A stretch of DNA of 64,000 bases, taken from positions 9,147 through 73,146 of the IMG/VR virus record IMGVR_UViG_3300037478_000223. One strand, 5' to 3'. This document shows, one piece after another, positions 1 to 64,000 of the stretch (positions are counted from its first letter, which is position 1; every line of letters begins with the position of its first letter). The DNA comes from a virus. Lineage: Duplodnaviria; Caudoviricetes. The notes under the pieces were generated by a model. That model made no database searches. It saw nothing but the letters and a program-made list of their open reading frames with translations, and was not told the origin of the DNA. Position numbers and translations under genes: made by a program.

Positions 1-2
1 TC

Positions 3-542
3 CACTGCGCGCCCCCGATCAACCCGACGCTCTACCGCGTGCGGCTCGGGAACGCGATCGGCGCTGTCTCGACCGCGCGAGCCAAGGGCGGTGACCTCGT
101 GGCAGAGATCGCCCGCAGGATGCCGAAGCGTCGGTTCGTCGTGGCGCGGGATCCGGCAGGCAACGGGACCCACTTGTTCGCTGGCCTGACGAACGTGGAG
201 GTCATCCCGTTCGGGGACCCGGCGAAGTTCTACGGCCGCTGCAAGATCCTGCTGTTCCCGTCCGTCACGGAGTCCTACGGCCGCGCACCGGTGGAGGCTG
301 CCGTGTCCGGCATCCCCACCATCGCGACCCCACTCAAGGCCGTGAAAGAGGCGTTGGGGGGCCGGGGGACGTTCGTCCCGAGGCATCAGGTCAGCTTGTG
401 GGTTCGGGAGGCAGAAAGGATGATGCGCCATCCGATCGTGTGGGCAGCATCCTCGTCACAGGCGCGGAAGCTTGGCGAGTCACTGGACTATGCGGCAGTG
501 CGGGCCCGGTGGGTGTCCGAGGTGGAGCGGCTGAGGAGATAG
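3..542 (+). CDS. Glycosyltransferase, GT4/GT-B family, C-terminal part (5' end outside window)
   Basis: Frame open from window edge; motif FYGRCKILLFPSVTESYGRAPVEAAVSGIPTIAT is the GT4 E-x7-E signature. Confidence 0.85.
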   Translation, partial: HCAPPINPTLYRVRLGNAIGAVSTARAKGGDLVAEIARRMPKRRFVVARDPAGNGTHLFAGLTNVEVIPFGDPAKFYGRCKILLFPSVTESYGRAPVEAAVSGIPTIATPLKAVKEALGGRGTFVPRHQVSLWVREAERMMRHPIVWAASSSQARKLGESLDYAAVRARWVSEVERLRR

Positions 543-666
543 CGACGTAACGGCGCCCGTGGCATGTGCCGCATGACGTCGGCAACGCCCAGATGGTTCG
601 AGCGGCGTAGTGCACGACCGGGTGTAGTCGGATACCGCTGCCCTGGCATGTCCGGCATCGTGTCAC
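391..666 (-). CDS. Small zinc-finger protein (CxxCxGxG-type motifs)
   Basis: CRTCQGSG and CGTCHG motifs; AGGAGG RBS upstream of GTG; 3' end overlaps the GT gene antisense. Confidence 0.5.
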   Translation of the reverse strand: MTRCRTCQGSGIRLHPVVHYAARTIWALPTSCGTCHGRRYVAISSAAPPRTPTGPALPHSPVTRQASAPVTRMLPTRSDGASSFLPPEPTS

Positions 667-867
667 GGTTCCCCGGTCCTCCTGATGTTCAGGGTGAAGA
701 TGAGTCTTAACCTGACTCTACGGAGTTCTTCGCGTACCTCCATGCGGAAACAGATGCAGGGCCGACAGACACACGATGCCCGGTCATGCGTCGCCGGATC
801 GTTCTCCACCCAGAAGCGTTCAGTCATGCCGCCGTTGTTCCCCCTCGAACCACGCCCGTTGCCCCTG

Positions 868-924
868 GCGCCGCATGTGCCGCGCCATCTGCCGCGCCAT
901 CTGATGCGCCATCTGATGCGCCAG
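868..924. repeat. Direct repeats GCGCCATC with 12-bp period, candidate clt (cis-acting locus of transfer)
   Basis: GCGCCATCTGCC 882, GCGCCATCTGAT 894 and 906, partial GCGCCAG 918; non-coding, about 270 bp downstream of traB. Confidence 0.6.
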
Positions 925-975
925 GATCATTCCACTATCTTCCTCGTGGAATCGGTATCCGCACCCGACATATGC

Positions 976-1016
976 ACAACATACGTGTTGCGCCCGGTGC
1001 GGGATGAAAATAGAAT
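976..1016 (+). promoter_or_regulatory. Operator-promoter: ACAAC-N6-GTTGC overlapping TTGCGC-17-TAGAAT
   Basis: Direct sequence match. Confidence 0.85.
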
Positions 1017-1048
1017 GGGAGGCAACCCATCCACGACAGGAACGAGTC

Positions 1049-1585
1049 ATGCCCAAGATCTACGTATGCCGCCGGTGCGGAAACGCCACCACCAACCCGT
1101 CCCGGTACTGCCCAGCCTGCCGGTATCGCAAGGGGGCCCTTGCACCATCCCACAATGGTGCAAGGGCCCCCCTTTTCCCCCTCTGCCACACAGACTACCG
1201 GCCACGTGCCCGATTCTGCGCGTCAACCACATCGGCGCGCTTGACGCCCTTGGTCGGTGCGACGTCACTACTGATCCGCACCGAACCCACCTTCACCCCG
1301 GCCTCACGGAACAACTGGCCCACGTCCCGCGCGCCACACTCACCCCACGAGCCTGGGTCATGCGCTCGCAGCAGCGAAGCCAGCTCGCCCAGCCCGGCAG
1401 ACGGGCGAACCACAGTCCCGTCCAGCGGCCACACGTCCACCACCGCGTCCAGGAACACACCAGACGTCCCGTCATCGTCGTCCGCCGGGACATCTCCGGC
1501 CGCCATCCCGGACAGCGTGCCAGCCTCACGCCGCATGGCCTCGATTTCCTTCACCATCGCGTGCACGCTCGGCAAGTCCAGGTAG
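1049..1585 (+). CDS. Possible zinc-ribbon protein (CRRC...CPAC); 3' part runs antisense into traB
   Basis: RBS AGGA plus ATG just after the promoter; no stop before the hairpin at 1132, so true end uncertain. Confidence 0.3.
   Translation: MPKIYVCRRCGNATTNPSRYCPACRYRKGALAPSHNGARAPLFPLCHTDYRPRARFCASTTSARLTPLVGATSLLIRTEPTFTPASRNNWPTSRAPHSPHEPGSCARSSEASSPSPADGRTTVPSSGHTSTTASRNTPDVPSSSSAGTSPAAIPDSVPASRRMASISFTIACTLGKSR
1132..1176. terminator. 17-bp perfect stem hairpin, T-run on plus side
   Basis: GGGGGCCCTTGCACCAT / ATGGTGCAAGGGCCCCC followed by CTTTT; just past the traB stop. Confidence 0.8.
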
Positions 1586-3387
1586 GACAGCTTCGTCTTG
1601 ACCATCGAACCACCAGCGATCCCGATGAACGCGACACCCGGCGTGTCGATGTCCACCGCACGGTAGCCCCGGCCGTGAGCATCGGACCCGAGCGCGATAT
1701 TCGCGTCAGCGATGCTGTTCTGCGCGTGCCCGACGCGGTGCTTGCACCGGTCCAGGATCCGCGCCGGAACAGTGCCTTCCTTCGCGCCCTGGAACACGAG
1801 CCGGACCGTGATTCCGACCGAGCGAGCCGTCTGCACGACGTCCAACAAGCTGTCTTCGGCCTCGTTCGCGATCGGGGACAGGAACACACGCGGGACCTCG
1901 TCCAGCAGCACGAACACCGGCCGCATGTCCTGGCGATCCGCCAACGCGTCGGTCAGCTTCGAGTCCGGGCATTCCTCGAACGGAAGCGTCTCCAACACCT
2001 TGTTCCGCCGTGCGACCTCGGACCGGAGCCACTTCAACGTCCCCATGAACGCCTCCAGGTCCGCCGCGTCGCACCCGTTGCGCAAGGTGTGCGCGATCGG
2101 CGCGAACGCCTTGTAGTCCAGCCCACCCTTGAAGTTGTGGATGGCCAAGAGCGTTCGCGGGTCCATCGCGGCACCCAGGATCAGCAGCCGCGCGGTAGCC
2201 GACTTCCCGGAACCGACGTCGCCAGCAATCCCGCCGTTCGTCTCGAACAACGGCACGATGACATCCCGACCCCGCGCGTCCACGCCGACCGGAACACCAT
2301 CGAAGTACGAGCGCGAGCGCACCTGAGCCCACTTCCACGCCGGAGACGGCATGCGGGACAGCAGCCCGTCAGCAACGAACAGCTCGAACGCACCCGGCGA
2401 CACGTCCGGCAACGGCTCCACCACCAGGCACTCAGCAGGCTTGCCCATCGCGGACGCGAACCGGCCGTGACGCTTGATCAACTCAGCCGTCTCCAGTCCA
2501 GGAGCCATCCTCACCGTGAGCAACACGCCACCCTGCACGCGCTCACCAGACATCACGCGCGACTTGGCACCGTGCAGGGCACCGAACCCGGACATGGCCA
2601 ACGCGTTCTCCACGGTGGTGACCAACGCCTGATCCTCGTGAGACGACGGAGCCAGTTCCTTGGGATCCTTCGACCTGAACAGGTGAAACTTCCCCTGCAC
2701 CGGATCCCCCTCCGGCATCTGCGCAGTCACGACCACCGGCCGCACCGACTCCACAGCACCGGGACCGTCCGGCACGGGCGCTCGAAGATCTTCCGGCACC
2801 TCGGCACGTAACGGCCACGTGTTACGGCGCTCGCGGACGCCCGCGACGATGAACACGGTGACGGTTCCTGCGATCACGGCTGCCGGGACGGTCCCCCACT
2901 TGCCGTGTTCGGACCACATCCACGCCGCGAAGAACGGGGAGGCGACCACAGCCAGGCGCAGCAGCTTCCCGCGTCCCTTCCCGGCCGCGACCCAGTTCTT
3001 GGCTCGTACGGCGCTGACCTTCACCCCGAGGGCGAAGTACAGCGGCGCGCGCACGATGTGGAATGCGGCGATACGGCCTGTGTATGCGGCGCGTGCCTTG
3101 AAGCCGCCACGGACACGCGGGATCGGGACCGGGCGCACGACGGGCGCGGGCTGCGGCGCGACAACTGCCCCGGCGGGAACCGTCTGCGCTGTGGCCGGTT
3201 CGACGACGGGCCCGTTGTCCGGCTCCGCGTCGCCGCTCGCTGTGTCGTTGCTGTCGAAGGTCTCTTCGATCCGGTCAAGCGAATCATCGGCTTCGAGCAT
3301 GTCCAAGAGCCGTTCGTTCACCTCGTCAGCTTCGTAGCCGCTGAGCCGTTCGTGGTCGCCGTCGTCGTAGTGTGCATTGTCGGTCAT
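1195..3387 (-). CDS. traB: TraB-type FtsK/SpoIIIE conjugative DNA translocase
   Basis: N-terminal TM segments, Walker A GDVGSGKS, AMDPR...HNFKGGLDY, Walker B VFVLLDEV, C-terminal winged-helix-like domain; architecture of actinomycete plasmid TraB. Confidence 0.85.
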   Translation of the reverse strand: MTDNAHYDDGDHERLSGYEADEVNERLLDMLEADDSLDRIEETFDSNDTASGDAEPDNGPVVEPATAQTVPAGAVVAPQPAPVVRPVPIPRVRGGFKARAAYTGRIAAFHIVRAPLYFALGVKVSAVRAKNWVAAGKGRGKLLRLAVVASPFFAAWMWSEHGKWGTVPAAVIAGTVTVFIVAGVRERRNTWPLRAEVPEDLRAPVPDGPGAVESVRPVVVTAQMPEGDPVQGKFHLFRSKDPKELAPSSHEDQALVTTVENALAMSGFGALHGAKSRVMSGERVQGGVLLTVRMAPGLETAELIKRHGRFASAMGKPAECLVVEPLPDVSPGAFELFVADGLLSRMPSPAWKWAQVRSRSYFDGVPVGVDARGRDVIVPLFETNGGIAGDVGSGKSATARLLILGAAMDPRTLLAIHNFKGGLDYKAFAPIAHTLRNGCDAADLEAFMGTLKWLRSEVARRNKVLETLPFEECPDSKLTDALADRQDMRPVFVLLDEVPRVFLSPIANEAEDSLLDVVQTARSVGITVRLVFQGAKEGTVPARILDRCKHRVGHAQNSIADANIALGSDAHGRGYRAVDIDTPGVAFIGIAGGSMVKTKLSYLDLPSVHAMVKEIEAMRREAGTLSGMAAGDVPADDDDGTSGVFLDAVVDVWPLDGTVVRPSAGLGELASLLRAHDPGSWGECGARDVGQLFREAGVKVGSVRISSDVAPTKGVKRADVVDAQNRARGR

Positions 3388-3484
3388 GGCGGGGGTTCCT
3401 TCCGGTGGGGGATGTGCGTCGGTCCCGCCGCGTGAGTGGTACGGCGGGACCGACTGGAGGGGCAACAGGGGGTAGGCGCGCGTG

Positions 3485-3889
3485 TCAGGCGAACCCGAAT
3501 GCGCCGATCGTGGAGTTGATCGCCAGCGGCAGCCACGACGTGATCAGCGGAGTTGTACCGACGATCATGCACGCGATCACCAGGGGCACAAGCTCACCCT
3601 TCTTGATGGTCTTGTCCCACAGGATGACGGCCAGGATCGCGGTCGCGATGGCCAGGACACCCACCGTGTAGGTCGCGCCTCCAGCCGTGGACGGGAACCC
3701 GAGCATGCCAGTGAACGCGTTGATGATGCCGTTGAGCATCGGGGCAAGGAACCCCTGAATCCTGGGGGCCGATCCGACGATCATCGACACGATGATCAGG
3801 ATGTAGAGCGCCGCGCCGCTGGTCTTGTTGTGCCTGATCATGAAGATGAGCATGCCGACAGCGAACATGGCGACAAATGCGTCATACAT
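3485..3889 (-). CDS. Four-TM membrane protein, co-oriented upstream of traB (transfer/spread accessory)
   Basis: Almost entirely hydrophobic 134 aa; position in putative tra operon. Confidence 0.7.
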   Translation of the reverse strand: MYDAFVAMFAVGMLIFMIRHNKTSGAALYILIIVSMIVGSAPRIQGFLAPMLNGIINAFTGMLGFPSTAGGATYTVGVLAIATAILAVILWDKTIKKGELVPLVIACMIVGTTPLITSWLPLAINSTIGAFGFA

Positions 3890-4026
3890 GGGTGGTTGGT
3901 GCCTCTCTTGTTGGCTGTGAGGCAGCTAGGATGTGTCTGCCTCGTTGGTTGGGGTTGGGCTGTGACTGCTGTCTCCCGTCTTACTGGAGGGCGGGAGGCA
4001 GCGCGCTCGCGGTGCAGGGGGCTGGG

Positions 4027-4299
4027 TCAGTCCTCGCCGTGGAACTGCTTGTGGATCTTCCGGGAGGCGATCACGCGCCGGACTTGCTGGGGTGTGAGTC
4101 CGAACATCTTGCCAATCTTCCCGGTCGTGAGGCCACCCTTCGAGGGGGTAGTTTCGTCACGGTCCTGGGTGTAGATCCGGTAGATCTCGGCATCACGTTC
4201 GGCCAGTGCCCGGCTGGACTCTTCACGCGCTTGGGTCAGCTTGACGGCCAGGGGGTGCAGCGCGGGTTCCTGCGGTTCCTCCTTCGAGTTTCGGGTCAT
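4027..4299 (-). CDS. Small HTH DNA-binding protein, candidate master repressor
   Basis: LTTGKIGKMFGLTPQQVRRVI HTH; GAAAGG RBS; two perfect operators upstream. Confidence 0.75.
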   Translation of the reverse strand: MTRNSKEEPQEPALHPLAVKLTQAREESSRALAERDAEIYRIYTQDRDETTPSKGGLTTGKIGKMFGLTPQQVRRVIASRKIHKQFHGED

Positions 4300-4325
4300 G
4301 GTTGCCTTTCTGGTGGACGAATATT

Positions 4326-4376
4326 GCAACGCCAATGTTGCCACACCACACACCCTTAATGCAACTAGAACGTTGC
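4326..4376. promoter_or_regulatory. Two perfect GCAAC-N6-GTTGC operators (4326-4341, 4361-4376); leftward promoter TTGCAT-18-CAACAT
   Basis: Direct sequence; the leftward -10 is non-canonical. Confidence 0.75.
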
Positions 4377-4402
4377 GCGCGCGTGGGTGCTTCCCGTACA
4401 GT
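4361..4402 (+). promoter_or_regulatory. Operator-promoter TTGCGC-18-TACAGT for the rightward membrane/hydrolase operon
   Basis: Direct sequence match. Confidence 0.75.
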
Positions 4403-4447
4403 CAGGGACCGACACCACACTCACCACGCATGGAAGGAACCACCACC

Positions 4448-4618
4448 ATGGGCAAGCTCATCGCCGCCATCATCCTTGGCGCTTTCCTGGGCGTCTTCGT
4501 CATGCTCGCCCTCGGGTACGACAAGACCCTTGCCGCCTCGTTCGCCCAGAACGCCCGCACTGTCTCGCACATCGTCGGCACCATGAACGACGCCACTGCC
4601 ACGGGCGGGGGCGAGTGA
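4448..4618 (+). CDS. Small membrane/secreted protein
   Basis: GGAAGGA RBS; hydrophobic N-terminus MGKLIAAIILGAFLGVFVMLALG. Confidence 0.7.
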   Translation: MGKLIAAIILGAFLGVFVMLALGYDKTLAASFAQNARTVSHIVGTMNDATATGGGE

Positions 4619-4887
4619 TGTTCGGCGGAGACGACCGCGTATCACGCACCCTGCGCCGCTTCATGCTCTGGGGCGTGCTGTCCCTGATCGCCTACCTGAT
4701 CTTCTCCACCGAGGTCACAACGGTTCCCGGCAGCTTCGGGGACGTCCTGGAGAGCACATGGGTCCCGGTGCTGATCACCCTGACCATCGGGTTCATCCTG
4801 TTCGCCCCGGACAAGTGGGCCAAGGCCGTCAAGGGGTTCTTCGGCCTGGTCATCCTGTCCATCGTCCTGTACTGGATCCTGTTCTAG
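4618..4887 (+). CDS. Small 3-TM membrane protein
   Basis: TGATG coupling with previous gene; hydrophobic. Confidence 0.7.
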   Translation: MFGGDDRVSRTLRRFMLWGVLSLIAYLIFSTEVTTVPGSFGDVLESTWVPVLITLTIGFILFAPDKWAKAVKGFFGLVILSIVLYWILF

Positions 4888-4890
4888 CCC

Positions 4891-5082
4891 ATGGCGACGC
4901 ATAGACGGTGGTGGAACACACCATTCGGAAACGGACCAATCACCGTGGCACTATGGTGGCTGGCCTGGACACCACTGTTCGTCGGCGCGTGCGCTTACAC
5001 GGCCGGACTCCTGGCCTGGTTCCTCGCTCAGCTCGTCGGGTGGGGAATCATCCAGATACTCACCACCGCACCCGCCACCTAG
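4891..5082 (+). CDS. Small membrane protein
   Basis: Trp-rich hydrophobic 63 aa, tight packing. Confidence 0.6.
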   Translation: MATHRRWWNTPFGNGPITVALWWLAWTPLFVGACAYTAGLLAWFLAQLVGWGIIQILTTAPAT

Positions 5083-5094
5083 AGAGGGAACACC

Positions 5095-5424
5095 ATGGAC
5101 GCCAGCGACTTCGATCCGCGCAACCCCCGCGACGCCCGCGCGTTCGCGGAAGGAGTCATGGCAGCCCAACGCGATTCCCGGGCCCGGATCGAACAGCAGC
5201 AGCACCACACCGAACAGGCCGAAGAAGCCAAGCGGCATCTGGGATGGCTCGTGCTGTGCGCGATGCTCTTCCTCACTACCGCGTTCAACGCGGAGTCATG
5301 GGCGATCGGCCTCGCGTCGTTCGTGCTCGGACTCGGCATCGCGGGTGCTGTCGTCGCCAAGATCGTGTCGTGGCACAGGCACGCGACCGAAGCCAGGAAC
5401 TACGAACCCGAGGCCGGAAAGTGA
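5095..5424 (+). CDS. 2-TM membrane protein
   Basis: GAGAGGGA RBS; two hydrophobic segments. Confidence 0.7.
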   Translation: MDASDFDPRNPRDARAFAEGVMAAQRDSRARIEQQQHHTEQAEEAKRHLGWLVLCAMLFLTTAFNAESWAIGLASFVLGLGIAGAVVAKIVSWHRHATEARNYEPEAGK

Positions 5425-5756
5425 TCATCGACAAGATCGCACGCAAGATCACGAGCAAGCACGTGGAATCCACGTCCCGAACCGCCTACCACGGCACCGT
5501 GTACCGGATCAGGACCGTGGTGTGGCGCCATTGGGGCGGTCTGGCATGGTCATACACCATCGAACGCCCCAACCTGTCCAACCCGCTGGCACCGCGCATC
5601 GTTGATGCATCTAGGATTCACCTTTCCTACTACCAGGCCAAGCATGAGGCAGTGATTGAGGTAGGTGCCATCATGGATGACATCTACGCCACCATGAGCG
5701 CCATCTACGATGGTCATCCTCAGTACACGCACAGCCTCAACGACAGGGGAAGATAG
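5421..5756 (+). CDS. Hypothetical protein
   Basis: GTGA overlap with previous stop. Confidence 0.6.
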   Translation: MIIDKIARKITSKHVESTSRTAYHGTVYRIRTVVWRHWGGLAWSYTIERPNLSNPLAPRIVDASRIHLSYYQAKHEAVIEVGAIMDDIYATMSAIYDGHPQYTHSLNDRGR

Positions 5757-5760
5757 GGAC

Positions 5761-6045
5761 ATGGAACTCGAAGTGACGATGTGCGGCTACCTGGACGACG
5801 TCGTTCCCATCGACGTGCAGTACAGGCGCAACATCCTGCGCCGCTACAGCTACCTCCTGTACTGGGTGGAGCCCATCGACCGGTACGGCTACCAGACCTC
5901 CGCGTCGCAGGCGCGCGCGCGCGTCGAACCTCGTCGCTTCTGGACCATGCAGGCAGCAGAACGCCACGCCCGCGAAGCCGCCCAGACGATCCGTGAGCGC
6001 GTGGCCCGGGAAGCGGACTACTACGAACTTCCGGCGGCTTCGTGA
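5761..6045 (+). CDS. Hypothetical protein
   Basis: AGGGA RBS, tight packing. Confidence 0.6.
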   Translation: MELEVTMCGYLDDVVPIDVQYRRNILRRYSYLLYWVEPIDRYGYQTSASQARARVEPRRFWTMQAAERHAREAAQTIRERVAREADYYELPAAS

Positions 6046-6182
6046 ACCGGCGTACCCGTACCGTGTTCGTCGCCATCCTGGCCGTCACTCTCGCAATCGC
6101 GTGGGTGACGGCCGGTTTCATGTTCACCCACTGGCACAACGACCCGCTTCCCATTGAAACGCCCGGGTCCATGTCACGATGA
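6042..6182 (+). CDS. 46-aa single-TM peptide directly upstream of the peptidoglycan hydrolase (holin-like candidate)
   Basis: Translated by hand: MNRRTRTVFVAILAVTLAIAWVTAGFMF...; GTGA overlap. Confidence 0.55.
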   Translation: MNRRTRTVFVAILAVTLAIAWVTAGFMFTHWHNDPLPIETPGSMSR

Positions 6183-6186
6183 GGGC

Positions 6187-6873
6187 ATGGCCCTTTCCCA
6201 GCAGGTCACACCAACCTACGTGCTTGATCTCTACATGCGTTGGGCCGACCTCAACGGCTACCACGTGGGCGAACACCCGGACTACGGCGGAGTAACACCC
6301 GGCGTGCACGCGCTCGCCTCATGGCACAAGGACGGCCTTGCAACGGACATCAACTGGGGCGTCGGCAACCCACCGGCAGAGCGAGATAAGCTGATCACCG
6401 CAGCCATCGTGGCCGAATCGATGGGTCTAGCGCTCACCTATGCCAGATACGGGACCGCCGGGTCAGCATCGAATCACCGCAACCATCTCCACGTAGACGT
6501 AGGTGAATGGTCGAACTACGGGAACGGCAACGTACGCCGCAAGCCTGGAAGCCTGGTCCCCTACCGGCTCCAGACAGCAGTGTTCCGCTTCGTGCGCCAG
6601 CGAGACAACCTCTGGGGCGACCAGACAGGCAAGCGGCTCCACGCCGTACGCATGGCTTCCAGGATGCACGGGACCAAGTTCCCCTACGGGATCCCGTTTA
6701 CGCGCCGCGTCATCAGCGCCCGGAGCGGCAAGAACTGGGATCACTCAGCCCGTGAGGAACATGACGCTACCGTTCTCGTGATCCAGGAAGCCCTCAACGT
6801 CACCGAAGACGCCGTATGGGGCACCGAGACTGATAGCGCCTACCTGGAGGCGCAAGGCCGCTACCGGCGGTAG
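6187..6873 (+). CDS. Peptidoglycan hydrolase/endolysin, M15-like Zn peptidase plus C-terminal cell-wall-binding-like region
   Basis: SWHKDGLATD (H-x6-D) and NHLHVD (HxH) motifs; C-terminal QEALNVTEDAVWGTET resembles PG-binding repeats. Confidence 0.75.
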   Translation: MALSQQVTPTYVLDLYMRWADLNGYHVGEHPDYGGVTPGVHALASWHKDGLATDINWGVGNPPAERDKLITAAIVAESMGLALTYARYGTAGSASNHRNHLHVDVGEWSNYGNGNVRRKPGSLVPYRLQTAVFRFVRQRDNLWGDQTGKRLHAVRMASRMHGTKFPYGIPFTRRVISARSGKNWDHSAREEHDATVLVIQEALNVTEDAVWGTETDSAYLEAQGRYRR

Positions 6874-6878
6874 ACGAA

Positions 6879-6910
6879 AGCGCCAGCCACCATGCATGGT
6901 GACTGGCGCT
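6879..6910. terminator. Hairpin between convergent genes
   Basis: AGCGCCAG-CCACCATG/CATGGTGA-CTGGCGCT. Confidence 0.6.
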
Positions 6911-6924
6911 CGCGGCTTCGTGGT

Positions 6925-7302
6925 TCAGGCCAGGTCGGCGCGCGTGTAGGTGACCTCACCGGAACGGGAAGAGCCGTTCATGACGGGGACCGTGATGGCG
7001 TCGGTTCCGTCACGGTCCATGCGGCGGGTGAGCATGGCCTTGAAGCCCTCGCGGAGGGGGACCAGGCCGTCACGGACGCGGACGCTGATAGACGCGTCCA
7101 GCGGGCTCAGGATCGTCGCGCGCGGTCCGGCCCGGTGAAGTTCCTCGGGGCGGTAGCTCTCGGTGACTCCGTTGTCGTGGCGGACGACGGCGATGGTAGT
7201 CGCGCGGCGGATGACCGTTCCGGCGTAGCCGAGTCCGGACGGGAACCGGCGGACGCGGTCGCCGGGGGCCGGGAAGTTGAAGAGGCTGTTGGTGGTGGTC
7301 AT
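6925..7302 (-). CDS. Hypothetical protein with own operator-promoter
   Basis: GAAAGG RBS; promoter at 7374-7414. Confidence 0.7.
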   Translation of the reverse strand: MTTTNSLFNFPAPGDRVRRFPSGLGYAGTVIRRATTIAVVRHDNGVTESYRPEELHRAGPRATILSPLDASISVRVRDGLVPLREGFKAMLTRRMDRDGTDAITVPVMNGSSRSGEVTYTRADLA

Positions 7303-7373
7303 GGCGGGCCGTCCTTTCGTGGCTCCCAGTGGCTCCGGTGGAGCGCGTGGGCTGGGTGCCCCCGACAACGAGT

Positions 7374-7414
7374 ACGTTACACACTTCCTCGCGCGTGCGC
7401 AACATCAACGTTGC
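7374..7414 (-). promoter_or_regulatory. Operator-promoter GCAAC-N6-GTTGC, TTGCGC-17-TAACGT
   Basis: Direct sequence match on minus strand. Confidence 0.85.
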
Positions 7415-7496
7415 TCGGGACGTGAAACGGCCGGTGACATCCGGAAGAAAATCCGTCCCCCCGGATGCCACAGGCCGTCTGACCAGCGGACCTACT

Positions 7497-7769
7497 CTAC
7501 TCGCTCGCGCTGACAGCCTCCGACTGGCAGCAGCCCGAACCCTTCACCGTCTCGGAGTCCACGGCACTGACCTCCAGTGCCAGCGACGCGCGACACGCCG
7601 CGTCCTTGCCTTCCAGCAGCTTGCGAAGAGCCACGCTCTTCTCAGGGCCGTCCGGCAAGTAGTCGTCCCACTCGGCCGCCAGTGCCTCAGCCGGGAGCGC
7701 TGCTCCCACGATACGCACATCAGTGGTGCGCTTGGTGGTGTCGAAGTATTGCATCACGTGGTTGCTCAT
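7497..7769 (-). CDS. Small helical actinophage protein (LPDGPEKSVALRKLLEGKDAACRA family)
   Basis: Recognisable C-terminal helical motif. Confidence 0.65.
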   Translation of the reverse strand: MSNHVMQYFDTTKRTTDVRIVGAALPAEALAAEWDDYLPDGPEKSVALRKLLEGKDAACRASLALEVSAVDSETVKGSGCCQSEAVSASE

Positions 7770-7778
7770 GTTCGCACG

Positions 7779-8084
7779 CTACAGCGCAACGTACTCCCGC
7801 GCCGGATCACCGTCAGGGCGACGTCTTCCCGTGTACGGGTCACGGATCCACCCCGTGGGCTCCGTCTCAGGATGGTTACCGTCCCAATCCCGGGCGCCCT
7901 GTATCGCGCCCTGAATGGTGGCGTAGCACCAGTGCTTCTCGAATCCAAGTTCTCCATCCGGTCCGACGACCAGAGCCCACGTAAACAGCCGCGACACGAG
8001 CCACACGACATGCCCGGAGTCGAGGACGCGGAGCCGGGAGCCACATGCGATCGGATCCCATGGGTATGTCTCGTCGATGATCAT
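7779..8084 (-). CDS. Hypothetical protein
   Basis: ATGA coupling, plausible composition. Confidence 0.6.
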   Translation of the reverse strand: MIIDETYPWDPIACGSRLRVLDSGHVVWLVSRLFTWALVVGPDGELGFEKHWCYATIQGAIQGARDWDGNHPETEPTGWIRDPYTGRRRPDGDPAREYVAL

Positions 8085-8881
8085 GACACCGGCAGAACGG
8101 GGCCGATGATGCAGTTGCCGGGGCCGCCACCGATCAGCGTTCCAGCTTGCTCTACGTCGCCGGTGTCCTCGGGGTCGGTGTCCAGCTTCACGAGTGCCTG
8201 ACCGTCGTTGTCGGGACCGTCGATCTTGGTGATCTTTCCCGACTTGATCAGCTCGTAGCGGCCGTCGTAGGGGACGTAAACCGCGACCTCGTCACCGACT
8301 GACACGTCTGCGACGTCGATCCTTGCCACGTGGTCTGTGGTGTTTCCGATGTCGTGAACAGTCACTTCCAACTGTGCGGCTACCATCCCGTAGACGGCTG
8401 CCGCTGAACTGTTCCTTACGACTTCGGTCCCCTTAGCGCTACCGTGCGCCCGCGCGTTTCTGCGCTTCGCGGAGTCGCGCCACGTGTCGATCAGCGTATG
8501 AAGCTCGTCCCGGAGGGAACTCCAGGGCATCCGGTCTTGCTGGTCCTGGAACCCGATGGCTTCCGCGCCACGGAGGATGCCGGTCAGGTGATCCCACGTG
8601 CGGGCGAAGCTGCCCGTGTTGGCCACGGACTTCCGGCCGATATCGACCATGTAGTCTCCCGCAGCCCGGATGACATGCGTCCGACCTTGGGTGACGCGCG
8701 TCTTGCGACTCTCGCTGACTGTGATCGATAGGCCGGTGTCGTGGGATACCACGGCTGCCCACCATCGCAGCTTCTCCAGGTCAGACCACCGATTGTCCAG
8801 GGGCGGCTCTATCCAGGTAGTCCACGACGATCCCTCTCCGTCGCCCAGCCGTGTCACGGTGCCATCGAATCCATCGGTCAT
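8081..8881 (-). CDS. Hypothetical protein
   Basis: 266-aa ORF in co-oriented gene run. Confidence 0.6.
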   Translation of the reverse strand: MTDGFDGTVTRLGDGEGSSWTTWIEPPLDNRWSDLEKLRWWAAVVSHDTGLSITVSESRKTRVTQGRTHVIRAAGDYMVDIGRKSVANTGSFARTWDHLTGILRGAEAIGFQDQQDRMPWSSLRDELHTLIDTWRDSAKRRNARAHGSAKGTEVVRNSSAAAVYGMVAAQLEVTVHDIGNTTDHVARIDVADVSVGDEVAVYVPYDGRYELIKSGKITKIDGPDNDGQALVKLDTDPEDTGDVEQAGTLIGGGPGNCIIGPVLPVS

Positions 8882-8932
8882 GCGGGTACGCTACAGCGCG
8901 GCGAATTGCCACGTCTGGATGGACGCGGTGAG

Positions 8933-9184
8933 CTACTGCCCTGCGGGTGGCTGACCAGGCTGCCCGCTCTCGGCGTCCATCTCCGCAACCTCGTCAAGGT
9001 GCGCGAGCACGGTCCGCACGACTAGGCGCATCTTCTGCGCCATCGTGGTCGAACGGTCTTCGAGAGCGTTGAGCCATGCCGCGTCAGCGACGAAGGTCGC
9101 GAGCTGAACACGCGGGTCATCCTCGGGGACCGGCTCAGGTTCGATCTTCACCCATCCGAGGGGCGTTGCCTTGTGAACTGTCAC
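8933..9184 (-). CDS. Hypothetical protein
   Basis: Co-oriented ORF; start uncertain. Confidence 0.4.
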   Translation of the reverse strand: MTVHKATPLGWVKIEPEPVPEDDPRVQLATFVADAAWLNALEDRSTTMAQKMRLVVRTVLAHLDEVAEMDAESGQPGQPPAGQ

Positions 9185-9194
9185 AGGGGCGACC

Positions 9195-9572
9195 CTAGTC
9201 GCGATTCGGGCGCCGTCGCCCCGAGTACCAGGGCAGCGCGAGCCCATCGCCAGGGGCGCGGGGCACTAGGTGTAGATGTAGATGGAACACGGACTGCGTT
9301 GCTGCATGTCCACGTGAGGTGATGATGTTCATGGGCTGATCACTCAGTCTGCCGATGACTGCGGCGGCTTTCATGGTCAGTGCGGACACTTCCGGGTCAG
9401 TGGTGAAGTCTGGCACGTGTACGCGCGGGATGATCAGCGTGTGCCCAGTGACTACCGGATCAAGCGGGATGATGGCGATGACGTCAGGCCATCTATGGAT
9501 CACGTCTGCCGGGGCTCGCCCGGCCGCGATCTCGCAGAACACGCACGCTTCATCGCTCATCTTGCTCACCAT
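9195..9572 (-). CDS. HIT-family nucleotide hydrolase
   Basis: CVFC N-terminal motif, GHTLIIPRVH, QSVFHLHLHLVPR histidine triad. Confidence 0.9.
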   Translation of the reverse strand: MVSKMSDEACVFCEIAAGRAPADVIHRWPDVIAIIPLDPVVTGHTLIIPRVHVPDFTTDPEVSALTMKAAAVIGRLSDQPMNIITSRGHAATQSVFHLHLHLVPRAPGDGLALPWYSGRRRPNRD

Positions 9573-9576
9573 GTGC

Positions 9577-9612
9577 TCACTGGAACGGTCACTGGAACGG
9601 TCACTGGAAAGG
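9577..9612. repeat. Three tandem 12-bp repeats TCACTGGAA(C/A)GG
   Basis: Copies at 9577, 9589, 9601. Confidence 0.85.
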
Positions 9613-9680
9613 ACAAGGGAGCGGGCCGATAGTTCGTCACCAGCATGTTTACGCGGTTTCTGAGGGACACGAGCGAGGAC

Positions 9681-9711
9681 ATGACACCCGCTTACATAAA
9701 GCGGGTGTCAT
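9681..9711. terminator. 13-bp perfect inverted repeat
   Basis: ATGACACCCGCTT-ACATA-AAGCGGGTGTCAT. Confidence 0.6.
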
Positions 9712-9892
9712 CGTTGTGGGACTCGGCGCCGTGCACGTTGATCACGGATCATCGCTTCGAGTTCAGCTACCGATGGTCCGGTAGGCGGCCATGCCCGTCG
9801 CGCTGCTTCCTCTACAGGAAGTGAATCTCTGACACGGCGAGCCTCCAAGAGGATCCGGCCCGCATCGCGTATCGCTTCCTAGCTCGGACGTC

Positions 9893-10111
9893 TCATCGAT
9901 CTTCTTCGATGGATTCAGGTGGAGGAAGCCAGCCGTGCACGCCACAGTCCGAGCATGGAACGTTGCTCCAGTACCTCCGCAGTCGCCGTCCAGATTCCAC
10001 GTCTGCATCGATGAATCCCGATGGAAGCGGGTAGTCGTGCACCCGGTTCGGGCAATCCGTGTCTCGGGGGCCCGGTGTTTCGTCTCCACCACAGATGTAA
10101 GTCATCCTCAC
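9893..10111 (-). CDS. Small Cys-rich protein
   Basis: ATGA coupling; CSDC motif. Confidence 0.55.
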   Translation of the reverse strand: MRMTYICGGDETPGPRDTDCPNRVHDYPLPSGFIDADVESGRRLRRYWSNVPCSDCGVHGWLPPPESIEEDR

Positions 10112-10353
10112 TTCGTGATCCCATCAAGGATCTGCGCGTCGTCAGCGTCGTCCCACCCTGGCACGCTCCACCCGTGCCATCCGCACGCCCTCCGCATCCC
10201 TGAGCCCCAGAACGTGCACACGTAATGCGTGTGCATGTGGTGGCCGTGTTCGTTGTCCATGCGGTAGCCCAGGATTCTGCGGTGTCCGCAATCGGGACAC
10301 GGCAGTTTCGGAACCAAGAACCCAGCAGGGTCCCGGGGGCGCCCGTTGGTCAT
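10108..10353 (-). CDS. Small zinc-finger protein
   Basis: CPDC, HTHYVC, CGWH motifs; ATGA coupling. Confidence 0.55.
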   Translation of the reverse strand: MTNGRPRDPAGFLVPKLPCPDCGHRRILGYRMDNEHGHHMHTHYVCTFWGSGMRRACGWHGWSVPGWDDADDAQILDGITK

Positions 10354-10520
10354 GCTGTGTCATCCCGTGTCGCGTCTTCGATGCTTTCCGCAGTCCAGAA
10401 CGTGCCCCCACAGTACGGACACCACAGGATCTCAACACCCACAGTCCATACCGGCTTGCCGTCGAACCCGACATCGAAAGAGTGCGTCATGCGCGCGATG
10501 TCTTCGTGGTCGCAGACCAT
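10350..10520 (-). CDS. Small protein with CPYC motif
   Basis: Hand-translated MVCDHEDIARM...WCPYCGGTFW; coupled at both ends. Confidence 0.5.
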   Translation of the reverse strand: MVCDHEDIARMTHSFDVGFDGKPVWTVGVEILWCPYCGGTFWTAESIEDATRDDTA

Positions 10521-10717
10521 CAGCAAGGCTCAGCAAGGTTGATCTTCCCCGCCGACGTGGCGCGCCCGATCACCGCGCCGCATACCTGGCACAGCAGGTT
10601 CCACCAGCCGCATCCGCAATCGCATGGGTCGCTCGTGCGAGGCCCGATCTTCTCCGGGTCGATGCGGTCGATGTCTGAGCAGTCCGGGCAGGCAAGGATG
10701 TCGATGGTGTCGGCCAT
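10520..10717 (-). CDS. Small zinc-finger protein
   Basis: CPDC, CDCGC, CQVC motifs. Confidence 0.55.
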   Translation of the reverse strand: MADTIDILACPDCSDIDRIDPEKIGPRTSDPCDCGCGWWNLLCQVCGAVIGRATSAGKINLAEPC

Positions 10718-10720
10718 GCC

Positions 10721-10975
10721 TCATGGTCTCCCACTCGCACGACCGTCTTCGATGCTGTATTCGAGTCCATCCCTGCTGAACTTCACCGGCCGTAGTCCCT
10801 TCTCTTGATCTGGCGTAAGCACGAAGCCTGTGACCGCGATGCCGGGGCACTCCTTCGTGTAGGTGTGCGGTCCGGTCCGGACAAGCAGGTCATCAGGAAG
10901 GATCGGGTACCGGGCGGCGCGGGGGTTTGCACCCTCGATCGTCTCGGTAGCTCGGAATCCATCTATCCCCTTCAT
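10721..10975 (-). CDS. Hypothetical protein
   Basis: Co-oriented, tight packing. Confidence 0.55.
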   Translation of the reverse strand: MKGIDGFRATETIEGANPRAARYPILPDDLLVRTGPHTYTKECPGIAVTGFVLTPDQEKGLRPVKFSRDGLEYSIEDGRASGRP

Positions 10976-11290
10976 CGTCCGATCATCCCACTCGCACGAG
11001 TCGCGGTGCCGGGTAGTAATGGGAGTAATACGTTACTACTAGAACTACCTACTAGTTTGGTAGGAGATACCTGCCTGTATTGACGTCCATCGATACAGCA
11101 CGCTCGTGCCCACCACAGTGGGCACTTGCCCAAATGCCAACTGTGGTGGGCACCGGCGTGGACACGGCAGACGTGATAGGAAGGGGGTTGTCCGCCAAGA
11201 CACCAGGTGATCACGCGATGATCTGGGCACATGAGGCCGGGCCGGAGGGCGGATGGGCGCCCCGGCCCGGCTTCGCGTGCGGGACGATGC

Positions 11291-11373
11291 AGGAGTGTGG
11301 CAGAGCGGTCGATCGCGCCCGGCTGTAAACCGGGTCCCTTCGGGGGACGGGGGTTCGAATCCCTCCACTCCTA
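11291..11373 (+). tRNA. tRNA-Tyr (GTA), long variable arm
   Basis: Acceptor AGGAGTG/CACTCCT, anticodon arm CCCGG-CTGTAAA-CCGGG, TPsiC GGGGG-TTCGAAT-CCCTC, discriminator A, CCA not encoded. Confidence 0.92.
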
Positions 11374-11377
11374 CCGG

Positions 11378-11608
11378 TTAGTCCCGAGGGTTCGGAACCC
11401 CGAACAGTTCCTTGTGAAGGTTCTGGCAGTATCCCCATACGTCGAACGTCTCGGACTCAGCGCCAGCAGCACGCGACACTAGCCGGTGGCAACGCGTCAG
11501 GTCACCATCGGTCCCCCACCGGATTTGCGCGGCGCCTTCCCCCATCTTCCAATACGTCTTGAGGCGTTCACTGGACAGAACTGCGGCAGTAGGTGATTCA
11601 TCATTCAT
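11378..11608 (-). CDS. Conserved actinophage protein (ERLKTYW...IRWGTDGDLTRC family)
   Basis: Motif seen in actinophage head-region proteins. Confidence 0.65.
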   Translation of the reverse strand: MNDESPTAAVLSSERLKTYWKMGEGAAQIRWGTDGDLTRCHRLVSRAAGAESETFDVWGYCQNLHKELFGVPNPRD

Positions 11609-11796
11609 GACTCATACCCCCTGATGTCTTCGATCGTTTCAGGTCGCTCCAGGCACAAACACCAGTAGAACACCGGCGTCCCCAACTCTTCCGGATCGAC
11701 TCCGGCCGCGATCAGGTCTTCACGTTGAGACGCGAGGCGCCTGCCCTCGTCTGCCAGATGTCGGCACTTCTCGTGCCCCGGTTCCGTGTCTGCCAT
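11605..11796 (-). CDS. Hypothetical protein
   Basis: ATGA coupling. Confidence 0.45.
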   Translation of the reverse strand: MADTEPGHEKCRHLADEGRRLASQREDLIAAGVDPEELGTPVFYWCLCLERPETIEDIRGYES

Positions 11797-11798
11797 GC

Positions 11799-12047
11799 TC
11801 ACCTGATCAGTCTCCCCGCGTGCGGAGCTACCGCGTGGCGTGCGGCCTGTTCTGCGAACCATCCTCGGATCACTCGCGTCTGATGGATGGCGTGAGCCTC
11901 GCCCGCGTCGAACCGCATCTTGCAGCGGCACACCACGATCATCTCATCGTCGCTACCGGGTTCGATGTACGCATGGACGACTGCGTGACGCGTCAGGATC
12001 CGTTCCAGCCGGTCCAGTAGTGCATCTAGTGCGCTCGGTTCGGGCAT
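11799..12047 (-). CDS. Hypothetical protein (CRC...H..HQ motif)
   Basis: Co-oriented ORF; start uncertain. Confidence 0.45.
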   Translation of the reverse strand: MPEPSALDALLDRLERILTRHAVVHAYIEPGSDDEMIVVCRCKMRFDAGEAHAIHQTRVIRGWFAEQAARHAVAPHAGRLIR

Positions 12048-12208
12048 GGGATCGACGGTATCGGGGATGTCGTGTGAGGGCTCTTCTTGGCTAGTTTTCT
12101 TGAACCGTTCAGCAACACGATAGACAACACGCCCAACGTGTCGGATACTTGGCGTGTCCATACCCAACACACATGGAACAGGACGGAGCACCCGGGGAGG
12201 TAGCGACC

Positions 12209-12700
12209 ATGCGCCACACCATCTCTATCCCGCGCGGCAACTACTGCGACCACGGAATCCTCAAGACCCAACTCACCCGAGATGGAGAGCCCTCGTGTGC
12301 TCTGTGCCGTCACGCCAAGCGCGTCCAGGATGAGCGCTTGGCGTACGCGGAGAGCGCGCCTGACTGGGGAATGCTCGCATCTGGTGACGACTCGTCGGAT
12401 GAGGTGGTTATCCGTGATGAAGAGCTTCCCACTGCGCCCCCTCTGCCGGACAACCTTCGCGTGCTCGCTGAGTTCCTGGACAGCCGCCCCGAGGCGTTCG
12501 ATGTGATCCGTGACGCGCTGGCAGAACTGGACCGGCCACCTCACCAGCGGTTGCGGCACGTGCAGTGTTCGGAGTGCCCGACGATCTTCCCCGCACGGTC
12601 GTCTCAGGCGCGCACGTGCTCGAACGCGTGCCGTATGGCGCGGTCGCGGCGACGCGCTGAAAGGGCTGATGGCCCGGCTGACCTGTTCGCGTCTGTCTAG
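12209..12700 (+). CDS. Zinc-finger DNA-binding-like protein
   Basis: GGAGG RBS; CDH...CALC and CSEC...TCSNACR motifs. Confidence 0.65.
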   Translation: MRHTISIPRGNYCDHGILKTQLTRDGEPSCALCRHAKRVQDERLAYAESAPDWGMLASGDDSSDEVVIRDEELPTAPPLPDNLRVLAEFLDSRPEAFDVIRDALAELDRPPHQRLRHVQCSECPTIFPARSSQARTCSNACRMARSRRRAERADGPADLFASV

Positions 12701-12728
12701 CGTCGTAGTTCCTGGGCGCGTGCTGCCC

Positions 12729-13229
12729 TCACGCGGGTAGCACGCGCTCATACACCGCCGAGAACGTCAGCAGGGCCCCGGCCGACCACGTGAACGGCGT
12801 CGTAGCGTTCCACGCCAGCGCGCTGGTAGCATCCGTCGTCAGGAATGACACTGTGTTCCCGCCGCCCCGGGTGATGGTGATCCCCTTGTGCACGTTCAAT
12901 CCCGTGGCCCCCGCCGATCGGGCGAACGCCACCCCAGCCGCCCGGAACACACCCGGCAAGGCGATATTGGTCGGAGTCCCGATCTCGATCACCCCCGTCA
13001 CAGCGCCGGTCACGTCCAGGGAGCCCCACATGTGCACGATCCCCCGCGCCGCCGCCCAACGCGCCTGGGTGATCGTGGCCGGGATGTTCGTCAGCGTCGG
13101 TGTGTAGTCCGTGTACTGTGCCTGTGCCTCCAGGGACAACAGGCGCCGCTCTAGGTATTCGATCCGGATGCCGTAGTTCGCGAGCCTCCGGTTGATGTCG
13201 TAGTCACGTTGCAGCGTCACACCAGCCAT
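12729..13229 (-). CDS. Minor tail protein
   Basis: Last gene of tail operon; N-terminal coiled coil, beta-rich C-terminus. Confidence 0.65.
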   Translation of the reverse strand: MAGVTLQRDYDINRRLANYGIRIEYLERRLLSLEAQAQYTDYTPTLTNIPATITQARWAAARGIVHMWGSLDVTGAVTGVIEIGTPTNIALPGVFRAAGVAFARSAGATGLNVHKGITITRGGGNTVSFLTTDATSALAWNATTPFTWSAGALLTFSAVYERVLPA

Positions 13230-13244
13230 GCGGGCGCCTCTCTC

Positions 13245-14510
13245 TCAGCAGTCGAAGCACGGTTCGAGGTCGTTGTCGTTCGGAAAGACCAGGTTCGCGG
13301 CCCGGTCGGCAAAAACCTGCGCTGTGACCTGCTCCGGGCCCTCCAACCCCACAGCGACCGACAGGCGACCGATCCTCACCTCAACGTCCGTGTTCGGCGT
13401 GTCCGGGCCGCCAATCATCGTCCAGTTCGGAGACGTGATGTCCAGGTTGATGAAGTTCCCAGGAGTCAGGTCGTCAATGGACAGGGTCGAGGGCCCGGCA
13501 TCCGTCCCGTAGTCGAGGCCAGCGAAGTTCAGGCTGATGTTCGCGGCGTTGTCGATGTGGTCGTCGAGGTACCCGAACGCGTGATCGTTCAGTGTGCTCG
13601 GATCAGTCACGGTGTCGAACACCGGCGCCGCGTCGTAGCGGGGAGCGTTCGGGAACCCAGGCACGAAACCCGTCGTCTCGATAAACGCGTCCTCGCCTTC
13701 TTCCTGACGTCCGAAGGCGTCCACCAGGTTTGCCAGCTCGTTGGCATCGAGCTTGGGGTTGAAGTCGGCCAGGTGGTGCCATGCGATCGTAGGGATGGGT
13801 GACGATTGTAGCCACGTGTCCGAGAAGAACATTTCGGACACCCACAGATCCGCGTTCCGGAAATGCTCCATGCGATATACGGGCGCGTCGATGATTTGCA
13901 AGAACTCGCGCAACACCTCCCCGATGTATTTCCGGTCGGCCGCGAGATACGTCCGATCCCGCAAGATCGTGGGCACCCCACCGAACCCGCCGATCAGGTT
14001 GATTCCGGGCCCCGGTTCCGGGTCCAGCGACCCACCCTCGAAGTTGGTCCCGTTTGCGTACTCGACCAGGTTGGCCGCGATGCTGTTCTGGTTCACCGCA
14101 CTGAACACGAGATCGGATCGGATCAGTCGGTAGTCCAGGTAGCTCTGAATCTCCGTGAACCCGAGCGTCACTATCCCGTCACTTGACCCATCGAACGACG
14201 TCACGATCCCGCCGAACATGTGCGCTGGATCGTGCCCAGTAGCAGAACCGCCAGCCACGCGCGAGAAGTAGATGCCGATCGCGTTCGGGTACATCTGGAT
14301 CATCCGCACGAACGCTTCCGACAGGAAACCTGTACGCCCCCCCGACGTCACGCCATGCCGGTTGAACCGGACCGTCCCTTGACCGGCCTCCAGGAACGAC
14401 GTCTGAAACTCGAAGTCGATCGGAACGACGACCTTAACTACCTGACCCGTCGTGAGCTGAACCAGCTCAACACGCCAGTTCGCCGCACACTCGCACACCT
14501 GCTGGCTCAT
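13245..14510 (-). CDS. Minor tail protein (Tal/baseplate hub type)
   Basis: Follows Dit-like gene by ATGA coupling; size and composition typical. Confidence 0.75.
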   Translation of the reverse strand: MSQQVCECAANWRVELVQLTTGQVVKVVVPIDFEFQTSFLEAGQGTVRFNRHGVTSGGRTGFLSEAFVRMIQMYPNAIGIYFSRVAGGSATGHDPAHMFGGIVTSFDGSSDGIVTLGFTEIQSYLDYRLIRSDLVFSAVNQNSIAANLVEYANGTNFEGGSLDPEPGPGINLIGGFGGVPTILRDRTYLAADRKYIGEVLREFLQIIDAPVYRMEHFRNADLWVSEMFFSDTWLQSSPIPTIAWHHLADFNPKLDANELANLVDAFGRQEEGEDAFIETTGFVPGFPNAPRYDAAPVFDTVTDPSTLNDHAFGYLDDHIDNAANISLNFAGLDYGTDAGPSTLSIDDLTPGNFINLDITSPNWTMIGGPDTPNTDVEVRIGRLSVAVGLEGPEQVTAQVFADRAANLVFPNDNDLEPCFDC

Positions 14511-16594
14511 CCCGAGATCACCGCGTTCTCCCACTCGATCTGGACGGAACCAGTGTCTGCCGGGTCGCCTGTAGTGAACGACACTTCATGTACGCCCGGT
14601 GACAGCGGGAACGTGTAATCACCCAAGAGGTGCTGCGTCTCGTCGCTTATCCCTGACGATGCTCGCCCCCACCTGGTATCCACGGTCACCCGTTCGAGGG
14701 CGCCGACATCTTCGTCATACGTGAACGAGAACGGGCCGTATGAAACGGTGATCGGAGCCGTCAGCGGCCCGTCAAGGCGGAACACCGGGAACACACACAG
14801 ATCACCGACGACTTCGATCGTCGCCGGTTCGCCCGCTGTCGCGCCCTCGTTGATCCACAGTTGTGCCAGGTCAAGCGTCTGGTTCGCCAGAGCGATTCCG
14901 CTCCATCGCAGCACCGGCTGCATGAACGCGGCCATCGCCGGTGCCGCGAACGTTTGCGTGAACCGCGTCCAATCCTCGGTCGCGTCCTGGTTAACGCCCG
15001 TCGAGGTGGACAGCAAAACGCCTCCCGCGTCGCGCCACACCGCATCGACCCTGGTCGAGATCGTGCCATCGGGTATCTGACGGGCCCACCACGCGAAAGC
15101 GTAATCGTTCCCGGCCGTGACCGGAATCCCGTCCGTACCAGACCCGGCCGCCGCGCCAGACATCGGAGATGTCGTGTTCGGCGTCGTGACGTTGATCGAC
15201 AGATACGATCCGCCGTCCGGCGCACCCGACGAGATCGTGCTCTGTGTCGCTACCGCGTCCTGCGTGTCGAACGTGACATCGGTGAGCCGGTAGTCCTGCG
15301 CGATGTTGCCACCGGCCGCCGCACCAGCCGACATGCTCTGCGTATGCGTCGCGTGCCAGTTCCCGGCGCCTGTGTCCGCGAGTTGAAGGCGCGCATCCTG
15401 CGCGTCGAAGCGGAGCGTCACCCTCGCCGCCCCACGGTTCGAACGCATCCACTCCACCTGCGCCACACGCGGGCGCCCGCGCACCAGGTACGGCCCGAGG
15501 TAGGTTTTCTCTTCCTCGGTCGCATCCGCCTGGTGGCAGTCGGTGAAAAGCACCAGAATCGCCTGAGTGCACGAGCGTGACCACTCGGTTGTCAGTCGTT
15601 TGACCTTCTGCCGTGCGCTCATGGTCGCTGCAACGAACGGTTGCAGGAATGCGGGGGGAACGACCGACCACGTGTTTCCTGATCCGTCTACGAACGGTGT
15701 GGTGCCGCCAGGTTGGTCAAAGTTGGGGTTCGCGACGATGGTGCCGTTGATGCCAGTTCGGATCTCGGCGGAGAAAACGCGACCGGTTACAAGGTCCGCG
15801 GTCCCGTCGCTGTGACCGCCGATCTCTACCTGCGCGGGGCCCGCGAAGATCGACGTCACGGCACCGGGAACCATAGCCCCCAGTTGGGTCCAGGTCATAC
15901 CGTCTGTGCTGGTGTAGAAAGTGACTTCCCGTGAACCACCACCATTATCAACGTCCAATGTCGCGCGTATCCACAGTGGCTCACCATCTGCGATACTCAG
16001 CGCAACCGTAGACGCCACTGCGATGACGGCTGTTCCGTCATCGGACCAGACCAGGCGAATTTCACCAGCGGGGTTGATCTGAATCAGGTAAGACCTGTCT
16101 CCGACATCACCCCACTTGGTGACAGGCGACTGGAACATGTCCGGTGTCCAGTCGTCCATGGCGAGGTAGACGCGAATGTCGATATCGCCGGTTATTTGCA
16201 GTGGTGCCGAATTCGGTGTGAAAGCATGGCCGGGGGCTACTCCGTTGAGGACTAGCGCGCCATCAACCTGGGGCGTCGGCAAGCATCCCGGGCATGCGTC
16301 GTTCTTCACGATCACTTGGAAAGTCAACTGCCGGGGTTCGTAGTAATCCCCGAATTGTTCCACGCCGTCGCGCTGCGCGAACGCCACATCCCCCGACCGC
16401 ACGGACGGCACCCCGAGCCCATCCGGGGGCAGCAGCAGGCATCCGAGCGGCGTGGTGGGTAGGAACCCGTCTACCTCGCTGCCGCCCGAGAGGCTGATTC
16501 CCTGTGCCTGGGATGACACGATCTCGCCGTTGACGAAGTTGTCTTTGTTGTCCTGCCACATCACAGCGCCCCACGCGCCACTGTTCCGGCTCAT
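14507..16594 (-). CDS. Distal tail (Dit-like) protein with inserted LamG-like and CBM-like domains
   Basis: Directly after tape measure; YYEPRQLTFQV and LRFDAQDARL Dit segments split by two beta-sandwich inserts. Confidence 0.75.
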   Translation of the reverse strand: MSRNSGAWGAVMWQDNKDNFVNGEIVSSQAQGISLSGGSEVDGFLPTTPLGCLLLPPDGLGVPSVRSGDVAFAQRDGVEQFGDYYEPRQLTFQVIVKNDACPGCLPTPQVDGALVLNGVAPGHAFTPNSAPLQITGDIDIRVYLAMDDWTPDMFQSPVTKWGDVGDRSYLIQINPAGEIRLVWSDDGTAVIAVASTVALSIADGEPLWIRATLDVDNGGGSREVTFYTSTDGMTWTQLGAMVPGAVTSIFAGPAQVEIGGHSDGTADLVTGRVFSAEIRTGINGTIVANPNFDQPGGTTPFVDGSGNTWSVVPPAFLQPFVAATMSARQKVKRLTTEWSRSCTQAILVLFTDCHQADATEEEKTYLGPYLVRGRPRVAQVEWMRSNRGAARVTLRFDAQDARLQLADTGAGNWHATHTQSMSAGAAAGGNIAQDYRLTDVTFDTQDAVATQSTISSGAPDGGSYLSINVTTPNTTSPMSGAAAGSGTDGIPVTAGNDYAFAWWARQIPDGTISTRVDAVWRDAGGVLLSTSTGVNQDATEDWTRFTQTFAAPAMAAFMQPVLRWSGIALANQTLDLAQLWINEGATAGEPATIEVVGDLCVFPVFRLDGPLTAPITVSYGPFSFTYDEDVGALERVTVDTRWGRASSGISDETQHLLGDYTFPLSPGVHEVSFTTGDPADTGSVQIEWENAVISG

Positions 16595-19164
16595 GCTGTC
16601 GGCACCCCCCCGATGACTTCACGCCGTGCCTGTGTCGCGAACCGGATATTCCATGTCATCTCATCAAGTCGTCCGCCTGACGTCGTCGGGCCGGTGAACA
16701 CCTGCGTCAGGTTCACCCTGTCAGCCCTATCACGTGCCCCTGTGGCGCCCGTTCCGCTCTGGAACGGCGTGGAGGCGAGTGCTGACGGGGCAAGGGGCGC
16801 TAGGGCCCGTTCCATGGCTCTGGCTGGCAGGTTGATGTTCTGCTGGATCCCGTCAGCGATCATCTGGGCGATGGCTTCACCACTGTTCTCCGGTGACCCG
16901 ATTCCGGACAGCGGTCCGACGCGCGCGGGCGAGAACGGGAGGTAGCCCCGGATCGTGCTCGCCACGTTGGACATGGTGGAGGCGATCGTTCCGATGAGGG
17001 AGCTGATCCCGTTGATCAGCCCGAGCATGACGTTGCGGCCAGCGTTGAACAGCAAGCTGCCCAGGTTCCCGAGCGCTCCGACGATCCGGCCCGGGATGGA
17101 GGCGACGAAGCGGATTACCCGGTTGAGTCCGTTGCTCGTGGCCGTGAACACGCGCGAGACGCCTGACTGGAAGGCCGATCGTGCTCGGGACCACAAGGTT
17201 CGTGCGGCTGCCACGATGCCGGTTCCGAGGGCGACGAAGCGGTTTCGGACGTTGGCCACGAACCCGACGACGACGTTGATCGCGTCAACCACGCCTTGAC
17301 GGAAGCGGATGCGCAAGAGCCCCCAGAACTGCTCTACGGTGAGACCGGCCTGGGCTAGTCCCGTGCGGAATGGGTTCGTGATGTTTCTGATGAGGGCCGC
17401 TACAAGCCCAGCGATGACCTGACCTACTCCGGCGACGATCTGTTGAATACCGGCCCACGCCGTTTCCCAATCGCCGGTGAAGACGCCTGTCATGAACGTG
17501 ATCAGGCCGCCCAGGACGTTGAACAGGCCGCCGAGGATATCGACCACGGCCGTGATGGCGGACACGAGCTGCGCGCCGAATAGGTCAAGCAGTAGCCCCG
17601 CGAGGGGTGCGATGAGTGGGAGGAATTCAGCGATGGCGGGTGCGAGGTTCGTTGCGAACAGGTCGCCTATCTGCGCGATTGCTGGACCGAGAGCAGTCAC
17701 AAGAGTGGTCACCAGGGGCGCGAGGGCTTGCACGAGACCGACGATGAGCTGAGCCACCAGGCCGACGACTGGTGCCAGTCCGGTCAGCGCGGTCCCGATT
17801 GCCTCACCGAGCACGATCGCCACGGGCAACAGCGCGTCGCGGAGTGCGTTGATCTGGGGTAGAAGCTGTCCGATGACAGCGAAGAGTCCACCGAACACGG
17901 GGCCGATCACGGCGCCGAGTTCTGAGATGGTCTGTCCGGTCTGGGAGATGAGGTCGAAGAACGAAGCAAGTCCAGCTTGCGCGCCAGCGGTCTGCAAGAA
18001 CTCGGCGAACTGCCCCGTCAGGTCCCGGAAGGTGGACAACAGGCCAGCGCCCACATCCGCACCGGCGCCGAACACGGATACCAGGATGGATCCAACGTTT
18101 CCCACGATGCCGAGTAGGACACCGAGAACGCTGTTGGCTTGATTGACGAACTCGGCAAGCTGACCCGATTGGTTGATCCCCTCAGCCCACTGCGCGAACG
18201 ACTCCCCCACCCGTGTGATGGATTCCGCGAGGGAAGTTGCCGGGCCCGTAGAACCCTCGAACAGACTCAAGATTCCCTGACCGAACGCGCCAATTCCGGG
18301 TAGCAGGGCGGCGAGGGTCCTGTTGAGCCCAGCCATGATCGATTCGATCTGCTGTGCCCCACCACCGGACGTGATGAAGTTCGCGAACCCGCGCGCGGCC
18401 TCGTTGAGTACCTGAGCGGTCCCCGTCAGCCCTGACTCAAGGCCAGGAAGGATCGCCGTGGAGATGTCACGCATGATCCCTGCCACGCCTCGGAAGAGGT
18501 CTTGTTGTACAGCCTGCTGCATGTTGGACCATGCCGGGGCAAGATCCTGAACAGCAGTCACGACGCGCTGTGCGGCAGGTGCGAGGCCATCCATGGCGGC
18601 GGTGAGTGCCTCTTGCGTGGCCTCGGACACCTCGCCGGTTCGCGCAAGTTCCTCCTGAGCCTTGGACTGTGCTTCCATCGCGTCAGCAAGACCTATGGAC
18701 CCCACCCGTACGGCGAGTGCGGCTTGCCCGAGGGACGCGAAGGCGCCACCGGCGGACAGAGCCGCCCCGGATGCTTGCCCCACGGCACCAGCCACGGCGA
18801 CTGCTCCGGCAACGACGCCTGCCAAGGCAGTCGGTATGGGCGCGATGGATCCGATCAGAGCGGCGAAGCCGCCCCCGAGTTTCGCGATTGCGGATCCCTG
18901 TTCGGTGACTGCGCTGCCGATGGTGGATCCGAACCCGCGCCCGAACCCGCGCGTGTAGCTTCGGCCGGATTCCTCGCCTGCGCGCTCTGCTTCGCCGGTG
19001 CCCGCGCCGGTGAGTCCTGCTCCGATGGAGTCGGCTAGTTCATCTCCGACACGTCGGCCGACTCCAGACACGTCGATCCCGGCGAACCCGTTGCTTAGTG
19101 CGTCACGGATTGCTGCGGCGGGGTCGCCTTTGATGTCGAGGTTGACCGGTACGCGGATTGCCAT
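16591..19164 (-). CDS. Tape measure protein (857 aa)
   Basis: Ala/Gly-rich amphipathic helices with periodic Trp/Phe; follows chaperones. Confidence 0.9.
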   Translation of the reverse strand: MAIRVPVNLDIKGDPAAAIRDALSNGFAGIDVSGVGRRVGDELADSIGAGLTGAGTGEAERAGEESGRSYTRGFGRGFGSTIGSAVTEQGSAIAKLGGGFAALIGSIAPIPTALAGVVAGAVAVAGAVGQASGAALSAGGAFASLGQAALAVRVGSIGLADAMEAQSKAQEELARTGEVSEATQEALTAAMDGLAPAAQRVVTAVQDLAPAWSNMQQAVQQDLFRGVAGIMRDISTAILPGLESGLTGTAQVLNEAARGFANFITSGGGAQQIESIMAGLNRTLAALLPGIGAFGQGILSLFEGSTGPATSLAESITRVGESFAQWAEGINQSGQLAEFVNQANSVLGVLLGIVGNVGSILVSVFGAGADVGAGLLSTFRDLTGQFAEFLQTAGAQAGLASFFDLISQTGQTISELGAVIGPVFGGLFAVIGQLLPQINALRDALLPVAIVLGEAIGTALTGLAPVVGLVAQLIVGLVQALAPLVTTLVTALGPAIAQIGDLFATNLAPAIAEFLPLIAPLAGLLLDLFGAQLVSAITAVVDILGGLFNVLGGLITFMTGVFTGDWETAWAGIQQIVAGVGQVIAGLVAALIRNITNPFRTGLAQAGLTVEQFWGLLRIRFRQGVVDAINVVVGFVANVRNRFVALGTGIVAAARTLWSRARSAFQSGVSRVFTATSNGLNRVIRFVASIPGRIVGALGNLGSLLFNAGRNVMLGLINGISSLIGTIASTMSNVASTIRGYLPFSPARVGPLSGIGSPENSGEAIAQMIADGIQQNINLPARAMERALAPLAPSALASTPFQSGTGATGARDRADRVNLTQVFTGPTTSGGRLDEMTWNIRFATQARREVIGGVPTA

Positions 19165-19494
19165 CTATTGGACTCCTTCGTTGAAGGATTCACCGTTACC
19201 GAACTCGTCGGCCATGACATCGGGGTCCCATGACGTACCTTTCAGGGATCCTCTGTAGCCGAGTGGCGGTACCTCGAAGTCGGCGCGTGCCTTCATTGCA
19301 TCCTCTTCGGTTTTCCCTTCCATAATCCAGTAGAAGAGCAGATCGCATAGTTCGTCTGCGGTCAGTCTTCCGAGGTCGATTCCTTGGGAGATTGCGCGGC
19401 CCGTGACTGTCTCGCCCGACGCTTCCGCGATGCAGCGTTGGACGATGTAGTAGGGCGGCCGGAGTCCTTCCCTAGGAGTTGTTCGGCCAGCCAC
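19165..19494 (-). CDS. Tail assembly chaperone, downstream (-1) frame
   Basis: Overlaps upstream chaperone by about 130 nt in the -1 frame; abuts tape measure. Confidence 0.7.
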   Translation of the reverse strand: MAGRTTPREGLRPPYYIVQRCIAEASGETVTGRAISQGIDLGRLTADELCDLLFYWIMEGKTEEDAMKARADFEVPPLGYRGSLKGTSWDPDVMADEFGNGESFNEGVQ

Positions 19495-19799
19495 GCAAGG
19501 TGGAAGTCGTTGAGGATGTCGTCGGGGTCGTCAAGGCGTGCCTGGATCTCTGCCCAATCCTCCTTTCCGAATCCCTTGGCAAGCCATGCTTCCTGGGCGT
19601 CTTCCAGGGCCATCGCGGCTTCGATGGGCTTCATGTGACGTGTGCGACGGCGGGCGAGAAGGATCGGTTTGATGCCGGTCACCTCGAAGATGTACGGCTC
19701 GTCGTCGTCCGACATGCCGGGCAGGTACACCTCTTCTTCGCGCGCTTCGACCTGTGGCGCGTCCTTGGGTGATGCGTCTTCGTGTACTCGAATTGCCAC
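19362..19799 (-). CDS. Tail assembly chaperone
   Basis: Acidic helical protein upstream of tape measure; AGGAGA RBS. Confidence 0.75.
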   Translation of the reverse strand: MAIRVHEDASPKDAPQVEAREEEVYLPGMSDDDEPYIFEVTGIKPILLARRRTRHMKPIEAAMALEDAQEAWLAKGFGKEDWAEIQARLDDPDDILNDFHLAWLAEQLLGKDSGRPTTSSNAASRKRRARQSRAAQSPKESTSED

Positions 19800-19815
19800 G
19801 AGCTGTCTCCTTTCT

Positions 19816-20226
19816 CTATACGGTTGTCATGTTGATGGGGCGAAAGTCGGATTGACCGACTCGGGACATTTCGGCTTCCATGAGGGGGCGCAATCCCTTG
19901 TAGTTGTTCACCCACTTCACGGGCCGGGCAGCACCGGGCCACCACAGGGCGCGCTTACCCCATCGGGAGTAGCCAGCGGCGTTACGGGTCGCCGGGATGC
20001 GCCCGGGGTTACCCATGGGCGAAATGATGGTGGCGCGGCCGTTGCGGGCCGTGACGGTCATCGCGTTCGCGGCGAGACGTCCGGCGGGGTGCTCGTCAAT
20101 GCGTCGCTCTACGCGGCGGACGGTCGCGTGTCCGGCCTCTTCGGCTACTGCGGTGCGGATCTGCCTGACAGTGGAGGCGATCCCGGTGATTGGTCCGCTA
20201 CGTCTGACTCGGATCCGTAGTGCCAT
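19816..20226 (-). CDS. Virion neck/tail completion protein (HK97 gp10-like position)
   Basis: Basic 136 aa, KRALWWPG motif, synteny. Confidence 0.55.
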   Translation of the reverse strand: MALRIRVRRSGPITGIASTVRQIRTAVAEEAGHATVRRVERRIDEHPAGRLAANAMTVTARNGRATIISPMGNPGRIPATRNAAGYSRWGKRALWWPGAARPVKWVNNYKGLRPLMEAEMSRVGQSDFRPINMTTV

Positions 20227-20785
20227 TGCGGCCACCCTCACGGGTGACCGGCTCGTCTTCCGGTCGCGCCAGTCGTCCACCCTCAGCAAGGGCAGGCTGG
20301 GACATGCGGTCAAGGACGTAGTCCCGGATGTCGTTCCGGGTGGCGTTGATGTCTACGGCGATGTTCACGGCCATCGCGTAGTCAATCCACGCCTCTTTCG
20401 ACGCGTTCCCGCGCGGCTGCGGGACAACCGTGGGTTCCGTGTCGGGCGCGGGCTCGGGTGCCGTGTCTTCGTTGCTCTCGTCGTCGGGGTCGGTGGCCGT
20501 GTCTTCGCCGGGCGAGCATTCGAGGCACGGGCCGTTGTCGGCCCCGTCTTCATCGCCGGTGTTGTCCAGCGGCCAGGAGTCGTCTTCGCTGATGTCGGCC
20601 GGTTCGCCGCGCGTGTCCTGGTAGTCGCTGATGCTGGACACCGGCGTGTCGTTGTTGGTCGTGGGGAGCTTGGCCCCGGCAGGGTGGTTGTTCGTTGGTA
20701 CGGCTCGTCGTCGCATGGCGCGTACGCGGCCCAGATCGGGGACGACCACGATCCGGCCATCCCGGGCCCTTCTAACAGCAGACAT
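20198..20785 (-). CDS. Acidic low-complexity protein with PRGNASKEAWIDYA helical domain
   Basis: GGAGG RBS; motif common in actinophage structural regions. Confidence 0.55.
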   Translation of the reverse strand: MSAVRRARDGRIVVVPDLGRVRAMRRRAVPTNNHPAGAKLPTTNNDTPVSSISDYQDTRGEPADISEDDSWPLDNTGDEDGADNGPCLECSPGEDTATDPDDESNEDTAPEPAPDTEPTVVPQPRGNASKEAWIDYAMAVNIAVDINATRNDIRDYVLDRMSQPALAEGGRLARPEDEPVTREGGRNGTTDPSQT

Positions 20786-21290
20786 CGAACCTCCCTCGGA
20801 TGTTCCACTTACCCCCGACGCATCCCCCGCCAACGATGGCTTCCCATCCGTCAACGACGATGCCAGCCTGATCGATACGGCTATTGCGCTCTGGACAGCA
20901 GACTATCCCGCGAAGTATGGCATCGGCATCCAGGGCTTGCCGTACGGCGTCAGATTGCACCGCGTCAACTGACGGGGGTTTCTGGTCGTCGCCGGTTTTC
21001 GCTGCGCACCGGACCGCGCCTACTTCCGCGTTCCACATCCATGCGATACAGCCGCCGTCGTCCTCAATGAGGGTGACGCCCTGGACTGCTGCCCATAGTT
21101 GCCCCTCGCCTCCCCCTGAGCCGCACAGATTGACCTCACACGAGTCCAGCGGGACCTCATCGCCCGGATATACCGCGACACGGCAGAAAGGCGCCATAGC
21201 GGCACATTTCTCGTTTCCGGAATCGTCGGATGTGAGAATGGAAAGGATGTCCGAAAGGGTCTCGATCAGACCGGCCATACCGGCTGTCAC
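20772..21290 (-). CDS. Probable tail terminator
   Basis: Synteny after adaptor; Cys-rich; GTGA coupling. Confidence 0.55.
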   Translation of the reverse strand: MTAGMAGLIETLSDILSILTSDDSGNEKCAAMAPFCRVAVYPGDEVPLDSCEVNLCGSGGGEGQLWAAVQGVTLIEDDGGCIAWMWNAEVGAVRCAAKTGDDQKPPSVDAVQSDAVRQALDADAILRGIVCCPERNSRIDQAGIVVDGWEAIVGGGCVGGKWNIRGRFDVCC

Positions 21291-22210
21291 AGGGTTCCCC
21301 CGCTTCCTTGGCAGTGCTGACCAGGCTTGGGCCAGGTCAGTTCAGAGTGTTGGGGGCCGTCCGGGCGGCGCACGCGCGGTTGAACGGCAAGGTTGTAGTT
21401 GGTGGACTCGATCCACGCATCGAGTTCCCAGATGCCCGTGTGCAGGCGCGCGAGCCCTTCGAAGTTGTCGTTGAACGTCATCGACACGCCCTGCCGGGTG
21501 ATGGTCTGGAGGCGTCGGGGAAGCTGGCAGTCGTCCCGCTTCATGCACGCCTTCAAGACCTCGCACATGAGCGTGCCGGTCATCCACGCCGCCCCGGCCG
21601 GGGGGCACTCGCCTTCGATGACGGTTATGGACCAGGTGCCGGGCCCGTCAACCTTGCTGAGTTCCTGGCATGCTGGCCACTCGCGTCCGTCCGTGCGTAC
21701 GACGCGGCGCTTGTCGTAGACGGCGACCATGCCGCACGGGTCGAAGTCCACGCCATCGATGCGCACGTTGAGGACTTCGGCGACGTTGGGAAGGATGACC
21801 TCCGACACCTCGGAGCACTGGCATCCCTTGACGCACCGGTTACACGTCAGGTTCGTCCAGTCGTAGGAGAACGGGAGCCGTTGCGGGAAGGATTGGAAGA
21901 TGGGCCCGCCGAAGCCGCCACAGCAGTTGATCTGCGGGGCGCACTTCTCTTTGCAGGGGCGCCACGTGCGGGGGCATCCGCCGTACTGCTTCCCGGTGGC
22001 AGCCCACAGGAACCGTGCCGCCCACTGTGCCGCCATGTCCCGGATGGCAGGGTCAACGGTCTCCAGGTCCAGTGAGCAGCATTCGTCACACACGATCGGC
22101 GCAGGCCAGCACACGTCCCCGCACGAGATGAAACCTGGCGACTCGTCGGGGGAGTCGTCCGGCGATTCGACGTCGAACGCGGTTGAGAAAGCGGTTGAGA
22201 AAGCGCCCAC
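21287..22210 (-). CDS. Head-to-tail adaptor
   Basis: AAQWAARFLWAATGKQYGGCPRTWRPC and QTITRQGVSM motifs like cluster-B-type adaptors. Confidence 0.7.
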   Translation of the reverse strand: MGAFSTAFSTAFDVESPDDSPDESPGFISCGDVCWPAPIVCDECCSLDLETVDPAIRDMAAQWAARFLWAATGKQYGGCPRTWRPCKEKCAPQINCCGGFGGPIFQSFPQRLPFSYDWTNLTCNRCVKGCQCSEVSEVILPNVAEVLNVRIDGVDFDPCGMVAVYDKRRVVRTDGREWPACQELSKVDGPGTWSITVIEGECPPAGAAWMTGTLMCEVLKACMKRDDCQLPRRLQTITRQGVSMTFNDNFEGLARLHTGIWELDAWIESTNYNLAVQPRVRRPDGPQHSELTWPKPGQHCQGSGGTL

Positions 22211-22211
22211 G

Positions 22212-22946
22212 CTATACCACCGCCCCGGAAGCGTTTACCCAGTTCGCGCCGTTCCAGAACACCGGGATGCCAAGCGTCGTGTCGAAGTAGAGGAATCCGA
22301 CGATGACTGTCGCGGGCCGGTTCGCCGTCGTACCGCTTGCGGTGGTCCTTAGGGTGGGGAGCACAAGGATGACTCCGGCAGACGGGTGCGCGTTCACCAC
22401 GAACCCCACCCGAGAGGATGTCAGGGTGGTGGTGAGCGTCCCGGTGGCAGACGCATACAACTGGGCGCCGTCAGAGAACGCCGACGTATCGACATCGCGG
22501 ACCAGACCGAACGTCGTCGCCTTGCCGTTGTTGTTGTGCGTCAGGTCGTGGGTCATAACTCCCACGATCGTGCCCATGCCGTTGTCCAGTCCGAACAGTG
22601 CCCGGTTTCCCTGGCCCCCGATGATGCGCACCGGACGGCCGTTCAGCAGGGTCGCGCCGGTCGTGTTGCGTCCCTCTACGTACTGCTCGTGCCCGAGCTG
22701 GAGAGTCACGTCAGGGGTATCGGTCATCACCTCGGGGACACCCTCGGCTGCGTTCCAGTGCATGTGACCGGGCGTGTGCACGCCGGGAACATCGGGGTCT
22801 GTCGTGCTGAACTGGACGGCCTCGATCGGGTCTGTGCCGTCCGTGCGGTGCCACAGCGCTGTCACGGCTGCGCGCACGTCAGAAGCCTTGATCAGCCCTT
22901 CCTCATTGTCCGGGAGCAGATCAAGGATCTCTGCGAGTGTCGCCAT
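22212..22946 (-). CDS. Virion structural/decoration protein
   Basis: Beta-rich; C-terminal GTTANRP...YFDTTLGIPVFWNG module found in virion proteins. Confidence 0.55.
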   Translation of the reverse strand: MATLAEILDLLPDNEEGLIKASDVRAAVTALWHRTDGTDPIEAVQFSTTDPDVPGVHTPGHMHWNAAEGVPEVMTDTPDVTLQLGHEQYVEGRNTTGATLLNGRPVRIIGGQGNRALFGLDNGMGTIVGVMTHDLTHNNNGKATTFGLVRDVDTSAFSDGAQLYASATGTLTTTLTSSRVGFVVNAHPSAGVILVLPTLRTTASGTTANRPATVIVGFLYFDTTLGIPVFWNGANWVNASGAVV

Positions 22947-23016
22947 GCCTCTCCCCTCACCTCATGACGCCGGGGCAGTCCCACACGGGGGACTGCCCCG
23001 GCGTCTCGTTGATCCG

Positions 23017-23799
23017 TCAGGCAGGCACCAAGCACGGGTCAACCGGCGAATCGGCGGACAGACCCACGTACCCGAACTCGGCGGTCGCGGGCAGGCAGTC
23101 CTGGCAGGTCTGGATGTAGGCGGGCGGCGGGACGTCGGTCGCCATCTTCCGCATGATCGAGCCGGGGCGCATCGGGTCCACCATGCGTCCGTCGATGGAC
23201 TGTTGAACGTCGTTGTACGGTCCGCGTCCCCATGCGTGCTGACCCTTGGCGAACCCGCGAAGCGTGATGCCCCAGATGACGTCAGTGCCGCCCCACTCGA
23301 TCTCGCCGTCAAGCTGCCAGTTCTCGACGCACGGGAAGACCGCGTATCCGTAGCGTGCTCCGGCGCCACAGTCGATGCCGGAGACGCCGGTCCACATCTC
23401 CAACGCGATCTCGTTGGTGTTGATGCCGTCCATGACGTCGAAGCCCACGGCGTTGCAGTTCATGTCCATGACGATCGGCCAGCCGGTGAGCTTCGCGATG
23501 AACCACGGATCGACCTGGCACAGGCGCACGGACACGTTGAACCCGTTCAAGAGGTCCGGGTCCTTTTCGCTGAGGCAGATGTCGCCGTTGGCCTTGCGTT
23601 CGATCGTGCGTTCGCCCTCTTCCACGTCCGCCTCAGCGGTGACCGTGGTGAACGAGTCCGTGACGGCGATGGTGCAGTCCATGGCCGGTGACTCGTCGCC
23701 GGGTGACTCGTCGGCGGGGGGCGGCGGGGTGCAGCAGTCGTCGAGTTCCGTCACTCGGAGACTGTGCGCGCGGAATGGCTTGAAACACTGCTGAGGCAT
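23017..23799 (-). CDS. Major tail protein
   Basis: 260 aa, ERKANGDICL and GITLRG...WGRGPY motifs, synteny. Confidence 0.75.
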   Translation of the reverse strand: MPQQCFKPFRAHSLRVTELDDCCTPPPPADESPGDESPAMDCTIAVTDSFTTVTAEADVEEGERTIERKANGDICLSEKDPDLLNGFNVSVRLCQVDPWFIAKLTGWPIVMDMNCNAVGFDVMDGINTNEIALEMWTGVSGIDCGAGARYGYAVFPCVENWQLDGEIEWGGTDVIWGITLRGFAKGQHAWGRGPYNDVQQSIDGRMVDPMRPGSIMRKMATDVPPPAYIQTCQDCLPATAEFGYVGLSADSPVDPCLVPA

Positions 23800-23811
23800 G
23801 GAAGTTCCCTC

Positions 23812-24672
23812 CTAGCAAGTCTTGGTGACGGTTGACGGGACAGCGAAGGTCGCGCACGTGGAGAACGCCGTCAGCGCGACGCGCTCACTGCGCGCTGACG
23901 CGGTGTTGTCCTGACGGTTGATCGCATCAACCATGAGGTCGTCACCGACACCGGCCCACAGCCCGGCGGTGCCGTACATCCACAGTTCGTCGCCCCGCGC
24001 CGGGACGCCGGTCGGGTCGTCCCACTTCATGCAGTCAGTGAGCGGGTCGCACAGTGGCGGTCGTCCATCGAATCCGGCATCGACCACGATCCGGTTTCCT
24101 GCGAAGGTGACCCAACGGCCAGGCTGGCCGGTGATGGCGAAGTTGATCCGGGGAATGATCTCCGGGGCGAGCAGAATGAATCCGCGTCTACCGCCTGTGG
24201 TCTCCATCAGGTTGCGTTCCAGGCAAGCCAGAGCCGCGTATGCGTCGGGGAAGTCGCCTTCGAGCGCGGTTGCGTCGCACTCCAAGGACGGGTTGCCGAT
24301 CCTTCCCTCAGCCTTTTGGTTGGCGTCACGGATGGAGGCGCGACCGGTCAGGAGTTCACGGGCGAGAGCGAACCCGGCTGTCTCGTCCAGGGTTTGCGCT
24401 GCGACCTGTCGAATGTTGAGGCCACCCAGGGTGGAGCATTCGAGGGCCGTAATCAGAGCGACGGGCCGAAACGTCTCGGTCGATGCCCTCTGTGTCGGTT
24501 TCAGGTCCGGGCACGTGGGGCACTCACCCATGACGGTGGGTGTGAGGCATGCCGTGTCTTGGAATGACACGCCTCGCTGCCAGCCCTCGGGTAGTGGGCA
24601 GGCTCCCGACAGGAGTCCGCCCACTACCGGGGGCGTGCACCGGTCCAGTTCAACGGGGACCGGGATGGGCAT
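23812..24672 (-). CDS. Second capsid protein (major capsid pentamer-like)
   Basis: 286 aa immediately after the 587-aa capsid; W..GVSF and VVDAGFDG...MYGTA motifs. Confidence 0.65.
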   Translation of the reverse strand: MPIPVPVELDRCTPPVVGGLLSGACPLPEGWQRGVSFQDTACLTPTVMGECPTCPDLKPTQRASTETFRPVALITALECSTLGGLNIRQVAAQTLDETAGFALARELLTGRASIRDANQKAEGRIGNPSLECDATALEGDFPDAYAALACLERNLMETTGGRRGFILLAPEIIPRINFAITGQPGRWVTFAGNRIVVDAGFDGRPPLCDPLTDCMKWDDPTGVPARGDELWMYGTAGLWAGVGDDLMVDAINRQDNTASARSERVALTAFSTCATFAVPSTVTKTC

Positions 24673-24673
24673 G

Positions 24674-26437
24674 TCAGGCCGCCAGTTCCATGGCCGGTGA
24701 GTCGATGGTGCACGTCTCGTTGGAGCAGCCGCAACCGGACAGGATCGGCAGATCGAAGTAGTACGCGGAGCAGCCTCGGAAACAGGTCTTCTCGAAGCTC
24801 TCCGCGAACGCCTGACGGTCGTTCGTCGAGTTGAGCATGCTGTCCGTGATGTTCGTGCCCAGGTCCAGCGTGCCGCCGTCCAGGAACACGAACGAGTCCA
24901 CGGGGTGGACGTAGACACCGGCGCTCGCGGGGGTGTCGCCGGGCATCATGACGCGGTGCTCGTTGAACTGCGGGTCGAAGGTGCCGTCGAACGTCCACAC
25001 GACGTCCACGCCGATGGAAGAGAGCCATCCGTTGATCGTGGCGTCTGCGACCTGGATGACGTCGATGTTGTTCGCGACGCCGAGGTTGGTGATGACCTGG
25101 TTGCGGATGTAGTCGCGAATGAACGCGTCTGCGATGACGCGGTAGCGGCGGGACATGTTGCGCTGCGCGGACCGGTCAGCGGCGACCACGGTGTTGATGC
25201 CCGTGAGGAACGTCTGGAGCGTGTTGCAGCCGTCCATGGTGCCGAGGTCCACGCTGGCTGCGTGGATCTCTTCGATGATCTTCTGTTCGGCGACGCGGTC
25301 GAACTCCGCCTTGAGGAGTGCGAGGGTCGCTGCCCAGAACTCCGGGGAGAAGATGGCCTGGAAGTTCCCGACTGTGACACACCGCGTCACCGCGTCAGTG
25401 GCGCAGGTCAGTTCCTCGGGGCACGTGATCGGCGGGCAGGGCTTGGACGGGAGCGGGGGGGAGCCGGGGGACCATCCGGGGCTCTGGTTCAGGCATGCGG
25501 CTTCGTCCATCTCCAACGTCCAGATGGAGACGTTCTCGCGCAGGTCACCGATGCTCATTGCGGGGGCAAAGGTGATCTTCCCTCTCGTGGCCTGGAAGTT
25601 GGGCAGGGCGTCCCGGATGGGGCGTCCCTCTTCGGAGCAGATGGGGTGGCTGTGGTCCACGTCGCCGGGCCCGCACAGGCCACAGGCGGCGGCGACGGGC
25701 GTCTCCTTGGAGTCGGCGGAGCCGGTTCCGAACAGGTCCAGCATGCGCCGGTTGTTGACGTCGGAGTTGAATCCGAGCTGTCGGGACTCGTCGAACTCGC
25801 GCGTGATGCGGAACAGGTTGCCGGTGTCGGAGACGCTGGTGATCTTCTTCGCGTGCAGGGAGAACATGTCGCCCAGTTCGCGGAAGTCGCCGTTGTCGAG
25901 TCGGTCACCCTGGGCGGGGCCCAGGCCAGCCATGCGCATGCCCTTGCGGGGCACGGTCTCGATGACCTGTGCGGGGGCGCGGCGGGATCCGATGGACTTG
26001 ATGCGCGCGATGATGTCGGACGCGGATGCGGCGACGGGCTCTTCGGCCTTCTTCTCCTGCTTCTGCCCCGACGTGTCACCCGAGCCGGTGCCGTCGTCGT
26101 TCTTGGACGACGCGCCGGTGTCGCTGTCGGCGGTCTTCTTGTCGCCGGACTTGCTGTCGTCGTCGAACAGGTCACCGGCGAGTTCGTCAAGCTGTGCCTT
26201 GGTCTCGGCATCTTCCTTGGCGCGGGTGTCGAGTTCGGATGCGATCTTGTCCACGCCTGCGCGGAGCTGAGCGGCGAGGGCCTTCGCTTCCTTGGCTTCG
26301 TCGCCGGAGGACTCGCGGGCGTCGGTGATAGCGGCCCTGAGAGCGTCGCGCATGTCCGTGTGTGCGGCGGTGAGGTCGCTGGTTGACGGCTTGTTGTCGC
26401 TGTCGAGTGCAGCGAGGATCTTCAACGGGTCCTTCAT
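24674..26437 (-). CDS. Major capsid protein (hexamer-like) with N-terminal scaffold-like region
   Basis: Charged helical/low-complexity N-terminus then capsid-like region (IRDALPNFQATRGKI, FLDGGTLDLG...FAESFE). Confidence 0.8.
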   Translation of the reverse strand: MKDPLKILAALDSDNKPSTSDLTAAHTDMRDALRAAITDARESSGDEAKEAKALAAQLRAGVDKIASELDTRAKEDAETKAQLDELAGDLFDDDSKSGDKKTADSDTGASSKNDDGTGSGDTSGQKQEKKAEEPVAASASDIIARIKSIGSRRAPAQVIETVPRKGMRMAGLGPAQGDRLDNGDFRELGDMFSLHAKKITSVSDTGNLFRITREFDESRQLGFNSDVNNRRMLDLFGTGSADSKETPVAAACGLCGPGDVDHSHPICSEEGRPIRDALPNFQATRGKITFAPAMSIGDLRENVSIWTLEMDEAACLNQSPGWSPGSPPLPSKPCPPITCPEELTCATDAVTRCVTVGNFQAIFSPEFWAATLALLKAEFDRVAEQKIIEEIHAASVDLGTMDGCNTLQTFLTGINTVVAADRSAQRNMSRRYRVIADAFIRDYIRNQVITNLGVANNIDVIQVADATINGWLSSIGVDVVWTFDGTFDPQFNEHRVMMPGDTPASAGVYVHPVDSFVFLDGGTLDLGTNITDSMLNSTNDRQAFAESFEKTCFRGCSAYYFDLPILSGCGCSNETCTIDSPAMELAA

Positions 26438-26452
26438 GGCGATTTCCACCAA

Positions 26453-26511
26453 TCTGTAAGGGTTGTTCGTTCTCTGCCTTACAGACAGGTGGACTACCTC
26501 GCCTTACAGAC
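26453..26511. promoter_or_regulatory. Capsid-operon leader with two direct and one inverted copy of CCTTACAGA
   Basis: TCTGTAAGG 26453, GCCTTACAGAC 26476 and 26501. Confidence 0.55.
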
Positions 26512-26601
26512 GTGGTGCCGCTACTTCTCGCATGGTAGACGATCTAGTGTGTCTGCGCGCGTCGGCGCGTCGCTGGCGTGTCGCTGGTGGGTGGCATGGG
26601 T

Positions 26602-26633
26602 GCGCCCCCGCACCTGGGATGGTGCGGGGGCGC
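26602..26633. terminator. 13-bp stem hairpin insulating the capsid operon from upstream genes
   Basis: GCGCCCCCGCACC / GGTGCGGGGGCGC. Confidence 0.7.
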
Positions 26634-26646
26634 TGTGGTGGTGGGG

Positions 26647-26742
26647 TCACCATGCGTCGATGATCGATGCGGCCTCGTCGTAGGTGTGGCCTTCGTCCAT
26701 GACGCTGTCCATCAGGTACTCGAAGTCTTCGAAGTTCTCCAT
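26647..26742 (-). CDS. 31-aa acidic peptide with own operator-promoter
   Basis: MENFEDFEYLMDSVMDEGHTYDEAASIIDAW; GGAAGG RBS; promoter upstream, terminator downstream. Confidence 0.6.
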   Translation of the reverse strand: MENFEDFEYLMDSVMDEGHTYDEAASIIDAW

Positions 26743-26782
26743 GGTGTGTCGCCTTCCGTGTTGGTGTTTCCCGACACGGAGT

Positions 26783-26823
26783 ACGTTACACACATCATCG
26801 GGGGATCGCAACTCCCGCGTTGC
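26783..26823 (-). promoter_or_regulatory. Operator-promoter GCAAC-N6-GTTGC, TTGCGA-17-TAACGT
   Basis: Direct sequence match. Confidence 0.85.
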
Positions 26824-27247
26824 CGTCGAGTGCACCGAGCATCCCGGATGCCTGTCGTCTGCCGGTCAACTCCCCCGCCTGGGAAAGCGCGTCGTCCATC
26901 AGCCGGGCCCACGAGTCAAGGCGGCGATGCGCGAGGATGACGCGCGCCTTGACCACCTCCACCACGCGCGCTGAGGGGCCCATCACGGACGTGACAGGCA
27001 TGTCCGGGTCTGGCTGCACGTCACCCACCATTTCGACGCGGTACAGGGCGCCGTCCGGGTGCATCGCGGCGAATCCCCGTGCGACGTCCTGAACCGTGGT
27101 CGCGTAGACCATGTCCGGGCGGATCAGGTGGGGTGCGGCGAGCTGCGTGAGTTCGTCGGCCATGTCGCGGGTCGTGCCGGTCACCGATGGGGGAAGGATC
27201 ATGTCACCGACGTTCAAGCCGGGTATGCCTCCGTGAAAGTACGTCAC
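26795..27247 (-). CDS. Arr-like ADP-ribosyltransferase
   Basis: YFHGGIPGLNVGDMILPP, VYATT, LYRVEMVGDVQPDPD match the Arr H-Y-D scaffold. Confidence 0.7.
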   Translation of the reverse strand: MTYFHGGIPGLNVGDMILPPSVTGTTRDMADELTQLAAPHLIRPDMVYATTVQDVARGFAAMHPDGALYRVEMVGDVQPDPDMPVTSVMGPSARVVEVVKARVILAHRRLDSWARLMDDALSQAGELTGRRQASGMLGALDGNAGVAIPR

Positions 27248-27723
27248 TGCTTGTTCTCCCTTGCTCGCCTGGTGCATTCGGCGGTCTTCCAGTGCAGTTC
27301 AACGGACGTCTGTGGCCCGCTGTAGTGGGTGCTGGCGAACTTCTTGCGGCATCGGGCGCATTCGGCCTGGTTCAGGCTTCGTGTGGGTGTGCCGGGTGGT
27401 GGCGGTGCGCCGTTCAGGGGTTCCGCGAGGTCGTACACGGTCACCTTGCGCCAGTTCGTCAGGCGTTCGTCATCCATGCCGGGGTGGAGACCTTCGGCGA
27501 GTTCGACCAGACTCGGAGATACCGGGTCGGGACGGATGGGCTTCACGAAGTAGTGCGGGCCCACGTGCTCCTGGTCTTCGTCGTCCCATTCGGCGCCGGA
27601 TCGGCGGTTGAGCGTGTCCGCCAGTGTGTGTGCTTCGCCTTCGCCTTCGATGTCGGCAACGTGCCGGGACGGCTCCCACATGCCTGGACTGTGGTAGATG
27701 CCGTAGTAGCCCGTGTCGATCAT
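27244..27723 (-). CDS. Hypothetical protein with C-terminal CARC motif
   Basis: Coupled ORF. Confidence 0.55.
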   Translation of the reverse strand: MIDTGYYGIYHSPGMWEPSRHVADIEGEGEAHTLADTLNRRSGAEWDDEDQEHVGPHYFVKPIRPDPVSPSLVELAEGLHPGMDDERLTNWRKVTVYDLAEPLNGAPPPPGTPTRSLNQAECARCRKKFASTHYSGPQTSVELHWKTAECTRRARENKQ

Positions 27724-28019
27724 CAGTAACCCGCCTGTGGGGGAAGGATGGCGTCGCGGTACTCGGCAGCGCTTTCGAGGTAGGGCCCGCGTTCTTCGGG
27801 TGTGGCGTCGTCCCAGGGGCGTGGGGTGAGGGCTTGTGCGCGCTGGTCCGTGTCCCACAGCGCTTCGGCTGTGTGGTCGTCTTTCAGTGCCGCTTTCAGG
27901 ACGCTCTTGGCTAGGTATATGGCGTCTGCTTGGGACATCTCGCTATGTGACCAAATGATGGTTGCCGCGCGCTTCACAGGCGTGGTCAGCTTGGCCTTGG
28001 CGATGCTGATGTTCGTCAT
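27723..28019 (-). CDS. Hypothetical protein
   Basis: Coupled ORF. Confidence 0.55.
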   Translation of the reverse strand: MTNISIAKAKLTTPVKRAATIIWSHSEMSQADAIYLAKSVLKAALKDDHTAEALWDTDQRAQALTPRPWDDATPEERGPYLESAAEYRDAILPPQAGY

Positions 28020-28288
28020 GCGGTTGCTTCCTCGGGTTCAGGATCGGGGCCAGGTTCGTCCTTGGGTGGTTCGTCGGGGGCTTGGTAGGGCCAGGTGATG
28101 TAGGCGCGGGTTCCCCCGAGGGGGAGGCCGGACCTCATGTCAGCGGGTGCGTTCTCCAGGTGAAGGCGTGCGTGTCGGGGCGCGCCAGCCATGATCGCGC
28201 GTTCGACGAAGGGGGCGAGCTGGTCCAGGGGGATTCCCCTGCCGCGCCAGGTCTCGGCGTAGCTGCTGCTGTTGGGTGAGAGCGTCAC
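28016..28288 (-). CDS. Hypothetical protein
   Basis: AGGAGA RBS before GTG. Confidence 0.5.
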   Translation of the reverse strand: MTLSPNSSSYAETWRGRGIPLDQLAPFVERAIMAGAPRHARLHLENAPADMRSGLPLGGTRAYITWPYQAPDEPPKDEPGPDPEPEEATA

Positions 28289-28511
28289 GGGGTGTTCTCC
28301 TAGGTTTCGTTTCCGGTTGCGTACCAGTCGATGTCCAGTCCGAGCATTCGCCATTGCCGGGTTGGTTCGGCTCCGAGGGGTCGCCACATGTTGCGGCAGG
28401 CTGTCAGACGCCATCGTTTGCCCGGCTCGCTCGGTCGCCAGTCGATGAAGACTTGCCCGCCCATGATCGCCAGGTGAAGGCGTCCGACGTGCAGGGTCCT
28501 GCCGTACTTCC

Positions 28512-28808
28512 TCATGTGGTGCACCTTGGGATGTGTCGGCATTTGTTGCTCTTGCTGCATTGCGGGTCCCATCTCCCGCGCCGGTAGTCCTCGCCGGTCA
28601 CGTCGATGACGCGGCAGTCGGAGCAGCGGAAGCACACGAGCGTGACGATTCGGCGTCCGTCAAGCATGTCCGGGTCATGCGGCACGGAGATGTGTAGCCA
28701 GTCGTGATACGTGAGGCGACACCACAGGGACCTGATGCGTCGTCGGCGGAACTGCTTGTTGGTGAGCCGGGCAAGAACGGCCTTCTTCTGTTCGTCGTTG
28801 AGCGTCAT
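28512..28808 (-). CDS. Hypothetical protein
   Basis: ATGA coupling. Confidence 0.45.
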   Translation of the reverse strand: MTLNDEQKKAVLARLTNKQFRRRRIRSLWCRLTYHDWLHISVPHDPDMLDGRRIVTLVCFRCSDCRVIDVTGEDYRRGRWDPQCSKSNKCRHIPRCTT

Positions 28809-28993
28809 GGGACCGGCTCGTTTCTCCACCCGAAGACGTCCGTCATGGGCATGCTCTCGACCGTGTAGCGGCACGTGGAGTGGTCGTAGGTGTAGACGCT
28901 CACGATGCCGTTCTCGACGCTGTCTTGGACGCTAGAGGCGTGGGGGAAGGTCCGTTCGGTTCCGTCTTCGAACTCAACGGTTACTGATGCCAT
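28805..28993 (-). CDS. Small hypothetical protein with own operator-promoter
   Basis: MASVTVEFEDGTERTF; GGGAG RBS. Confidence 0.6.
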   Translation of the reverse strand: MASVTVEFEDGTERTFPHASSVQDSVENGIVSVYTYDHSTCRYTVESMPMTDVFGWRNEPVP

Positions 28994-29037
28994 GGGTCGG
29001 GCGTCTCCCGGGTGTGTGTTGGTGTTCACCTCTGGTG

Positions 29038-29078
29038 AGCGTAAACGCCGCGCCCCTGTGATGCAACGCGGGGGTTGC
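29038..29078 (-). promoter_or_regulatory. Operator-promoter GCAAC-N6-GTTGC, TTGCAT-17-TACGCT, inside a larger inverted repeat
   Basis: Operator forms the centre of CCGCGCCCCTGTG...CACAGGGGCGCGG. Confidence 0.8.
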
Positions 29079-29095
29079 AGCACAGGGGCGCGGTG

Positions 29096-29302
29096 TCAGA
29101 ACGGGCAAGCGGTGTAGTCGATATCCGGGCCGTCGCCGTTGTCTGGCTTGGGTGGGAAGGTGATCGTGAACGCTTCGGGGCGTAGCTTGGTGGGGTTCTC
29201 CGGGTGGGTGGCGACGAAGCAGTCACAGATGCTCTCAGGGCAGCGGGGGCCAGTCCCGCCGAGGCCGGGGCACAGGGTGTCATCACCGATCCCGCTACCC
29301 AT
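29096..29302 (-). CDS. Small Cys-rich protein
   Basis: Coupled ORF. Confidence 0.45.
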   Translation of the reverse strand: MGSGIGDDTLCPGLGGTGPRCPESICDCFVATHPENPTKLRPEAFTITFPPKPDNGDGPDIDYTACPF

Positions 29303-29573
29303 CGTCGCCACCCTCGGGGACCGTGAGCACCGTGATCGGGAAGTACATCGTCACGAGCCACTGTGACGCGGTGGTCGCAACACCGGGGCCGCCTTCGACT
29401 CTCCAGGCGTAGTGGCCACGGTTGGGCATCCGCTGCCACTGGTCACCATCCCTGTCCCGCACCACAGTGTTCACGGGAGCAGCGTCAAGGATGGCGGTGC
29501 TCGCAGCAACCCAGTCGTCTGCCGTGCCGGTGGGTTCAATGGTGTCGCCGGACTGGAGACGGCGGCCGTTCAT
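29295..29573 (-). CDS. Hypothetical protein (LDAAPVNTVVRDRDGDQW)
   Basis: ATGA coupling; motif shared with next gene. Confidence 0.55.
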   Translation of the reverse strand: MNGRRLQSGDTIEPTGTADDWVAASTAILDAAPVNTVVRDRDGDQWQRMPNRGHYAWRVEGGPGVATTASQWLVTMYFPITVLTVPEGGDDG

Positions 29574-30007
29574 GCGCTCTTCCGCACGTGAGGAACAGAC
29601 ACGACAGTCAGGGGTTCGGCCGTGGAAACGAGCCACAAGGAATCTCGTTCCACGCTTCCGCCGTTAAGGGCCCAGACAGATTTGGGCACACGTCGCCAGT
29701 TGTCGCCATCGCAGTCGCGCAGGAATGTTCCCATGGGGGCATCGTCCAGGGCGCTCGCGGCTTCGGTGCGGTCGTCGATGCTACTGGGGAAGCTCTCGGG
29801 TACGACGTCGCCAGGCTTGAGCGTCCAGGGGCCCGGTTCGGTGGGCTCTTGGCCGCTGAGGCGCTGCGCAGCGGCGTGGATGTCGATGGAGAGGGTAACG
29901 CCGGAGACGTCGCCGTTCATGTACCGGTCGTTTGCGGCGTTGACGTCTTCGGCGAATCGGGTCAGTGCGGCGAGTAGTTCAGCGTGGTTGTGGTCCAGGT
30001 GTGTCAC
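29570..30007 (-). CDS. Hypothetical protein (LDDAPMGTFLRDCDGDNW)
   Basis: GTGA coupling. Confidence 0.55.
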   Translation of the reverse strand: MTHLDHNHAELLAALTRFAEDVNAANDRYMNGDVSGVTLSIDIHAAAQRLSGQEPTEPGPWTLKPGDVVPESFPSSIDDRTEAASALDDAPMGTFLRDCDGDNWRRVPKSVWALNGGSVERDSLWLVSTAEPLTVVSVPHVRKSA

Positions 30008-30378
30008 GGGTTCTCCAGGGTGAGGCGCGTCCAGTGGATGACGTCCACCTTGCCGTCTGTGTGGCGTACGAAGGCTCCGCAGTCGGTGGCACAGATGCGG
30101 TTTCGGATCACCATGACGGACTCGCCGGTTTCAGCGATCCATACGGTCCGTCCTGGGTACCACCGTTCGTTGATGGCGTCGACTCCTGTGGCTGGCTGGC
30201 GTTTTGGGATGCTACCTATCGTCTCTCTTCTGTGGTTTTCGGTTTGCTGCCGGGCGTCGCGCTGGTGGGCGGTGAACGTTTCGCGCGTACCTGCTTGCCC
30301 GATGCCGGGCCATCCGCATCGGCACATGAACTTGCCGTCGCTCACGTCGCGGTGCTCATCGGTGCTCATCTCGCTCAT
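30004..30378 (-). CDS. Hypothetical protein
   Basis: ATGA coupling. Confidence 0.5.
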   Translation of the reverse strand: MSEMSTDEHRDVSDGKFMCRCGWPGIGQAGTRETFTAHQRDARQQTENHRRETIGSIPKRQPATGVDAINERWYPGRTVWIAETGESVMVIRNRICATDCGAFVRHTDGKVDVIHWTRLTLENP

Positions 30379-30548
30379 CGCTGTACCCCCCGATCCGTCC
30401 CCTTGGGCTGCCGTGCGGCGTCCCATCCGGCCTTGAATGCCTCGTGCTCGCGACGTAGCGCGGCCGGGTCGGCGCTCACCCCGTAGTCGGCGCGGTAGTC
30501 CGTCCACGCGCACGCCAGCTCGATCTTGTCATCGGTCATCTCGCTCAC
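30375..30548 (-). CDS. Hypothetical protein
   Basis: GTGA coupling. Confidence 0.45.
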   Translation of the reverse strand: MSEMTDDKIELACAWTDYRADYGVSADPAALRREHEAFKAGWDAARQPKGTDRGVQR

Positions 30549-30751
30549 AGTCGGGTCTCCTTCGGGTCTGGCATCCCCGGCTCGGTCTCCCACTCGTCGT
30601 TCTGGATTGCCGATATCGCGATGTGGGCCGCCTGGTCGATGTCGTTCCACTCGCCGGAGGACCCGAAACCGATGTCGGTAAAGTCGTCCTCGCCAGGTCG
30701 CTGGCGCTGGATCGTGTACTCGATCCGGTACAGCGTCTCGTCCTCGCTCAT
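30545..30751 (-). CDS. Hypothetical protein
   Basis: Coupled, acidic. Confidence 0.55.
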   Translation of the reverse strand: MSEDETLYRIEYTIQRQRPGEDDFTDIGFGSSGEWNDIDQAAHIAISAIQNDEWETEPGMPDPKETRL

Positions 30752-30848
30752 CGGCTCTCATCCCCAAGTAGAGCGGTACGGATTCCGTCTGCGATGTGCG
30801 CGGCGCCGCGTGGGAGGCGTGCTATCGCGTATCGCTCGCGCTTGTACT

Positions 30849-31388
30849 TCATCGCATCTTCCCCGTTTCTTCCAGGAGACTGCCGGTGGGGCACGGCCAG
30901 TCGTGGGGCTCGTCGTAGCGGGGAGATCGGCAGGTCTTGCACACGTAGTAGGTCTTGCCGTGGGAGTCGGTTCCCTTGATGCGGGCGTGGATGGTGCGGA
31001 GACCGAGCATGAACTCACCCAGGTTCATCAGGGCGTCTTGCCATCCGCTGTCGTACAGGGGGGATCGGGCGACGTCGGGGTGTCGGATGCGCCAGGCGGT
31101 TTCGCGGCGGTCGCTGAGTGGAACCGTGTCATGGTCGGGTTCGTCTGCTGGTGCGTCCTTCTTGTTTGCTGGGGTGTAGGGGTTGGCGGCGCGCATGGCG
31201 TCTTCGATGATGCGCATGATCTGGGCGGCGTGTGATCCGGTCATGGCGCGGGCCCCCTCTTCCCATGCCTGTTCCTTGATCCGCTCGTCGTGGTGGTGAA
31301 GCCATTCGCCGATGTGGCCGAGGATGCGGTTGTCCGGGCCGAGGACGGCCATGCGTCCACCGTCGAACTTCACTGTCAGGTCAGTCAT
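30849..31388 (-). CDS. Hypothetical protein (AWEEG...NPY motif, C-terminal CxxC...WPC)
   Basis: ATGA coupling. Confidence 0.6.
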   Translation of the reverse strand: MTDLTVKFDGGRMAVLGPDNRILGHIGEWLHHHDERIKEQAWEEGARAMTGSHAAQIMRIIEDAMRAANPYTPANKKDAPADEPDHDTVPLSDRRETAWRIRHPDVARSPLYDSGWQDALMNLGEFMLGLRTIHARIKGTDSHGKTYYVCKTCRSPRYDEPHDWPCPTGSLLEETGKMR

Positions 31389-31819
31389 CGCGGGTCTCCA
31401 TCCTGGGCCGTGCGGCGGGCGCGGCGAGTGGTGAGCTTGTTGATTGCTCGTTCGGCGTCCGATGAAGGGGCGGCGGTGTCGGCCAGGCCGTGTGCGGCGG
31501 CTTCACGGCCGGTCGCGAAGATGGGTACCGGGGTGGTGTAGTCCGCCACGGCGTCGGCCGTTTCGGGGGTGATGTGTCCGCTCATTTCGGCGACGCGTAG
31601 AGCCAGGGAGTGGGTCATGTCGTGGCAGGCTGCCCAGCCGCCGCATACGTGTCCGTTGACCTGGTGGCACAGGAAGATCCCGGAGGGCTGTGCGGGGGTG
31701 TCTCGGTCGTAGGCGGGCAGCTTGGCGTATTCGTCGGGGTGCCAGACGCCCGAGGGGACGTCACGGCGGTAGGGGCACGTGCCACATGGGTTGGCGGCTG
31801 GCGGCTTGATGGTGGTCAC
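31385..31819 (-). CDS. DUF6283-like Cys-rich protein
   Basis: PCGTCPYRRDVPSGVW...FLCHQ...CGGW pattern. Confidence 0.6.
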   Translation of the reverse strand: MTTIKPPAANPCGTCPYRRDVPSGVWHPDEYAKLPAYDRDTPAQPSGIFLCHQVNGHVCGGWAACHDMTHSLALRVAEMSGHITPETADAVADYTTPVPIFATGREAAAHGLADTAAPSSDAERAINKLTTRRARRTAQDGDPR

Positions 31820-32256
31820 TGTCCGTGTCCTGTCTTGTTGATCAGGTTCATGATGGCGTGTGTCTGTTCTTCGACCTCGGGGGCTGTGAGGCAGTTCTCT
31901 GCTGCGTCGGTGTCTTCCAGTGCGGCGCGGACCTGGTCGAATGTGAGTGTGGTGTCCGGGGTGAACTGCGACCACTCGCCCTCGTGGGCGATGTGGGCGC
32001 CGTCGTGGGTGACGCACGCGAACATGCCATCCGGGCCGACCACGCCGCGTGCGAGCTTGGTTCCGTCTTCGTCACAGGTGATGGCTGCGGTCCCGGGCGT
32101 GCCGATGTCCCAGAGGGGTACTTCACGGGTTGCTGAGACCACGCGGTAGTCCATGGTCCCGTTGTCGGTTTGGGTGCCGACGTCGGTGACGACGATGACA
32201 ACGGTGTCTCCGGCTCGGATGTTGTCCTCGGGGACATCGATGGTCTTGGTGTTCAT
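31816..32256 (-). CDS. Hypothetical protein
   Basis: Coupled ORF. Confidence 0.55.
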   Translation of the reverse strand: MNTKTIDVPEDNIRAGDTVVIVVTDVGTQTDNGTMDYRVVSATREVPLWDIGTPGTAAITCDEDGTKLARGVVGPDGMFACVTHDGAHIAHEGEWSQFTPDTTLTFDQVRAALEDTDAAENCLTAPEVEEQTHAIMNLINKTGHGQ

Positions 32257-32513
32257 GGTGTTTCCCTCTCTCCGCATACGACACAGCGGGATGTCAGTTC
32301 CTTGGTGCGGGGGTCGCCGTGGGGGCGGTAGGCGTGCTTGCCCTGGCAGGGGTCGAACTCTTCGGCCGTGAACTCCGAGCCGCATCCGCCGCGCTTGCCG
32401 CAGATCCAGCCTTCGGCGCCGTCGTAGTTCAGGAAGTGGGGGCAGACGGGGCAGCGTGGCTCGCCGTGCCGGTTCCTCTCCGGCTTCCTGGTCGCGTCTC
32501 GTTGGCTGGTCAC
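32253..32513 (-). CDS. Small zinc-finger protein
   Basis: CPVC, CVVC motifs; coupled. Confidence 0.5.
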   Translation of the reverse strand: MTSQRDATRKPERNRHGEPRCPVCPHFLNYDGAEGWICGKRGGCGSEFTAEEFDPCQGKHAYRPHGDPRTKELTSRCVVCGERETP

Positions 32514-32752
32514 GGGTTCGGCCTTTCGTGTCGCGTGTGGTTGAGGGCGTTCAGAATGTCGCGTGCGGCTTGCTGGTCGATGTCCAGGTGCCATGTGTCG
32601 GAGTAGGCGTGCCGGTCGGTGATGACCTTGCCTTTGGTGAACTGTGCGAGCGCGTTCATCAGGTCGATCGCGGCTTCCTTGCTCGCGGTGACGCGGGCTA
32701 GCCGGTCGTCGAGTTGGGCGCGCAGTTCGGGGGTGTCTTCGCGGTGGCTCAT
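32510..32752 (-). CDS. Hypothetical protein
   Basis: Coupled ORF. Confidence 0.55.
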   Translation of the reverse strand: MSHREDTPELRAQLDDRLARVTASKEAAIDLMNALAQFTKGKVITDRHAYSDTWHLDIDQQAARDILNALNHTRHERPNP

Positions 32753-33093
32753 CGTCCATACACCTCCACCAGGATTCGCGCGTCACGGTAGGTGGTCTCT
32801 GTGATGTTCCGGCTGACCGCGAACGCGTGGCCGAACTTCCATCGGCGGGTGTTGCGGAAAGCGACCACGGAGACGCCGGAGTCGAACATGTGCTTGCCGT
32901 GCCCGTACGCGCTGACCTTGTGCGGTTCGTCGGTCACGGTGACTTCGCGGCCCATGGTGCGCATGAAGTCTGCTGTGGCGAGTACGAAGTCACGTGCGGT
33001 GCGGTACCGGTTGCGCAGTCGGACGGTTCCGTACTCGTCTCGGGTGAGGGAGGTGGGGAGTGGTCCGGTGAAGTTCGATGGGTTGGTGCCCAT
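32749..33093 (-). CDS. Hypothetical protein, first gene after operator-promoter
   Basis: GGAGG RBS. Confidence 0.65.
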   Translation of the reverse strand: MGTNPSNFTGPLPTSLTRDEYGTVRLRNRYRTARDFVLATADFMRTMGREVTVTDEPHKVSAYGHGKHMFDSGVSVVAFRNTRRWKFGHAFAVSRNITETTYRDARILVEVYGR

Positions 33094-33129
33094 GGTGGCC
33101 TCCGTGGTTGGTTGTTCCCGACACCAACT

Positions 33130-33182
33130 ATGTTACACACATGAACGGCCTACCGCAACATCAGCGTTGCGGTAGGCCGTTC
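33130..33182 (-). promoter_or_regulatory. Operator-promoter TTGCGG-17-TAACAT; operator is the apex of a 17-bp perfect hairpin (33143-33182)
   Basis: GAACGGCCTACCGCAAC-ATCAGC-GTTGCGGTAGGCCGTTC. Confidence 0.85.
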
Positions 33183-33205
33183 GGTGCGTGGGACCTGATC
33201 ACGGG

Positions 33206-34066
33206 CTACTTCGGGATGGGGAACGTGTCCTTCGTCCACGCCTTGCCTCGGGGGCGTTGGTAGCGGATGATTTCGCGGCCTTCCCGGCGTGCGTTCCACG
33301 CCTGGATCATCCATCCCAGGGCGTCACGCTCGTGGATGCGCTCGTGGATGGCCTTGGCGTGTAGGAATCGCTCGCGGAGGCTGTTGGTGGGGTCTCCGAT
33401 GGGTAGGCCGCCGTCTGCGATGTCGTGGATGAAGGTGTCTGCCTGGTCGGTGTCGATTTCGCGGAGGCGGGATGCGATGGCGATGGTGACACGGGGGGGT
33501 GCTTGGATGCGGCGGCATGGGTTGTACAGGTCTTCGACTGTCTTGATGTGGCCCGGGTGGGCTTCCAGCCACGTATCAAGGTGCGCGTCGGAGATCTCGC
33601 CGTGCGTTTCGGTGAAAATGTCGCCCCGCTTCCAGCGCATGCGGAATCGGGCCGATGATGACACGAAGTTGCCGTTCGGGATGCCGTCCATCAGGAGTTG
33701 TTCCCCGTGGATGCGAGCGCGCCCCCGGTCGATGCGTCGTTGCGCGTCGGTGGGGAGGCCGGTCATGACGGCCATGACCAGTTCTGTTCCGGCGCGGGCG
33801 AGGGCGGTGAGGCGGTGCTGTCCGTCGATGAGGCGGCCGTCTGTGTCGAATGCGAGGGTCGCTGAGGTGATGCCCCATAAGGCGTCTCGCATGTCGGATT
33901 CATACTTTGCGACGGAGCGGGCAGATAGGTTGCGGTTGCGGTCGTTGTGGGTCAGCCACGAGATTGCGTCTTGGCGGCTGACGAGAACCCATTGGAGGGT
34001 TGGGGTGTAGGCGATGCGGTCGATGAGGTGTGCTGGGGTCGCGTCGGAGACGCGGATGGCTGTCAC
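33206..34066 (-). CDS. ParB N-terminal-like domain protein
   Basis: RNRNLS...YESDM...LAFDTDGRLIDGQHRLTA motif. Confidence 0.75.
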   Translation of the reverse strand: MTAIRVSDATPAHLIDRIAYTPTLQWVLVSRQDAISWLTHNDRNRNLSARSVAKYESDMRDALWGITSATLAFDTDGRLIDGQHRLTALARAGTELVMAVMTGLPTDAQRRIDRGRARIHGEQLLMDGIPNGNFVSSSARFRMRWKRGDIFTETHGEISDAHLDTWLEAHPGHIKTVEDLYNPCRRIQAPPRVTIAIASRLREIDTDQADTFIHDIADGGLPIGDPTNSLRERFLHAKAIHERIHERDALGWMIQAWNARREGREIIRYQRPRGKAWTKDTFPIPK

Positions 34067-34113
34067 GGGGTGGTTCCTTCCATGGGTGGGTGAGTGTGTC
34101 GGGTGTCACGCTA

Positions 34114-34344
34114 CTACTGATATGCGAGGATGCGCGCGAGTTCTCTCGCGTACCGCATGGCTGCTTCCTGGTCTTGGTACCCGAGGGATGCGACTAGGCA
34201 GACGCCATCGGGGATGGCTGATGGCTTCCAGACGCTCCAGGTGGTGTTGTTCCGGTCGCGGGTGACGTGCACCTTGGGGTGTGTCTCGCAGGACCGGAGT
34301 CCTCCGGGCCCGCAGTCGTGTTTGCTGGACGGTGTGGCAGGCAT
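34114..34344 (-). CDS. Hypothetical protein
   Basis: GGAGA RBS. Confidence 0.5.
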   Translation of the reverse strand: MPATPSSKHDCGPGGLRSCETHPKVHVTRDRNNTTWSVWKPSAIPDGVCLVASLGYQDQEAAMRYARELARILAYQ

Positions 34345-34352
34345 GGTTCTCC

Positions 34353-34982
34353 CTAGAGCATGGCGGCGTCGATGGCCATGTAGTTGACGCGGTAGGCGAA
34401 GCAGTAGCGGGACTTGCCGTTGTCCTGGATCTTGAACCATGTCGAGTTCGGGATGTCGGAGTTTCCTGCGTTCATGACGACGGAATCACCGGTGAATGCT
34501 GCCACAGGGACATCGTTCTGTGTCTTGATCACGGCCAATCGTTCCTGACCGGTGAACAGGTCCGAGAAACGGCGCTTCAACACGTTCAGCCAGGGTGTGG
34601 CCGGGTCGGTTGAGGTGACCGCGATGTCGATATTCTCGCGGGGGATCAGGGCGACACCGGTCTCACATATGAGGGTGGATGACCCGACGATGTCTACGAT
34701 GTTGTTTCCCACGGAAATGGACATGACGGAACCCTTTTTCGTGCTGTCTCCGTCGTGGACGTCAGATGTGGTGTTCCGGAACGGGTACACGCTTTTTCCG
34801 GTGATGCTTGCCGTGGTCTGCCCTGAGTTGTTGTCGTAGGTCCATATGGTGGCCTCGCGGCCCTCCCATTGGGCGATAGCGTCGTCTACAGCGAACTCGG
34901 CGGGTTCGCATCCGGCGAGGCTCAGCGCGGGGCCGATGACGGCCAGGACGGCGGTGGCGATGATCTTGTGGGCGCGCTTCAT
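34353..34982 (-). CDS. Lipoprotein (DUF5052-like)
   Basis: Signal peptide with LAGC lipobox; TYDNNSG, GSVMSI, KTQNDVPVAAFTG segments. Confidence 0.65.
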   Translation of the reverse strand: MKRAHKIIATAVLAVIGPALSLAGCEPAEFAVDDAIAQWEGREATIWTYDNNSGQTTASITGKSVYPFRNTTSDVHDGDSTKKGSVMSISVGNNIVDIVGSSTLICETGVALIPRENIDIAVTSTDPATPWLNVLKRRFSDLFTGQERLAVIKTQNDVPVAAFTGDSVVMNAGNSDIPNSTWFKIQDNGKSRYCFAYRVNYMAIDAAML

Positions 34983-35003
34983 GATGTTCCTTCGTGTGTC
35001 TGG

Positions 35004-35405
35004 TCAGTGGTCGTGGTGCGGGAGTGGGTAGTCGTCGGTGACGTCTTCGGGGCGCGTATATCCGAATGCGGTGTACATGGCATCTGTGGCGGCGTTCAGT
35101 GCGTCGATGGTAGCGATGACGGCTCTGGCTGCACGGAGCTTCATGAGGCTCTTGGATGTCTGCACTCCGCAGACGAAGATGACTGCCAAGGCGATCACGC
35201 TTATCCACCATGCCCGGGAGTGTGCCGTGTTGAGCAAAACGGTGGTGAGCGCGGCACCGTTGATAAAAGACCAGAGAATCAGCTTTGCTGTGTTGATTCG
35301 TCGGGCCCGTACCCACATGGTGCGTTTGTGGGTGGCGTTGGCGCGGAGGGCTTTCAAGCGCTCGTTCATGGACGGTTCGGTCACGGGTTTCCTGACTGCT
35401 CGCAT
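35004..35405 (-). CDS. 2-TM membrane protein
   Basis: Two hydrophobic segments. Confidence 0.55.
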   Translation of the reverse strand: MRAVRKPVTEPSMNERLKALRANATHKRTMWVRARRINTAKLILWSFINGAALTTVLLNTAHSRAWWISVIALAVIFVCGVQTSKSLMKLRAARAVIATIDALNAATDAMYTAFGYTRPEDVTDDYPLPHHDH

Positions 35406-35583
35406 GCCCAGTTGGCGAGCGCACCGGCGCGGCGGAAGTAGGGCGACTGGGATACGGCATCCATGGCGTCCCAGTCGTGGCCGTCTGATTCGGCGATGAC
35501 GCGGGCGATGTCTTCGTGGATAGCGTGGGTCAAGAAATTGGATTCCAATGGTTCGTGCGGTGCCTCAGATCGTGCTCGGTCTT

Positions 35584-35766
35584 TCAGGTAGTCGAGTACT
35601 GGCATTTCGTCAGGGGCTCCGCGTACGGGAGCCTGACGGGGCACGTGCAGGCGTCATCCTTGGTCTTGGCGCCTTCGGCAAGGTTCGGGCAGTCGCCATC
35701 GGTTCCGTCCGGCCATCGGTCGTGCGGATGGTTTCCTTCCTGGCACATGCGGCACATGGTCATCAT
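35584..35766 (-). CDS. Small Cys-rich protein
   Basis: CRMC, CTC motifs. Confidence 0.45.
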   Translation of the reverse strand: MMTMCRMCQEGNHPHDRWPDGTDGDCPNLAEGAKTKDDACTCPVRLPYAEPLTKCQYSTT

Positions 35767-35776
35767 GAGGCAGCCA

Positions 35777-35980
35777 TTATGTTTCTTCTCGCATGCGTTC
35801 GGAGATGCCCCAGAGCAGTTCGATCAGGTCATCCCTGGTGAACGTCTGGTTCGGCGGGACCTGCTGCTCTACCTGGTCGATCAGTTTGTCGATCAGGTCG
35901 GCGGTGCGTGCCGCAACGAGCATCCTGAACACGTTCTGTTTCCTGCGGTTCAGGTCTACGTCGTCTGAGGGGAGGGTCAT
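35777..35980 (-). CDS. Hypothetical protein
   Basis: ATGA coupling. Confidence 0.5.
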   Translation of the reverse strand: MTLPSDDVDLNRRKQNVFRMLVAARTADLIDKLIDQVEQQVPPNQTFTRDDLIELLWGISERMREET

Positions 35981-36333
35981 GCGTCCTGGACCAGGACGAC
36001 CGTCGTGGCGCCACGGACGTCGGCGCGGTCGCTGTAGTACGGGCAGCCGTATTCGTCCGGGGTGTCCGGCTCGCCGGGCGCCGGGGTGATCTTGACCAGG
36101 CCCGAACGGGGCTTGGGCTCGAAGATGCGCCACTGCCCGTTGCTGTCGATGGGCGGTATGACCGTCAGGTGTGAGATCACCGGGTAGTCGTCGTCAGCGA
36201 TCGACGTCACCTCCAGGATGACAGGGTCGCCTTCGTCCCCCGGGATGTCGGTGAGATCGATCTGTTGGTCGAACTCGCCAGTGACCTGTATGACGTGGTC
36301 TGACACGCCGTAGATGTGTATCCATGTGGGCAT
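35977..36333 (-). CDS. Hypothetical protein
   Basis: AAAGGTG RBS. Confidence 0.6.
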   Translation of the reverse strand: MPTWIHIYGVSDHVIQVTGEFDQQIDLTDIPGDEGDPVILEVTSIADDDYPVISHLTVIPPIDSNGQWRIFEPKPRSGLVKITPAPGEPDTPDEYGCPYYSDRADVRGATTVVLVQDA

Positions 36334-36413
36334 CTGACTTCACCTTTCCTCTCGTGGACTCCCCAGCGTAGGACGCTGGTTGCGGATGAGCCTTTCGAGT
36401 TCGATCGGGTTCG

Positions 36414-36707
36414 CTACTTGGTCTCCGTGTCGTGCGGTCCGAGTAGATGAGCGACAACGACGGACAGTGGCGCGTTAACCCAAGGTCCGGCGTCGGCCGG
36501 GCGGTTCTTGTCGATCGCGCCGATCTGTTCCAGCTCGCGACCTGCCTTCTCCACGTCGAGCGCGGCTGCCACCGTGGCGCGGGCGATCAGGTCCTCGGGG
36601 TCGTAGGCGTCGGATCGGTCAATCAGTGCCTCGGTCGCCCGCCGGATGCACTCGGTGATCTTCACGTCAGCGGCTCGGGTCGCGGGGCCAGTGGGCTTAT
36701 CGTTCAT
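36414..36707 (-). CDS. Hypothetical protein
   Basis: Coupled ORF. Confidence 0.55.
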   Translation of the reverse strand: MNDKPTGPATRAADVKITECIRRATEALIDRSDAYDPEDLIARATVAAALDVEKAGRELEQIGAIDKNRPADAGPWVNAPLSVVVAHLLGPHDTETK

Positions 36708-37066
36708 CGGCTGGTGTCCTCGCTGGTGACGTAGTTGATGGAGTCAACGTGCGCGTCAGAGACGCGACCGGTGATGATGCGCCACATCAGGATGAGGCGA
36801 CCGGTCAGGCGCGTGCGGGTGGGGATGCGCAGTGAGTAGAGCGTGTGGCGTTCCCGGGCCGGTGGCTGCCAGGTGTTGACTTCGATAAATGCGGCGGTCG
36901 GGTTGCCGTCGTCGTCGCGCTTGGTGGTGAGGGTGACGAACCCGTGTCCCTCCCAGGTAATCATGCCGCCTTCATCCACCTGGACCATGCAGCGCAGCCG
37001 CCCGGAGCTTGCTTTCGGGACACGGTGGGTGATGTCGTCAGTCATCGGCTTGTGCGGTCTGGTCAT
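36704..37066 (-). CDS. Hypothetical protein
   Basis: Coupled ORF. Confidence 0.55.
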   Translation of the reverse strand: MTRPHKPMTDDITHRVPKASSGRLRCMVQVDEGGMITWEGHGFVTLTTKRDDDGNPTAAFIEVNTWQPPARERHTLYSLRIPTRTRLTGRLILMWRIITGRVSDAHVDSINYVTSEDTSR

Positions 37067-37368
37067 CGGCTTGCCTCCATGGCGTGGGTGTTCTCGTAGT
37101 GGGCTTGTGCGGCCTGTTCGATGTCGTGCGGGAAACCCTCCGCGTGCCAGCCTTGGTTCTGTGCGTCGCGGTCGGTGAAGCCTCCGCGTCGGGCTGCCTG
37201 GTAGCAGGTGGAGCAGTGCGCCACGGCATGGCCTGTGCCGAGGCGGGCGAGCTTGATCCCTCGGTCTTCCCAGTAGGCGGCGGAGTGCACGGCGTGGCCT
37301 GCTGCCGAGAGCGTCTGCCGGATGTAGGTGAGAGCGGCGTTCCCGGTTTCGGTGCGTGTGGTGGTCAT
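37063..37368 (-). CDS. Hypothetical protein
   Basis: Coupled ORF. Confidence 0.55.
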   Translation of the reverse strand: MTTTRTETGNAALTYIRQTLSAAGHAVHSAAYWEDRGIKLARLGTGHAVAHCSTCYQAARRGGFTDRDAQNQGWHAEGFPHDIEQAAQAHYENTHAMEASR

Positions 37369-37580
37369 TCCGGGTTGACCTCCTGGTTCATCTGCCGGAT
37401 GTCGATTGTGCGGATTTCGATGGTGTTGAGGAACACGAGCCCGTCACTCACTGAGACGCCGGTCCAGTCAGATTCGACGATCGATCTAAGTACTTCTTGG
37501 TAGGTTTCGGCCTCGACAGGGATGGGGATGATGTAGGTTTCCCCGCTCTTCATCTTGATTGTCACGTGGTAAGTGTTCAT
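37365..37580 (-). CDS. Hypothetical protein
   Basis: Coupled ORF. Confidence 0.55.
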   Translation of the reverse strand: MNTYHVTIKMKSGETYIIPIPVEAETYQEVLRSIVESDWTGVSVSDGLVFLNTIEIRTIDIRQMNQEVNPE

Positions 37581-37762
37581 CGACGCCTTTTCCGTTCAGT
37601 CGTCGTGTTGATCATGAAGATGATGACCGGTCCGCCGAGCACGAGTGCCACGCCGATGAGCGCGCATACCCAGATGGGGAGGTTCAGGAGTAGCGAGACA
37701 AGAGCTGCGATCGTGCCACTGAGGACTACTCTGAGAAGGGTGATTTCCTGTGCTTGGGTCAT
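37577..37762 (-). CDS. Small 2-TM membrane protein
   Basis: Hydrophobic with basic C-terminus. Confidence 0.55.
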   Translation of the reverse strand: MTQAQEITLLRVVLSGTIAALVSLLLNLPIWVCALIGVALVLGGPVIIFMINTTTERKRRR

Positions 37763-38094
37763 GGGGTGGTCTCCGGTGCGGTGAGTTTGGTTGAGATTTC
37801 AACTGGTATGCCGATGGCCTCGTGGATGGCCTGGTAGATGCCGTCCGTGATCAGAGAGGCCATGACGTAGCCGGGCGGTGTGGGGGTCTTGGTGTGCATG
37901 GTCAGGAACGCGATGCGCAACACCAGGTGTTCGCAGTCGACCGACCAGACGCCGTTCGCGGCCTCGGCGCGTGCCGTGGCGAGGCTGTCCCACAGGCAGC
38001 GCAGTTCGAACGCGACAGGATCAGGCTGGGGGTTTTCGGCTGCTTCGTTCGCCGTCATCCACGCGGTGTAGGCGACCGGTCTTGATGGATTCAT
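37759..38094 (-). CDS. Hypothetical protein
   Basis: Coupled ORF. Confidence 0.55.
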   Translation of the reverse strand: MNPSRPVAYTAWMTANEAAENPQPDPVAFELRCLWDSLATARAEAANGVWSVDCEHLVLRIAFLTMHTKTPTPPGYVMASLITDGIYQAIHEAIGIPVEISTKLTAPETTP

Positions 38095-38678
38095 GGGCGC
38101 GTTGTTCCTGTCGGCATGGCGTTTTCGGTGATCGGGTGTGCGTCGGTGGGGATGCCAGCGGCTTCCAGTTCCGCCAGGAAGTCATCCCTGTTTGGGATGC
38201 GCGGCGGTAGAACCTGGGGGGTCTTCTTTGGCTTCGGGATGGCGTACTGAGCCAGTTCCGCGAGCGTGCGCCCGTTCGCTTCGATGGCCTGACGCGGAGC
38301 GCCCATCACCATGATGTCGGCCTGGTGGGTCGCATCATCGGCAGTGAGCCCGTCGCCAACACCCTGGTTCCACGCTCTGATCCACTGGCGCTCGCGGCTG
38401 CTGTCGTCCGCGAGGTCGCGGGGCGGCAGCCGGTCTTTCTCCATGCGGCTGATGACGTCGTTGCGCAGCTTGCGGACCGTGTGGCGCACGTCGGCGGGGG
38501 TCACCCATCGTTCTGCGCCGGTGCGGTAGGTGATGAGTTCCCGGGCGGCTGCCGTGGAGTCGTTGAACCGGATGTCTTCCAGGGCCAGGGCCCAGACGTC
38601 AGCTTGGTCTTGCTGGACGTGCATGAGTCCGGCGGCGGAGAGGATGCCGATGAGTTTGAGTGCTTCGGTCTTGTTCAC
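38091..38678 (-). CDS. Replicative helicase loader/inhibitor (G39P-like)
   Basis: EALKLIGILSAA...DVWALALEDIRF...WVTPADVR pattern; directly downstream of initiator. Confidence 0.65.
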   Translation of the reverse strand: MNKTEALKLIGILSAAGLMHVQQDQADVWALALEDIRFNDSTAAARELITYRTGAERWVTPADVRHTVRKLRNDVISRMEKDRLPPRDLADDSSRERQWIRAWNQGVGDGLTADDATHQADIMVMGAPRQAIEANGRTLAELAQYAIPKPKKTPQVLPPRIPNRDDFLAELEAAGIPTDAHPITENAMPTGTTRP

Positions 38679-38730
38679 AACGCTTTAGGCCCCTTCCATG
38701 GTTGTGGTTGATGGTGTCCCGACAACATGT

Positions 38731-38771
38731 ACGTTACACGCCTGCCCGGTGTGGTGCAACGTTGCCGTTGC
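38731..38771 (-). promoter_or_regulatory. Operator-promoter GCAAC-N6-GTTGC, TTGCAC-17-TAACGT
   Basis: Direct sequence match. Confidence 0.85.
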
Positions 38772-38776
38772 ACCGG

Positions 38777-39904
38777 TTAACCGGCCGTGACCTGCCGCAA
38801 CAGATCCATCGGGGATGCCTCGATCGCCGGTCCCTCGGACGTGGCAGCACCCTGAGCCGCTTCTCGTTCCAGGCGCTCCATCTCTGACGTCAGGATCGCC
38901 TTACGCCGGTCCATCGGGCGCATCGACGCGCCGCCGTCTCGCGCACGGACGGCCTGAGCCTGCATCTTGGCGTAGTTCTTCCGCAGCGAAGCGGCCCCGA
39001 GGATCACCCCGGACCAGAACTGATCCGCACGCGCCCAGTCGATCGCAGCGCGAACCTTCTCGGGGCTACGCCCGTCGATGTCCACGAGCCTGCGCATCGT
39101 GTCGAACGCGTTCTTGCTCGCCTTCGGGCGCTCGCCGGTGCACTGCTGCACGGACTCGGCCAGGTACTCCAGGAGTTCGAGGATGTCCGGCCGCGCGTCC
39201 GCTACGCCCTTCCACGCGGCCTGCTTCGGCTTGGAAGCGCCCGGGGCGTCATGGCCGGGTGCGGGGACGTCCTGGACGTGCTGGGGCGCCTCTGCGTGGT
39301 TGTGGCCGTCAGCGCGAGAGCGTCCGCACCGGACGCACCCGGGGGCGTCTTCGTCGGCGTCTTCGTCGATGGTGGGTTGCGTCGGCCCTGCCGCGTCAGC
39401 GGCCGGGGGGAGATCCGCGTCAGCGGTTCGAGGGGTGTCGTTCTTCCACTGGCTCTCGTTCAACTGGCTCTCGTTCTTTCCCTCCCCACTTACTGGGGAG
39501 GCCCCCTCCCCACTTACTGGGGAGGCCCCCTCCCCACTTACTGGGGAGGCTGCCGGGTCCGGTGCGAGGGGGATGACTTCGACCGTGTAGCTCGTTGAGG
39601 TCTGCATCCCGTTGTCGCGGAATCGCAGTTCACGGGTCAGGGCTCCGGCCGTGACCAGTTCGGCAAGCCACTTGTCGATCGACGTCAACGAGACGCCCGT
39701 TTCTCCCAGGGTGCGGCCGGGCATCCTCTCGGCCAGGGTCTTGCGCTTGGGCCACGCTTCGTCGTCCGTGTTCGCGTAGCGGGCCAGGAGTGCGTACAGG
39801 CGCATGGCTCCGTTGGAGATGTTCGGGTCCATGATGATCCACTCGGGGATCTGCGCGAATCGGACTCGTGCCCGGACTCCAACGCGTTCGTGGCTGTCGG
39901 CCAT
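38777..39904 (-). CDS. Replication initiator, lambda-O-like (N-terminal HTH, C-terminal FWSGVIL...LRKNY)
   Basis: FAQIPEWI...AMRLYALL...AWPKRKTLAERM wHTH; internal DNA repeats. Confidence 0.8.
   Translation of the reverse strand: MADSHERVGVRARVRFAQIPEWIIMDPNISNGAMRLYALLARYANTDDEAWPKRKTLAERMPGRTLGETGVSLTSIDKWLAELVTAGALTRELRFRDNGMQTSTSYTVEVIPLAPDPAASPVSGEGASPVSGEGASPVSGEGKNESQLNESQWKNDTPRTADADLPPAADAAGPTQPTIDEDADEDAPGCVRCGRSRADGHNHAEAPQHVQDVPAPGHDAPGASKPKQAAWKGVADARPDILELLEYLAESVQQCTGERPKASKNAFDTMRRLVDIDGRSPEKVRAAIDWARADQFWSGVILGAASLRKNYAKMQAQAVRARDGGASMRPMDRRKAILTSEMERLEREAAQGAATSEGPAIEASPMDLLRQVTAG
39446..39550. repeat. Iteron-like repeats inside initiator gene (probable origin)
   Basis: 3 x 24 bp CCTCCCCACTTACTGGGGAGGCCC (39481, 39505, 39529), each internally palindromic; 2 x 15 bp C(C/A)ACTGGCTCTCGTT. 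Confidence 0.8.
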
Positions 39905-40002
39905 GTTCCACCTCTCTGCGTCGAGAGTGGTAGCAGCAACCCAGCGTGAGCATGTAGACTTCTCACGTTCATCAGGTTTGGAGTGCTCTACCACTCGAAT
40001 CT

Positions 40003-40041
40003 AGGCCGGACCCCGTAGCGGGGGTCCGGCCTGAACTTTTT
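40003..40041 (+). terminator. 12-bp stem hairpin followed by T5
   Basis: AGGCCGGACCCC / GGGGTCCGGCCT then GAACTTTTT. Confidence 0.6.
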
Positions 40042-40101
40042 CCTGACGGTCAGCGTACATGCCGCAGCAGGGTTCGTCGCGCGACGCGTGGAGTGTGTCA
40101 G

Positions 40102-40142
40102 GCAACATCGAAGTTGCACGTCGGGGCTGTGATCTGTAACGT
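40102..40142 (+). promoter_or_regulatory. Operator-promoter GCAAC-N6-GTTGC, TTGCAC-17-TAACGT
   Basis: Direct sequence match. Confidence 0.85.
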
Positions 40143-40185
40143 AGTGGGTGTCAGGGAACACCACCACCGAACAGGGAGACACGAC

Positions 40186-40455
40186 ATGGCCACCACAATC
40201 AACTACCCGCCCGAGTCCGTCTGGAATCTGATGGGCGAGTGGTACCCGGTCCCCGAGGCCAGCACCAACTACGCGAACCGCACCCCCGAGGAGAACACCC
40301 TGCGCGTCGGCCACGAGAACCCCCACGGCAGGACCGTCACCCGACTGGAGTTCACCCCCAGCATCGCCGGAGTCCCCGAGCAGGTCCGCGAAACCTGGAC
40401 CGGCCCGGACGGCAAGGACTGGTCCGCCATCCACCACGCCGGGCCGGTGCGCTGA
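40186..40455 (+). CDS. Hypothetical protein (monocistronic cassette)
   Basis: Promoter, RBS AGGGAG, terminator. Confidence 0.7.
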   Translation: MATTINYPPESVWNLMGEWYPVPEASTNYANRTPEENTLRVGHENPHGRTVTRLEFTPSIAGVPEQVRETWTGPDGKDWSAIHHAGPVR

Positions 40456-40471
40456 CCGGCCACGCGCCCAG

Positions 40472-40520
40472 ACGTGAGAAGGGGCCACCTCGCAACCTGC
40501 GAGGTGGCCCCTTCTCACGT
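40472..40520. terminator. 23-bp perfect stem hairpin between convergent genes
   Basis: ACGTGAGAAGGGGCCACCTCGCA-ACC-TGCGAGGTGGCCCCTTCTCACGT. Confidence 0.8.
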
Positions 40521-40524
40521 GCGC

Positions 40525-40935
40525 TCAGCTTGCCGACGTCTGGTGCGGGCGAGGCTTCAAGTTCAGGCGCCACGCCGAGAACTCCCCCGGCTTGCGTCCC
40601 TGAGTCTTACGTCCCGGACGCATCAACTCAATCCAGCCCCCATCCTCCAGAACCTCCATCACCGGATCCACGAGCGCCCCAATCTCCGCCGGAGACTGGT
40701 CGGTCCGGCCCGTAAGCACCCCGGCAAGGCGCCGCGCCCCCAGCTTGTACCGCAAGAACGTCTCACTCTGGGTGTTCGTGTACCGCATCGCGCCCGCGAT
40801 CATCTCCACGAACACCAGCCGTGCCGCGTCGTCGGTCAGCATGTTGGACGCCAGCGCAGCCGCCATGATTTCGGTCTTCAACCGAACGTCAAGCGTCTCC
40901 TTGACAGGCTCTTGACCAGCAACGTTCTCAGACAT
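40525..40935 (-). CDS. Possible winged-helix DNA-binding protein
   Basis: C-terminal LEDGGWIELMRPG...WRL resembles wHTH wing; weak. Confidence 0.5.
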   Translation of the reverse strand: MSENVAGQEPVKETLDVRLKTEIMAAALASNMLTDDAARLVFVEMIAGAMRYTNTQSETFLRYKLGARRLAGVLTGRTDQSPAEIGALVDPVMEVLEDGGWIELMRPGRKTQGRKPGEFSAWRLNLKPRPHQTSAS

Positions 40936-41058
40936 CGTGGTTCCCCGTTCATGAGTGGTGTAAGTGTCACCTCAATGCTCTCACGAGCCCAGAACCTCCC
41001 AGAAACGCCCAACCATGGAGACACCCGCACACCCTCCGACACGTGTGACGCGCGACAC

Positions 41059-41099
41059 ACAACGCCCGTGTTGCGGGCATCACGGAGAGTCCGTAACGT
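41059..41099 (+). promoter_or_regulatory. Operator-promoter ACAAC-N6-GTTGC, TTGCGG-17-TAACGT
   Basis: Direct sequence match. Confidence 0.8.
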
Positions 41100-41139
41100 C
41101 ATCCGGGACAGTCGGGAACACGACGAACAGGAGAAACAC

Positions 41140-41418
41140 ATGACCCGTCACACGGCACAGGACATGGCCGACGCCGCGCGCGACGCTCTCAACGAAGCCA
41201 TCGCGAACACGGTGAGCACCATGCGCCGGTACGCCGACGAGATCGAACGCGACTGCGCCCGAACCAGCATTCCCGCCAACCGTGCCTCTGCGGCGCTCGC
41301 TGGCATCGGGCACATGATGACCAACATCGACATGCGCGGCATTGCCTACTGGGCTGCCTGCGAGGCCAGTGACACAGCCGAGGCCGACGCCGCCAAGACC
41401 GGGAAGGGCGACGCCTGA
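41140..41418 (+). CDS. Hypothetical protein
   Basis: AGGAGA RBS after promoter. Confidence 0.65.
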   Translation: MTRHTAQDMADAARDALNEAIANTVSTMRRYADEIERDCARTSIPANRASAALAGIGHMMTNIDMRGIAYWAACEASDTAEADAAKTGKGDA

Positions 41419-41912
41419 TGGGTTACACCTACGAGACACGCGACGCCGTCGCCACCATGGTCCGCGCGGCGGTCCCCCACGATGGTCACTACGACATCGA
41501 AGCCATCACGGCCTACCTCTGGATGAAGACGGATGTGAACTCAGGGTTCATGGACGTCACCGTGGGTGAGTTCTGGGATGTCGTGGACAGCAACCGTATC
41601 GACCTGCCGCAGCTTCGATCCACGGCACATCTCGTCGCCGCTATCGTCTTCCAGAAGAACGCATCGATCCTGTCCGACGTCTACGAGAAGCCGGAGGGCA
41701 TGACCGCACCGGTGTACCGCGTCGACGTGGAGCACGAGAACGAGAACCGGCAGTGGCACATCAAGTTCATCGACGTTCAGCGCAACTCGCCCGTGGTGAA
41801 GATCTTCGAGATCCTATCTGTGGGCTCCGAGCCGCCGTACGACGAAGAAGAGGTCATGACGACCGATGACGCGACACAGGCACTCGCCAAGCTCGCTGAG
41901 TTGCTGTCGTGA
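41418..41912 (+). CDS. Hypothetical protein
   Basis: TGATG coupling. Confidence 0.65.
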   Translation: MGYTYETRDAVATMVRAAVPHDGHYDIEAITAYLWMKTDVNSGFMDVTVGEFWDVVDSNRIDLPQLRSTAHLVAAIVFQKNASILSDVYEKPEGMTAPVYRVDVEHENENRQWHIKFIDVQRNSPVVKIFEILSVGSEPPYDEEEVMTTDDATQALAKLAELLS

Positions 41913-41935
41913 CTCGCGCATGAACCGAACCAGCG

Positions 41936-41978
41936 CGTGAGGCCGCGCACCTGCAATTTGCAGGTGCGCGGCCTCACG
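41936..41978. terminator. 21-bp perfect inverted repeat
   Basis: CGTGAGGCCGCGCACCTGCAA-T-TTGCAGGTGCGCGGCCTCACG. Confidence 0.7.
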
Positions 41979-42007
41979 TGCATCCAACGAAGGAAGGAAC
42001 GGCAACC

Positions 42008-42229
42008 ATGCAACACGAACACCGCACCGAGGCGATGGATGAACTTGCAGCCGCCGTCGCGTGCATCCGTCGCGCTGGCGTGCACCTGGTCCAGTCCGGC
42101 GACATCGACACCGGCCGCGACGATGTTGCAACCCGGTCCATGTCAGGCGTCATCACGGCATCCGAGAGGTGGTGCGTGGAAGCGCTGGTGGCGATCAACG
42201 CTCGCATGCCCGAGCGCGTGCCTGCATGA
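42008..42229 (+). CDS. Hypothetical protein
   Basis: GAAGGAA RBS. Confidence 0.55.
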   Translation: MQHEHRTEAMDELAAAVACIRRAGVHLVQSGDIDTGRDDVATRSMSGVITASERWCVEALVAINARMPERVPA

Positions 42230-42486
42230 CATTGAGTGCATGCAGGCACGCGCACGCCACCGGATGCAGGTAACCGGGGTGCATGCACCTCGGGATACAT
42301 AAGGGGACCCTGGCCACCCGCCAGGGTCCCCTTCCACTCACTCACACTCACACCCGAAGGAACGAAGGGCGTGCACGGCCAAGACTAGTGCACCAGAGTC
42401 GGTGAACGGGATGCACGTCACGAGCCCTTGCAGGCACCCGGTTGCATGCAATCGGGTGCCTGCAACGCTGCACCTGCAAGAAGAGA

Positions 42487-42527
42487 GCAACACGGGGGTT
42501 GCATGCGTTACACACGTGCGGTACTGT
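42487..42527 (+). promoter_or_regulatory. Operator-promoter GCAAC-N6-GTTGC, TTGCAT-17-TACTGT
   Basis: Direct sequence match. Confidence 0.8.
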
Positions 42528-42572
42528 GCATGCATCGGGAACATCAACCGCACTCACGGAAGGAACCACGCC

Positions 42573-43715
42573 ATGCACACCGAGAACCCCCGCATCATCA
42601 AGATCATCGTCGCCGTCATCGTCGTCGCCGTCATCGCCGTGGCGATCGTGGCCAACGGAGCCGCCTACCTCGGCGGCACCGCCTTCGTCCGCGACGTCAT
42701 GGGCGAGAGCCAGACCACCGCCTACGTGTTCGGCGGCATCCTTGAAATGACCCTGGCCGTGCTATCCCTCACGGTCCTTGCCCGCTCGTACATGCTCCAG
42801 CCCACCGCAGGCGTACGCGCCGCGCTCTGGGCCGCTGCCGTGGCGTCAGCCGCGTTCGGCGCGATCCACGAGATCGTTGCTTACGCCACCGGTGAGATGA
42901 CGCTCTACCAGGCGATCCCCGCCGCCGCATGGCGCGTCGGCGCCGTCGCCGCGTCCGTCGCGCTCTGGGAACTGGTGATCAAGCTGGTGTGCGGCCCCCG
43001 TGCCCGGGAAGCTCGTGACGCCGAGAACCAGCACAAGCTCATGTACCGCTACTTGAAGGCCGTTCAGTGGGTCGGTCTGACCCAGGGCACCCGCTTTGCA
43101 TCCCTTGCACGCATGCTGGAACGGCGTGCACGCATGCAGACCGCCAAGCACGTCACCCCCGAGCAGCGGACCGCGATCCTGGAGAAGTTCCACGAGTCGC
43201 AGGAAGCCAGCGCGGTCATCTCCGTCGCGATGGCGTCCCTGGCTCAGACGACGGACGACGCGTTGAGGGACCTGGGTGACGTGTCCGCCCCGCACCTGTC
43301 CCAGCCGATCACCCGCGCAGCGCTCGGGAGCATGCACCCTGCAAGCTCGGACGCCATGCACGTGCAGACGGTGCAGGCCGTACAGGAAGTGCAGACGGTG
43401 CAGGACGTGCAGGACGTTCCGCAGGTGCAGGAGATTTCCCCGGTGCAGGAAGCCGAGACGTACACACGCACCGCCGCCGCCACGGTGGCCGACCGGTCCC
43501 GCGCGATCCGCGCTGACCTCGCCGCCGCATCCAAGCCAGCGACGTCCACGCGCAACAACGCCTCGCGCCGGAAGGAAGCAATCGCGCTCATCCGTGAGCA
43601 CTGGTCAAGCCGCGATGAGGTCACGATCCCCCAGGCGCACAGCATGCTCATGGCCGCCGGGTTCGACCACCACGAGCGCTCCACGGGCAACTGGCTCGCC
43701 GCTGCATTCTCCTGA
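42573..43715 (+). CDS. Spd/DUF2637-like multi-TM protein with C-terminal winged-helix-like domain
   Basis: 4 N-terminal TM helices, helical linker, VQ(T/D/E) repeats, C-terminal RRKEAIALIREHW...STGNWL. Confidence 0.6.
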   Translation: MHTENPRIIKIIVAVIVVAVIAVAIVANGAAYLGGTAFVRDVMGESQTTAYVFGGILEMTLAVLSLTVLARSYMLQPTAGVRAALWAAAVASAAFGAIHEIVAYATGEMTLYQAIPAAAWRVGAVAASVALWELVIKLVCGPRAREARDAENQHKLMYRYLKAVQWVGLTQGTRFASLARMLERRARMQTAKHVTPEQRTAILEKFHESQEASAVISVAMASLAQTTDDALRDLGDVSAPHLSQPITRAALGSMHPASSDAMHVQTVQAVQEVQTVQDVQDVPQVQEISPVQEAETYTRTAAATVADRSRAIRADLAAASKPATSTRNNASRRKEAIALIREHWSSRDEVTIPQAHSMLMAAGFDHHERSTGNWLAAAFS

Positions 43716-43811
43716 CAGATGCACCATGCAAACCGTGCGTGCATGCCCCGCACCCTGCAACATGCGGGGCATGCACACCCACGACACACCCCACCAGGAA
43801 GGAACCATGCA

Positions 43812-44090
43812 ATGAACACCACCCCCAGCCAAGATGCAAGCAACGAGCCTGCACGCAAGGTACGCACGTGCTCCATGTGCCCGAACACGTTCGACGTGCA
43901 CCCCAACAACGGCAAGACACGCGACACGTGCTCGAACGCTTGCAGGCAAGCCAAGTACCGCGCCAGCAAGGCACTGCCCAAGTTCCGGCGCGCGGGAGCA
44001 CCCCGCCGCAACATCCCCACGGCGGCAGAAGCCGAAGCGCGATCCCTCACCGAACTGTCCAAGTCCATCAGATCCGGAACCAGCGAATGA
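43812..44090 (+). CDS. Zinc-finger protein (CSMC...TCSNACR)
   Basis: Motif shared with 12209-12700 product. Confidence 0.6.
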   Translation: MNTTPSQDASNEPARKVRTCSMCPNTFDVHPNNGKTRDTCSNACRQAKYRASKALPKFRRAGAPRRNIPTAAEAEARSLTELSKSIRSGTSE

Positions 44091-44227
44091 ACGTGTTCGA
44101 GGTCGCCGCGATCCTCGCCGTCTGCGCTCTGGCGTGGCTGGCGCTTGGCCGGTTCCGCCGAGGCTTCGTCAGGTGGGTTGTCCTGGCCGTCGCTGTCCTC
44201 CTGATGGTCCGTTCACTGACCGGATGA
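44087..44227 (+). CDS. Small 2-TM peptide
   Basis: ATGA coupling, hydrophobic. Confidence 0.55.
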   Translation: MNVFEVAAILAVCALAWLALGRFRRGFVRWVVLAVAVLLMVRSLTG

Positions 44228-44234
44228 CCAGCCT

Positions 44235-44458
44235 GTGACCGAGAAAGCCGCCCCCCTCCAAACAGCCAGTTCCAGCCCGGAACCAGGCGTCTGGAGGGGG
44301 GTCTGTCATGCCGGTCACAACCACCTCATGTAGCCTCGCAACGGCTACATAGCAACGATTCCGCCCGTAACCCAGGCTGGTCACACACGCCGGTCACGCC
44401 CGGTCACGTGACCGGCATGTGACCGCCGGTAACCGCACCTGTGACCGCCCACGGTTAC
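44235..44458. repeat. Cluster of GGTCAC/GTGACC (GGTNAC) motifs in both orientations
   Basis: About ten copies, e.g. CCGGTCAC 44311, 44390, 44400; GTGACCG 44408, 44419, 44441. Confidence 0.7.
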
Positions 44459-44509
44459 ACGCTCCGCAAGCACTCACGACGCCCCGTAGACGGGCAAGGA
44501 AGGGGCCAC

Positions 44510-44974
44510 GTGGCCAACTACACCATCGCCACCACCTGGGAGGCTCTGGGAGGCTCTGACGACATCCTGACGGGCAACGATCTGGGCCACCTGATCGACG
44601 AGTCAACAGAGTTCTTCACCCGAGGTGTGTCCTCCGTCGCCTCCGTCTGGGTGACCATGGACCCTCCCGGCACCCCGACCACATGGTCAGAGCCCCGGCA
44701 CCCCGACCACACGCCCCTACTCGCGGACGGCTACTACCTGTTGGAGATCCGCGAAGAGGGGGCCCCCACCAACCGTTCCAAGGGACGCGCCCGCCGGTTC
44801 GTGCACGTACAGGGACACGTCAACCCGCGTGCAGTGCGCGATGCAGAAATCGCCATCGCCGCCGTGCAGGCTGCACAGCGCGAGTTGCGGCATGCACTGC
44901 ACGAGTGGGAACAGGTCCGCACCGCGATACCGCAGGACATGCAAGATCGCTTGCAGGAACGCATCCGGCAGTAG
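44510..44974 (+). CDS. Hypothetical protein
   Basis: GGAAGGGG RBS before GTG. Confidence 0.55.
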   Translation: MANYTIATTWEALGGSDDILTGNDLGHLIDESTEFFTRGVSSVASVWVTMDPPGTPTTWSEPRHPDHTPLLADGYYLLEIREEGAPTNRSKGRARRFVHVQGHVNPRAVRDAEIAIAAVQAAQRELRHALHEWEQVRTAIPQDMQDRLQERIRQ

Positions 44975-45266
44975 CACGACATGCAACCATGCAACGGGGC
45001 CCGGCCTGCATCATGCAGGCCGGGCCCCGTTTGCATCGACGCTAGCCATGCAAGCTGGCACGAGAAAACTTACAAAGCAGGATGACACTGCAAGTCTGCA
45101 CCCGAAAACTTACATTCGCCACGCGCGTCACCGCCGACCACGTGGCCGCGCCCCGACGTCTCCCGGATGAAACGCCGGGACGCACGACCGCTGCAAATGC
45201 CCCCTTGCATGCGGCCACCGCCACCGTACCGCGCCACCGTTGCAGGCATGCAGGCGACACACTAAT

Positions 45267-45307
45267 GAAACGTTAGGGTTGCGCATTGGAGCGACGGTGC
45301 GTAACGT
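45267..45307 (+). promoter_or_regulatory. Operator-promoter GAAAC-N6-GTTGC, TTGCGC-17-TAACGT
   Basis: Direct sequence match. Confidence 0.8.
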
Positions 45308-45349
45308 GGGGCACGTCGGGAATAACCACCACACGAAAGGACACCGACC

Positions 45350-45646
45350 GTGGACCTACTGATCCTCGCCGTGGCCATCACATGCCACGCGATCATCACG
45401 CGAGACACCATCAGACGAGGTCAGATCCCGCTGTGGCTGATCATCGCATTCAACGTGACGTTGATCGGCGGCAAGATCGCTGTCATCACCTTCCCTCACA
45501 CCATCCAGTCAGCATCGCTTGTCATGCTCCTGTGTCTCATCACGTTCACGGGCTGGCGCATCCTCCAGGAAAACATCAGGCAGTGGTTCCTCAACTGCCT
45601 CACAGCATCGTTCGTGCTGCTCGCCATCAACGGCATCGCCTACTGA
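45350..45646 (+). CDS. 4-TM membrane protein
   Basis: GAAAGGA RBS; hydrophobic. Confidence 0.65.
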   Translation: MDLLILAVAITCHAIITRDTIRRGQIPLWLIIAFNVTLIGGKIAVITFPHTIQSASLVMLLCLITFTGWRILQENIRQWFLNCLTASFVLLAINGIAY

Positions 45647-45945
45647 GCCACCCTGTGCCGCCCCATGCCACACGAACGCCACACGCTGGCGCTCGCGGGA
45701 CGTGGAGTGTCACAGGGCGTGACACTGGAGAGGGGAACACCATGCACGGCAAGAAGACCCGAGGCGAGAAGCAGTGCGCCAACTGCGGTAGCTGGTTCTG
45801 GTCCATGTTCGGCGGCAAGCTCTGCGCCGCCTGCAAGTGACCATCGCGTCGTGGGGGGGCCGGGGGGGCCGCCCCCCGCCCGCAAACCACACACCGCAGG
45901 CCACACGACGCGATCAACCCAGACACGGAAGGAACCAACCACACC

Positions 45946-46719
45946 ATGAGCCACACCACACACGCCAACGTCAAGGCGGGCGAAACCGTCACCGTGAACA
46001 TCGACGCCGACCCCGGACACATGAAGCCGTTCTCGGTTACGGGCGAGACGTACCAGCTCCCGGGACACGGGAGCGACCTGTTCGTTGGCGGATGGGGACT
46101 GTCCCGACGAGACGTCACCCTCACTGACCACCAGCCCAAACGGGCCACCAGAGAGTGGCGAAACGGCACGGCCGGAACGGCGACAGTGCTCTACGGAGGC
46201 GACTTGGACCGTGCCGCTACGCGCACCGTCTTCCGCACCGCTGGCGTAGTCGCCCCGGGCGAGACAACGCGCCCGTGGGTGGACGAACTCGGGAACCTAC
46301 TCACCGACGACGAGGTAACGGCATTCGTCCCCGCCGACGCTGAGGAACTGCTCCGAAAGGTCGGCCTGCTGACCCACCAACTGGACAAGTTGCAGCGAGC
46401 GCACGACATCATGGCCGATCAGCGAGACTCATACCTCCAGATCATGGCGCGCGTGGCCGTCGAGAGGAACACGGCTCGGGGCGACGTGGAACGTCTCACG
46501 GTTGGCCTGTCCGAGGCGAACGACGCACGGATGACCATGCTTGCCGAGTTGGAGCGGATCCGCGCCGCCCACACGTCGCCGAAGGTGAAGCGGGAGGAAC
46601 TGGCCGATGCGTGGGAGGCGGGTTACGAGGCGCGAGACGAGTGGACTCCGGTCGGACCGACAGGCATCCCCCATGACCCGCCGCTGAACCCGCACGACGA
46701 GACCAGGCCGACGCCGTAG
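45946..46719 (+). CDS. Hypothetical protein with coiled coil and AWEAG...NP motif
   Basis: GGAAGGA RBS. Confidence 0.65.
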   Translation: MSHTTHANVKAGETVTVNIDADPGHMKPFSVTGETYQLPGHGSDLFVGGWGLSRRDVTLTDHQPKRATREWRNGTAGTATVLYGGDLDRAATRTVFRTAGVVAPGETTRPWVDELGNLLTDDEVTAFVPADAEELLRKVGLLTHQLDKLQRAHDIMADQRDSYLQIMARVAVERNTARGDVERLTVGLSEANDARMTMLAELERIRAAHTSPKVKREELADAWEAGYEARDEWTPVGPTGIPHDPPLNPHDETRPTP

Positions 46720-46767
46720 GCCATCCTCGCGTGGCGCTCGCTGCTGTGCGCGGTGAGCGCCACGCGC

Positions 46768-46808
46768 CCAACCTGTAGGTTGCACCATGGTCCGATGATG
46801 TGTAACGT
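46768..46808 (+). promoter_or_regulatory. Operator-promoter CCAAC-N6-GTTGC, TTGCAC-17-TAACGT
   Basis: Direct sequence match. Confidence 0.8.
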
Positions 46809-46848
46809 AGTTCAGGTCGGGAACATCCAACACACGAAGGGAACCCCC

Positions 46849-47529
46849 GTGGAGCGCACTACCTACGCCGATATCAAGCAGAACACCCCCCAGTGGAACG
46901 CGCTACGACGCGGCATCCTGACTGCCTCGGTCGTCGGACAGATCGTCACCCCTACCTTGAAGGTGGCCAAGAACCCGGCATCGCGGATGCTGGCGAACCT
47001 CCTGGTCTCCGAGCGCATCACTGGTCGCACGGAACCGACGTTCGTGTCTGAGGACATGAAGCGTGGACACGCCGACGAGGTGACCGCAAGGCGCCTGTAC
47101 TCCCTCAACCATGCCACTGTCACCCAGTGCGGTTTCATGGTGTTGGACACCGGGGGCGCCGGGTCCATCGGCTACTCACCTGACGGGGTGGTGGGCGCTG
47201 ATGGGCTGATCGAAGCCAAGTCACGCCAGCCCAAGCACCACCTGGCAACGATCCTGTCTGACGAGGTCCCTGCTGAGTACGTCGCCCAGGTGCAAACCGC
47301 TCTCCTGGTCTCCGGGCGCGAGTGGATCGACTACCTCAGCTATTGCGCGGGCATGCCCATGTGGGTCAAGCGCGTCACCCCGGACGAGAAGTGGACGGAT
47401 GCCATCCTCACGGCGGCAGCCGAGTTCGAGAAGGCAGCTACCAAGATGGAGGCGGACTACGCCGAACGGGTCAAGGGGCTCACCCCGACCTACCGCGCCG
47501 GGGACCGCAACCCCCGCGACCTTTTCTGA
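46849..47529 (+). CDS. YqaJ/lambda-Exo-like exonuclease
   Basis: QNTPQWNALRRGILTAS, IGYSPDGVVG, LIEAKS, YVAQVQ motifs. Confidence 0.9.
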   Translation: MERTTYADIKQNTPQWNALRRGILTASVVGQIVTPTLKVAKNPASRMLANLLVSERITGRTEPTFVSEDMKRGHADEVTARRLYSLNHATVTQCGFMVLDTGGAGSIGYSPDGVVGADGLIEAKSRQPKHHLATILSDEVPAEYVAQVQTALLVSGREWIDYLSYCAGMPMWVKRVTPDEKWTDAILTAAAEFEKAATKMEADYAERVKGLTPTYRAGDRNPRDLF

Positions 47530-47548
47530 CCCACACGGCACGGCCCGC

Positions 47549-47589
47549 GAAACGCTCACGTTGCGTGGCTGTGCAGTGGTGCGTAACAT
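47549..47589 (+). promoter_or_regulatory. Operator-promoter GAAAC-N6-GTTGC, TTGCGT-17-TAACAT
   Basis: Direct sequence match. Confidence 0.8.
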
Positions 47590-47638
47590 CGAACCTGTCG
47601 GGAACACCAGAACCACACGCGAGGGAGAACACCCCATC

Positions 47639-48310
47639 ATGACCATCACCACAGACACGGGCACCCTGCCGGACGTCACGGACGTCACGGACGCTGCCAC
47701 GGAGTCCAGTGAGACGCCTGCCAGCCTGGCCGAAGCGCTCATGGCCTTTCAGGCGAACTTGCCCATCATCCCCAAGACCAAGGACGGGCAGGACGGACAC
47801 CGCCCGTTCAAGTACGCGGACCTGTCGGCCATCGTGCGCAAGTGCGCGCCCCTCCTGGCCCGTTTCGGTCTGTCGGTCACGTCCGGCACCGTGATCCGGG
47901 GCGATCGAACCATCCTGGTTTCCAAGCTCATGCACGTCAGCGGAAACTACGAGGTCTCGGAGATCGACGTCACCGCGTCCCCCGGCAACATGAAGCCCCT
48001 CGGCGCAAACATCACCTATGCGCGCCGCTACGCCTACGGAGCGTTGACCGGGATCGTGACCGACGAGGACACCGACATGGACGGGACCGACGTCGTCGCA
48101 CAGATCGGCGCGGACGACGGCGAGGAAGCGGACGCATGGGCGGACAAGGCGACCCAGGAGCAGCGCGACCACCTGAACGCCGCAAACAACGAGGGCTTGC
48201 CCGTGAAGCGGATCATGTTCAACCTGTTTGGCCCGAGCGTCACACCCGACAACATCAACCGGACACAAGCCGCCGCGCTGTGCCACGCGGTGGACAACTA
48301 CCAGGCGTAA
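47639..48310 (+). CDS. ERF-family ssDNA annealing protein
   Basis: FKYADLSAI, LMHVSG, GANITYARRYAYGALTGIVTDEDTD. Confidence 0.9.
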   Translation: MTITTDTGTLPDVTDVTDAATESSETPASLAEALMAFQANLPIIPKTKDGQDGHRPFKYADLSAIVRKCAPLLARFGLSVTSGTVIRGDRTILVSKLMHVSGNYEVSEIDVTASPGNMKPLGANITYARRYAYGALTGIVTDEDTDMDGTDVVAQIGADDGEEADAWADKATQEQRDHLNAANNEGLPVKRIMFNLFGPSVTPDNINRTQAAALCHAVDNYQA

Positions 48311-48346
48311 ACCAGCCACGGCGGGACATTCCCGGATGACACACCA

Positions 48347-48380
48347 CCCCGCCTACCGGCTATATGACCGGTAGGCGGGG
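48347..48380. terminator. 13-bp stem hairpin
   Basis: CCCCGCCTACCGG / CCGGTAGGCGGGG. Confidence 0.7.
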
Positions 48381-48429
48381 CATCGTGGAACGTACAACGG
48401 TGTAACCCGCAATAGGAACGGGGAATCGC

Positions 48430-48621
48430 ATGAACACCACGAGAACGCAAGTCCGGGGGAGTAAAGCCGCGAAGACGGCACCCAAGACGCCTACCCGCAC
48501 AGCAAGCCTGAACTACGGGCCCGGCGGCATCTTCAAGGCACTCACCAAGGCAGACCTGGTAGAGAACCCGATCTTGCTGGACATGCTCAACGAGCGAGCA
48601 AAGTCCCAGGCAACATCGTGA
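48430..48621 (+). CDS. Hypothetical protein
   Basis: Short ORF, coupled to next. Confidence 0.45.
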   Translation: MNTTRTQVRGSKAAKTAPKTPTRTASLNYGPGGIFKALTKADLVENPILLDMLNERAKSQATS

Positions 48622-48746
48622 ACATCAAGGCCATCCTCAGCGGCACGGCGACCGCAACAGCGCTCATCGTCATCGCAGTGATCATTGGCGCCGCAATCGG
48701 AATCGCGGGAGGATCAGTGTTCATCTGGGCGATCGACAGAATCTGA
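48618..48746 (+). CDS. Single-TM peptide
   Basis: Hand-translated, GTGA coupling. Confidence 0.45.
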   Translation: MNIKAILSGTATATALIVIAVIIGAAIGIAGGSVFIWAIDRI

Positions 48747-48810
48747 GCAACGCGGCCCACCCTCCGCAAAAAACCATCTAACGCTCACTCACACATGAAA
48801 GGGACTAGTC

Positions 48811-49224
48811 ATGGCGCAAGTGTCCATGTGGGACGGCAGAAAAGGCCGAAAACTGTTCTCCAAGTTCGACCTATCCCCGCCCGAGTGGCACCGGGATGCG
48901 GCCTGTGGACCCGACGACGCTGAGACATTTTCCCCGGCGGATACGGACACACGTGAGACCTTGCACGAAGAGATTGCACGCATCCGCAAGGCCAAGCAGA
49001 TCTGCCGCGCCTGCCCGGTGGTGACCCAGTGCCTCACCGACGCCTACGAGAACGAGCACGAAGAAGGGATCTGGGGCGGGCAATCCGAGTACGAGCGTCC
49101 CTACACGGACAAGGCAGCCAAGTACAGGGCTAAGAAGGTCGATGGCGACTCGCGAGAGGTCCGCATCATGCGCGCGGTGCAGGCCGGGGACATCCTCGCC
49201 GCGTTCGCCGGAGGTGCCGCATGA
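48811..49224 (+). CDS. WhiB-family transcription factor
   Basis: W...AAC...AKQICRACPVVTQCL...GIWGGQSEYER. Confidence 0.92.
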   Translation: MAQVSMWDGRKGRKLFSKFDLSPPEWHRDAACGPDDAETFSPADTDTRETLHEEIARIRKAKQICRACPVVTQCLTDAYENEHEEGIWGGQSEYERPYTDKAAKYRAKKVDGDSREVRIMRAVQAGDILAAFAGGAA

Positions 49225-49949
49225 TCGAGTTCACAGCCCTCGGCATCCCCCGCCCCAAGGGGTCACTACGCCACATCGGCAAGGGCCGCATGATCGAACA
49301 GACCGACGTCAAACAATGGATGGCAGTCGTACGCTCCACCGCCGCACAGCAGATGGGGCGACGTCTGGACGGCCCGTGCGCAGCGATGGTGAAGTTCATG
49401 TTCACGCGCCCGGCCAGCGCGAAGAACCGCCTCTATCCGTCCGTTCGCAGCACGGGCGACCTGGACAAGCTCGTGCGTGCCGTCATGGACGCCATACAGC
49501 CGAAAGACGCGTGGCCGGGCGTGATCGACGACGACTCACAGATTGTCCGGATCACCGCGTCGAAGGACTACGGAAACACTCCAGGCGTCCACGTCGCTGT
49601 CTGGGAACTGACAGTGGATGAAGCATCGCTCATGATGGCAGGTGAGGGAGAAATGGACATCTACCGGTACAGCGAAGTTGACATGCTCAGCGACGACGAG
49701 ACGATGTGCAACAAGATGGCCACCGAGATCAGCGGCGGCACCCAAGGCACGTGGAACGTCGTGCCGTTGCGCTTCCCGGCGAACGACATCGACGACGCAT
49801 ACGACGCGTTCGGTGTGTGGTGGGAAGGCCACAAGCTGACGAAGGCAGAGTTCAGGGAGTCCGTGCGTCGTGACCCCTATGGTGAGTCGTGGGTGATCGA
49901 TGGCGTATTCTACGCGACCGGCGACCGGGCCGCGAAGGTGGTCGGCTGA
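49221..49949 (+). CDS. rusA: RusA-like Holliday junction resolvase with C-terminal extension
   Basis: GIPRPKGS, GDLDKLVRAVMDA, DDDSQIV motifs. Confidence 0.85.
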   Translation: MIEFTALGIPRPKGSLRHIGKGRMIEQTDVKQWMAVVRSTAAQQMGRRLDGPCAAMVKFMFTRPASAKNRLYPSVRSTGDLDKLVRAVMDAIQPKDAWPGVIDDDSQIVRITASKDYGNTPGVHVAVWELTVDEASLMMAGEGEMDIYRYSEVDMLSDDETMCNKMATEISGGTQGTWNVVPLRFPANDIDDAYDAFGVWWEGHKLTKAEFRESVRRDPYGESWVIDGVFYATGDRAAKVVG

Positions 49950-49971
49950 CGCTCCGCTGTAGTGGCATGAC

Positions 49972-50004
49972 AAGACCCCTACCGGGAAACCTGGTAGGGG
50001 TCTT
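49972..50004 (+). terminator. Hairpin terminator
   Basis: AAGACCCCTACC / GGTAGGGGTCTT followed by TGTCTGTCT. Confidence 0.7.
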
Positions 50005-50149
50005 TGTCTGTCTCTCCAACGTTCGGGAGAGGTCGCCTGGGGCGGATCCACGAAAGGAGAACTGTCGGGAACACCTATCGACGCTCCCAGGCGAACGGTG
50101 CCATCATAGCCGACTCCCGCACGCTGGACGCAACCCCCACGCACAGAGG

Positions 50150-50248
50150 ACAACGTCCGGGTTGCACAACGGCCCGGACATGTGTAACGTAGTGCTCACG
50201 AGGTCAGGGAAACAGTCCCCAACCCGAACAGACCAGGAGGTCACCATG
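50150..50248 (+). promoter_or_regulatory. Operator-promoter (TTGCAC-17-TAACGT) plus conserved long leader, cassette 1
   Basis: 50182-50245 identical over 64 bp to 54434-54497. Confidence 0.9.
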
Positions 50249-50542
50249 GACACCACAACCAAGCAGCCCACCACCTTCACCCTCTGGGTTTCCGCCTACG
50301 GCGGGTGGAACTGGGACAAGACCACCGGATCTCAGGTCCGCGTCACGTTCGAGGGACCAAACGCCGACGCCATGGCGGCTGTCTACATCCGCGACCACGG
50401 TTACCTTGCCATCAGCGGCGACGACGGCAACGCCTGGGACAACTTCCCCCTCGCCACTGCCCAGCTCTACCCGTCATGCGTACACGGCATGTCTCTTTGG
50501 CTGTGCGCAGGCCCCGACCACTACCCGAACGACTTCAACTGA
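50246..50542 (+). CDS. Hypothetical protein (cassette 1 cargo)
   Basis: AGGAGG RBS. Confidence 0.75.
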   Translation: MDTTTKQPTTFTLWVSAYGGWNWDKTTGSQVRVTFEGPNADAMAAVYIRDHGYLAISGDDGNAWDNFPLATAQLYPSCVHGMSLWLCAGPDHYPNDFN

Positions 50543-50635
50543 TCCTGACAGGCACTCTCACCCACGAGCGCCCCGGCGTTCCTGGGTGGGAGTGTCCGGC
50601 AGGACACCACCACCAACCCCATGAAAGGGAACACC

Positions 50636-50968
50636 ATGACCACCACGACCGAAGCCGGAACCACCCTGACCGTGTTCGGCACCGACGTCACCGGGACCAT
50701 CCTCGCCATCGTCGGGGACCACGCGGCAGACTTCGACCTCGAAGCCGCCGCGAACGGCTACCGGGACTACCTCGCCGGGTTCCTTCCGGACGGCTACACC
50801 ATCAGCGGCTACCAGGTCGTCAAGGACGTGGACGCGCCCCACCTGGACCGTGCCGCCCTCCGTGAGGCTGTAGCCGACGACACGGATGGCTTCGACATCA
50901 GCAAGTACGCCAAGCCCGATCCCACCACGCCTGTCACGGACGACCCGACCGGCGTCAAGAGCAGCTAG
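50636..50968 (+). CDS. Hypothetical protein
   Basis: GAAAGGGA RBS. Confidence 0.65.
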   Translation: MTTTTEAGTTLTVFGTDVTGTILAIVGDHAADFDLEAAANGYRDYLAGFLPDGYTISGYQVVKDVDAPHLDRAALREAVADDTDGFDISKYAKPDPTTPVTDDPTGVKSS

Positions 50969-51593
50969 CTCCGTCAGGCTCCATGCGGTCACCCCGTGCC
51001 GGGGTGGACGCGTGGAGTCCGGCGCGATCCGGACTGACCACCAACCAACGAGAACGGGGAACACACCATGGCTGGACTCTGGGGAGACGACGCGCCCAGG
51101 CACTCCCGACCAACCACCGACGACACCACCAAGCAGCGCGAAGGCAAGCGCTACACGTGGGGAGTGGCCGACCCCAAGGTCGGCAAGAAGAAGGGCCACC
51201 GCAAGGCCACGAGGACGGACCCCAGCCGGTGGCGGCCGAAGTCTTGACCTGACCACCACCGGCACACGCTCACAGGAAGGGACCCGCCGCCATGGACTCA
51301 TGCGATGACTGCGGCATCACCGAAGCCGAAGGCGGTGACATCGAAGTCCACCAGGTGACGCCACCCGGCGAACCGGACAACGCCTACGATGCCGCACTTT
51401 GCGAAGGGTGCGTTCTCACCCTGAGCGAGAACGGGTGCGACATCGCCTGACACCGGCCGCCCACGACGAACGGAATGAGGTGAGAACACATGCCCGGTGC
51501 CGACTGCTGACAACCACGAGCAGCGCCCGCGAACGCCACACCGTGGCGCTCGCGGGCGCTGTGGTTTCCCGGGAAGGCGCGACACCCAGTGAT

Positions 51594-51634
51594 GAAACGT
51601 AGGGGTTGCGCAACCCCCGCGATGTGTGTAACTT
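51594..51634 (+). promoter_or_regulatory. Operator-promoter GAAAC-N6-GTTGC, TTGCGC-17-TAACTT; extra palindrome GGGGTTGCGCAACCCC
   Basis: Direct sequence match. Confidence 0.8.
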
Positions 51635-51679
51635 AGTGGCTGTCGGGAAACACCAGCCACACGAAAGGCACCACACATC

Positions 51680-51961
51680 ATGCGCATCATCGTCGAGGCC
51701 ATCAACCTGTCTGACCTGCACGACCAGGGCATCGAAATCACCGAAGCAGCCTTCATGCGTGACGGGAAGCCCATGGGAAAGACCATGGTCGAAGCGTTCC
51801 ACGACCCCGAGACCGACACCGTGAACATCGACTGGAACACCTGGTCTGAGGACGTCAGCGCCTACGCCGACGTGATCGTGTGGGTGGACAGGGAGCCGCG
51901 AGACATCGCATTCACCGAGGCCACCAACACCCCCCGGACCCGTCTTCTCGGCGTCGCCTAA
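51680..51961 (+). CDS. Hypothetical protein
   Basis: GAAAGG RBS after promoter. Confidence 0.7.
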   Translation: MRIIVEAINLSDLHDQGIEITEAAFMRDGKPMGKTMVEAFHDPETDTVNIDWNTWSEDVSAYADVIVWVDREPRDIAFTEATNTPRTRLLGVA

Positions 51962-52112
51962 CAGTCTTCCCCGCGTGCCATGCCGGATCGATCCCGTGGC
52001 ACGCGGGGAACCCCAACCCGGCCGTCTCTGAGACGCCCCATCGGCAGCACACCCCCCAGTGCGGCCGGTGGAGTGCCACAGGCAGGGCACACCCCGAACA
52101 CCGGAAGGAACC

Positions 52113-52289
52113 ATGCGCGAGTACACCAAGACGCTCACCGACGACAACACCCGCAACGGCGGGCGCACCATCACCGCCGAGAACGCGTACAACGCCCACA
52201 CGCGGCCCGTGATGCCGTCCCTGGCCGACATGACGGCCAAGACGCGCAACGCCGCCACACGGGCCCTGGACGTGCTCACGGGCCGCTAA
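52113..52289 (+). CDS. Hypothetical protein
   Basis: GGAAGGA RBS. Confidence 0.5.
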   Translation: MREYTKTLTDDNTRNGGRTITAENAYNAHTRPVMPSLADMTAKTRNAATRALDVLTGR

Positions 52290-52369
52290 CCAGCCAAAGC
52301 CCGTGCCGGGTGACATGCTGGACACCCACCACCACACGACGCGACACCGGAAGGACACACGAAACCTTG

Positions 52370-52552
52370 ATGGACGGCAAGGACTACTACGACCACGACG
52401 AAACGGACGCCGACGACGACCGCGACGAACCCGCCGAGGAAGTCACCTGCTCAGGATGCGGACGCGACCACATCCCCGACGAAGGTGACCCCACCCAGGC
52501 CGACACCTGCTACGAGTGCCAGAACCGCCTCAGCCCGGGATACCAGGACTGA
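52370..52552 (+). CDS. Acidic zinc-finger peptide (CSGC, CYEC)
   Basis: Motifs; coupled to next. Confidence 0.5.
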   Translation: MDGKDYYDHDETDADDDRDEPAEEVTCSGCGRDHIPDEGDPTQADTCYECQNRLSPGYQD

Positions 52553-52644
52553 TGACCTGGCCCGAAGCATTCGCGCACGTCGGAAGCATGTTCGGATGGG
52601 CTGCCATCGTATGGGCCATCGCCTGGGCCATACGCGGAAGGTGA
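52552..52644 (+). CDS. 30-aa TM peptide
   Basis: Hand-translated MTWPEAFAHVGSMFGWAAIVWAIAWAIRGR; TGATG coupling. Confidence 0.45.
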   Translation: MTWPEAFAHVGSMFGWAAIVWAIAWAIRGR

Positions 52645-53040
52645 TTCAACAACGACTTCCCCACCACGTGAACGCCGGACGGTAGGTCTGCGCACGTTCC
52701 GCTACCGGCCACACAGGCACCCGCGAGGTGGGGCAGAGGTGAGGGGCCACCTTGAACGCCCCAGGAGAGACCAGAGGGGGACACGCTCACGCGTGTCCCC
52801 CTCTGCGACATCACCAGACGCGGACAACTGACGCGACGAAACCGAATACGACCGCTAACACGGGTAACACGCATCGTGACCCGTGGGCGCTCGCAGAAAC
52901 CGTCTGCAACATGCCAGACACCTTTGTCATCCGGCATCCAAGAAACCCGAAGCACGCGTTGCGCCCACGGGACGACGCTCCATCAGGCATCAACGAATGA
53001 CACACCTTCCCCATCACACATCTAAGAAGGGCCATGACGC

Positions 53041-53595
53041 ATGGAAGACGACGGACTCATGGACACGGTTGCAAACTCGGTTATCAGTGACCAAGCATGG
53101 GAAACATTGGTCTCAACTCACAACCCGTACCTCATCCGGCACACGCTGACGATGCTCCGCGCAGACATCAGAATCCAACGCGACCGGCGCAAAGCCTGGC
53201 TACAGGAAGGAACCTGGACAGACGACGAATATCACGCGTGGAGCAAGAAGGTCGCCAGGTTCTCAGGCAGCGTCAACACCCGGCTCACCCAGATAGAACA
53301 GATCGCGCGACAGCGCCCCGACGAAACCACCAAGAACTACTACCGTCGCCGCCACGCCGAGGACACGAGCGTCATCGCCGCACTCACCAGGGCCATTGAT
53401 GCCTACCTGGAAGACGAGAACATGAGCGCGTCAATCCTGGAAGAGGCGTTGGACATCCTGCGCAACTTCGGGCCTGAGCACGGTGACATGACCCTCATTG
53501 CCGCACTGGACGCCGGACTGTTCGACAACAGCAAGTCACCACGCCGAGACACCGGCGCCAACATGGAGGTTGCGAACCTGCCCGAAAGTGTGTAA
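53041..53595 (+). CDS. Hypothetical helical protein
   Basis: 184-aa ORF; stop codon is the TAA of the next -10 box. Confidence 0.6.
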   Translation: MEDDGLMDTVANSVISDQAWETLVSTHNPYLIRHTLTMLRADIRIQRDRRKAWLQEGTWTDDEYHAWSKKVARFSGSVNTRLTQIEQIARQRPDETTKNYYRRRHAEDTSVIAALTRAIDAYLEDENMSASILEEALDILRNFGPEHGDMTLIAALDAGLFDNSKSPRRDTGANMEVANLPESV

Positions 53596-53655
53596 CGTAC
53601 GTGGGGAGGTCAGGGGAAACCGACCCCAACCCGAACCGGCCAGGAGGTCACCATG
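53558..53655 (+). promoter_or_regulatory. Operator-promoter (TTGCGA-17-TAACGT) plus long leader, cassette 2
   Basis: Leader homologous to cassette 1. Confidence 0.85.
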
Positions 53656-54261
53656 AAGAACATCACCCTCACCGAGGCCCAGAAGACGGCCCTGCGAGCG
53701 GTCTCCGCGACCAACTTCCAGACGTCCCGCATCATCGGCGCGAACCCGTCCGCCCTGCGAGCCCTGGCCCGGAAGGGACTCGTTGAGGGCAAGTGGGCAG
53801 AGGGCTCCATCCGCCGTGACGGCACCTGGTCCTACCGGATCACCGGCAGGGGAGTCGCGGCACTGCACAAGCTGAACCGTGAGAAGTACAATGAGCCCCG
53901 TCCCATCACCGCCATCCCCTCGGGACACGACCGTCACGGTAACCAGCTCGCCCGCCGTACCTACGTGATCGACCGCAGGCCCGAGCCGTTCGGCAACGGG
54001 AACTCGCGGATCTTCTTCGAGCACAAGTCTCGCCTGGACGGCATGGATCACTTCATCCCGCATGTGGTGGTCACGGACTCGATCGAGTTCGAGCCGAAGC
54101 CCACGGCGAGCAACCTGGCCATCGGTCAGCGCGTCGTGATCACCTACGCCGATGATGAAACGTTCCACGGCGAGGTCTACGAGATCGGCCACGACGCCAT
54201 CACTGTCACCAACGGCAAGGCGTCCCGGCAGGCATGGCCTGACCAGGTCAGCCCAGCCTGA
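53653..54261 (+). CDS. Protein with N-terminal winged-helix-like domain (cassette 2 cargo)
   Basis: LTEAQKTAL...SALRALARKGLV...YRITGRG pattern. Confidence 0.65.
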   Translation: MKNITLTEAQKTALRAVSATNFQTSRIIGANPSALRALARKGLVEGKWAEGSIRRDGTWSYRITGRGVAALHKLNREKYNEPRPITAIPSGHDRHGNQLARRTYVIDRRPEPFGNGNSRIFFEHKSRLDGMDHFIPHVVVTDSIEFEPKPTASNLAIGQRVVITYADDETFHGEVYEIGHDAITVTNGKASRQAWPDQVSPA

Positions 54262-54270
54262 CGGAGGCAC

Positions 54271-54311
54271 GAGGAAGCCCCCACGCTCACCAGGCGCGTG
54301 GGGGCTTCCTC
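54271..54311. terminator. 16-bp stem hairpin
   Basis: GAGGAAGCCCCCACGC / GCGTGGGGGCTTCCTC. Confidence 0.75.
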
Positions 54312-54401
54312 TATGGGGCGCGCGGGCCCACCTGCGGCAGAGGTCCCGTGCGCCCACGATCCTACGATCTTCCATGCCCTGACGCTCGCGGACAACGCAC
54401 C

Positions 54402-54501
54402 GCAACACTCATGTTGCACATTGCGTCTGATGCGTGTAACGTAGTGCTCACGAGGTCAGGGAAACAGTCCCCAACCCGAACAGACCAGGAGGTCACCCGT
54501 G
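54402..54501 (+). promoter_or_regulatory. Operator-promoter (TTGCAC-17-TAACGT) plus long leader, cassette 3
   Basis: Perfect operator; 64-bp identity to cassette 1. Confidence 0.9.
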
Positions 54502-55023
54502 ACCATCACGACCGGCTCCACCCACCTCATCGGCCCCAAGACCGCCACGGACCGCCTCTACCGCGTGACCGACGTCGAAGAGCGGCGCCCCTTCGGCGTC
54601 AAGCGGTACACGGCCGTCACGATCGTCCGCATCACCGATGACACCACATGGCAGGTGTACGTGAAGCCCGATGCGAAGCGGATCCCCTGGAACGCGCGCC
54701 TGATGAGCGTGACCACCAACGACGACCGACTCAAGGCGATCGAGACCGCGAAGGCCGAGAACCGCGCCGCGAAGTTCGACAAGCTCACCGACATCCTTGC
54801 CGGTACCGCCGAACAGGAGTTGCACGCCAGCTACCAGGAGGACATGCAGCCCGTAGCCCTCAAAGTCTCCTACACGTGCAGCGGACACAAGTTCCGCGCG
54901 TGGATCACCGCCGACAACAGCTACGCGTGGAAGCACCACGGCATGAGCGCCTACGACAAGACCACAGACGTGACCGTTCTGACGATGGCATTCGCGCGCT
55001 GGTGCGGATCGCGCTCAGCCTGA
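54499..55023 (+). CDS. Hypothetical protein (cassette 3 cargo)
   Basis: AGGAGG RBS. Confidence 0.75.
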   Translation: MTITTGSTHLIGPKTATDRLYRVTDVEERRPFGVKRYTAVTIVRITDDTTWQVYVKPDAKRIPWNARLMSVTTNDDRLKAIETAKAENRAAKFDKLTDILAGTAEQELHASYQEDMQPVALKVSYTCSGHKFRAWITADNSYAWKHHGMSAYDKTTDVTVLTMAFARWCGSRSA

Positions 55024-55059
55024 CCACCAACACCGCCGAGAAGACCTGACAGTCACTCC

Positions 55060-55094
55060 GGCCCGCGAACGCCCCACACCGGCGCTCGCGGGCC
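55060..55094. terminator. Hairpin, near-copy of the one at 51525-51557
   Basis: GCCCGCGAACGCC...GGCGCTCGCGGGC at both sites. Confidence 0.65.
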
Positions 55095-55135
55095 CTGGTG
55101 TCCGGCAGGCCAGCCACGAGAGGAACACTCCCATC

Positions 55136-55390
55136 ATGAACACCGGCAGCATGCTCCACGGGCACGCCATCATGACCGACTCACGAACTGTCGTCGCCAC
55201 CTGTGAATGCGATCCAGACGACATCCGCTTCACCTGGAACACCCGCGAGGAAGACCACGCCCGCCACGTCATGGCCGTCATCTGGGACCAGGGAGCACAG
55301 CACGTCGCCAAGGCGGCGGTCATCCTCGGCGCACCGGCAGACCTCCCCGATTGGACCAAGGCACACAACCCCTACCGTCAGGAGAACTAG
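55136..55390 (+). CDS. Hypothetical protein (WDQG...NPY motif)
   Basis: GAGGA RBS. Confidence 0.6.
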   Translation: MNTGSMLHGHAIMTDSRTVVATCECDPDDIRFTWNTREEDHARHVMAVIWDQGAQHVAKAAVILGAPADLPDWTKAHNPYRQEN

Positions 55391-55392
55391 CG

Positions 55393-55737
55393 ATGACTAC
55401 ATACACCGACCGGGACCGCGTTCGTGTCATCTCGGATGAGAAGACATGGGAGAACGCCCTACGCGAAGCGACGTTCGTCACCGTGGTCACCAGGGACCCA
55501 CGAGTCGTCGCCGCCCGAATGCCCGAGGGACGCTACATCGTCGGCCGGATCATCGGCCCACACACCGCGAAGTCTGCGACAGACGTCTTCCCCGAAGATC
55601 ACGACATGGTGCAGATGTCCCCGATCATCACCCACGGCGCCGAACTCATCATGACCCAAGACCCTGACGCACCGGACGGCCTGACCATCCGATGGAAGGG
55701 ACTCACCCCCGACGACACGAAGGAGACAAGCTCGTGA
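55393..55737 (+). CDS. Hypothetical protein
   Basis: AGGAGA RBS. Confidence 0.6.
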   Translation: MTTYTDRDRVRVISDEKTWENALREATFVTVVTRDPRVVAARMPEGRYIVGRIIGPHTAKSATDVFPEDHDMVQMSPIITHGAELIMTQDPDAPDGLTIRWKGLTPDDTKETSS

Positions 55738-56249
55738 GCACGCTCACCGAAGAAGGCGCGAACGCCGGATGGCTGCGCATGACGCGGCACGCCCTCGGCC
55801 TCACCGTCGAAGACCTCGCGTTCATCCTGGACGTCAACCGCGACCACATCCGCAAGGTATGGGAACGCGGCATCGCCCCCCTCCCGCCCGGAGTCGTCGC
55901 AGAGGTGGAACGGTTCGTGGACTTCACCGACACCATCGTTGACGTTCTATGCGCCCGCGCCGAACGCACCGAACAGCCCGCGATCGTCGTATATGGCAGC
56001 CCGGCCGACATCCCCCCAACCCACATCGCATCAGCGTACGGTCACGACTGGTGGGACCACATCGCATTCAGCGTGGCCCGCAAGGTGGCTGACGTCTATA
56101 TCGGAACCGCACGCGACGTAGCCGACGTCTACGCCATCCCGAACCCCGCCGACGTCCACGCACACCCGGGCGTCCTACACATCCCAGCGACCGGCGACGA
56201 AGCGGCACGTCGCATCGCCCGGCGCCGCAATGAGGTGCCCACGCCATGA
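55734..56249 (+). CDS. XRE-type HTH protein, DUF1870/Aca2-YdiL-like
   Basis: LRMTRHALGLTVEDLAFILDVNRDHIRKVWERGIAPLPPGV. Confidence 0.7.
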   Translation: MSTLTEEGANAGWLRMTRHALGLTVEDLAFILDVNRDHIRKVWERGIAPLPPGVVAEVERFVDFTDTIVDVLCARAERTEQPAIVVYGSPADIPPTHIASAYGHDWWDHIAFSVARKVADVYIGTARDVADVYAIPNPADVHAHPGVLHIPATGDEAARRIARRRNEVPTP

Positions 56250-56719
56250 CGGACACATACCCCCACGACCGAGCGATGATCACGTTCCTTACCGCCCGGC
56301 TGGACGATGAGGAACGGATCGCGTTCGCCGCTTCCGGCGCGCCATGGTCAGCCGCCGTAGACGGCATGATCCACGTGTCAGCCCAGGCCATTCGAGAGGA
56401 CAAGATCAGATTCGGACGCCTGGGATACGTCGCCACCGTGGGACGCGAGGAAGACCGCCAGCACATCGCCCACCACCACCCCGCCCACGTTCTGGCGGAC
56501 ATCGCATGGAAACGCGAACTCCTGGCGCTCGCTGCCACTGTCATGGCTTCCGCCGACTGCTCCGACACCAGCGAATCCACGCGCGAAATCGGTCGCGCCT
56601 ACGTCGCAACCTTCCTCCACCACACCGTCAAGAGCATGACCCGCGCCTACAGAGACCACCCGGACTACCAGCCCGAGTGGCACAACACCCGCCACCAGAC
56701 AGACAGGAACCAGACGTGA
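56246..56719 (+). CDS. DUF6221-like protein
   Basis: FLTARLDDEE...HHPAHVLADIAWKRELL...YRDHPDYQPEW. Confidence 0.75.
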   Translation: MTDTYPHDRAMITFLTARLDDEERIAFAASGAPWSAAVDGMIHVSAQAIREDKIRFGRLGYVATVGREEDRQHIAHHHPAHVLADIAWKRELLALAATVMASADCSDTSESTREIGRAYVATFLHHTVKSMTRAYRDHPDYQPEWHNTRHQTDRNQT

Positions 56720-56874
56720 GCCTGAACGCGGATGCCTTCGACATGCTCTACTGCGACAGTGCGGGATGCCGCGTGAACACCTTCGAGCGCGGCGGAGGCG
56801 GGGAAGGTGACTGGAGCGACCGGTTCGCGGGCCGATGCCCCGGGTGCGGACAGCCCGGAAAGCCTGTCTCATGA
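56716..56874 (+). CDS. Small zinc-finger protein
   Basis: CDSAGC and CPGC; GTGA coupling. Confidence 0.5.
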   Translation: MSLNADAFDMLYCDSAGCRVNTFERGGGGEGDWSDRFAGRCPGCGQPGKPVS

Positions 56875-57110
56875 CCACCATGACCGACCAGCTCATGAGC
56901 CCCTTGGACGCCCGTGAGATTGCACGGGCAGCCAATGCCGCCTCCGCCGCGCTCGACAGGCTTGCAGACGCCGTGCGGCGCCTGAGCGAGGCCATCGGGG
57001 AACGCCGGGCATCCGTCCGGCTGCAACCCGGCGCCGATGGCATGCCGGTGTGGCACTGGGAGGCGGACCCGGGCGACCTCAACCCGGTCAGGAAACCGGG
57101 AAACCTGTGA
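56871..57110 (+). CDS. Hypothetical protein
   Basis: ATGA coupling. Confidence 0.5.
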   Translation: MTTMTDQLMSPLDAREIARAANAASAALDRLADAVRRLSEAIGERRASVRLQPGADGMPVWHWEADPGDLNPVRKPGNL

Positions 57111-57134
57111 TGCTGGGCTGCCTGCAACCCGTTC

Positions 57135-57232
57135 GCAACTCCCGGGTTGCACACGCGCTCGAATGTGTGTAACGTAGTGCTCACGAGGTCAGGGGAACGG
57201 CCCCAACCCGAACCGGCCAGGAGGTCACCATG
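57135..57232 (+). promoter_or_regulatory. Operator-promoter (TTGCAC-17-TAACGT) plus long leader, cassette 4
   Basis: Perfect operator; homologous leader. Confidence 0.9.
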
Positions 57233-57460
57233 AAGAACAACACCACCACCGCACCCATCGCCGCTGACCTCAAGCCGGGCGACGTGGTCCAGTACGACAA
57301 GCGCAACGACTGGAAGATCATCGAGATCATCTCCACCACGGCCAAGACCATCACGGTACGCATCGAGTACATGCGATTCGACTTCATCGGCGGTGAACAG
57401 CGCTTGGGGACGCAGGAGACGCGCACGTTCCGCAAGGCGACCAGCATCACCCTGATCTGA
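57230..57460 (+). CDS. Small SH3-like beta protein (cassette 4 cargo)
   Basis: AADLKPGDVV...WKIIEI pattern. Confidence 0.7.
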   Translation: MKNNTTTAPIAADLKPGDVVQYDKRNDWKIIEIISTTAKTITVRIEYMRFDFIGGEQRLGTQETRTFRKATSITLI

Positions 57461-57468
57461 ACCACCCC

Positions 57469-57494
57469 GAGCCGGGCCCACAAGGGCCCGGCTC
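57469..57494. terminator. 11-bp stem hairpin, near-copy of 58469-58497
   Basis: GAGCCGGGCCC-ACAA-GGGCCCGGCTC. Confidence 0.7.
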
Positions 57495-57518
57495 ACACAC
57501 GAGAAAGGACGCACCGCC

Positions 57519-58133
57519 ATGAAGTACACGATTGCTGGCCTCGCCGCGATGCACCAGATGTCCACCGAACGCGTTCGCTGGGCACTGTCGTTCCCGAACA
57601 AGGTCGTGAGCGATCCAATCTGCCCGGACGCGGAAGAAGTCACCATGACACCAGCAGAAAACATCCTGCTCGCCCAGATGGCGCAGTACTGGCGCGACGC
57701 TGACGCACAGTCCGGCGGTGAGGTACTGCATTGGCTTTCGCGGCCACCAGTCGCCCTGGAGTGGGACCTGGTGCACGCCCAGGGTGGCGAGCGCGACGCG
57801 GAAGCGCGTCGGCTCGGCTACCGCGTGGCCCTGTCGCAGTGGCTTGCGCACAGCCGCGCCGTCCCGCTTGAAGGGGCGCTCGTGTCGATGGATTACGACG
57901 GCGCGCCCTGGCACGTCGTCCGCTCAGTCGAATGGAAGATGTATCCCCCGCGCGTCAACACCACGATGCCCGAAGGCGTCCTTGTCACCTTCGACGCCCC
58001 GGCCGATGCGCCTACGTGGCAAAGGATCTGGAATATGGACATCATCACGAACGTCCGCATGCGCGTCACTGGGACAGACGCACTGATCCTGGAACGTGCG
58101 GGTTGCGCATCCGCCCGGATGTGTGTAACGTAG
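57519..58133 (+). CDS. Hypothetical protein (possible N-terminal HTH-like segment)
   Basis: GAAAGGA RBS; 3' end runs through next promoter. Confidence 0.55.
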   Translation: MKYTIAGLAAMHQMSTERVRWALSFPNKVVSDPICPDAEEVTMTPAENILLAQMAQYWRDADAQSGGEVLHWLSRPPVALEWDLVHAQGGERDAEARRLGYRVALSQWLAHSRAVPLEGALVSMDYDGAPWHVVRSVEWKMYPPRVNTTMPEGVLVTFDAPADAPTWQRIWNMDIITNVRMRVTGTDALILERAGCASARMCVT

Positions 58134-58188
58134 TTCTCGCGAGGTCAGGGGAACAGCCCCAACCCGAACAGACCCGGAGGTCACCATG
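58091..58188 (+). promoter_or_regulatory. Operator-promoter (TTGCGC-17-TAACGT) plus long leader, cassette 5
   Basis: GGAAC-N6-GTTGC; homologous leader. Confidence 0.85.
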
Positions 58189-58458
58189 GCTCAGATGACG
58201 GACATCCTCGGCACCACCGCCAAGTTCGCCAACATCACCCAGGTTTCCACCTTCCCCACCGGCGACAAGATCATCCTGGGCACCCTGGCCTCTGGCGCCT
58301 GGGGCATCGCGGTCAAGGCCCGTAACTACGGCTACGCGGTCCTGTGGACCCGCGAGACCGAGGGCGACGCCCGCCAGGTCGCCAACCAGGCATGGACCGC
58401 CACCAAGGACCAGAACGGAAACGTCACCTACGGCGGCCCGGGTTACCCCCGCCGCTGA
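58186..58458 (+). CDS. Hypothetical protein (cassette 5 cargo)
   Basis: GGAGG RBS. Confidence 0.75.
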   Translation: MAQMTDILGTTAKFANITQVSTFPTGDKIILGTLASGAWGIAVKARNYGYAVLWTRETEGDARQVANQAWTATKDQNGNVTYGGPGYPRR

Positions 58459-58517
58459 CCACCCACACGAGCCGGGCCCCCACACGGGGTCCGGCTCCCT
58501 GCATGAGAGGGAACACC

Positions 58518-58826
58518 ATGGAGCGAAAGACGCTCGCAGAGCACACCGCAGACGTCCTACGGGAGCGCGGAGAGACCCGCGTGGACATCGGGGACCTTGA
58601 CGTCCTCGCAGAGGCTTACAGCCGCACAGGCGGCATCGTGGGCCACCCCCTGGACCGGAACCAGGCCGTGACACGCGCACTCGCCCACACCGTGTCCGGC
58701 AAGCGCCTGTTCCGCATCGCCGCGAAGACCGTCATGTATCCCGGGATCATCAACACACCCGTGAACGTGTTCGAGCTGCGCGACACCACCCGCGACACCG
58801 ACGAGACTGGAGACCATGAGCACTGA
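58518..58826 (+). CDS. Hypothetical protein
   Basis: GAGAGGGA RBS. Confidence 0.6.
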   Translation: MERKTLAEHTADVLRERGETRVDIGDLDVLAEAYSRTGGIVGHPLDRNQAVTRALAHTVSGKRLFRIAAKTVMYPGIINTPVNVFELRDTTRDTDETGDHEH

Positions 58827-59160
58827 AACCACCGACCAGACACCCACCACCGACACCCGTCCGTGGTGGGTGTCCTGGTACGCGAGCGGAGCGTTCACCT
58901 ACCACGGGCCATGGTGGATCACCGGATACGCCCCCGACGACGAAGGCTCGTACAGCATCAGCATCATCTGTGCCGCCGTCATGGCCGACAGCGCCCACAA
59001 CGCCCAGCAAGTCATCTGGGACGCACACGACGACCCGGCAGACGGATTCGACGGATGGCGCATGACCGACCCGTGCGAACCTGGTTGGGAACCGTTCGCA
59101 GACCGGTTCCCCCGTGCGGAGTGGATGCGCTGGCCGTGGCCCCAGGTTGACGCGTCATGA
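58816..59160 (+). CDS. Trp-rich hypothetical protein
   Basis: GGAGA RBS; coupled. Confidence 0.6.
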   Translation: MSTETTDQTPTTDTRPWWVSWYASGAFTYHGPWWITGYAPDDEGSYSISIICAAVMADSAHNAQQVIWDAHDDPADGFDGWRMTDPCEPGWEPFADRFPRAEWMRWPWPQVDAS

Positions 59161-59495
59161 CGCGTCTACGGCTCGTTGTCGAAGCCGACCACGCACCCAT
59201 CACCGACGACGCCGAAGCCTCCGAAGAGCTAAACCAGCACTGGCGCACAGCCCGGCGCGCGTATGGCGACATCGTCCGCCTCATGGGAACCGAGCGCATG
59301 CGATGGCTCATCACCGGTCCATCGGGCCCGCTCTCACAACGAAGGTTCGAGCAGTTCGAACACGACGCACGCGCCCTCGCGCAAGCCGCGACGGCGCTCG
59401 CGGACGTGACACACCGATCAGTCCTGGTATTCCAGCGTCGGGAGGAAGCCCAGAAACTCCAGAGCACCGAGGAAGACAGCAAGCCCGATGCCTGA
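59157..59495 (+). CDS. Hypothetical protein
   Basis: ATGA coupling. Confidence 0.55.
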   Translation: MTRLRLVVEADHAPITDDAEASEELNQHWRTARRAYGDIVRLMGTERMRWLITGPSGPLSQRRFEQFEHDARALAQAATALADVTHRSVLVFQRREEAQKLQSTEEDSKPDA

Positions 59496-59862
59496 GATCG
59501 TCTTAACCCATCACGATCTACCGCCACGGTGGGACGGCTGGCCGGTCAACTGGAACGGGTGGGGATGGGCAGGGGTCATCCTGTGTCAGCCACGCCGGGC
59601 AGGCGGACCGCTGCCGGACGTGTGCGACAAGTGCGGGAACGTCGCGGAGCAGCCAGTCAACCGGGGCGAAGCACAGCCCGAGCGACCCAACGGCCGCCGC
59701 ATCCTGCTGATCGCGTTCCGCTGCCCCAGATGCCGCCACGACATCGTGTGCTCTGGCTCGCAGTGGTGGGACCTGGAACCTGCTGACTACCTGGACGCTG
59801 GGAGCACTGACCCGACATCCGGTAGCAACGCTCAGGTTGCACAACCAACGAAAGGTGTGTAA
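59488..59862 (+). CDS. Zinc-finger hypothetical protein (CDKC, CPRC)
   Basis: Motifs; stop is TAA of next -10. Confidence 0.55.
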   Translation: MPEIVLTHHDLPPRWDGWPVNWNGWGWAGVILCQPRRAGGPLPDVCDKCGNVAEQPVNRGEAQPERPNGRRILLIAFRCPRCRHDIVCSGSQWWDLEPADYLDAGSTDPTSGSNAQVAQPTKGV

Positions 59863-59865
59863 CGT
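59825..59865 (+). promoter_or_regulatory. Operator-promoter GCAAC-N6-GTTGC, TTGCAC-17-TAACGT
   Basis: Direct sequence match. Confidence 0.85.
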
Positions 59866-59905
59866 AGTGGTTGTCAGGTCGGGAACACAACCACGGAGGA
59901 ACACC

Positions 59906-60103
59906 ATGGCAACTCAGACCACCGCCTACGTAGACTGCCACCACTGCCCCGAGACCCACATCGCTGAGCCCGCCGGTAAGACCACTTTCGGAAACCGTGA
60001 CCGATTCGCCGTGGTGTGCGACGACTACACGGACTACTACACCGATGAGGTTGTCTACCACCTCGAAGAGCCGGTGGAAGACCTCGGAATCGACCTGCGC
60101 TGA
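59906..60103 (+). CDS. Small hypothetical protein
   Basis: GGAGGA RBS after promoter. Confidence 0.7.
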   Translation: MATQTTAYVDCHHCPETHIAEPAGKTTFGNRDRFAVVCDDYTDYYTDEVVYHLEEPVEDLGIDLR

Positions 60104-60183
60104 CCACACCACCCGGCCCCGCCGCGACACCAGGAACACCCTTCCTGGCGCTCGCGGCGGGGCATTCTCATACCCTGACCATC

Positions 60184-60543
60184 ATGCAGATCGTCATAGA
60201 CACCAGCGAGCCACTGAACGGCACTGACTATGCCGTCCTGGCCGCGATCCTCGAACGCATCCCCCACCCCGACATCCCGGGCCCGGCACGCTCCGCACGC
60301 CCGGAGCCCGGCCAGGGACACACGCCGATCCAGACCAGCCCGGCACCGGCCCGACCCGGTACCGCACCGGCGCCCGGCGCCCGCCCGGTATTCGACCCAG
60401 CCAACCCGCTTCCGTCGTTCAGCGCTCGCGCCCAGATCGCGAATCAGCCGGGCGTCACCATCACCCCCACACTGACGGACAACGAGCCCACGAGCGACGA
60501 CACGACACCACCGCGCACGGAAGACCCGCAACCCGAGGGTTAA
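60184..60543 (+). CDS. Pro-rich low-complexity protein
   Basis: ORF in co-oriented run. Confidence 0.5.
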   Translation: MQIVIDTSEPLNGTDYAVLAAILERIPHPDIPGPARSARPEPGQGHTPIQTSPAPARPGTAPAPGARPVFDPANPLPSFSARAQIANQPGVTITPTLTDNEPTSDDTTPPRTEDPQPEG

Positions 60544-60552
60544 ACTCCGAAA

Positions 60553-60999
60553 ATGGCCACGAGCACCAGTGAGGCACCATTGAATGAATTCGTGAACGCG
60601 CGGGTCCCGTACCGCGTCCGACCTCTGAACCCGGACGGCACACGCGACGAACAACACTCGGCTGTCGTCACCGGGGAACACATGGTGCACCTCTCGGTCG
60701 AGTACCAGGAACAGGGAGCCGACGACGACCCCGGCAAGCCGCCGCCCGCTCACCTCAACCTGAGCGTTGATGGTCAAGACGCCCGAGACTGGGACCTGGA
60801 CGATTTCCGGTTCGAGTGCTGGCCACGCATCGTCACGAACCACCCCCGCGATGGAGACGAAACGGTCTACGGGTTCTTCAAGGTGCCCCACGTGCGCAAG
60901 GTCACTCAGGCTGATGGGACGTTCCTGGCCGTGATCCCTGACAGCAGGCACGCACTCTTCGTACTCGATACGACCGGCGACACGCCTGACTGGACGTGA
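60553..60999 (+). CDS. Hypothetical protein
   Basis: ORF in co-oriented run. Confidence 0.6.
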   Translation: MATSTSEAPLNEFVNARVPYRVRPLNPDGTRDEQHSAVVTGEHMVHLSVEYQEQGADDDPGKPPPAHLNLSVDGQDARDWDLDDFRFECWPRIVTNHPRDGDETVYGFFKVPHVRKVTQADGTFLAVIPDSRHALFVLDTTGDTPDWT

Positions 61000-61002
61000 C
61001 CC

Positions 61003-61839
61003 ATGCCCTACACGCCAGACGCGCCGGACATCGTCCTACCCTGCCGGAACGGGGACAACCCCGAACTCCGGTACGCCTTGCGGTCGATCGAACAGAATAT
61101 GCCCTACGGGCACATCTGGGTCATCGGCGCATGGCCGCAATGGCTCAAAGACAGCGACCATCTCAACTGCATCGCCCGCCCCAAGCAGCGCAACAAGTAC
61201 GCCACGACACGCGCTCACTACCGGTTCGCCTGCGGATTCCAGCGCATCAGCGATCCATGGGTCATGTGGAATGACGACTTCTTCCTGTTGCGCCCTATCG
61301 ACCAACTCACAACCATGCATTGGGGCCCCCTGGACAAGGCATGTGAACGGTTCGCCGACTGGAGATCCCGGTGGGCAAACGGCATGCGCGACACGGCAAG
61401 TCTCCTCAAGCGCATACAGCCCAGAGCCCGCCACCTCTGCTACGACCTCCACACCCCCCTCACCATCCACTCAGCCGCCATGCTGCACGCACTCGACCTC
61501 GGATCCCGCATCCCCGCCGCACACATCCGCACCCTGTACGGCAACCTCGCGAAGATCGGCGGCACATATCACTCAGACCCCAAGACCTACAGCACGCCAC
61601 ACAACCCCAAGACGTGGCTGTCAAGCCACGAATCAACGTTCGCCTCCGCCGTCCTACCCACCCTCCAACACCACGGACTCACCACCCCAGCCGCCTGGGA
61701 GAAACGAGGCATCCCAGACAAGGGCCTACGCACACCACCCCGAGCACGAAACAACCGCGCCCGGCAGCGACGCATGACCTATCGAGTGCTGCCAGACCCC
61801 ACCACCGGACGCCAACGCATCTACCGGGAGCCCGCATGA
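61003..61839 (+). CDS. Stealth-like glycosyl/hexose-phosphate transferase
   Basis: PDIV...ELRYALRSIEQNMP...IWVIG..P.WL and WNDDFFLLRP motifs. Confidence 0.7.
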   Translation: MPYTPDAPDIVLPCRNGDNPELRYALRSIEQNMPYGHIWVIGAWPQWLKDSDHLNCIARPKQRNKYATTRAHYRFACGFQRISDPWVMWNDDFFLLRPIDQLTTMHWGPLDKACERFADWRSRWANGMRDTASLLKRIQPRARHLCYDLHTPLTIHSAAMLHALDLGSRIPAAHIRTLYGNLAKIGGTYHSDPKTYSTPHNPKTWLSSHESTFASAVLPTLQHHGLTTPAAWEKRGIPDKGLRTPPRARNNRARQRRMTYRVLPDPTTGRQRIYREPA

Positions 61840-62174
61840 ACGCCACCACAGCAACCATCCTCCCTGCGCTCGCAGCCGTCCTATACGCCGTCGTGACCGG
61901 ACTGGCCTCCTACCGACTCTGGCGCCTGATCGGCCACGACGAGATCACAGAACCCTGGCTCTGGGGCCCCCTGCGCCGCAACCCCCACCCCGTATCCCAG
62001 TTCCTCGACACCCTGATCACGTGCGCATGGTGCCTGGGCTTCTGGATCAACGGCGCCATCACCACGGCGCTGTGGCTCTGGACGCCCATGTTCACGCACT
62101 GGTGGGAAGCAGCCATCTTGACGTTCGCTGGATCGGCTGTGACCGGCATCCTCGGATCACGGGACATGACGTGA
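61836..62174 (+). CDS. DUF1360-like membrane protein (holin candidate)
   Basis: Hand-translated: LASYRLWRLIGHDEIT...LITCAWCLGFW. Confidence 0.7.
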   Translation: MNATTATILPALAAVLYAVVTGLASYRLWRLIGHDEITEPWLWGPLRRNPHPVSQFLDTLITCAWCLGFWINGAITTALWLWTPMFTHWWEAAILTFAGSAVTGILGSRDMT

Positions 62175-62527
62175 CCAAGCGTGACGACAACGAGCCACAG
62201 TGCGCCCAAGAGATCGGAGTCGGGCAAGGACACCGGAGACAGTGCAGCAGGAAGGCCGTCGAAGACGGCTACTGCCGACAGCACGCGAACGATCCGCGCC
62301 GACAGGTCGAACGACGCATCATGCAGTTGCAAGACCTGGTGGCCGACTCCGTGCGCGCGCTCCACGAGGTGGTCAACGACGTCGAGCACAAGGACCGCGT
62401 CAAGGCGGCACAGATCGTGTTGGACCGAACCGGATACGGACCGGCGCACACGGTGAAGTTGGACGACTTGCGACGCGAGATTGAGGCAGAGCTTGACGAC
62501 GACGATGGAGGCCCCGAACCCGCTTGA
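62171..62527 (+). CDS. Probable terminase small subunit
   Basis: Immediately upstream of and overlapping terL; DRVKAAQIVLDRTG helix. Confidence 0.65.
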   Translation: MTKRDDNEPQCAQEIGVGQGHRRQCSRKAVEDGYCRQHANDPRRQVERRIMQLQDLVADSVRALHEVVNDVEHKDRVKAAQIVLDRTGYGPAHTVKLDDLRREIEAELDDDDGGPEPA

Positions 62528-63989
62528 CGGCCTGAGCCCCGCCCAGATCAAAGCGATCTACGCGCGCCGCCAGGACCACGAGCTACCCGCGTTCCTGGAG
62601 CTTCTACGCTCCCGGCGCAAGAGCTGCCGCCCAATCCCCCTCAGCACGCTTGCCCGCGCCGTGGTGGGCCCGACGTACATCCCACGCCCCCACACCGACT
62701 ACCTGATTCGCAAGCTGGAAGAAGCCGTCTCCCGGGCCGACGACGGCCAGGACACCAACCTCATCGTGTCCATGCCACCCGGGATGGGCAAGTCCATGAC
62801 CACCTCGGTCGTCTTCCCCCTGTGGCTGGCCCTGCACCGCCCAGAGTGGGAAATCGGCATCGTGTCCGCCGAAGCCAGCTTGGCGGAGAAGTTCTCCGGC
62901 GACGTGCGCCGCCTCTACGACGAACGCAAACCCGGCACTGCCGAAGGTGGCGTGAAGGCATGGACGGTAGGCGGAAAGGGGGGCATCGTCGCGCGCGGCA
63001 TCTCCGGTGCACTGGTCGGGCGCCGCCTACGCGTCGCCGTGATCGACGACCCGATCCGGCACATGGAAGACGCCTATTCCGAGACCGTGCGGCGCCGCAT
63101 CTGGAACATGTGGCAAGGCGTCATCAAAACCCGCATGCGCCCCGGCAGCATCGTCCTGTCGATCGCCACCCGCTGGCACGACGACGACCTCAACGGCCGC
63201 CTCTTGAAAGAGGACGGGTGGGAACACGTCGTCTTCCCGGCGCTCGCGGAGCACGGCGACCAGCTTGGACGCAAGCCAGGTGAGCCGCTGTTGTCCGTGC
63301 AGAAACACGAGACGGGCGCCCAAGCTGTCGCCCGATACGAGAAGACCCGCCAAGAAGTCGGGTCCGTCGTGTTCAACGCCCAGTATCAGCAACGCCCAGG
63401 GGACCCCCAGGGGACCGTGTTCCTGATGAACTGGTTCCGGTATGTCCCATGGGACGAGATCCCGGAGCCGGATGAACTGATCACGTCGTGGGACCTGACT
63501 TTCGGCACAAAAGTCAGGAACTCCGGGGACTGGAACGTGGGCGCGGCGATGCAGCGCACCGGGAACCGTTACTTCGTGCTGGACATCGTCAGGTTCCGAG
63601 GTGGCTTCACCAAGCAGCTATCAGTGATGCGACCGTTCCTGCGCAAGTACCCGGATGCGATCAAGCACGTAGTGGAGCGCGCAGCGAACGGGCAAGCCGT
63701 GGTTGAAACGTTGCAGCGTACGTTCAACGGGGTAGTGGACCGCCCAGTAGGCCGCACCGGCAAGCCGGTTCGCGCGTCGGCCGTGTCGCCGCTGTTCGAG
63801 GCAGGGCAAGTGTCCTTCGTGTCCGGCGCGCCATGGTGTGACCAGGCTGCTACCGAGCTGTCAGCGTTCCCCACGGGAGCGCATGACGACGTGGTCGATG
63901 CGCTGTCGCAAGGGTTGTCGGAGTTGAAGAAGTCGGACGCGCCTCCGGTGGAGGTCCGGCGTCGTCGGGGCCGGAGCTTCCCGCGCTGA
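62505..63989 (+). CDS. terL: Terminase large subunit
   Basis: SMPPGMGKS Walker A, VAVIDDP Walker B, ITSWDLTF and HDDVVDALSQ nuclease motifs. Confidence 0.95.
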   Translation: MEAPNPLDGLSPAQIKAIYARRQDHELPAFLELLRSRRKSCRPIPLSTLARAVVGPTYIPRPHTDYLIRKLEEAVSRADDGQDTNLIVSMPPGMGKSMTTSVVFPLWLALHRPEWEIGIVSAEASLAEKFSGDVRRLYDERKPGTAEGGVKAWTVGGKGGIVARGISGALVGRRLRVAVIDDPIRHMEDAYSETVRRRIWNMWQGVIKTRMRPGSIVLSIATRWHDDDLNGRLLKEDGWEHVVFPALAEHGDQLGRKPGEPLLSVQKHETGAQAVARYEKTRQEVGSVVFNAQYQQRPGDPQGTVFLMNWFRYVPWDEIPEPDELITSWDLTFGTKVRNSGDWNVGAAMQRTGNRYFVLDIVRFRGGFTKQLSVMRPFLRKYPDAIKHVVERAANGQAVVETLQRTFNGVVDRPVGRTGKPVRASAVSPLFEAGQVSFVSGAPWCDQAATELSAFPTGAHDDVVDALSQGLSELKKSDAPPVEVRRRRGRSFPR

Positions 63990-64000
63990 CCGGGGCGGGG

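Follow-up and report, generated by a model that had tools for sequence, protein, structure and literature searches.

A dispersed palindrome over the -35 of phage promoters: candidate operators of a phage-encoded dimeric regulator

Several bacteriophages place a short DNA site at many positions of their genomes and control transcription through it. In the Streptomyces phage phiC31, studied by Wilson, Ingham and Smith in the 1990s, the repressor c is said to act at conserved inverted repeats (CIRs) found at many dispersed loci beside conserved promoters. Lytic phages have activator boxes that sit within the promoter itself: the T4 MotA box at -30, an asymmetric site that depends on AsiA, and the Mu Mor/C dyads, which overlap the -35 at a handful of promoters. 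Operators of the 434 type (Xre family) are 14-bp palindromes, ACAA-N6-TTGT, with a 4-N6-4 layout, bound by a dimer of small HTH domains.

The stoperators of Cluster A/CA mycobacteriophages are asymmetric sites of 13-14 bp that are bound by a monomer, oriented to transcription, located mostly outside promoters, and used to stop elongation (PMC9283540, PMC6550527, PMC13313380). Cluster O mycobacteriophages carry more than 30 invariant copies of a 17-bp palindrome, TGTTCGG-N3-CCGAACA, for which a dimeric binder was proposed; these sites lie mostly away from promoters, and the authors considered a transcriptional role unlikely (PMC4351075). In conjugative plasmids of Streptomyces, GntR-type TraR/KorA proteins act locally in kil-kor control of traB (PMC4447253). 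Here, we analyze a repeated palindrome in an uncultured actinobacterial phage, using a 64,000-nt window that corresponds to bases 9147-73146 of the 73,146-bp virus record.

A palindrome at a fixed distance from the -10

The motif nnAAC-N6-GTTGC, a 16-bp box with half-site centres 11 bp apart, occurs at 22 loci in the window and at 30 loci in the whole virus. Compared with shuffled sequence, AAC-N6-GTTGC is in strong excess in the window (34 strand matches versus 1.76 +/- 1.53), as is the perfect palindrome GCAAC-N6-GTTGC (12 versus 0.05). Genome-wide, 18 of the 30 loci are perfect, and an unbiased scan returned the box as the top palindrome of this phage (18 versus 0.12 expected). An earlier sequence-only reading had listed 21 boxes, twelve of them perfect and the others with left arms ACAAC, CCAAC, GAAAC or GGAAC; each coordinate holds a box with the arms described, and one further locus was found at 60528. 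This orphan, a plus-strand match GCAAC-N6-GTTAA (60528..60543), lies inside a gene, has no -10, and is consistent with chance.

At 27 loci genome-wide, 20 of them in the window, the GTTGC arm serves as a promoter -35 (TTGCNN). The -10, TAnnnT, follows exactly 17 bp past TTGCNN at 26 of these 27 promoters and at 18 bp once, at 4361. The reading had already seen this spacing in 20 of its 21 boxes; the exception is 4326. Its list of -10 hexamers (TAACGT, TAACAT, TAACTT, TAGAAT, TACGCT, TACTGT and TACAGT) holds as well. Each of these 20 boxes reads as a promoter in a single orientation, always toward a gene on the same strand whose start codon, preceded by a conserved leader and an RBS, lies about 35-70 nt past the -10. 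Almost every recognisable promoter of the phage carries the box over its -35, and of the genome's 24 GTAACNT words, 23 stand in the exact arrangement GTTGC-N18-GTAAC.

A -35 element does not by itself explain the distal AAC, as the reading had argued. All 26 GTTGC sites with TAnnnT at 17 bp carry AAC-N6, versus 22 of 191 other GTTGC sites (Fisher p = 9e-21), and those 22 are mostly the opposite arms of perfect palindromes. An AAC no commoner at promoters than at other GTTGC sites, which the reading had named as the result that would speak against it, is not what we observe.

Transcription units headed by the boxes

The leftmost box of the window, ACAAC-N6-GTTGC with TAGAAT (976..1016, plus strand), drives a small ORF (Zn-ribbon) with its start at 1049; both are conserved in the relative L048. 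Two perfect boxes stand before the minus-strand HTH gene g19. At 4326..4341, neither direction offers a -10 at 17 bp; this box overlaps a CAACAT -10-like hexamer and the start region before g19 and is conserved in L048 and L049. The other pairs with TACAGT at 18 bp (4361..4402, plus) and heads a membrane-protein/endolysin-like operon; read on the minus strand, its other arm is 18 bp away from the CAACAT that precedes g19.

The remaining minus-strand promoters all have perfect boxes. Three belong to TAACGT modules: 7374..7414, with a second weak box GTAAC-N6-GTTGT over the -10/+1; 26783..26823, heading a unit that runs from a 31-aa ORF through a GC hairpin to the major capsid gene; and 38731..38771, driving the gene downstream of a replication gene and carrying a second weak box over its -10. 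The box of the TACGCT promoter (29038..29078) is nested in a long hairpin, and that of a TAACAT module (33130..33170) in a 17-bp hairpin.

On the plus strand, perfect boxes form TAACGT modules at 40102..40142, 54402..54442 (heading the unit that contains g114), 57135..57175 and 59825..59865, the last with a second weak box over the -10 and at the head of a gene string ending in the large terminase; a further perfect box with TACTGT (42487..42527) precedes a DUF2637-like membrane gene. TAACGT modules with imperfect arms comprise the ACAAC boxes at 41059..41099 and 50150..50190, the CCAAC boxes at 46768..46808, before the exonuclease gene, and 53558..53598, the GAAAC box at 45267..45307 and the GGAAC box at 58091..58131; those at 50150 and 53558 have hairpin-type leaders. 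GAAAC boxes also occur with TAACAT at 47549..47589, before the Erf gene, and with TAACTT at 51594..51634.

Most transcription units of the 73-kb genome begin with one of the 27 box promoters, 20 of which lie in the window; among them are the units that lead into the capsid/tail and terminase genes. This departs from the sequence-only reading, which saw early, lytic and conjugative functions as the regulon and no box at the capsid or terminase genes: box 26808, with its canonical -10, heads the capsid unit, box 59825 heads the terminase string, and structural and packaging units belong to the set. No box promoter is oriented with the helicase-loader/replication gene (38777-39904, minus strand), which the reading had counted as a target, and the replication initiator appears to be exempt. 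Nor do the data support the proposed immunity of a lysogen, since no tyrosine or serine integrase, ParB or ParA-like gene was found in this phage; a tyrosine integrase is also absent from three complete relatives, and the more than 120 capsid relatives are all on phage-sized contigs. Because of the missing integrase and partition genes, there is also no obvious state that needs a global repressor.

Related phages and candidate binders

In the syntenic relative L048/L057, the box arms changed at 2 of 50 positions and the AAC/GTT core at 0 of 30, compared with 16 of 30 in the N6 and 35 of 60 in the -35/-10 spacer; the pair of boxes preceding g19 is retained as well, at a spacing of 34 bp instead of 35. 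In a more distant lineage (L052-L056), cTTGACA-N17/18-TACTGT stands ahead of the same conserved leader and RBS, without the palindrome, and these full TTGACA promoters are evidence that those underlying the boxes would be SigA-type. For the complete relatives G006 and G007, the unbiased scan returned a different top palindrome, CCACAT-GC-ATGTGG, next to the same leader as in this phage. It abuts the -10 (TACTGT) of 7 promoters in one and 9 in the other, lies at about -26 to -13, and supplies the TG of an extended -10. No outstanding palindrome emerged from the scan of G005. The GCAAC-N6-GTTGC-type box is absent from the related complete phages, and neither operator type exceeds chance in the lineage that has the other. 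The putative operator changes in sequence and position between lineages and always stays inside the core promoter, a pattern that speaks for a steric repressor encoded by the phage rather than for an activator or a host factor.

Wherever a dispersed palindrome is present, two HTH genes, g19 and g114, are present as well. Homologues of both are absent from the covered portion (about 40 of 51 kb) of the palindrome-free L052-L056 lineage; G005, which has no dispersed palindrome, lacks g114 and has only a weak g19-like gene. Either protein could be the binder, and we regard both as candidates only. The 90-aa g19 (4027..4299, minus strand) is the first gene of an operon with an FtsK/TraB-like gene, and its AF2 model (pLDDT 81) comprises a long helix followed by an HTH. 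A g19 homologue matches Pfam Sigma70_r4 (E 6.6e-4), and Foldseek and PDB profile lists weakly place SigA region 4 on top for g19, a similarity below every significance threshold; its structural look-alike in the Atlas is a Mor-family activator (TM 0.65). The recognition helix is nearly unchanged across lineages with different operators (TPQQVRRV, TPEHVRRI, TPEQVRRI), which, together with the g19-like gene of G005, weakens the case for g19. The 171-aa Xre/HTH_31-like g114 (55734..56249, plus strand) has a poor model (pLDDT 54), and its Xre-like assignment comes from sub-threshold Pfam hits.

Operator function and comparison with known systems

On balance, we favour a reading in which a dimeric HTH regulator encoded by the phage, probably a repressor, binds the boxes as operators built into the phage's own SigA-type promoters. 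We infer that a dimer would bind both arms, of which GTTGC doubles as the -35 while the distal nnAAC, one helical turn upstream and without a promoter role, would be retained for the protein alone. With a transcription start 7 nt past the -10, the box would span about -47 to -32. Sigma region 4 reads the TTG of the -35, and the proximal half-site coincides with it, which we count for repression; a bound repressor would exclude sigma-A region 4 from this TTG. A GTT stands 6 nt after the -10 AAC in 4 of 23 modules (binomial p 2e-4), and these second weak boxes over the -10 likewise argue for repression, as do box 4326, which covers the -10-like hexamer and start region of g19, and the G006/G007 operator, from whose position abutting the -10 an ordinary activator cannot work. 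A second box over -10/+1, 34-35 bp away centre to centre, would strengthen repression before g19 and at four modules. Of the earlier proposal of one dimeric repressor at dispersed operators, the symmetric site locked to the -35 genome-wide, with arms conserved while the N6 drifts, stands; comparison with the relatives leans toward repression, and immunity is not supported.

Against this interpretation, the fixed geometry, the weak -35 and a box centre near -39.5 are also typical of a class II activator site, for which the position is -41.5. A phage-encoded class II-type activator (Mu Mor/C, LuxR- or CRP-type) that recruits host RNA polymerase at a weak -35 and renders nearly all phage promoters dependent on it is unlikely but merits serious consideration. 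The invariant distance to the -10 at 26 of 27 promoters would suit it, and the -35 TTGCRC shares just 3 of 6 positions with TTGACA, a hexamer that the sister lineage without the box has in full; the Mor-family structure nearest to g19 and the lack of recognisable lysogeny genes in this phage point the same way. However, the very TTG that sigma region 4 reads is covered by the proximal arm, which lies 2 bp nearer than class II sites do, and in the homologous G006/G007 regulon the palindrome occupies the spacer next to the -10, where activation is implausible. Further points against an activator are box 4326 and the second boxes over -10/+1, and an activator that controlled its own unit through such a promoter would have to be switched on independently.

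It is improbable that the box binds a host transcription factor through which the phage senses host state. The 5-N6-5 layout is common to many bacterial dimeric regulators; yet sister phages of the same family have a different palindrome or none, its presence tracks the phage HTH genes, and a scan for the module in 185,579 species genomes yielded scattered single chance matches only. Still less credit is due to explanations without a dedicated protein, in which the distal arm is an upstream element read by RNA polymerase or a passenger of a promoter cassette spread by duplication or recombination. The phage does encode exonuclease, Erf and RusA recombination functions, and the modules share long conserved blocks, some copies being identical over 60 bp. 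These blocks are, however, interrupted by freely varying N6 and spacer sequence, the arms are kept while adjoining bases diverge between phages, four further promoters carry the box with unrelated -10 regions, and site 4326 is not a -35. A role at the RNA level, with the palindrome forming the tip of hairpins that terminate the upstream units, is scarcely credible: three or four boxes (29063, 33155, genome 1503 and partly 38756) do lie in loops of long GC-rich hairpins, but about 20 other sites have flanks that do not pair, a stem of 5 bp closed by a 6-nt loop does not make a terminator, and the fixed 17-bp distance to the -10 has no RNA explanation.

With the boxes read as operators of a phage-encoded regulator, the regulon is most likely a variant, so far new, of a known kind of phage control. 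It may serve to keep up a carrier or lysogenic state, or to hold toxic genes in check in kil-kor fashion. The kil-kor systems resemble it in a small regulator gene beside FtsK-like translocase and membrane 'spread-like' genes and in repeats within a divergent intergenic region, although g19 has no GntR domain and the site here is genome-wide. phiC31 is likewise an actinophage, with one repressor said to work through a highly conserved dispersed inverted repeat; it is, however, an integrating temperate phage, whereas no integrase was found here. Its CIRs are concentrated in the early region and do not form the -35, and its early promoters are not sigma-70-like. With stoperators the box shares about 25-30 copies of a short site across an actinophage genome and one protein over nearly all transcription, but it is symmetric and strictly promoter-locked. 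Cluster O phages match in size (about 70 kb), G+C content (about 65%) and a repeated invariant palindrome, which differs in sequence and spacing, and they have no protein similarity to this phage. Like the MotA and Mor/C elements, the box is specific to the phage and takes the place of the -35, or overlaps it, at many promoters with a constant distance to the -10, whereas the geometry in relatives of this phage argues for repression. Finally, CAAC-N6-GTTG has the same layout as 434-type operators, in line with the tentatively Xre-like g114, but differs in half-site sequence and in number, with three plus three operators in lambdoid phages versus 28 here.

Palindromes fixed over the phage promoters

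The motif AAC-N6-GTTGC occurs as 34 strand matches at 22 loci in the window, against 1.76 expected, and its perfect palindromic form, GCAAC-N6-GTTGC, occurs 12 times against 0.05 expected. Across the whole genome, a 73,146-bp virus record rated complete by CheckV in which the window spans bases 9147-73146, this 16-bp box is found at 30 loci, 18 of them perfect, and GCAAC-N6-GTTGC ranks first among all 5-N(0-12)-5 palindromes in an unbiased scan (18 versus 0.12 expected). The box coordinates and arm variants listed in the sequence-only reading were all correct on checking. An additional match at 60528 is intragenic and lacks a -10, and two orphan box sites correspond to chance level. Searched with the correct spacing, species genomes and viral contigs yielded single chance matches only.

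At 27 loci, one arm supplies TTGCNN and is followed by TAnnnT after a spacer of 17 bp (26 loci) or 18 bp (the box at 4361), in a single orientation per locus and always toward a gene on the same strand. The start codon lies ~35-70 nt past the -10 and behind a ribosome-binding site (RBS), once a few gene starts from the codon model, which had been trained on this sequence, are corrected. All 27 loci have the SigA or sigma-70-type arrangement (-35 TTGnnn, 16-18 bp, -10 TAnnnT), and the box -35 agrees with the consensus at 3/6 positions; a generic promoter and terminator scan was uninformative at the 64% G+C of this genome. The box centre is located 27.5 bp before the -10, corresponding to approximately -39.5 if transcription starts 7 nt past the -10. 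A -35 accounts for the promoter-side arm, and the further claim that AAC is invariant at the distal arm was borne out: it is present at 26/26 GTTGC sites that have a -10 located 17 bp away versus 22/191 other GTTGC sites (Fisher p = 9e-21), the latter 22 being mostly opposite arms of perfect palindromes.

In 23 units, the -10 is embedded in a conserved block, gtGTGTAACGTAgt, and 23 of the 24 GTAACNT words genome-wide sit exactly as GTTGC-N18-GTAAC. The resulting module logo reads gCAAC-N6-GTTGC-rc-N10-a-n-GTGTG-TAACGT-agt, with N6 and the -35/-10 spacer free, and downstream of the conserved block comes one of two leaders, either GTCGGGAAC...ACGGAGG-ATG or the hairpin leader GGTCAGGGAA...TCCC. 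A ~60-nt leader whose hairpin covaries (GGTCAGGGAAACAGTCCC, GGGGAACGGCCCC and the like) comes after a subset of modules, as seen at 50190-50250, 53600-53650, 54445-54500, 57178-57230 and 58134-58186. At 379-409 in whole-record coordinates, two back-to-back boxes overlap by one base, one for each of two divergent module promoters, so each promoter needs its own full palindrome and shares no perfect one.

Several other readings of the box were rejected. An ECF-sigma promoter, with AAC as -35 and CGT/GTC as -10, finds no conserved element 16-17 nt past either AAC, and GTAAC and GTCGGGAAC are separated by a variable 9-14 nt. The box recalls the EcoKI site, AAC-N6-GTGC, but a type I restriction site of this kind is excluded by the symmetry and promoter-locking of the box, and a terminator hairpin reading is true for 3-4 sites only. 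Rfam searches gave no match at the boxes and one tRNA gene (11291-11373, plus strand, 53.7 bits), which is set in an extended gene-poor region (9573-11604), on the strand opposite to the surrounding tail-side genes.

Gene content and box-headed units

According to family searches, the minus strand carries structural genes of siphovirus type, for tape measure, major tail, head-tail adaptor and major capsid proteins. The large terminase gene is found at the right end and that of the portal within the first 9 kb of the record; a DnaD/replication initiator, an exonuclease, Erf, RusA and an FtsK/SpoIIIE-like protein are also encoded. A WhiB-like gene downstream of the recombination genes (48811-49224, plus strand; Pfam 67.6 bits) points to an actinobacterial host; a sister lineage carries a WhiB gene in an equivalent neighbourhood. 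Megablast and tblastn revealed no near relative among GenBank phages, with best matches of 29% identity for the capsid and 36% for the terminase. The record, labelled linear in IMG/VR, shows a common repeat of ~46 nt with one mismatch at its ends (genome 1-46 and 73101-73146), which would fit a terminal repeat as well as an overlap from assembly.

The sequence-only reading had found no box at the capsid or terminase genes, yet both lie in box-headed units. On the minus strand, the box at 26808 and its canonical -10 stand at the front of a unit that runs through a 31-aa ORF, a 13-bp GC hairpin lacking a U tract and a conserved leader to the major capsid gene, a layout kept in a close relative. 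The box at 59825 heads a tightly packed gene string ending in the large terminase. The region from the 31-aa ORF to the capsid gene (26450-26646, minus strand) holds this hairpin and, downstream of it, a unique element with two GTCTGTAAGGC copies and an inverted CCTTACAGA just before the capsid start; the element is conserved in the relative L057, occurs in altered form in L056 and L058, and may represent an RNA switch in the leader or a site of late-gene control.

The replication gene (38777-39904, minus strand), which had been counted among the targets, is not behind any box promoter. The box at 38756 drives the gene downstream of it, and the box at 40102 points away. The sole -10-like hexamer before the replication gene is a box-free TACGCT, 44 nt from the box and followed by GTCAGGAAA. 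Its leader (39905-40101) comprises ~160 nt with a 13-bp hairpin, which on the plus strand is followed by a T tract. The box at 976 drives a small zinc-ribbon ORF (1049-1130, plus strand; CRRCG...CPACR) that is conserved in the relative L048. This ORF converges on the FtsK-like gene, with a common GC hairpin and T tract between them, and tandem GCGCCATC repeats with a period of 12 bp lie upstream at 868-924.

Operators in related phages

Homologues of g19, a 90-aa helix-turn-helix (HTH) protein, occur on metagenome contigs with 86% and 64% identity. The syntenic contig L048 (18.5 kb) carries the same box at homologous places: two boxes precede the HTH gene, 34 bp apart versus 35 here, one box with its module sits at the counterpart of 7399, and further boxes are found after the FtsK-like gene and near the portal. 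Across five orthologous sites, the arms changed at 2/50 positions and the AAC/GTT core at 0/30, compared with 16/30 for N6 and 35/60 for the -35/-10 spacer. Arms kept while N6 and spacer drift have the appearance of a protein-type footprint.

A more distant lineage of ~51 kb (L052-L056), with a replication protein 64% and a capsid 61% identical to those studied here, has no box. Its promoters, cTTGACA-N17/18-TACTGT, precede the same leader and RBS as here, which argues that the phage promoters are of the host SigA type and that the palindrome over the -35 is an addition specific to one lineage. In full, these promoters read gcAGTCGGGATGGcTTGACA-N17/18-TACTGT with GTCGGAACAACCACGGAGG as the common leader, and a conserved non-palindromic block lies immediately 5' of the -35. 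Within the ~40 of 51 kb covered, this lineage lacks the FtsK-like module and the genes for both HTH proteins, g19 and g114.

Searches with the capsid sequence alone retrieved no viral-contig relatives, which were found with a capsid alignment. In three complete IMG/VR relatives of 55-57 kb (G005, G006 and G007), the box occurs at chance numbers only. The palindrome scan ranked CCACAT-GC-ATGTGG first in G006 and G007 (7-9 versus 0.01-0.08 expected), a sequence at chance level in our window, and no palindrome stands out in G005. This second palindrome directly abuts the -10 (CC-CACATGCATGTG-g-TACTGT), its right arm providing the extended -10 TG, at 7 promoters in G006 and 9 in G007, each with the same hairpin leader as here; one copy lies just 5' of the g19 homologue in both genomes. 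As the palindrome differs between sister phages, its reader should be encoded by the phage and not by the host. In both lineages, one arm overlaps a core element (-35 here, extended -10 there) and the other arm has no promoter role. The CCACATGCATGTGG promoters of G006 and G007 have the same ~60-nt hairpin leader downstream; being common to both operator types, this leader is older than either operator.

Candidate binders, mode of control and known systems

Three regulators are recognisable, namely g19, g114 and the WhiB-like protein, and profile searches found no sigma factor. For g19 (4027-4299, minus strand), the AF2 model (pLDDT 81) consists of a long helix followed by an HTH, and three weak signals suggest a resemblance to sigma-70 region 4. 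Its homologue P0003 matches Sigma70_r4 (PF04545) with 19.6 bits (E 6.6e-4), under the gathering cut-off of 24.1, its Foldseek list contains nearly exclusively SigA chains and isolated region 4 (1ku7_A, 4g8x_A; E 0.2-1.5), and its best PDB profile match is SigA (E 0.18, aligned over GxxFGxTxxxxRxx). g19 itself has no PF04545 match and no GntR match at E <= 5, and a six-frame search of the genome for PF04545 gave nothing at E <= 1. Together with a four-transmembrane gene and the FtsK/SpoIIIE gene, g19 forms one string with two boxes (4326 and 4361) in the divergent region, making it the only gene preceded by two boxes. The g19/FtsK-like arrangement is kept in L048, G005, G006 and G007, and g19 heads the FtsK-like operon in every lineage having that operon. 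Against g19 as the binder, its recognition helix is near-constant across lineages with different operators, and G005 has a weak g19-like gene with local repeats only and no dispersed palindrome.

The second candidate, the Xre-like g114 (55734-56249, 171 aa), matches HTH_31 (E 6e-4), Aca2/YdiL-like proteins (E 0.009) and PHROG 955 (E 5e-8), a family annotated as 'HTH DNA binding protein'; its Pfam scores are under the gathering thresholds (HTH_31, 20.5 bits versus 27; HTH_3, 12.5 versus 23) and its predicted model is poor (pLDDT 54). Homologues with 44-47% identity occur in G006 and G007, whereas G005 has none and the box-free lineage has none within the 40 kb covered. In all three genomes that have it, g114 lies inside a box-driven unit. 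The distribution of its homologues thus matches the regulon no worse than that of g19 does, and the phylogenetic profile does not separate the two. A far-reaching and, in our estimate, improbable scheme would make a g19 dimer a free-standing mimic of sigma-A region 4 on inverted TTGC half-sites, competing with host sigma, or replacing it, wherever the phage has a promoter; it would serve as a kil-kor switch for the whole genome of a non-integrating phage with a TraB-type DNA translocase, in a phage-plasmid-like carrier state in actinobacteria.

As to the sense of control, repression is placed ahead of activation, if not by a wide margin. Sigma region 4 reads the TTG of the -35, which the proximal arm covers, a point for repression. 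Further points for it are that the box at 4326 covers a CAACAT hexamer and the start region of g19, and that in 4 of 23 modules a GTT 6 nt past the AAC of the -10 creates a second weak box, its centre 34 bp from the first, equal to the spacing of the two g19 boxes. The box might also be a class II-type activator site. Class II activators bind as dimers to sites centred near -41.5 that overlap a poor -35, and the fixed geometry, weak -35 and centre near -39.5 seen here are typical of this class; g19 moreover has a Mor-family activator as structural neighbour in the Atlas. The operator of G006 and G007, however, fills the spacer next to the -10, which is a repressor position. The shift in operator position between lineages, from ~-47/-32 here to ~-26/-13 there, likewise favours repression, since steric repression tolerates a move of this kind and activation by polymerase contact does not.

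What such a switch would serve is a matter of conjecture. The sequence-only reading proposed a distributed immunity system, but the means of lysogeny were not found in the genome: profile searches gave no match to tyrosine or serine integrases (PF00589, PF00239), ParB (PF02195) or ParA-like proteins (PF13614), and PF00589 has no match in the relatives either. The capsid relatives, over 120 of them, are without exception on metagenomic contigs of phage size, none exceeding 73 kb, and none in bacterial genome records; immunity is therefore conjectural. The alternatives are three: a carrier or plasmid-like state, which would fit the box-free replication promoter, a kil-kor-like hold on the translocase and membrane genes, by analogy with a described system (PMC4447253), and a timed shut-off within the lytic cycle.

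The arrangement appears new in its symmetric operator, strictly fused to a core element in almost all promoters, in the different fused operator of sister phages, in the lysogeny genes not found alongside such operators by profile searches and, possibly, in a sigma-region-4-like binder. If correct, almost the entire transcription of a 73-kb actinophage would be governed by a single small protein, and escape from control would cost the promoter itself. The sister lineages with a palindrome fused to the extended -10 offer a natural series for operator/promoter co-evolution, and the 41-bp units could provide compact, portable and orthogonal switchable promoters for high-G+C bacteria. Why a genome without detected integrase or partition genes would need a global switch also bears on carrier states and the role of the TraB-like module.

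The likeness to cluster A stoperators drawn in the sequence-only reading held only in part, and the two differences it noted, symmetry (18 perfect palindromes) and promoter-locking (the -35 at 27/30 loci), stood. Cluster A sites are asymmetric 13-14 bp sequences bound by a monomer and lie within and between genes, where they act on elongation rather than being locked to promoters (PMC9283540, PMC6550527), and the 17-bp palindrome of Cluster O is mostly not at promoters (PMC4351075). As in TraR/KorA kil-kor systems, a regulator gene has an FtsK-like traB as its neighbour and the divergent intergenic region contains repeats, but unlike the GntR-type TraR/KorA, g19 has no GntR winged-helix domain. 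In concept, the nearest analogue is the phiC31 repressor paired with its conserved inverted repeats, which are dispersed.

Follow-up and report, generated by a model that had tools for sequence, protein, structure and literature searches.

A TraB-type DNA translocase gene retained in a lineage of apparently non-temperate tailed phages from soil and sediment

Background

Plasmids and AICEs of mycelial actinomycetes, together with one plasmid-phage, are the known settings of TraB-type transfer of double-stranded DNA (dsDNA). On the Streptomyces venezuelae plasmid pSVH1, the 772-aa TraB protein has an N-terminal region, a membrane segment, an FtsK/SpoIIIE motor and a C-terminal winged helix; a GntR regulator and spd genes lie by traB, and the plasmid has an array of the word GACCCGGA. 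The AICE modules of Promicromonospora panici and of the metagenomic elements that carry P0055 and P0034 include DUF2637, DUF6284, Prim-Pol or RepSA, excisionase and integrase genes, with small genes and a membrane protein ahead of the pump. Proteins of the DUF2637 family are encoded next to TraB on AICEs and plasmids.

The Streptomyces plasmid-phages pZL12 and pSLE1 form virions and are described as carrying a TraB-type tra gene which is needed for transfer together with two adjacent genes. Both are plasmids of ~90 kb with ParA and ParB, pSLE1 having integrases as well. Cultured tailed phages also encode FtsK-like ATPases of the same family, among them the cluster J mycobacteriophages Baka and Omega, Bacillus phage Troll and Streptomyces phage Gilgamesh. 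FtsK-like genes have been noted in many actinophages, and links to host development or replication have been suggested. The FtsK gamma/KOPS and SpoIIIE/SRS systems combine a dsDNA pump that has a winged-helix tail with a short polar word over-represented across the replicon.

Results and discussion

The window analysed here is a 64,000-nt stretch of the record IMGVR_UViG_3300037478_000223, and all coordinates refer to it. The record is a 73-kb siphovirus, 100% complete according to CheckV, with a complete virion and packaging module (TerL, portal, MCP, adaptor, major tail, TMP and minor tail). The MCP matches proteins annotated 'major capsid hexamer protein', and the check for a two-capsid head extends to this match. 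The stretch occurs only in metagenomic contigs of sediment and soil, and the phage has so far not been seen in an isolate. A megablast search of window positions 1-8000 against phage records gave no match, and searching viral contigs with the single FtsK or the single TerL protein returned no relatives; these became detectable only after alignment queries replaced single-protein queries. Five close relatives were found, with 59-63% identity in the MCP and 75-80% in the major tail protein. A search of 185,579 species-representative genomes with the FtsK alignment gave no close relative, and none was found in PLSDB; the host may be unsequenced. The lineage is apparently one of non-temperate, actinobacterial tailed phages of soil and sediment.

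The translocase

The gene at 1195..3387 (minus strand) encodes a TraB-family FtsK/SpoIIIE dsDNA translocase of 730 aa, as judged from Pfam, PHROGs, a phylogenetic tree and structure models. The reading frame is open over 1195-3465 on the minus strand, and the likely start is the ATG at 3387, which has GGAAGGA ahead of it and gives the 730-aa product. The protein is laid out as an acidic N-terminus, a membrane segment, an ATPase core and a C-terminal winged-helix domain. It scores 36.3 bits against Pfam FtsK_SpoIIIE (cut-off 24) and matches phrog_1358 at 1e-16. The Walker A motif (GDVGSGKS, residue 389) and the Walker B motif (FVLLDE, residue 492) are invariant across 14 homologues. Residues 1-95 have a net charge of -16. 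A strong transmembrane (TM) segment lies at residues 166-184 (KD 2.09) with weaker helices at 106-127, and the structure model places four helices at 96-190 with low pLDDT. Foldseek matched the motor best to FtsK motors (E 1.7e-9) and then to the conjugation coupling protein TcpA. With phmmer, the translocase had no match at E<=0.01 among PDB sequences, FtsK and EccC chains included, and the EccCa profile reached 28 bits against a cut-off of 509.

The C-terminal 95 residues were modelled with a pLDDT of 88 and a pTM of 0.79, in the order H-b-H-H-hairpin. Nearly all structural neighbours of this domain are winged-helix proteins (Rex, MarR, PadR and the WHDs of ORC/Cdt1). Since these matches are weak (Z<=6.5, Foldseek E>=0.04), they support the fold class alone; FtsK gamma was absent among the fold-search matches listed for the domain. 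The first-pass annotation had described a 730-aa FtsK/SpoIIIE ATPase with a TM anchor and a C-terminal wHTH, and this description agrees with the Pfam match, the Walker motifs, the 166-184 segment and the model. Its 4-TM gene and HTH gene ahead of the ATPase were also found, at 3485-3889 and 4027-4299, both on the minus strand.

Ancestry and retention

The motor-domain tree (FastTree, LG+gamma) was built from 359 columns and 67 sequences with E. coli FtsK as the sole cellular outgroup and no EccC. The phage proteins form a clade with support 1.0 nested within the plasmid and AICE TraB radiation, and the TraB proteins of pSVH1 and pFP11 branch outside this clade. Among cellular proteins, those that match the phage translocase best are FtsK/SpoIIIE proteins encoded by AICEs and by small plasmids of actinomycetes, pSVH1 among them. 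The AICE proteins are the nearest relatives, with 30-34% identity (E 1e-50 to 1e-36) in alignments that run through the C-terminal domain; the pSVH1 protein shares the domain layout and is 26.5% identical over the motor (E 1e-13). The modules of the sister proteins read DUF6284-WhiB-DUF2637-TraB-PrimPol-Xis-Int. On its phylogeny and the contexts of its nearest relatives, the ATPase is TraB-type, as had been proposed.

The cultured-phage FtsK-like proteins differ in this respect, branching toward chromosomal FtsK with Baka, Troll and Gilgamesh outside the TraB radiation; in a tblastn search with the phage protein, Gilgamesh was the sole cultured-phage match (23% identity, E 1e-10). A grouping with non-conjugative phage FtsK-like ATPases, which the first-pass annotation had named as contrary to its claim, was not seen. 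A true TraB-type clade in a whole phage lineage is now set apart from the FtsK-like genes of cultured phages.

The translocase gene is present in five of the five close relatives at 40-71% identity, with its catalytic residues invariant. Contigs from an independent sample span the cassette and its flanks unbroken, with the cassette in the same context. Because all the close relatives carry the gene, the translocase is, on this comparative evidence, an old and retained acquisition.

Organization of the cassette

The gene at 3485..3889 (minus strand) encodes a 134-aa membrane protein with four hydrophobic segments. It is conserved upstream of the translocase in relatives L003, L004, L005, G001 and G002. 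The protein has no Pfam or PHROG family match, and hhalign gave a probability of 0.1% between its profile and that of DUF2637. The first gene of the unit, at 4027..4299 (minus strand), encodes a small HTH protein of 90 aa that resembles sigma-70 region 4 and HTH_23 below threshold. The protein also has a sub-threshold match to HTH_28, its L003 orthologue matches Sigma70_r4 at 7e-4, and further orthologues are found in L005, G001 and G002. Where a GntR regulator and spd genes accompany traB on pSVH1, the phage has a small sigma-r4-like HTH protein and an apparently unrelated 4-TM protein. As in the AICEs, the pump is preceded by small genes and a membrane protein; in contrast, none of the DUF2637, DUF6284, Prim-Pol or RepSA, excisionase and integrase genes of the AICEs was detected beside the phage gene.

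The divergent promoter region of the cassette carries two copies of the operator palindrome GCAAC-N6-GTTGC, at 4326..4341 and 4361..4376. The window has 12 perfect sites of this palindrome versus 0.05 expected, and the pair is kept in L003 at 9037 and 9071. With two of the 12 sites in the promoter region of the cassette, the earlier proposal that the tra unit is wired into the phage operator regulon holds. On the plus strand, the right arm of the second copy provides the divergent membrane-gene operon with a TTGCGC -35 element, and TACAGT comes 18 nt after it. The M1 promoter family (TTGCNN-N17-TAACGT) has ~17 copies, none of which is upstream of the cassette; what the cassette shares is the operator palindrome alone.

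A perfect 17-nt inverted repeat at 1132..1171 lies 24 nt beyond the translocase stop codon and is a probable bidirectional terminator common to the cassette and a convergent small zinc-ribbon ORF. The cassette appears to be its own transcription unit, on the strand opposite to its neighbours, with its own promoter region and terminator.

Transfer and maintenance functions

No clt-like array or 8-mer cluster was found near the translocase gene in this phage or in eight relatives. In pSVH1, the positive control, five copies of GACCCGGA lie in the 100 bp that follow the traB stop codon; pSVH1 is a plasmid with such an array, whereas the phage is a tailed virus without one. A 12-bp tandem repeat of ~4 copies, containing GCGCCATC, is located at 865..924. 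It was considered as a clt and rejected as a conserved feature, being absent from the eight relatives and having two units deleted in sample X4. No Spd or DUF2637 homologue adjoining the translocase was detected. Six-frame searches of the whole record found no integrase, serine recombinase, ParA (AAA_31) or ParB_N, the partition searches being run with positive controls. The replication initiator is lambda-O/DnaD-like with internal iterons. Such initiators with iterons occur in lytic and temperate phages alike.

A strand-polar word

The word GGCGCTCGC occurs in this phage (G000) 18:0 by strand versus 1.2 and 1.3 expected, irrespective of how the genes are oriented. Seven of the 18 copies are in minus-strand genes, four in plus-strand genes and seven are intergenic. 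One copy (2826..2834, plus strand) lies within the translocase gene on the antisense strand. Other copies in the window start at 6905, 24920, 29750, 38387, 39127, 41292, 45688, 46733, 51545, 52886, 55081, 56524, 59393, 60147 and 63239. The word is also polar in G001 (1:15) and G002 (0:13); in G003 (6:11) and G004 (6:10) it is enriched and not polar. It is enriched in five of five FtsK-bearing genomes and polar in three of them, with marginal or no enrichment in three FtsK-less relatives; this contrast between genomes with and without the pump represents one phylogenetic split. A wing motif, GVK(R/H) versus GAR, tracks the polarity of the word, whereas the putative recognition helix does not.

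A pump with a winged-helix tail and a replicon-wide polar word resemble FtsK/KOPS and SpoIIIE/SRS, and the link of the word to the pump is an unproven correlation. The word differs from KOPS in being 9-11 nt long and in one orientation genome-wide with no switch at the origin, and in that two FtsK-bearing relatives have no word polarity. The extended form is GGCGCTCGC(GG).

Possible roles of the module

The sequence analysis shows what the pump is, where it came from, that the lineage has retained it and that it is wired to the phage operator. The explanation preferred here goes further and is offered tentatively, at somewhat less than an even chance: a three-gene AICE-derived TraB-type module has been kept by a phage lineage and pumps phage dsDNA between cells. 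An AICE-like conjugative element was the source from which an ancestor of the lineage acquired the pump, and selection has kept it in the lineage since. In the module, a membrane-anchored TraB-family dsDNA pump of the hexameric type, with a DNA-reading winged-helix tail, would be accompanied by a 4-TM protein and a small HTH regulator; the module would form a separate transcription unit whose promoter region carries the phage operator. By analogy with TraB, the pump would sit at the membrane or septum of infected cells of an actinomycete that is probably multicellular (a mycelial host is assumed), where it may move double-stranded phage DNA into adjoining compartments or cells and so allow virion-independent local spread. 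Such spread would need no plasmid-style clt and no plasmid or lysogenic state. If the pump does move phage DNA between cells, phages in multicellular bacteria would spread not by virions alone, which would bear on the understanding of plaques, immunity and horizontal transfer in soil actinomycetes. Against this explanation are the lack of a clt-like array, the sole local repeat being unconserved and variable in copy number, the lack of a detectable Spd homologue, and the opposite-strand unit with its own terminator, an arrangement classically seen in moron and exclusion genes.

That same layout, in which the unit runs opposite to its neighbours and has a promoter and a terminator to itself, is moron-typical and suggests exclusion or defence, in which the pump and the 4-TM protein would intercept or expel incoming dsDNA (phages, plasmids or AICEs) and shield the infected cell for the resident phage. 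In PHROGs, the translocase family has the category 'moron, auxiliary metabolic gene and host takeover', there is no clt, and the same bacteria commonly carry AICEs with related TraBs, which would naturally compete with the phage. However, the searches found no lysogeny functions, with which exclusion over long periods would be of use, and the conserved sequence-reading winged-helix tail, possibly with the polar word, suggests action on phage DNA; an exclusion role is unlikely, if well short of negligible. It would represent a new use of a conjugation motor. The pump might instead work inside the cell, clearing or positioning phage or host DNA at division or sporulation septa, or resolving or segregating replicating phage genomes, as others have speculated for FtsK-like genes in Streptomyces phages. 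The literature on actinophage FtsK-like genes suggests links to host development or replication, and a polar word that keeps to one strand throughout the genome is closer to what an FtsK/KOPS-style chromosome-handling motor would use than to a plasmid clt. Against this role, which is quite unlikely, the protein falls in the conjugative TraB branch and not in the FtsK or other phage-protein branches. A decidedly doubtful extension of the cell-to-cell explanation is that GGCGCTCGC(GG) is a KOPS-like code, read by the pump tail, the HTH protein or a co-varying 437-aa membrane protein (described below), which would load and orient the motor for directional whole-genome pumping through a membrane pore; chromosome-style guidance would then replace clt in virion-independent cell-to-cell spread.

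The first-pass annotation favoured a conjugative phage-plasmid similar to pZL12, residing as a plasmid and moving both as virions and by TraB conjugation. The TraB-type gene with two co-oriented genes and the initiator with internal iterons fit this reading, and the genome-wide operator could serve a global repressor. Nevertheless, the phage has no clt array and no detectable Spd, and six-frame searches gave neither partition genes (ParA, ParB) nor an integrase or recombinase; pZL12 and pSLE1, in contrast, are described as carrying ParAB. In addition, no close relative is present in the 185,579 genomes or PLSDB, and every occurrence is a sediment or soil metagenomic contig. The label 'conjugative phage-plasmid' is not supported by these searches, and such a lifestyle is improbable. 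The nearest relatives being AICE genes, the module could also be what remains of an inserted AICE or plasmid, passively carried and without function for the phage. This is strongly disfavoured and most improbable, since each of the five close relatives has kept the gene (~40% identity) with its catalytic motifs intact, and since the gene carries operators of the phage itself and is stable from sample to sample. The earlier statement that the unit is not a passive recent insertion stands on the same evidence, together with the unchanged context in an independent sample. For the preferred cell-to-cell explanation and its rivals alike, the pump, its winged-helix domain and the candidate polar recognition word are concrete sequences for testing.

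Other observations

In 22-kb excerpts of L011 and L014, a word that contains GACCCGGA is skewed. It was treated as coding bias because G003 and G004 show no strong polar word.

The window also encodes a second four-TM protein, of 437 aa (42402..43715, plus strand), with a sub-threshold match to DUF2637 (E 5e-4). BLAST comparison of this protein gave E 2.5 with pSVH1 SpdB2 and E 3.4 with a plasmid DUF2637 protein. The gene is restricted to the genomes with the polar word (G000, G001 and G002).

The three-gene cassette

The cassette consists of three minus-strand genes in the same orientation. The gene at 4027-4299 (-) encodes a 90-aa protein whose HTH matches, of the sigma-70 region 4/HTH_23 type, stay below threshold. 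It is followed by the genes for a 134-aa protein (3485-3889, -) with four hydrophobic segments and for the 730-aa pump (1195-3387, -). The pump gene has an ATG start after GGAAGGA, and its product scores above the Pfam gathering threshold for FtsK_SpoIIIE and matches phrog_1358. Both the Walker A (GDVGSGKS) and Walker B (FVLLDE) motifs are present, as is one strong transmembrane segment (residues 166-184) with weaker segments N-terminal to it. A perfect 17-nt inverted repeat lies past the stop codon. AlphaFold modelled the full-length protein poorly (pLDDT 56). In Foldseek, the confident core of that model matches FtsK motor domains best (E 1.7e-9), and the conjugation coupling protein TcpA and EccC rank next. 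The last 95 residues, modelled separately, have a winged-helix topology (pLDDT 88), and their structural neighbours are nearly all winged-helix DNA-binding domains, at modest scores. The gene order, motifs, transmembrane segment and winged-helix model therefore confirm the first-pass annotation of this locus as HTH, four-TM and FtsK/SpoIIIE ATPase genes, the last with a membrane anchor and a C-terminal winged helix. Several small Cys-rich (CxxC...CxxC) ORFs lie at 391-1060, between a glycosyltransferase gene and the cassette terminator, and one is convergent on the pump gene.

The pump is of the TraB type

As far as sequence can tell, the pump is TraB-type, and its membership of the TraB family is very probable. 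In tblastn against plasmids it matches only FtsK/SpoIIIE proteins of small actinomycete plasmids (E 1e-13 to 1e-28). One of these plasmids is pSVH1, which supplies the reference TraB for this mode of transfer. Gilgamesh is the sole match among 50,697 phage records. An exhaustive HMMER search yielded 562 relatives below 1e-10; the best named one outside the phage clade belongs to an AICE of Promicromonospora that carries a regulator, small genes, the pump, Prim-Pol, an excisionase and an integrase and adjoins a second, RepSA-type AICE. A tree rooted on E. coli FtsK (67 sequences, 359 motor-domain columns) places the phage pump proteins in a single clade with support 1.0, which lies inside the plasmid/AICE radiation. 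The TraB proteins of pSVH1 and pFP11 branch outside the group holding this clade. The two nearest sister proteins belong to canonical AICE modules (DUF6284-WhiB-DUF2637-small ORF-pump-Prim-Pol-DUF3631-excisionase-integrase). Cultured phages (Baka of cluster J, Troll, Gilgamesh) encode FtsK-like proteins that are closer to FtsK. The earlier assignment of the ATPase to the TraB type is borne out by this placement, and the grouping with non-conjugative phage FtsK-like ATPases that had been named against it did not occur.

Retention in a phage lineage

The window corresponds to bases 9147-73146 of a 73,146-bp IMG/VR virus record, which is 100% complete by CheckV and lacks terminal repeats. A siphovirus-type virion is encoded, with a terminase large subunit (window 62481-63989), portal (5516-7567 of record L002), major head protein (window 24674-26452), head-tail adaptor, major tail protein, tape measure and one minor tail protein. 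The phage also encodes Erf, RusA, glycosyltransferases and a lambda-O/DnaD-like replication initiator, whose gene contains three tandem 24-bp iterons (window 39481-39550), a probable lambda-O-type origin. The terminase and capsid are just 29-36% identical to their counterparts in Microbacterium, Gordonia and Arthrobacter phages, which by sequence marks this as an uncultured actinobacteriophage. Many metagenomes from sediment and soil contain near-identical DNA. A single tRNA-Tyr (GTA) gene is located at 11291-11375 in an ORF-poor region. Glycosyltransferase, polysaccharide pyruvyl transferase and Stealth-like genes (L002 2784-3569, window 3-542 and neighbours on contigs L004/L005) adjoin the head genes in this lineage and might serve virion glycosylation.

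About two dozen metagenomic and IMG/VR contigs carry pump homologues of 40-71% identity, whose catalytic residues and C-terminal domain are conserved. Four of these relatives, G001-G004, of which three are complete and have terminal repeats, share with this phage the terminase, portal, capsid, tape measure, adaptor and major tail protein (the last 75-80% identical), and all four carry the pump. The gene was not found in G008, a complete, more distant relative, with a positive search control. In the G003, G004 and L011 sub-lineage (IMG/VR), the pump is kept and orthologues of the HTH, four-TM and 437-aa membrane protein genes are not detectable; the strand-skewed word described below is not polar there. 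In an independent sample, two contigs span window 1-7000 unbroken at ~98% identity and none skips the cassette.

The cassette promoter region contains two perfect GCAAC-N6-GTTGC palindromes. This operator occurs at 12 sites in the window versus 0.05 expected and overlies the -35 of phage promoters; the cassette pair is kept in the closest relative (L003), and more distant relatives have zero copies. These results therefore uphold the earlier claim that the cassette shares an operator regulon with phage genes, and together with the conserved pump and unbroken cassette, the claim that it is not a passive recent insertion; that the pump is a passive remnant is extremely improbable. The low-confidence Atlas model of the 90-aa protein is structurally closest to Mor-type transcription activators (TM 0.65) and, as a lead only, this protein could activate transcription instead of repressing it, with the palindrome overlying the promoter -35. 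A separate promoter family of ~17 copies has TTGC(A/G)C, a 17-nt spacer and TAACGT within a conserved GTGTGTAACGTAGTG (window 7380, 26789, 38737, 40136, 46802, 50184, 53592, 54436, 57169, 58125 and 59859, plus six in L002). Every copy is oriented with its downstream genes, and several have an identical ~60-nt leader.

A strand-polar word

The word GGCGCTCGC, mostly extended to GGCGCTCGCGG, has 18 plus-strand and 0 minus-strand copies in the whole record (~1.2 expected per strand) and shows the strongest strand skew of any word at k = 8, 9 and 10. In the window, GGCGCTCGC(GG) starts on the plus strand at 2826, 6905, 24920, 29750, 38387, 39127, 41292, 45688, 46733, 51545, 52886, 55081, 56524, 59393, 60147 and 63239. 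Since 7 copies are in minus-strand genes, 4 in plus-strand genes and 7 intergenic, the polarity does not follow transcription. The word is also polar in G001 (1:15), G002 (0:13) and partial contigs L003-L005, and in each case the favoured strand is the one opposite the pump gene. In G003 and G004 it is equally enriched (17 and 16 copies vs ~3-4 expected) and not polar, and in FtsK-less relatives it is marginal (G008, 6 vs 2.3 expected) or absent. On the sequences compared, this contrast between pump-bearing and pump-less genomes amounts to one phylogenetic split. The HTH, four-TM and 437-aa genes co-vary equally well with the polarity; within the pump, only the wing motif tracks the word, and the putative recognition helix does not. 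The pattern resembles FtsK/KOPS more than TraB/clt. The orientation is unchanged across the iteron origin, and the word may instead be a site resembling Chi, or a signal linked to unidirectional replication or packaging.

Proposed function and alternatives

The first-pass annotation also proposed a conjugative phage-plasmid. This is not supported, as no clt, Spd partner, maintenance or integration genes, or resident copies were detected. TraB-type transfer requires clt. A repeat scan of the positive control pSVH1 found five GACCCGGA copies no more than 100 bp past the traB stop, whereas a scan of the same kind detected no clustered 8-mers in or around the phage pump gene. A 12-bp tandem repeat at 865-924 was rejected as clt, since eight relatives, the 71%-identical one included, lack it in the 1.1 kb that follow the pump gene; its copy number differs between populations, with sample X4 lacking 24 bases (two units) at window 882. 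Six-frame searches of the whole record, with positive controls, found no tyrosine integrase, serine recombinase, ParA or ParB, whereas ParAB is present in pZL12 and pSLE1, which are cited as the precedent. The 134-aa protein has no detectable DUF2637 homology, and a 437-aa membrane protein (42402-43715) has a sub-threshold DUF2637 match and no SpdB2 similarity. Downstream of the 437-aa gene is a dense intergenic CCGGTCAC(A/G) array (44234-44440, ~7 copies). No close relative was found among 185,579 genomes. Divergence, or a host not yet sequenced, may account for some of these absences; even so, there is no positive sign of a plasmid state, and the full phage-plasmid model is very unlikely.

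This phage lineage keeps a membrane dsDNA pump that belongs to the TraB family, has a winged-helix tail and lies under the operator of the phage itself. The pump would assemble in the membrane or septum as a pore-associated hexamer. In a multicellular actinomycete it would move double-stranded phage DNA into adjacent compartments or cells, with the 134-aa protein as putative membrane partner and the 90-aa HTH protein as candidate regulator. This transfer function is tentative, at roughly one chance in three; identity and transfer taken as one statement fall somewhat short of even. The same membrane-anchored motor could instead exclude incoming DNA, which is a minor possibility, or act in intracellular DNA handling or host takeover, which is unlikely.

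FtsK-like genes in actinophages are already known, as is a plasmid-phage with a TraB-type tra locus. New here is a true TraB-clade pump fixed in a tailed-phage lineage without evident plasmid or lysogeny functions and without clt, together with a genome-wide polar word. The 42-kb Pseudonocardia alni plasmid pPaSha2 has a DUF2637-TraB pair with an annotated holin ~1 kb downstream, and might be another element mixing phage and conjugation genes.

What the first reader, a model, noticed from the sequence alone, without database searches (positions are those of the whole stretch)
41936..45260. TGCA-saturated island around a membrane-anchored winged-helix (Spd-like) gene
Seen: by manual count about 27 TGCA in 41941-42600, where about 2 are expected at roughly 68% GC. 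Enrichment continues inside coding sequence (VQTVQAVQEVQTVQDVQDVPQVQ is built from GTGCAG repeats) and in several TGCA-centred hairpins (41936, about 42428, about 43739, about 44995). The rest of the window is not like this. The core gene has 4 TMs plus a C-terminal DNA-binding-like domain and its own regulon promoter. Established: Streptomyces plasmids encode Spd proteins for intramycelial spreading, and pIJ101 SpdA binds a short palindrome. Inference: the island is a binding landscape for its own membrane-tethered wHTH, forming a DNA-anchoring, segregation or spreading site.
Basis: partly seen in the sequence, partly recalled or inferred. Interest (0 to 1): 0.7.

Follow-up and report, generated by a model that had tools for sequence, protein, structure and literature searches.

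The report
TGCA docking-site arrays around phage membrane-HTH gene
A soil actinomycete phage has written about 70 copies of the four-letter DNA word TGCA into and around the gene for a membrane protein with a DNA-binding tail. Relatives do the same with TGCA or other words, so the copies are most likely that protein's own docking sites, holding the phage DNA at the cell membrane.

Summary
There are 73 TGCA in 41936-45260, against 7.6 expected from the rest of the window (Poisson P about 2e-45). It is the only such island in the complete 73-kb phage genome.

The enrichment survives codon and amino-acid correction. It uses two reading frames and rare codons (NNT GCA), so selection acts on the DNA.

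All 12 other contigs that carry a homologue of the 380-aa membrane gene (36-65% identity) have the same layout: about 20 TGCA upstream and 14-39 in the disordered-linker coding part.

More distant homologues sit just downstream of a TraB-like DNA pump in integrative conjugative elements of Promicromonospora and relatives. They carry other words in the same linker (CGGACA, CCGGTCC, CCGGACC, GTCCGGGAC). The word changes together with the protein's own C-terminal helix-turn-helix, not with the TraB C-terminus. Array and HTH are exchanged as one roughly 490-bp cassette.

Best reading: density-coded docking sites for the protein's own tail, which tether the element's DNA to a membrane TraB/Spd-type apparatus. 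Binding and function are untested.

This scan has seen the same phenomenon before on other DNA (Streptomyces phages, other words). I found no published description. The "winged" helix is not supported; the model shows a three-helix bundle.

The parts
41952..42577 (.). Upstream TGCA array: 27 copies, 43 per kb. It overlaps a small 73-aa ORF and three hairpins.
   Evidence: Relatives have 19-22 TGCA within 400 bp upstream of their homologue.
41933..41981 (.). Near-perfect 24-nt-arm hairpin centred on TGCAATTTGCA, just after the stop of gene 41418-41912.
   Evidence: I1
42008..42229 (+). Small ORF (73 aa, RBS GGAAGGAAC) of unknown function. It carries 6 TGCA.
   Evidence: A homologue lies at the same place in L001.
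42428..42465 (.). 19-nt-arm palindrome centred on TTGCATGCAA.
   Evidence: I3
42487..42502 (+). GCAAC-N6-GTTGC operator-like palindrome overlapping a TTGCAT -35-like hexamer in front of the membrane gene.
   Evidence: 12 perfect copies in the window against 0.05 expected.
42573..43715 (+). Spd-like membrane protein, 380 aa. Four N-terminal helices (6-135), a cytoplasmic helical stalk to residue 233, a disordered linker (235-289), a helix (290-319) and a C-terminal three-helix domain (329-379).
43097..43447 (.). In-gene TGCA array: 14 copies in the part that encodes the stalk end and the disordered linker. Only codon frames 1 and 2 are used.
43548..43712 (+). Coding region of the C-terminal three-helix (HTH-like) domain. 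The putative recognition helix is HERSTGNWL.
   Evidence: (pLDDT 93-96)
43703..43944 (.). TGCA cluster (11 copies) across the intergenic hairpin 43739-43776 and the start of the next gene.
   Evidence: (I8)
43812..44090 (+). 92-aa zinc-ribbon protein. It resembles the N-terminal DNA-binding region of pIJ101 SpdA2.
   Evidence: 30% over 53 aa, E 2e-5; hhalign E 8e-4, probability 25%
44087..44227 (+). 46-aa small hydrophobic ORF.
   Evidence: Homologues in L001 and L002.
44235..44446 (.). Second array, free of TGCA: 8 GGTCAC/GTGACC words converging on the palindrome GTCACGTGAC (44403-44412). That palindrome is the core of the sps site of Streptomyces plasmids.
   Evidence: PMC4170104
44510..44974 (+). 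154-aa ORF of unknown function. Its last 175 bp carry 10 TGCA.
44802..45252 (.). Distal TGCA cluster (21 copies), including the 19-nt-arm hairpin 44993-45031.
   Evidence: (I2). The close relative L002 has the same distal cluster.
1195..3465 (-). TraB-like FtsK/SpoIIIE translocase of the phage (756-aa ORF), 40 kb from the island. TGCA density there is at background.
   Evidence: (31% over 484 aa, E 1e-46, to the AICE gene just upstream of the Spd-like homologue)

Best explanation
The TGCA island is a set of dense arrays of very short protein-docking sites on double-stranded DNA. They are written into non-coding DNA and into the tolerant, disordered-linker part of the gene for a four-helix membrane protein.

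The most likely reader is that protein's own C-terminal three-helix (HTH-like) domain. A 4-bp word has no specificity alone: about 2-3 per kb occur everywhere. At 43-95 per kb, many tails of an oligomeric membrane protein on long flexible linkers can bind at once. Only this stretch of DNA would then be held with high avidity, whatever the spacing or orientation of the words.

This would tie the phage genome to the membrane, next to the phage's TraB-like DNA pump. Spd proteins are thought to do this for Streptomyces plasmids during spreading through hyphae. A segregation or stability role is equally possible.

The upstream array may also let the protein regulate its own promoter.

Shown: the enrichment, the selection at DNA level, the conservation with the gene, the word-with-HTH co-variation and the cassette exchange. 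Inferred: the binding, the oligomeric state, the membrane tethering and the biological role.
For: 1. DNA-level selection. TGCA exceeds every synonymous and codon-order shuffle in 7 of 7 genes. It sits in two frames (V/L/M+Q/H and NNT-GCA) and never in the Cys frame. It forces rare codons. The linker peptides are hypervariable between relatives while TGCA density is kept.

2. Linkage to this gene only. All 12 other contigs with a homologue have 19-22 TGCA upstream and 14-39 in the gene. Neighbouring genes differ, and in the window the replication gene is inverted relative to the relatives.

3. Homologues in AICE-like elements carry other words at the same place. Examples: CGGACA 14-30 copies against about 1 expected, often in runs with 12-bp spacing and in both orientations; also CCGGTCC, CCGGACC and GTCCGGGAC. 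An asymmetric word used in both orientations argues for duplex DNA, not RNA.

4. The word follows helix 3 of the protein's own tail. VTDRTARRLL goes with CGGACA. VSDG[YH]AR[KR]LL goes with CCGGTCC or CCGGACC. KLRTAYNDR and ER[ST]xxN[WY]L go with TGCA.

5. The word does not follow TraB. L032 (CCGGTCC) and L069 (CGGACA) have TraB proteins 87% identical (89% in the C-terminal 90 aa) and flanks 84-87% identical. Their array+HTH cassette is only 65% identical. The L032 cassette is 79% identical to that of L059, whose TraB is 50% identical as protein (65% as DNA).

6. C-terminal HTH domains of other types pass Pfam thresholds in further family members (HTH_23, HTH_28, HTH_11). A DNA-binding tail is therefore the family's architecture.

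7. Structure. AF2 gives a confident three-helix C-terminal domain (pLDDT 93-96) behind a disordered linker.

8. Published context. SpdB2 is an oligomeric four-TM protein that binds dsDNA and TraB, and homologues occur on actinophages (PMC4447253). SpdA2 binds a palindrome inside its own gene (PMC4170104).
Against: - No binding data exist.
- The window's tail matches no Pfam HTH family. Its structural matches to HTH domains are at noise level for small helical bundles (Z 6.3 or less; Foldseek E above 1).
- Array and HTH lie within about 300 bp of each other, so their co-variation could partly be plain linkage in a recombining block.
- A 4-bp palindrome is an unusually short site for an HTH.
- Two HTH classes that differ a lot (the window type and the 52-kb-phage type) both go with TGCA.
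- Other subfamilies with a C-terminal HTH (L037-L057, the Nocardioides group) show no array within 6 kb.
- In the phage the TraB-like gene is 40 kb away.
- The host, and whether it forms hyphae, is unknown.
Confidence: 0.55

Rival explanations
1. The arrays are a clt-like locus. They would be read by the C-terminal winged helix of the phage's TraB-like FtsK/SpoIIIE pump, marking the phage DNA as its transfer substrate.
For: The phage and its relatives encode a TraB-like protein. Published clt loci are arrays of short 5-9-bp repeats near or within tra genes (PMC3583192, PMC4447253). In AICE relatives the array gene lies directly after the TraB-like gene.
Against: In the AICE relatives the word does not follow the TraB C-terminus. 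TraB is 87-89% identical between L032 and L069, which have different words. TraB is as low as 47-52% identical between L032 and several CGGACA-type loci, so TraB varies widely among elements that share that word. FtsK-type gamma domains read asymmetric 8-mers, not a 4-bp palindrome (general knowledge). In the phage the island is 40 kb from the TraB-like gene and TGCA is at background there.
Confidence: 0.12
2. The words are operators for a different regulator, phage- or host-encoded. This could be one of the small neighbouring proteins, which coats the region to silence a toxic membrane gene. There would be no tethering role.
For: The upstream array flanks the gene's operator and promoter. spd and kil genes are typically toxic and tightly repressed (PMC4447253). 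Small ORFs and a zinc-ribbon protein lie inside the island.
Against: The small neighbours are not conserved in the 36%-identity relatives, which keep the same arrays. In the L032/L069 pair only the array+HTH cassette differs, while the flanks are 84-87% identical. A changed word therefore needs a changed reader inside the cassette. An in-gene array of 14-39 sites is excessive for a roadblock.
Confidence: 0.12
3. This is a cluster of methylation or restriction-type sites (TGCA is a known type II target). It would be used like GATC clusters at oriC or the P1 pac site, to time replication, packaging or expression.
For: TGCA is a 4-bp palindrome. The density resembles GATC clusters (general knowledge). 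Some relatives encode N6_N4 methyltransferases.
Against: No N6_N4, D12 or C5 methyltransferase family was found in the complete phage genome. The methyltransferases are not universal in relatives. Homologous arrays in AICEs use asymmetric 6-9-bp words that follow an HTH. TGCA is only mildly depleted elsewhere in this genome (about 2.3 per kb against 3.3 expected) and not at all in the relatives.
Confidence: 0.04
4. The signal acts in RNA: UGCA motifs and hairpins in the transcripts would serve as nuclease or RNA-binding-protein sites or as terminators.
For: Several hairpins sit just after stop codons and look like terminators. All in-gene copies are transcribed.
Against: Most of the upstream array lies upstream of the gene's own promoter. 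Homologous arrays of asymmetric words occur in both orientations within one gene. That makes sense only on duplex DNA.
Confidence: 0.04
5. The enrichment is a by-product with no function. It would come from slippage-prone tandem repeats coding for a low-complexity VQ/VH/PA linker, or from foreign DNA of odd composition.
For: Tandem repeats of 9-27 bp are detectable at 43360-43450. Linker length varies between relatives.
Against: More than half of the copies are non-coding or lie in other genes. Two frames and rare codons are used. The same word is kept at 36% protein identity and at 64-71% GC. All flanking bases are near background, so no longer repeat unit explains the word.
Confidence: 0.03

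Closest known systems
SpdB2 of pSVH1 and SpdB of pIJ101 (Streptomyces plasmid spread proteins)
   Same: Similar size (380 against 409 aa), four predicted membrane helices and a cytoplasmic C-terminal part. Encoded with a TraB-type pump: adjacent in the AICE homologues, in the same genome in the phage. SpdB2 binds dsDNA, oligomerises and binds the TraB C-terminus, and homologues were noted on actinophages phiC31 and VWB (PMC4447253).
   Different: No detectable sequence homology to pIJ101 SpdB (hhalign probability 0.4%). pSVH1 SpdB2 was not available to test. SpdB2 is reported to bind DNA non-specifically, and no cognate site array is described for it. Here a specific word array travels with the tail.
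SpdA2 and its sps palindrome (pIJ101 and many Streptomyces plasmids; PMC4170104)
   Same: A DNA-binding protein of the spread or stability region whose short palindromic sites lie inside or next to its own gene. The sites are kept at DNA level against the coding constraint.
   Different: sps is a 12-bp palindrome in 1-3 copies, bound by a soluble zinc-finger protein. Here a 4-bp word occurs about 70 times around a membrane protein with a helical tail. A separate possible SpdA2/sps pair (43812-44090 plus GTCACGTGAC at 44403) lies inside the island.
clt loci with TraB/TraA recognition repeats (pSVH1, pJV1, pWTY27, pIJ101)
   Same: Arrays of short repeated words (5-9 bp, 3-9 copies) near or overlapping transfer genes. 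They form large protein-DNA complexes (PMC3583192, PMC4447253).
   Different: Those are read by the pump's own winged helix. Here the word does not follow TraB in the relatives. Copy number is about ten times higher, and the word is a 4-bp palindrome.
Density-coded short-site systems: GATC clusters read by SeqA, omega-protein heptad arrays and ParR/parC iterons (from general knowledge)
   Same: Specificity comes from the local density of low-information sites bound cooperatively or multivalently. The arrays flank a promoter and double as segregation sites.
   Different: A different protein fold, no methylation involved, and a membrane-embedded reader.
Earlier findings of this scan: word arrays in DUF2637/Spd-like membrane-HTH genes of Streptomyces phages and elements (GAGACG, TGCCAG, TGTC/GACA, ACCGCGNNTCC, CGGTCA)
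   Same: The same architecture and the same reading, reached by other agents on other DNA.
   Different: Here the word is the shortest so far (a 4-bp palindrome), and the lineage is not Streptomyces-like. The phage has 64% GC, and the AICE relatives are in Promicromonospora, Isoptericola and Myceligenerans. The TraB-versus-own-HTH question was tested with a mosaic pair.

Membership tests
SpdB/SpdB2 spread proteins | Integral membrane protein with about four transmembrane helices and a cytoplasmic C-terminal part | tested here: met
   AF2 helices at 6-42, 47-73, 79-105 and 111-169. Three segments pass Kyte-Doolittle 1.6; the third helix is weaker.
SpdB/SpdB2 spread proteins | Sequence homology to a characterised SpdB | tested here: not met
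   hhalign of the family profile A2 against pIJ101 SpdB: probability 0.4%, E 0.16. tblastn of an AICE homologue against PLSDB finds only a Xylanimonas plasmid. pSVH1 SpdB2 itself was not available.
SpdB/SpdB2 spread proteins | Encoded in the transfer or spread operon next to traB | tested here: inconclusive
   Met in the AICE homologues: the gene starts 0-4 bp after a 775-aa TraB-like gene. Not met in the phage, where the TraB-like gene is 40 kb away.
SpdB/SpdB2 spread proteins | Binds dsDNA, oligomerises, binds TraB, needed for intramycelial spreading | not testable with these tools
   Needs biochemistry and genetics; the properties are taken from PMC4447253.
Pfam DUF2637 (PF10935) | Score at or above the gathering threshold (22.8 bits) | tested here: inconclusive
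   The window protein scores 19.4 bits, or 22.0 bits in the six-frame search, just under the cut-off. Only 2 of 21 close family members match. The distant family member P0058 passes with 30.4 bits.
Helix-turn-helix DNA-binding domain (C-terminal tail) | Recognisable HTH by profile or fold | tested here: inconclusive
   No Pfam HTH for the window tail. HTH_Tnp_Tc3_2 matches at E 0.006 in 6 of 25 aligned tails. VIA best Z is 6.3 (FurB, PadR, ArgR, transposase HTHs), within the noise for small helical bundles. Other family members' tails pass HTH_23, HTH_28 and HTH_11 thresholds.
Winged helix | Beta-hairpin wing after the recognition helix | tested here: not met
   The AF2 models show helices only, and the protein ends right after helix 3.
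clt (TraB recognition locus) | Repeat word specified by the cognate TraB C-terminal winged helix | tested here: not met
   In the AICE relatives, L032 and L069 have TraB 87-89% identical but different words. CGGACA loci have diverse TraB proteins. Not directly testable for the phage.
SpdA2/sps pair (for 43812-44090 and 44403-44412) | Zinc-finger SpdA N-terminal domain plus the palindrome CGTCACGTGACG in or next to the gene | tested here: inconclusive
   BLASTP 30% over 53 aa, E 2e-5, with the four Cys aligned. hhalign E 8e-4 but probability only 25%. The central 10 of 12 bp of sps are present once in the window, 310 bp downstream of the gene, and also in L002.
Methylation-controlled site cluster (GATC/SeqA-like) | A cognate DNA methyltransferase in the element | tested here: not met
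   PF01555, PF02086 and PF00145 are absent from the complete phage genome. The host is unknown.

The most novel reading that the evidence does not exclude
Actinomycete phages and integrative conjugative elements share an evolvable DNA address system. An oligomeric membrane protein carries a small HTH on a disordered tether. The element writes tens of copies of that HTH's 4-9-bp word into the tether-coding DNA itself and its upstream region. Reader and address are exchanged between elements as one cassette, which gives each element a private docking tag at the membrane DNA-translocation apparatus. TGCA would be the minimal case, with specificity coded by site density alone.
Probability: 0.45. 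Interest if true: 0.75.

Novelty: new variant of a known kind. Interest (0 to 1): 0.62.

Why it matters
How Streptomyces-type double-stranded DNA transfer and intramycelial spreading pick and hold the right DNA is only partly understood. TraB has its clt site, but the Spd proteins are described as non-specific DNA binders.

A membrane Spd-like protein with its own site array inside its own gene would add a second, sequence-specific tether. It is conserved from AICEs to tailed phages and swappable as a cassette. It would explain why such proteins occur in phages. It would also be a clear natural example of a DNA signal overprinted on a disordered-linker coding region, and of specificity achieved by the density of a 4-bp word.

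The idea is directly testable with a small soluble domain and synthetic arrays.

Tried and rejected
- blastn and tblastn of the island and the membrane protein against the 50,697 phage records found nothing.
- The first genome-contig scan, with the phage-type alignment, found nothing. The second, with the AICE-type alignment, gave 80 loci.
- Foldseek on the whole model and on the tail gave no match at E 0.001 or better. VIA wide search gave only noise-level Z.
- Z-DNA or alternating purine-pyrimidine tracts as the driver: rejected. TGCAA, TGCAG, CTGCA and TTGCA are as enriched as the alternating extensions.
- A longer hidden motif: rejected by the flat flanking composition. Regular helical phasing: spacing is irregular, with modes at 6 and 4 bp.
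- Origin of replication: unlikely. The island follows the membrane gene, not the initiator gene, which is inverted in this phage and carries its own 24-bp x3 repeat.
- Methylation: no methyltransferase found.
- Subfamilies L037-L057 and the Nocardioides loci show no array within 6 kb although they have a C-terminal HTH. The array habit is therefore subfamily-specific.
- L095 (plasmid pNFX87a) has a plain 6-bp tandem repeat, which I did not count as an array of sites.

Full report
**Setting**

The window is bases 9147-73146 of a 73,146-bp virus record that CheckV rates 100% complete. GC is 64.3%.

Around the finding lie typical actinophage early genes:
- a DnaD/lambda-O-like initiator (38777-39994, minus strand);
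- a YqaJ exonuclease (46753-47529);
- an ERF annealing protein (47399-48310).

The nearest named relatives of the exonuclease are Arthrobacter phages, at 53-61% identity.

The genome has no tyrosine or serine integrase, no CbiA-type ParA and no N6_N4, D12 or C5 methyltransferase. It does encode a 756-aa FtsK/SpoIIIE protein at 1195-3465 on the minus strand.

- There are 212 TGCA in the window and 73 of them lie in 41936-45260. The rest of the window predicts 7.6 there. Poisson P is 2.5e-45.
- No other kilobase of the 73-kb genome has more than 8.
- TGCA is the core word. It is enriched 9.6-fold, every one-base extension is enriched 6-18 fold, and the flanks are near background. Neither a longer motif nor alternating purine-pyrimidine (Z-DNA) tracts explain it.
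- The copies fall into five clusters of 43-95 per kb, separated by TGCA-poor stretches.
- Five long inverted repeats carry TGCA in their stems or centres. Most sit directly after stop codons, so they may also act as terminators.

**Gene content of the island (plus strand)**

| Coordinates | Product |
|---|---|
| 42008-42229 | 73 aa, unknown function |
| 42573-43715 | 380-aa membrane protein |
| 43812-44090 | 92-aa zinc-ribbon protein |
| 44087-44227 | 46 aa, hydrophobic |
| 44510-44974 | 154 aa, unknown function |

Most of these genes (not the 46-aa ORF) follow a GGAAGG-type ribosome-binding site. A GCAAC-N6-GTTGC palindrome at 42487-42502 lies in front of the membrane gene. It is one of 12 perfect copies in the window, against 0.05 expected.

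**Selection acts on the DNA, not the peptide**

- In the membrane gene and six homologues, the observed TGCA count is higher than the maximum of 300 synonymous shuffles and of 300 codon-order shuffles.
- TGCA occupies codon frames 1 (V/L/M followed by Q/H) and 2 (NNT then GCA). It almost never occupies the frame that would give Cys.
- GCA is preceded by an NNT codon in 5/10 to 25/29 cases, although only 6-11% of codons end in T.
- In the protein alignment the linker is hypervariable in length and sequence, and is rich in just those dipeptides (VH, VQ, LQ, MQ, PA).
- Even the invariant second residue, His, makes the start read [AG]TGCAC.

**The island belongs to this gene**

A search of 5.8 billion proteins found 35 homologues: two at 60-65% identity and the rest near 36%, mostly on phage contigs of about 52 kb.

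Twelve further distinct contigs were fetched (L001-L005, L007, L009-L014; L006 and L008 are the same contigs as L004 and L005). Their GC is 64-71%.
- Eleven of the twelve have 19-22 TGCA in the 400 bp upstream of the gene; L002, which starts only 80 bp before its gene, shows 4.
- The nine that contain the whole gene have 14-39 copies in it, almost all in the linker-coding part.
- Elsewhere on the long contigs TGCA runs at background, about 2.6-4.6 per kb.

Neighbouring genes differ between the two phage groups. In the window the replication gene is inverted relative to the relatives. The unit that is kept is "upstream array - membrane domain - linker array - tail". The close relatives L001 and L002 also share the window's extra clusters.

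**The protein**

AlphaFold2 with 21 sequences gives:
- four N-terminal helices (6-42, 47-73, 79-105, 111 onward);
- a long helical stalk to residue 233;
- a disordered stretch at 235-289, which is where the in-gene TGCA words sit;
- a helix at 290-319;
- a three-helix C-terminal domain.

Folded alone with 25 sequences, the tail reaches pLDDT 93-96. Three of the four N-terminal helices pass a hydropathy threshold of 1.6.

There is no beta wing. Structure searches return DNA-binding HTH domains (Fur, PadR, ArgR, transposases, StbA), but at scores the tool itself rates as noise for small bundles.

DUF2637 is hit just below its threshold.

**Distant relatives and the key comparison**

A profile search of 1.84 billion representatives found 74 proteins. 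The distant ones lie in AICE-like elements. The gene order there is: GntR regulator, DUF6284, a 775-aa gene, this family's gene, Prim-Pol, Xis-type HTH, integrase. The 775-aa gene is 31% identical over 484 aa (E 1e-46) to the phage's FtsK-like protein. So the phage carries both halves of an AICE transfer module.

Several distant members' tails pass Pfam HTH thresholds, and one passes DUF2637.

These loci have no TGCA island. Instead, the linker-coding part of the homologue is packed with CGGACA/TGTCCG: 15-16 copies against 0.3-0.7 expected. The words often form runs with 12-bp spacing, in several reading frames and in both orientations.

A genome scan gave 80 such loci in Promicromonospora, Isoptericola, Myceligenerans, Nocardioides and others.
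- About 22 carry CGGACA.
- L032 carries CCGGTCC, L059 CCGGACC, L070 GTCCGGGAC, L072 TGGACA, L071 GGTGACA and L097 GACGCAG.
- Two subfamilies have no array.

**Who reads the words?**

The tails of the phage proteins and of the CGGACA, CCGGTCC and CCGGACC groups are homologous. Helix 3 sorts with the word:

| Helix 3 | Word |
|---|---|
| VTDRTARRLL | CGGACA |
| VSDG[YH]AR[KR]LL | CCGGTCC / CCGGACC |
| KLRTAYNDR or ER[ST]xxN[WY]L | TGCA |

The TraB-like C-terminus does not sort with the word.
- L032 and L069 have TraB proteins 87% identical (89% in the last 90 aa) and different words.
- TraB differs widely between L032 and several CGGACA loci, down to 47-52% identity.

At nucleotide level, L032 and L069 compare as follows:

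| Segment | Identity |
|---|---|
| TraB 3' end | 87% |
| 5' part of the Spd-like gene | 84% |
| 700 bp downstream | 87% |
| 3' part holding array and tail | 65% |

That 3' part of L032 is 79% identical to the one in L059, whose TraB region is 65% identical. Array and reader therefore move as one cassette of about 490 bp between backbones.

That points to the tail. Physical linkage is a caveat, and binding is not shown.

**Mechanism proposed**

A 4-bp word occurs about 2-3 times per kb anywhere, so one tail on one site cannot be specific. The proposal is an oligomeric membrane protein with several tails on tethers of 55-120 residues (oligomery is published for SpdB2, PMC4447253, and assumed here). 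It would bind many words at once in a stretch with 43-95 words per kb. Free spacing and orientation fit such flexible multivalent binding, and a palindromic word can be approached from either side.

The result would be a membrane-tethered stretch of phage DNA. This could feed the TraB-like pump, carry DNA across cross-walls, or keep a non-integrated genome in daughter compartments. The upstream array, which abuts the promoter, could also give autoregulation.

Thoma et al. suggested that SpdB2 homologues on actinophages might help phage DNA to spread (PMC4447253). The closest published cis-site logic is SpdA2 with its sps palindrome inside its own gene (PMC4170104).

**Rivals**

A TraB clt, a different regulator, methylation-site clusters, an RNA signal and a neutral repeat by-product were each considered. 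They are weighed under Rival explanations. None fits the cassette result and the non-coding copies as well.

**Comparison with what is known, and novelty**

By architecture and context the protein works like a Spd protein. Membership in SpdB was tested against pIJ101 SpdB and not met. DUF2637 is borderline.

This scan has reported the same kind of array in Spd-like membrane-HTH genes of Streptomyces phages and elements, with other words. I saw those notes only after reaching this reading. They are not independent evidence, but they show the phenomenon is recurrent.

My literature searches on Spd proteins, clt and DUF2637 turned up no published description.

I rate the finding a new variant of a known kind: cis-site arrays of actinomycete transfer and spread modules. 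Three things are new here: the minimal 4-bp palindromic word, the extension to a non-Streptomyces lineage, and the test that separates TraB from the protein's own tail.

Noticed in passing
window 43812-44090 and 44235-44446: A possible SpdA2/sps pair lies inside the island. The 92-aa zinc-ribbon protein aligns with the N-terminal zinc finger of pIJ101 SpdA2 (E 2e-5 pairwise; hhalign probability only 25%). About 310 bp downstream, 8 GGTCAC/GTGACC words converge on GTCACGTGAC (44403-44412), the central 10 bp of the plasmid sps site. That palindrome is unique in the window and is also present in relative L002:1897-1906.
   Followed up: partly
window 39480-39550: A perfect 24-bp x3 tandem repeat, each unit an inverted repeat CCTCCCC...GGGGAGG, lies inside the replication-initiator gene 38777-39994 (minus strand). 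It looks like lambda-O-style origin iterons within the initiator's linker.
   Followed up: no
window, 12 sites from 4326 to 59825: There are twelve perfect GCAAC-N6-GTTGC palindromes against 0.05 expected, one of them in front of the Spd-like gene. This suggests a phage-wide operator set.
   Followed up: partly
window 1195-3465 (minus strand) and the whole genome: A complete 73-kb tailed-phage genome carries a TraB-like FtsK/SpoIIIE pump homologous to AICE TraB (E 1e-46). No integrase, ParA or DNA methyltransferase family was detected. The related phage contigs L012 and L014, and the contig of P0028 (gene list only, no DNA), also carry a pump of 725-731 aa.
   Followed up: partly
L018:7528-7670 and the same place in about 20 AICE loci: A fixed block of about 150 bp holds eight CGCTAC/GTAGCG words. 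It lies 360-810 bp past the Spd-like gene and upstream of the Prim-Pol gene, and is conserved whatever the linker word. It is a candidate origin or the true clt.
   Followed up: partly
L095:6865-7080 (Promicromonospora plasmid pNFX87a): The homologue carries ten head-to-tail copies of a 6-bp unit (CGTAGA/GTAGAC). This is a plain tandem repeat, not a dispersed array.
   Followed up: no
L037-L057 and L073-L094: Two subfamilies of the same membrane protein (400-450 aa) have ordinary resolvase-type or sigma-r4-type C-terminal HTHs. They show no word array within 6 kb of the gene.
   Followed up: partly
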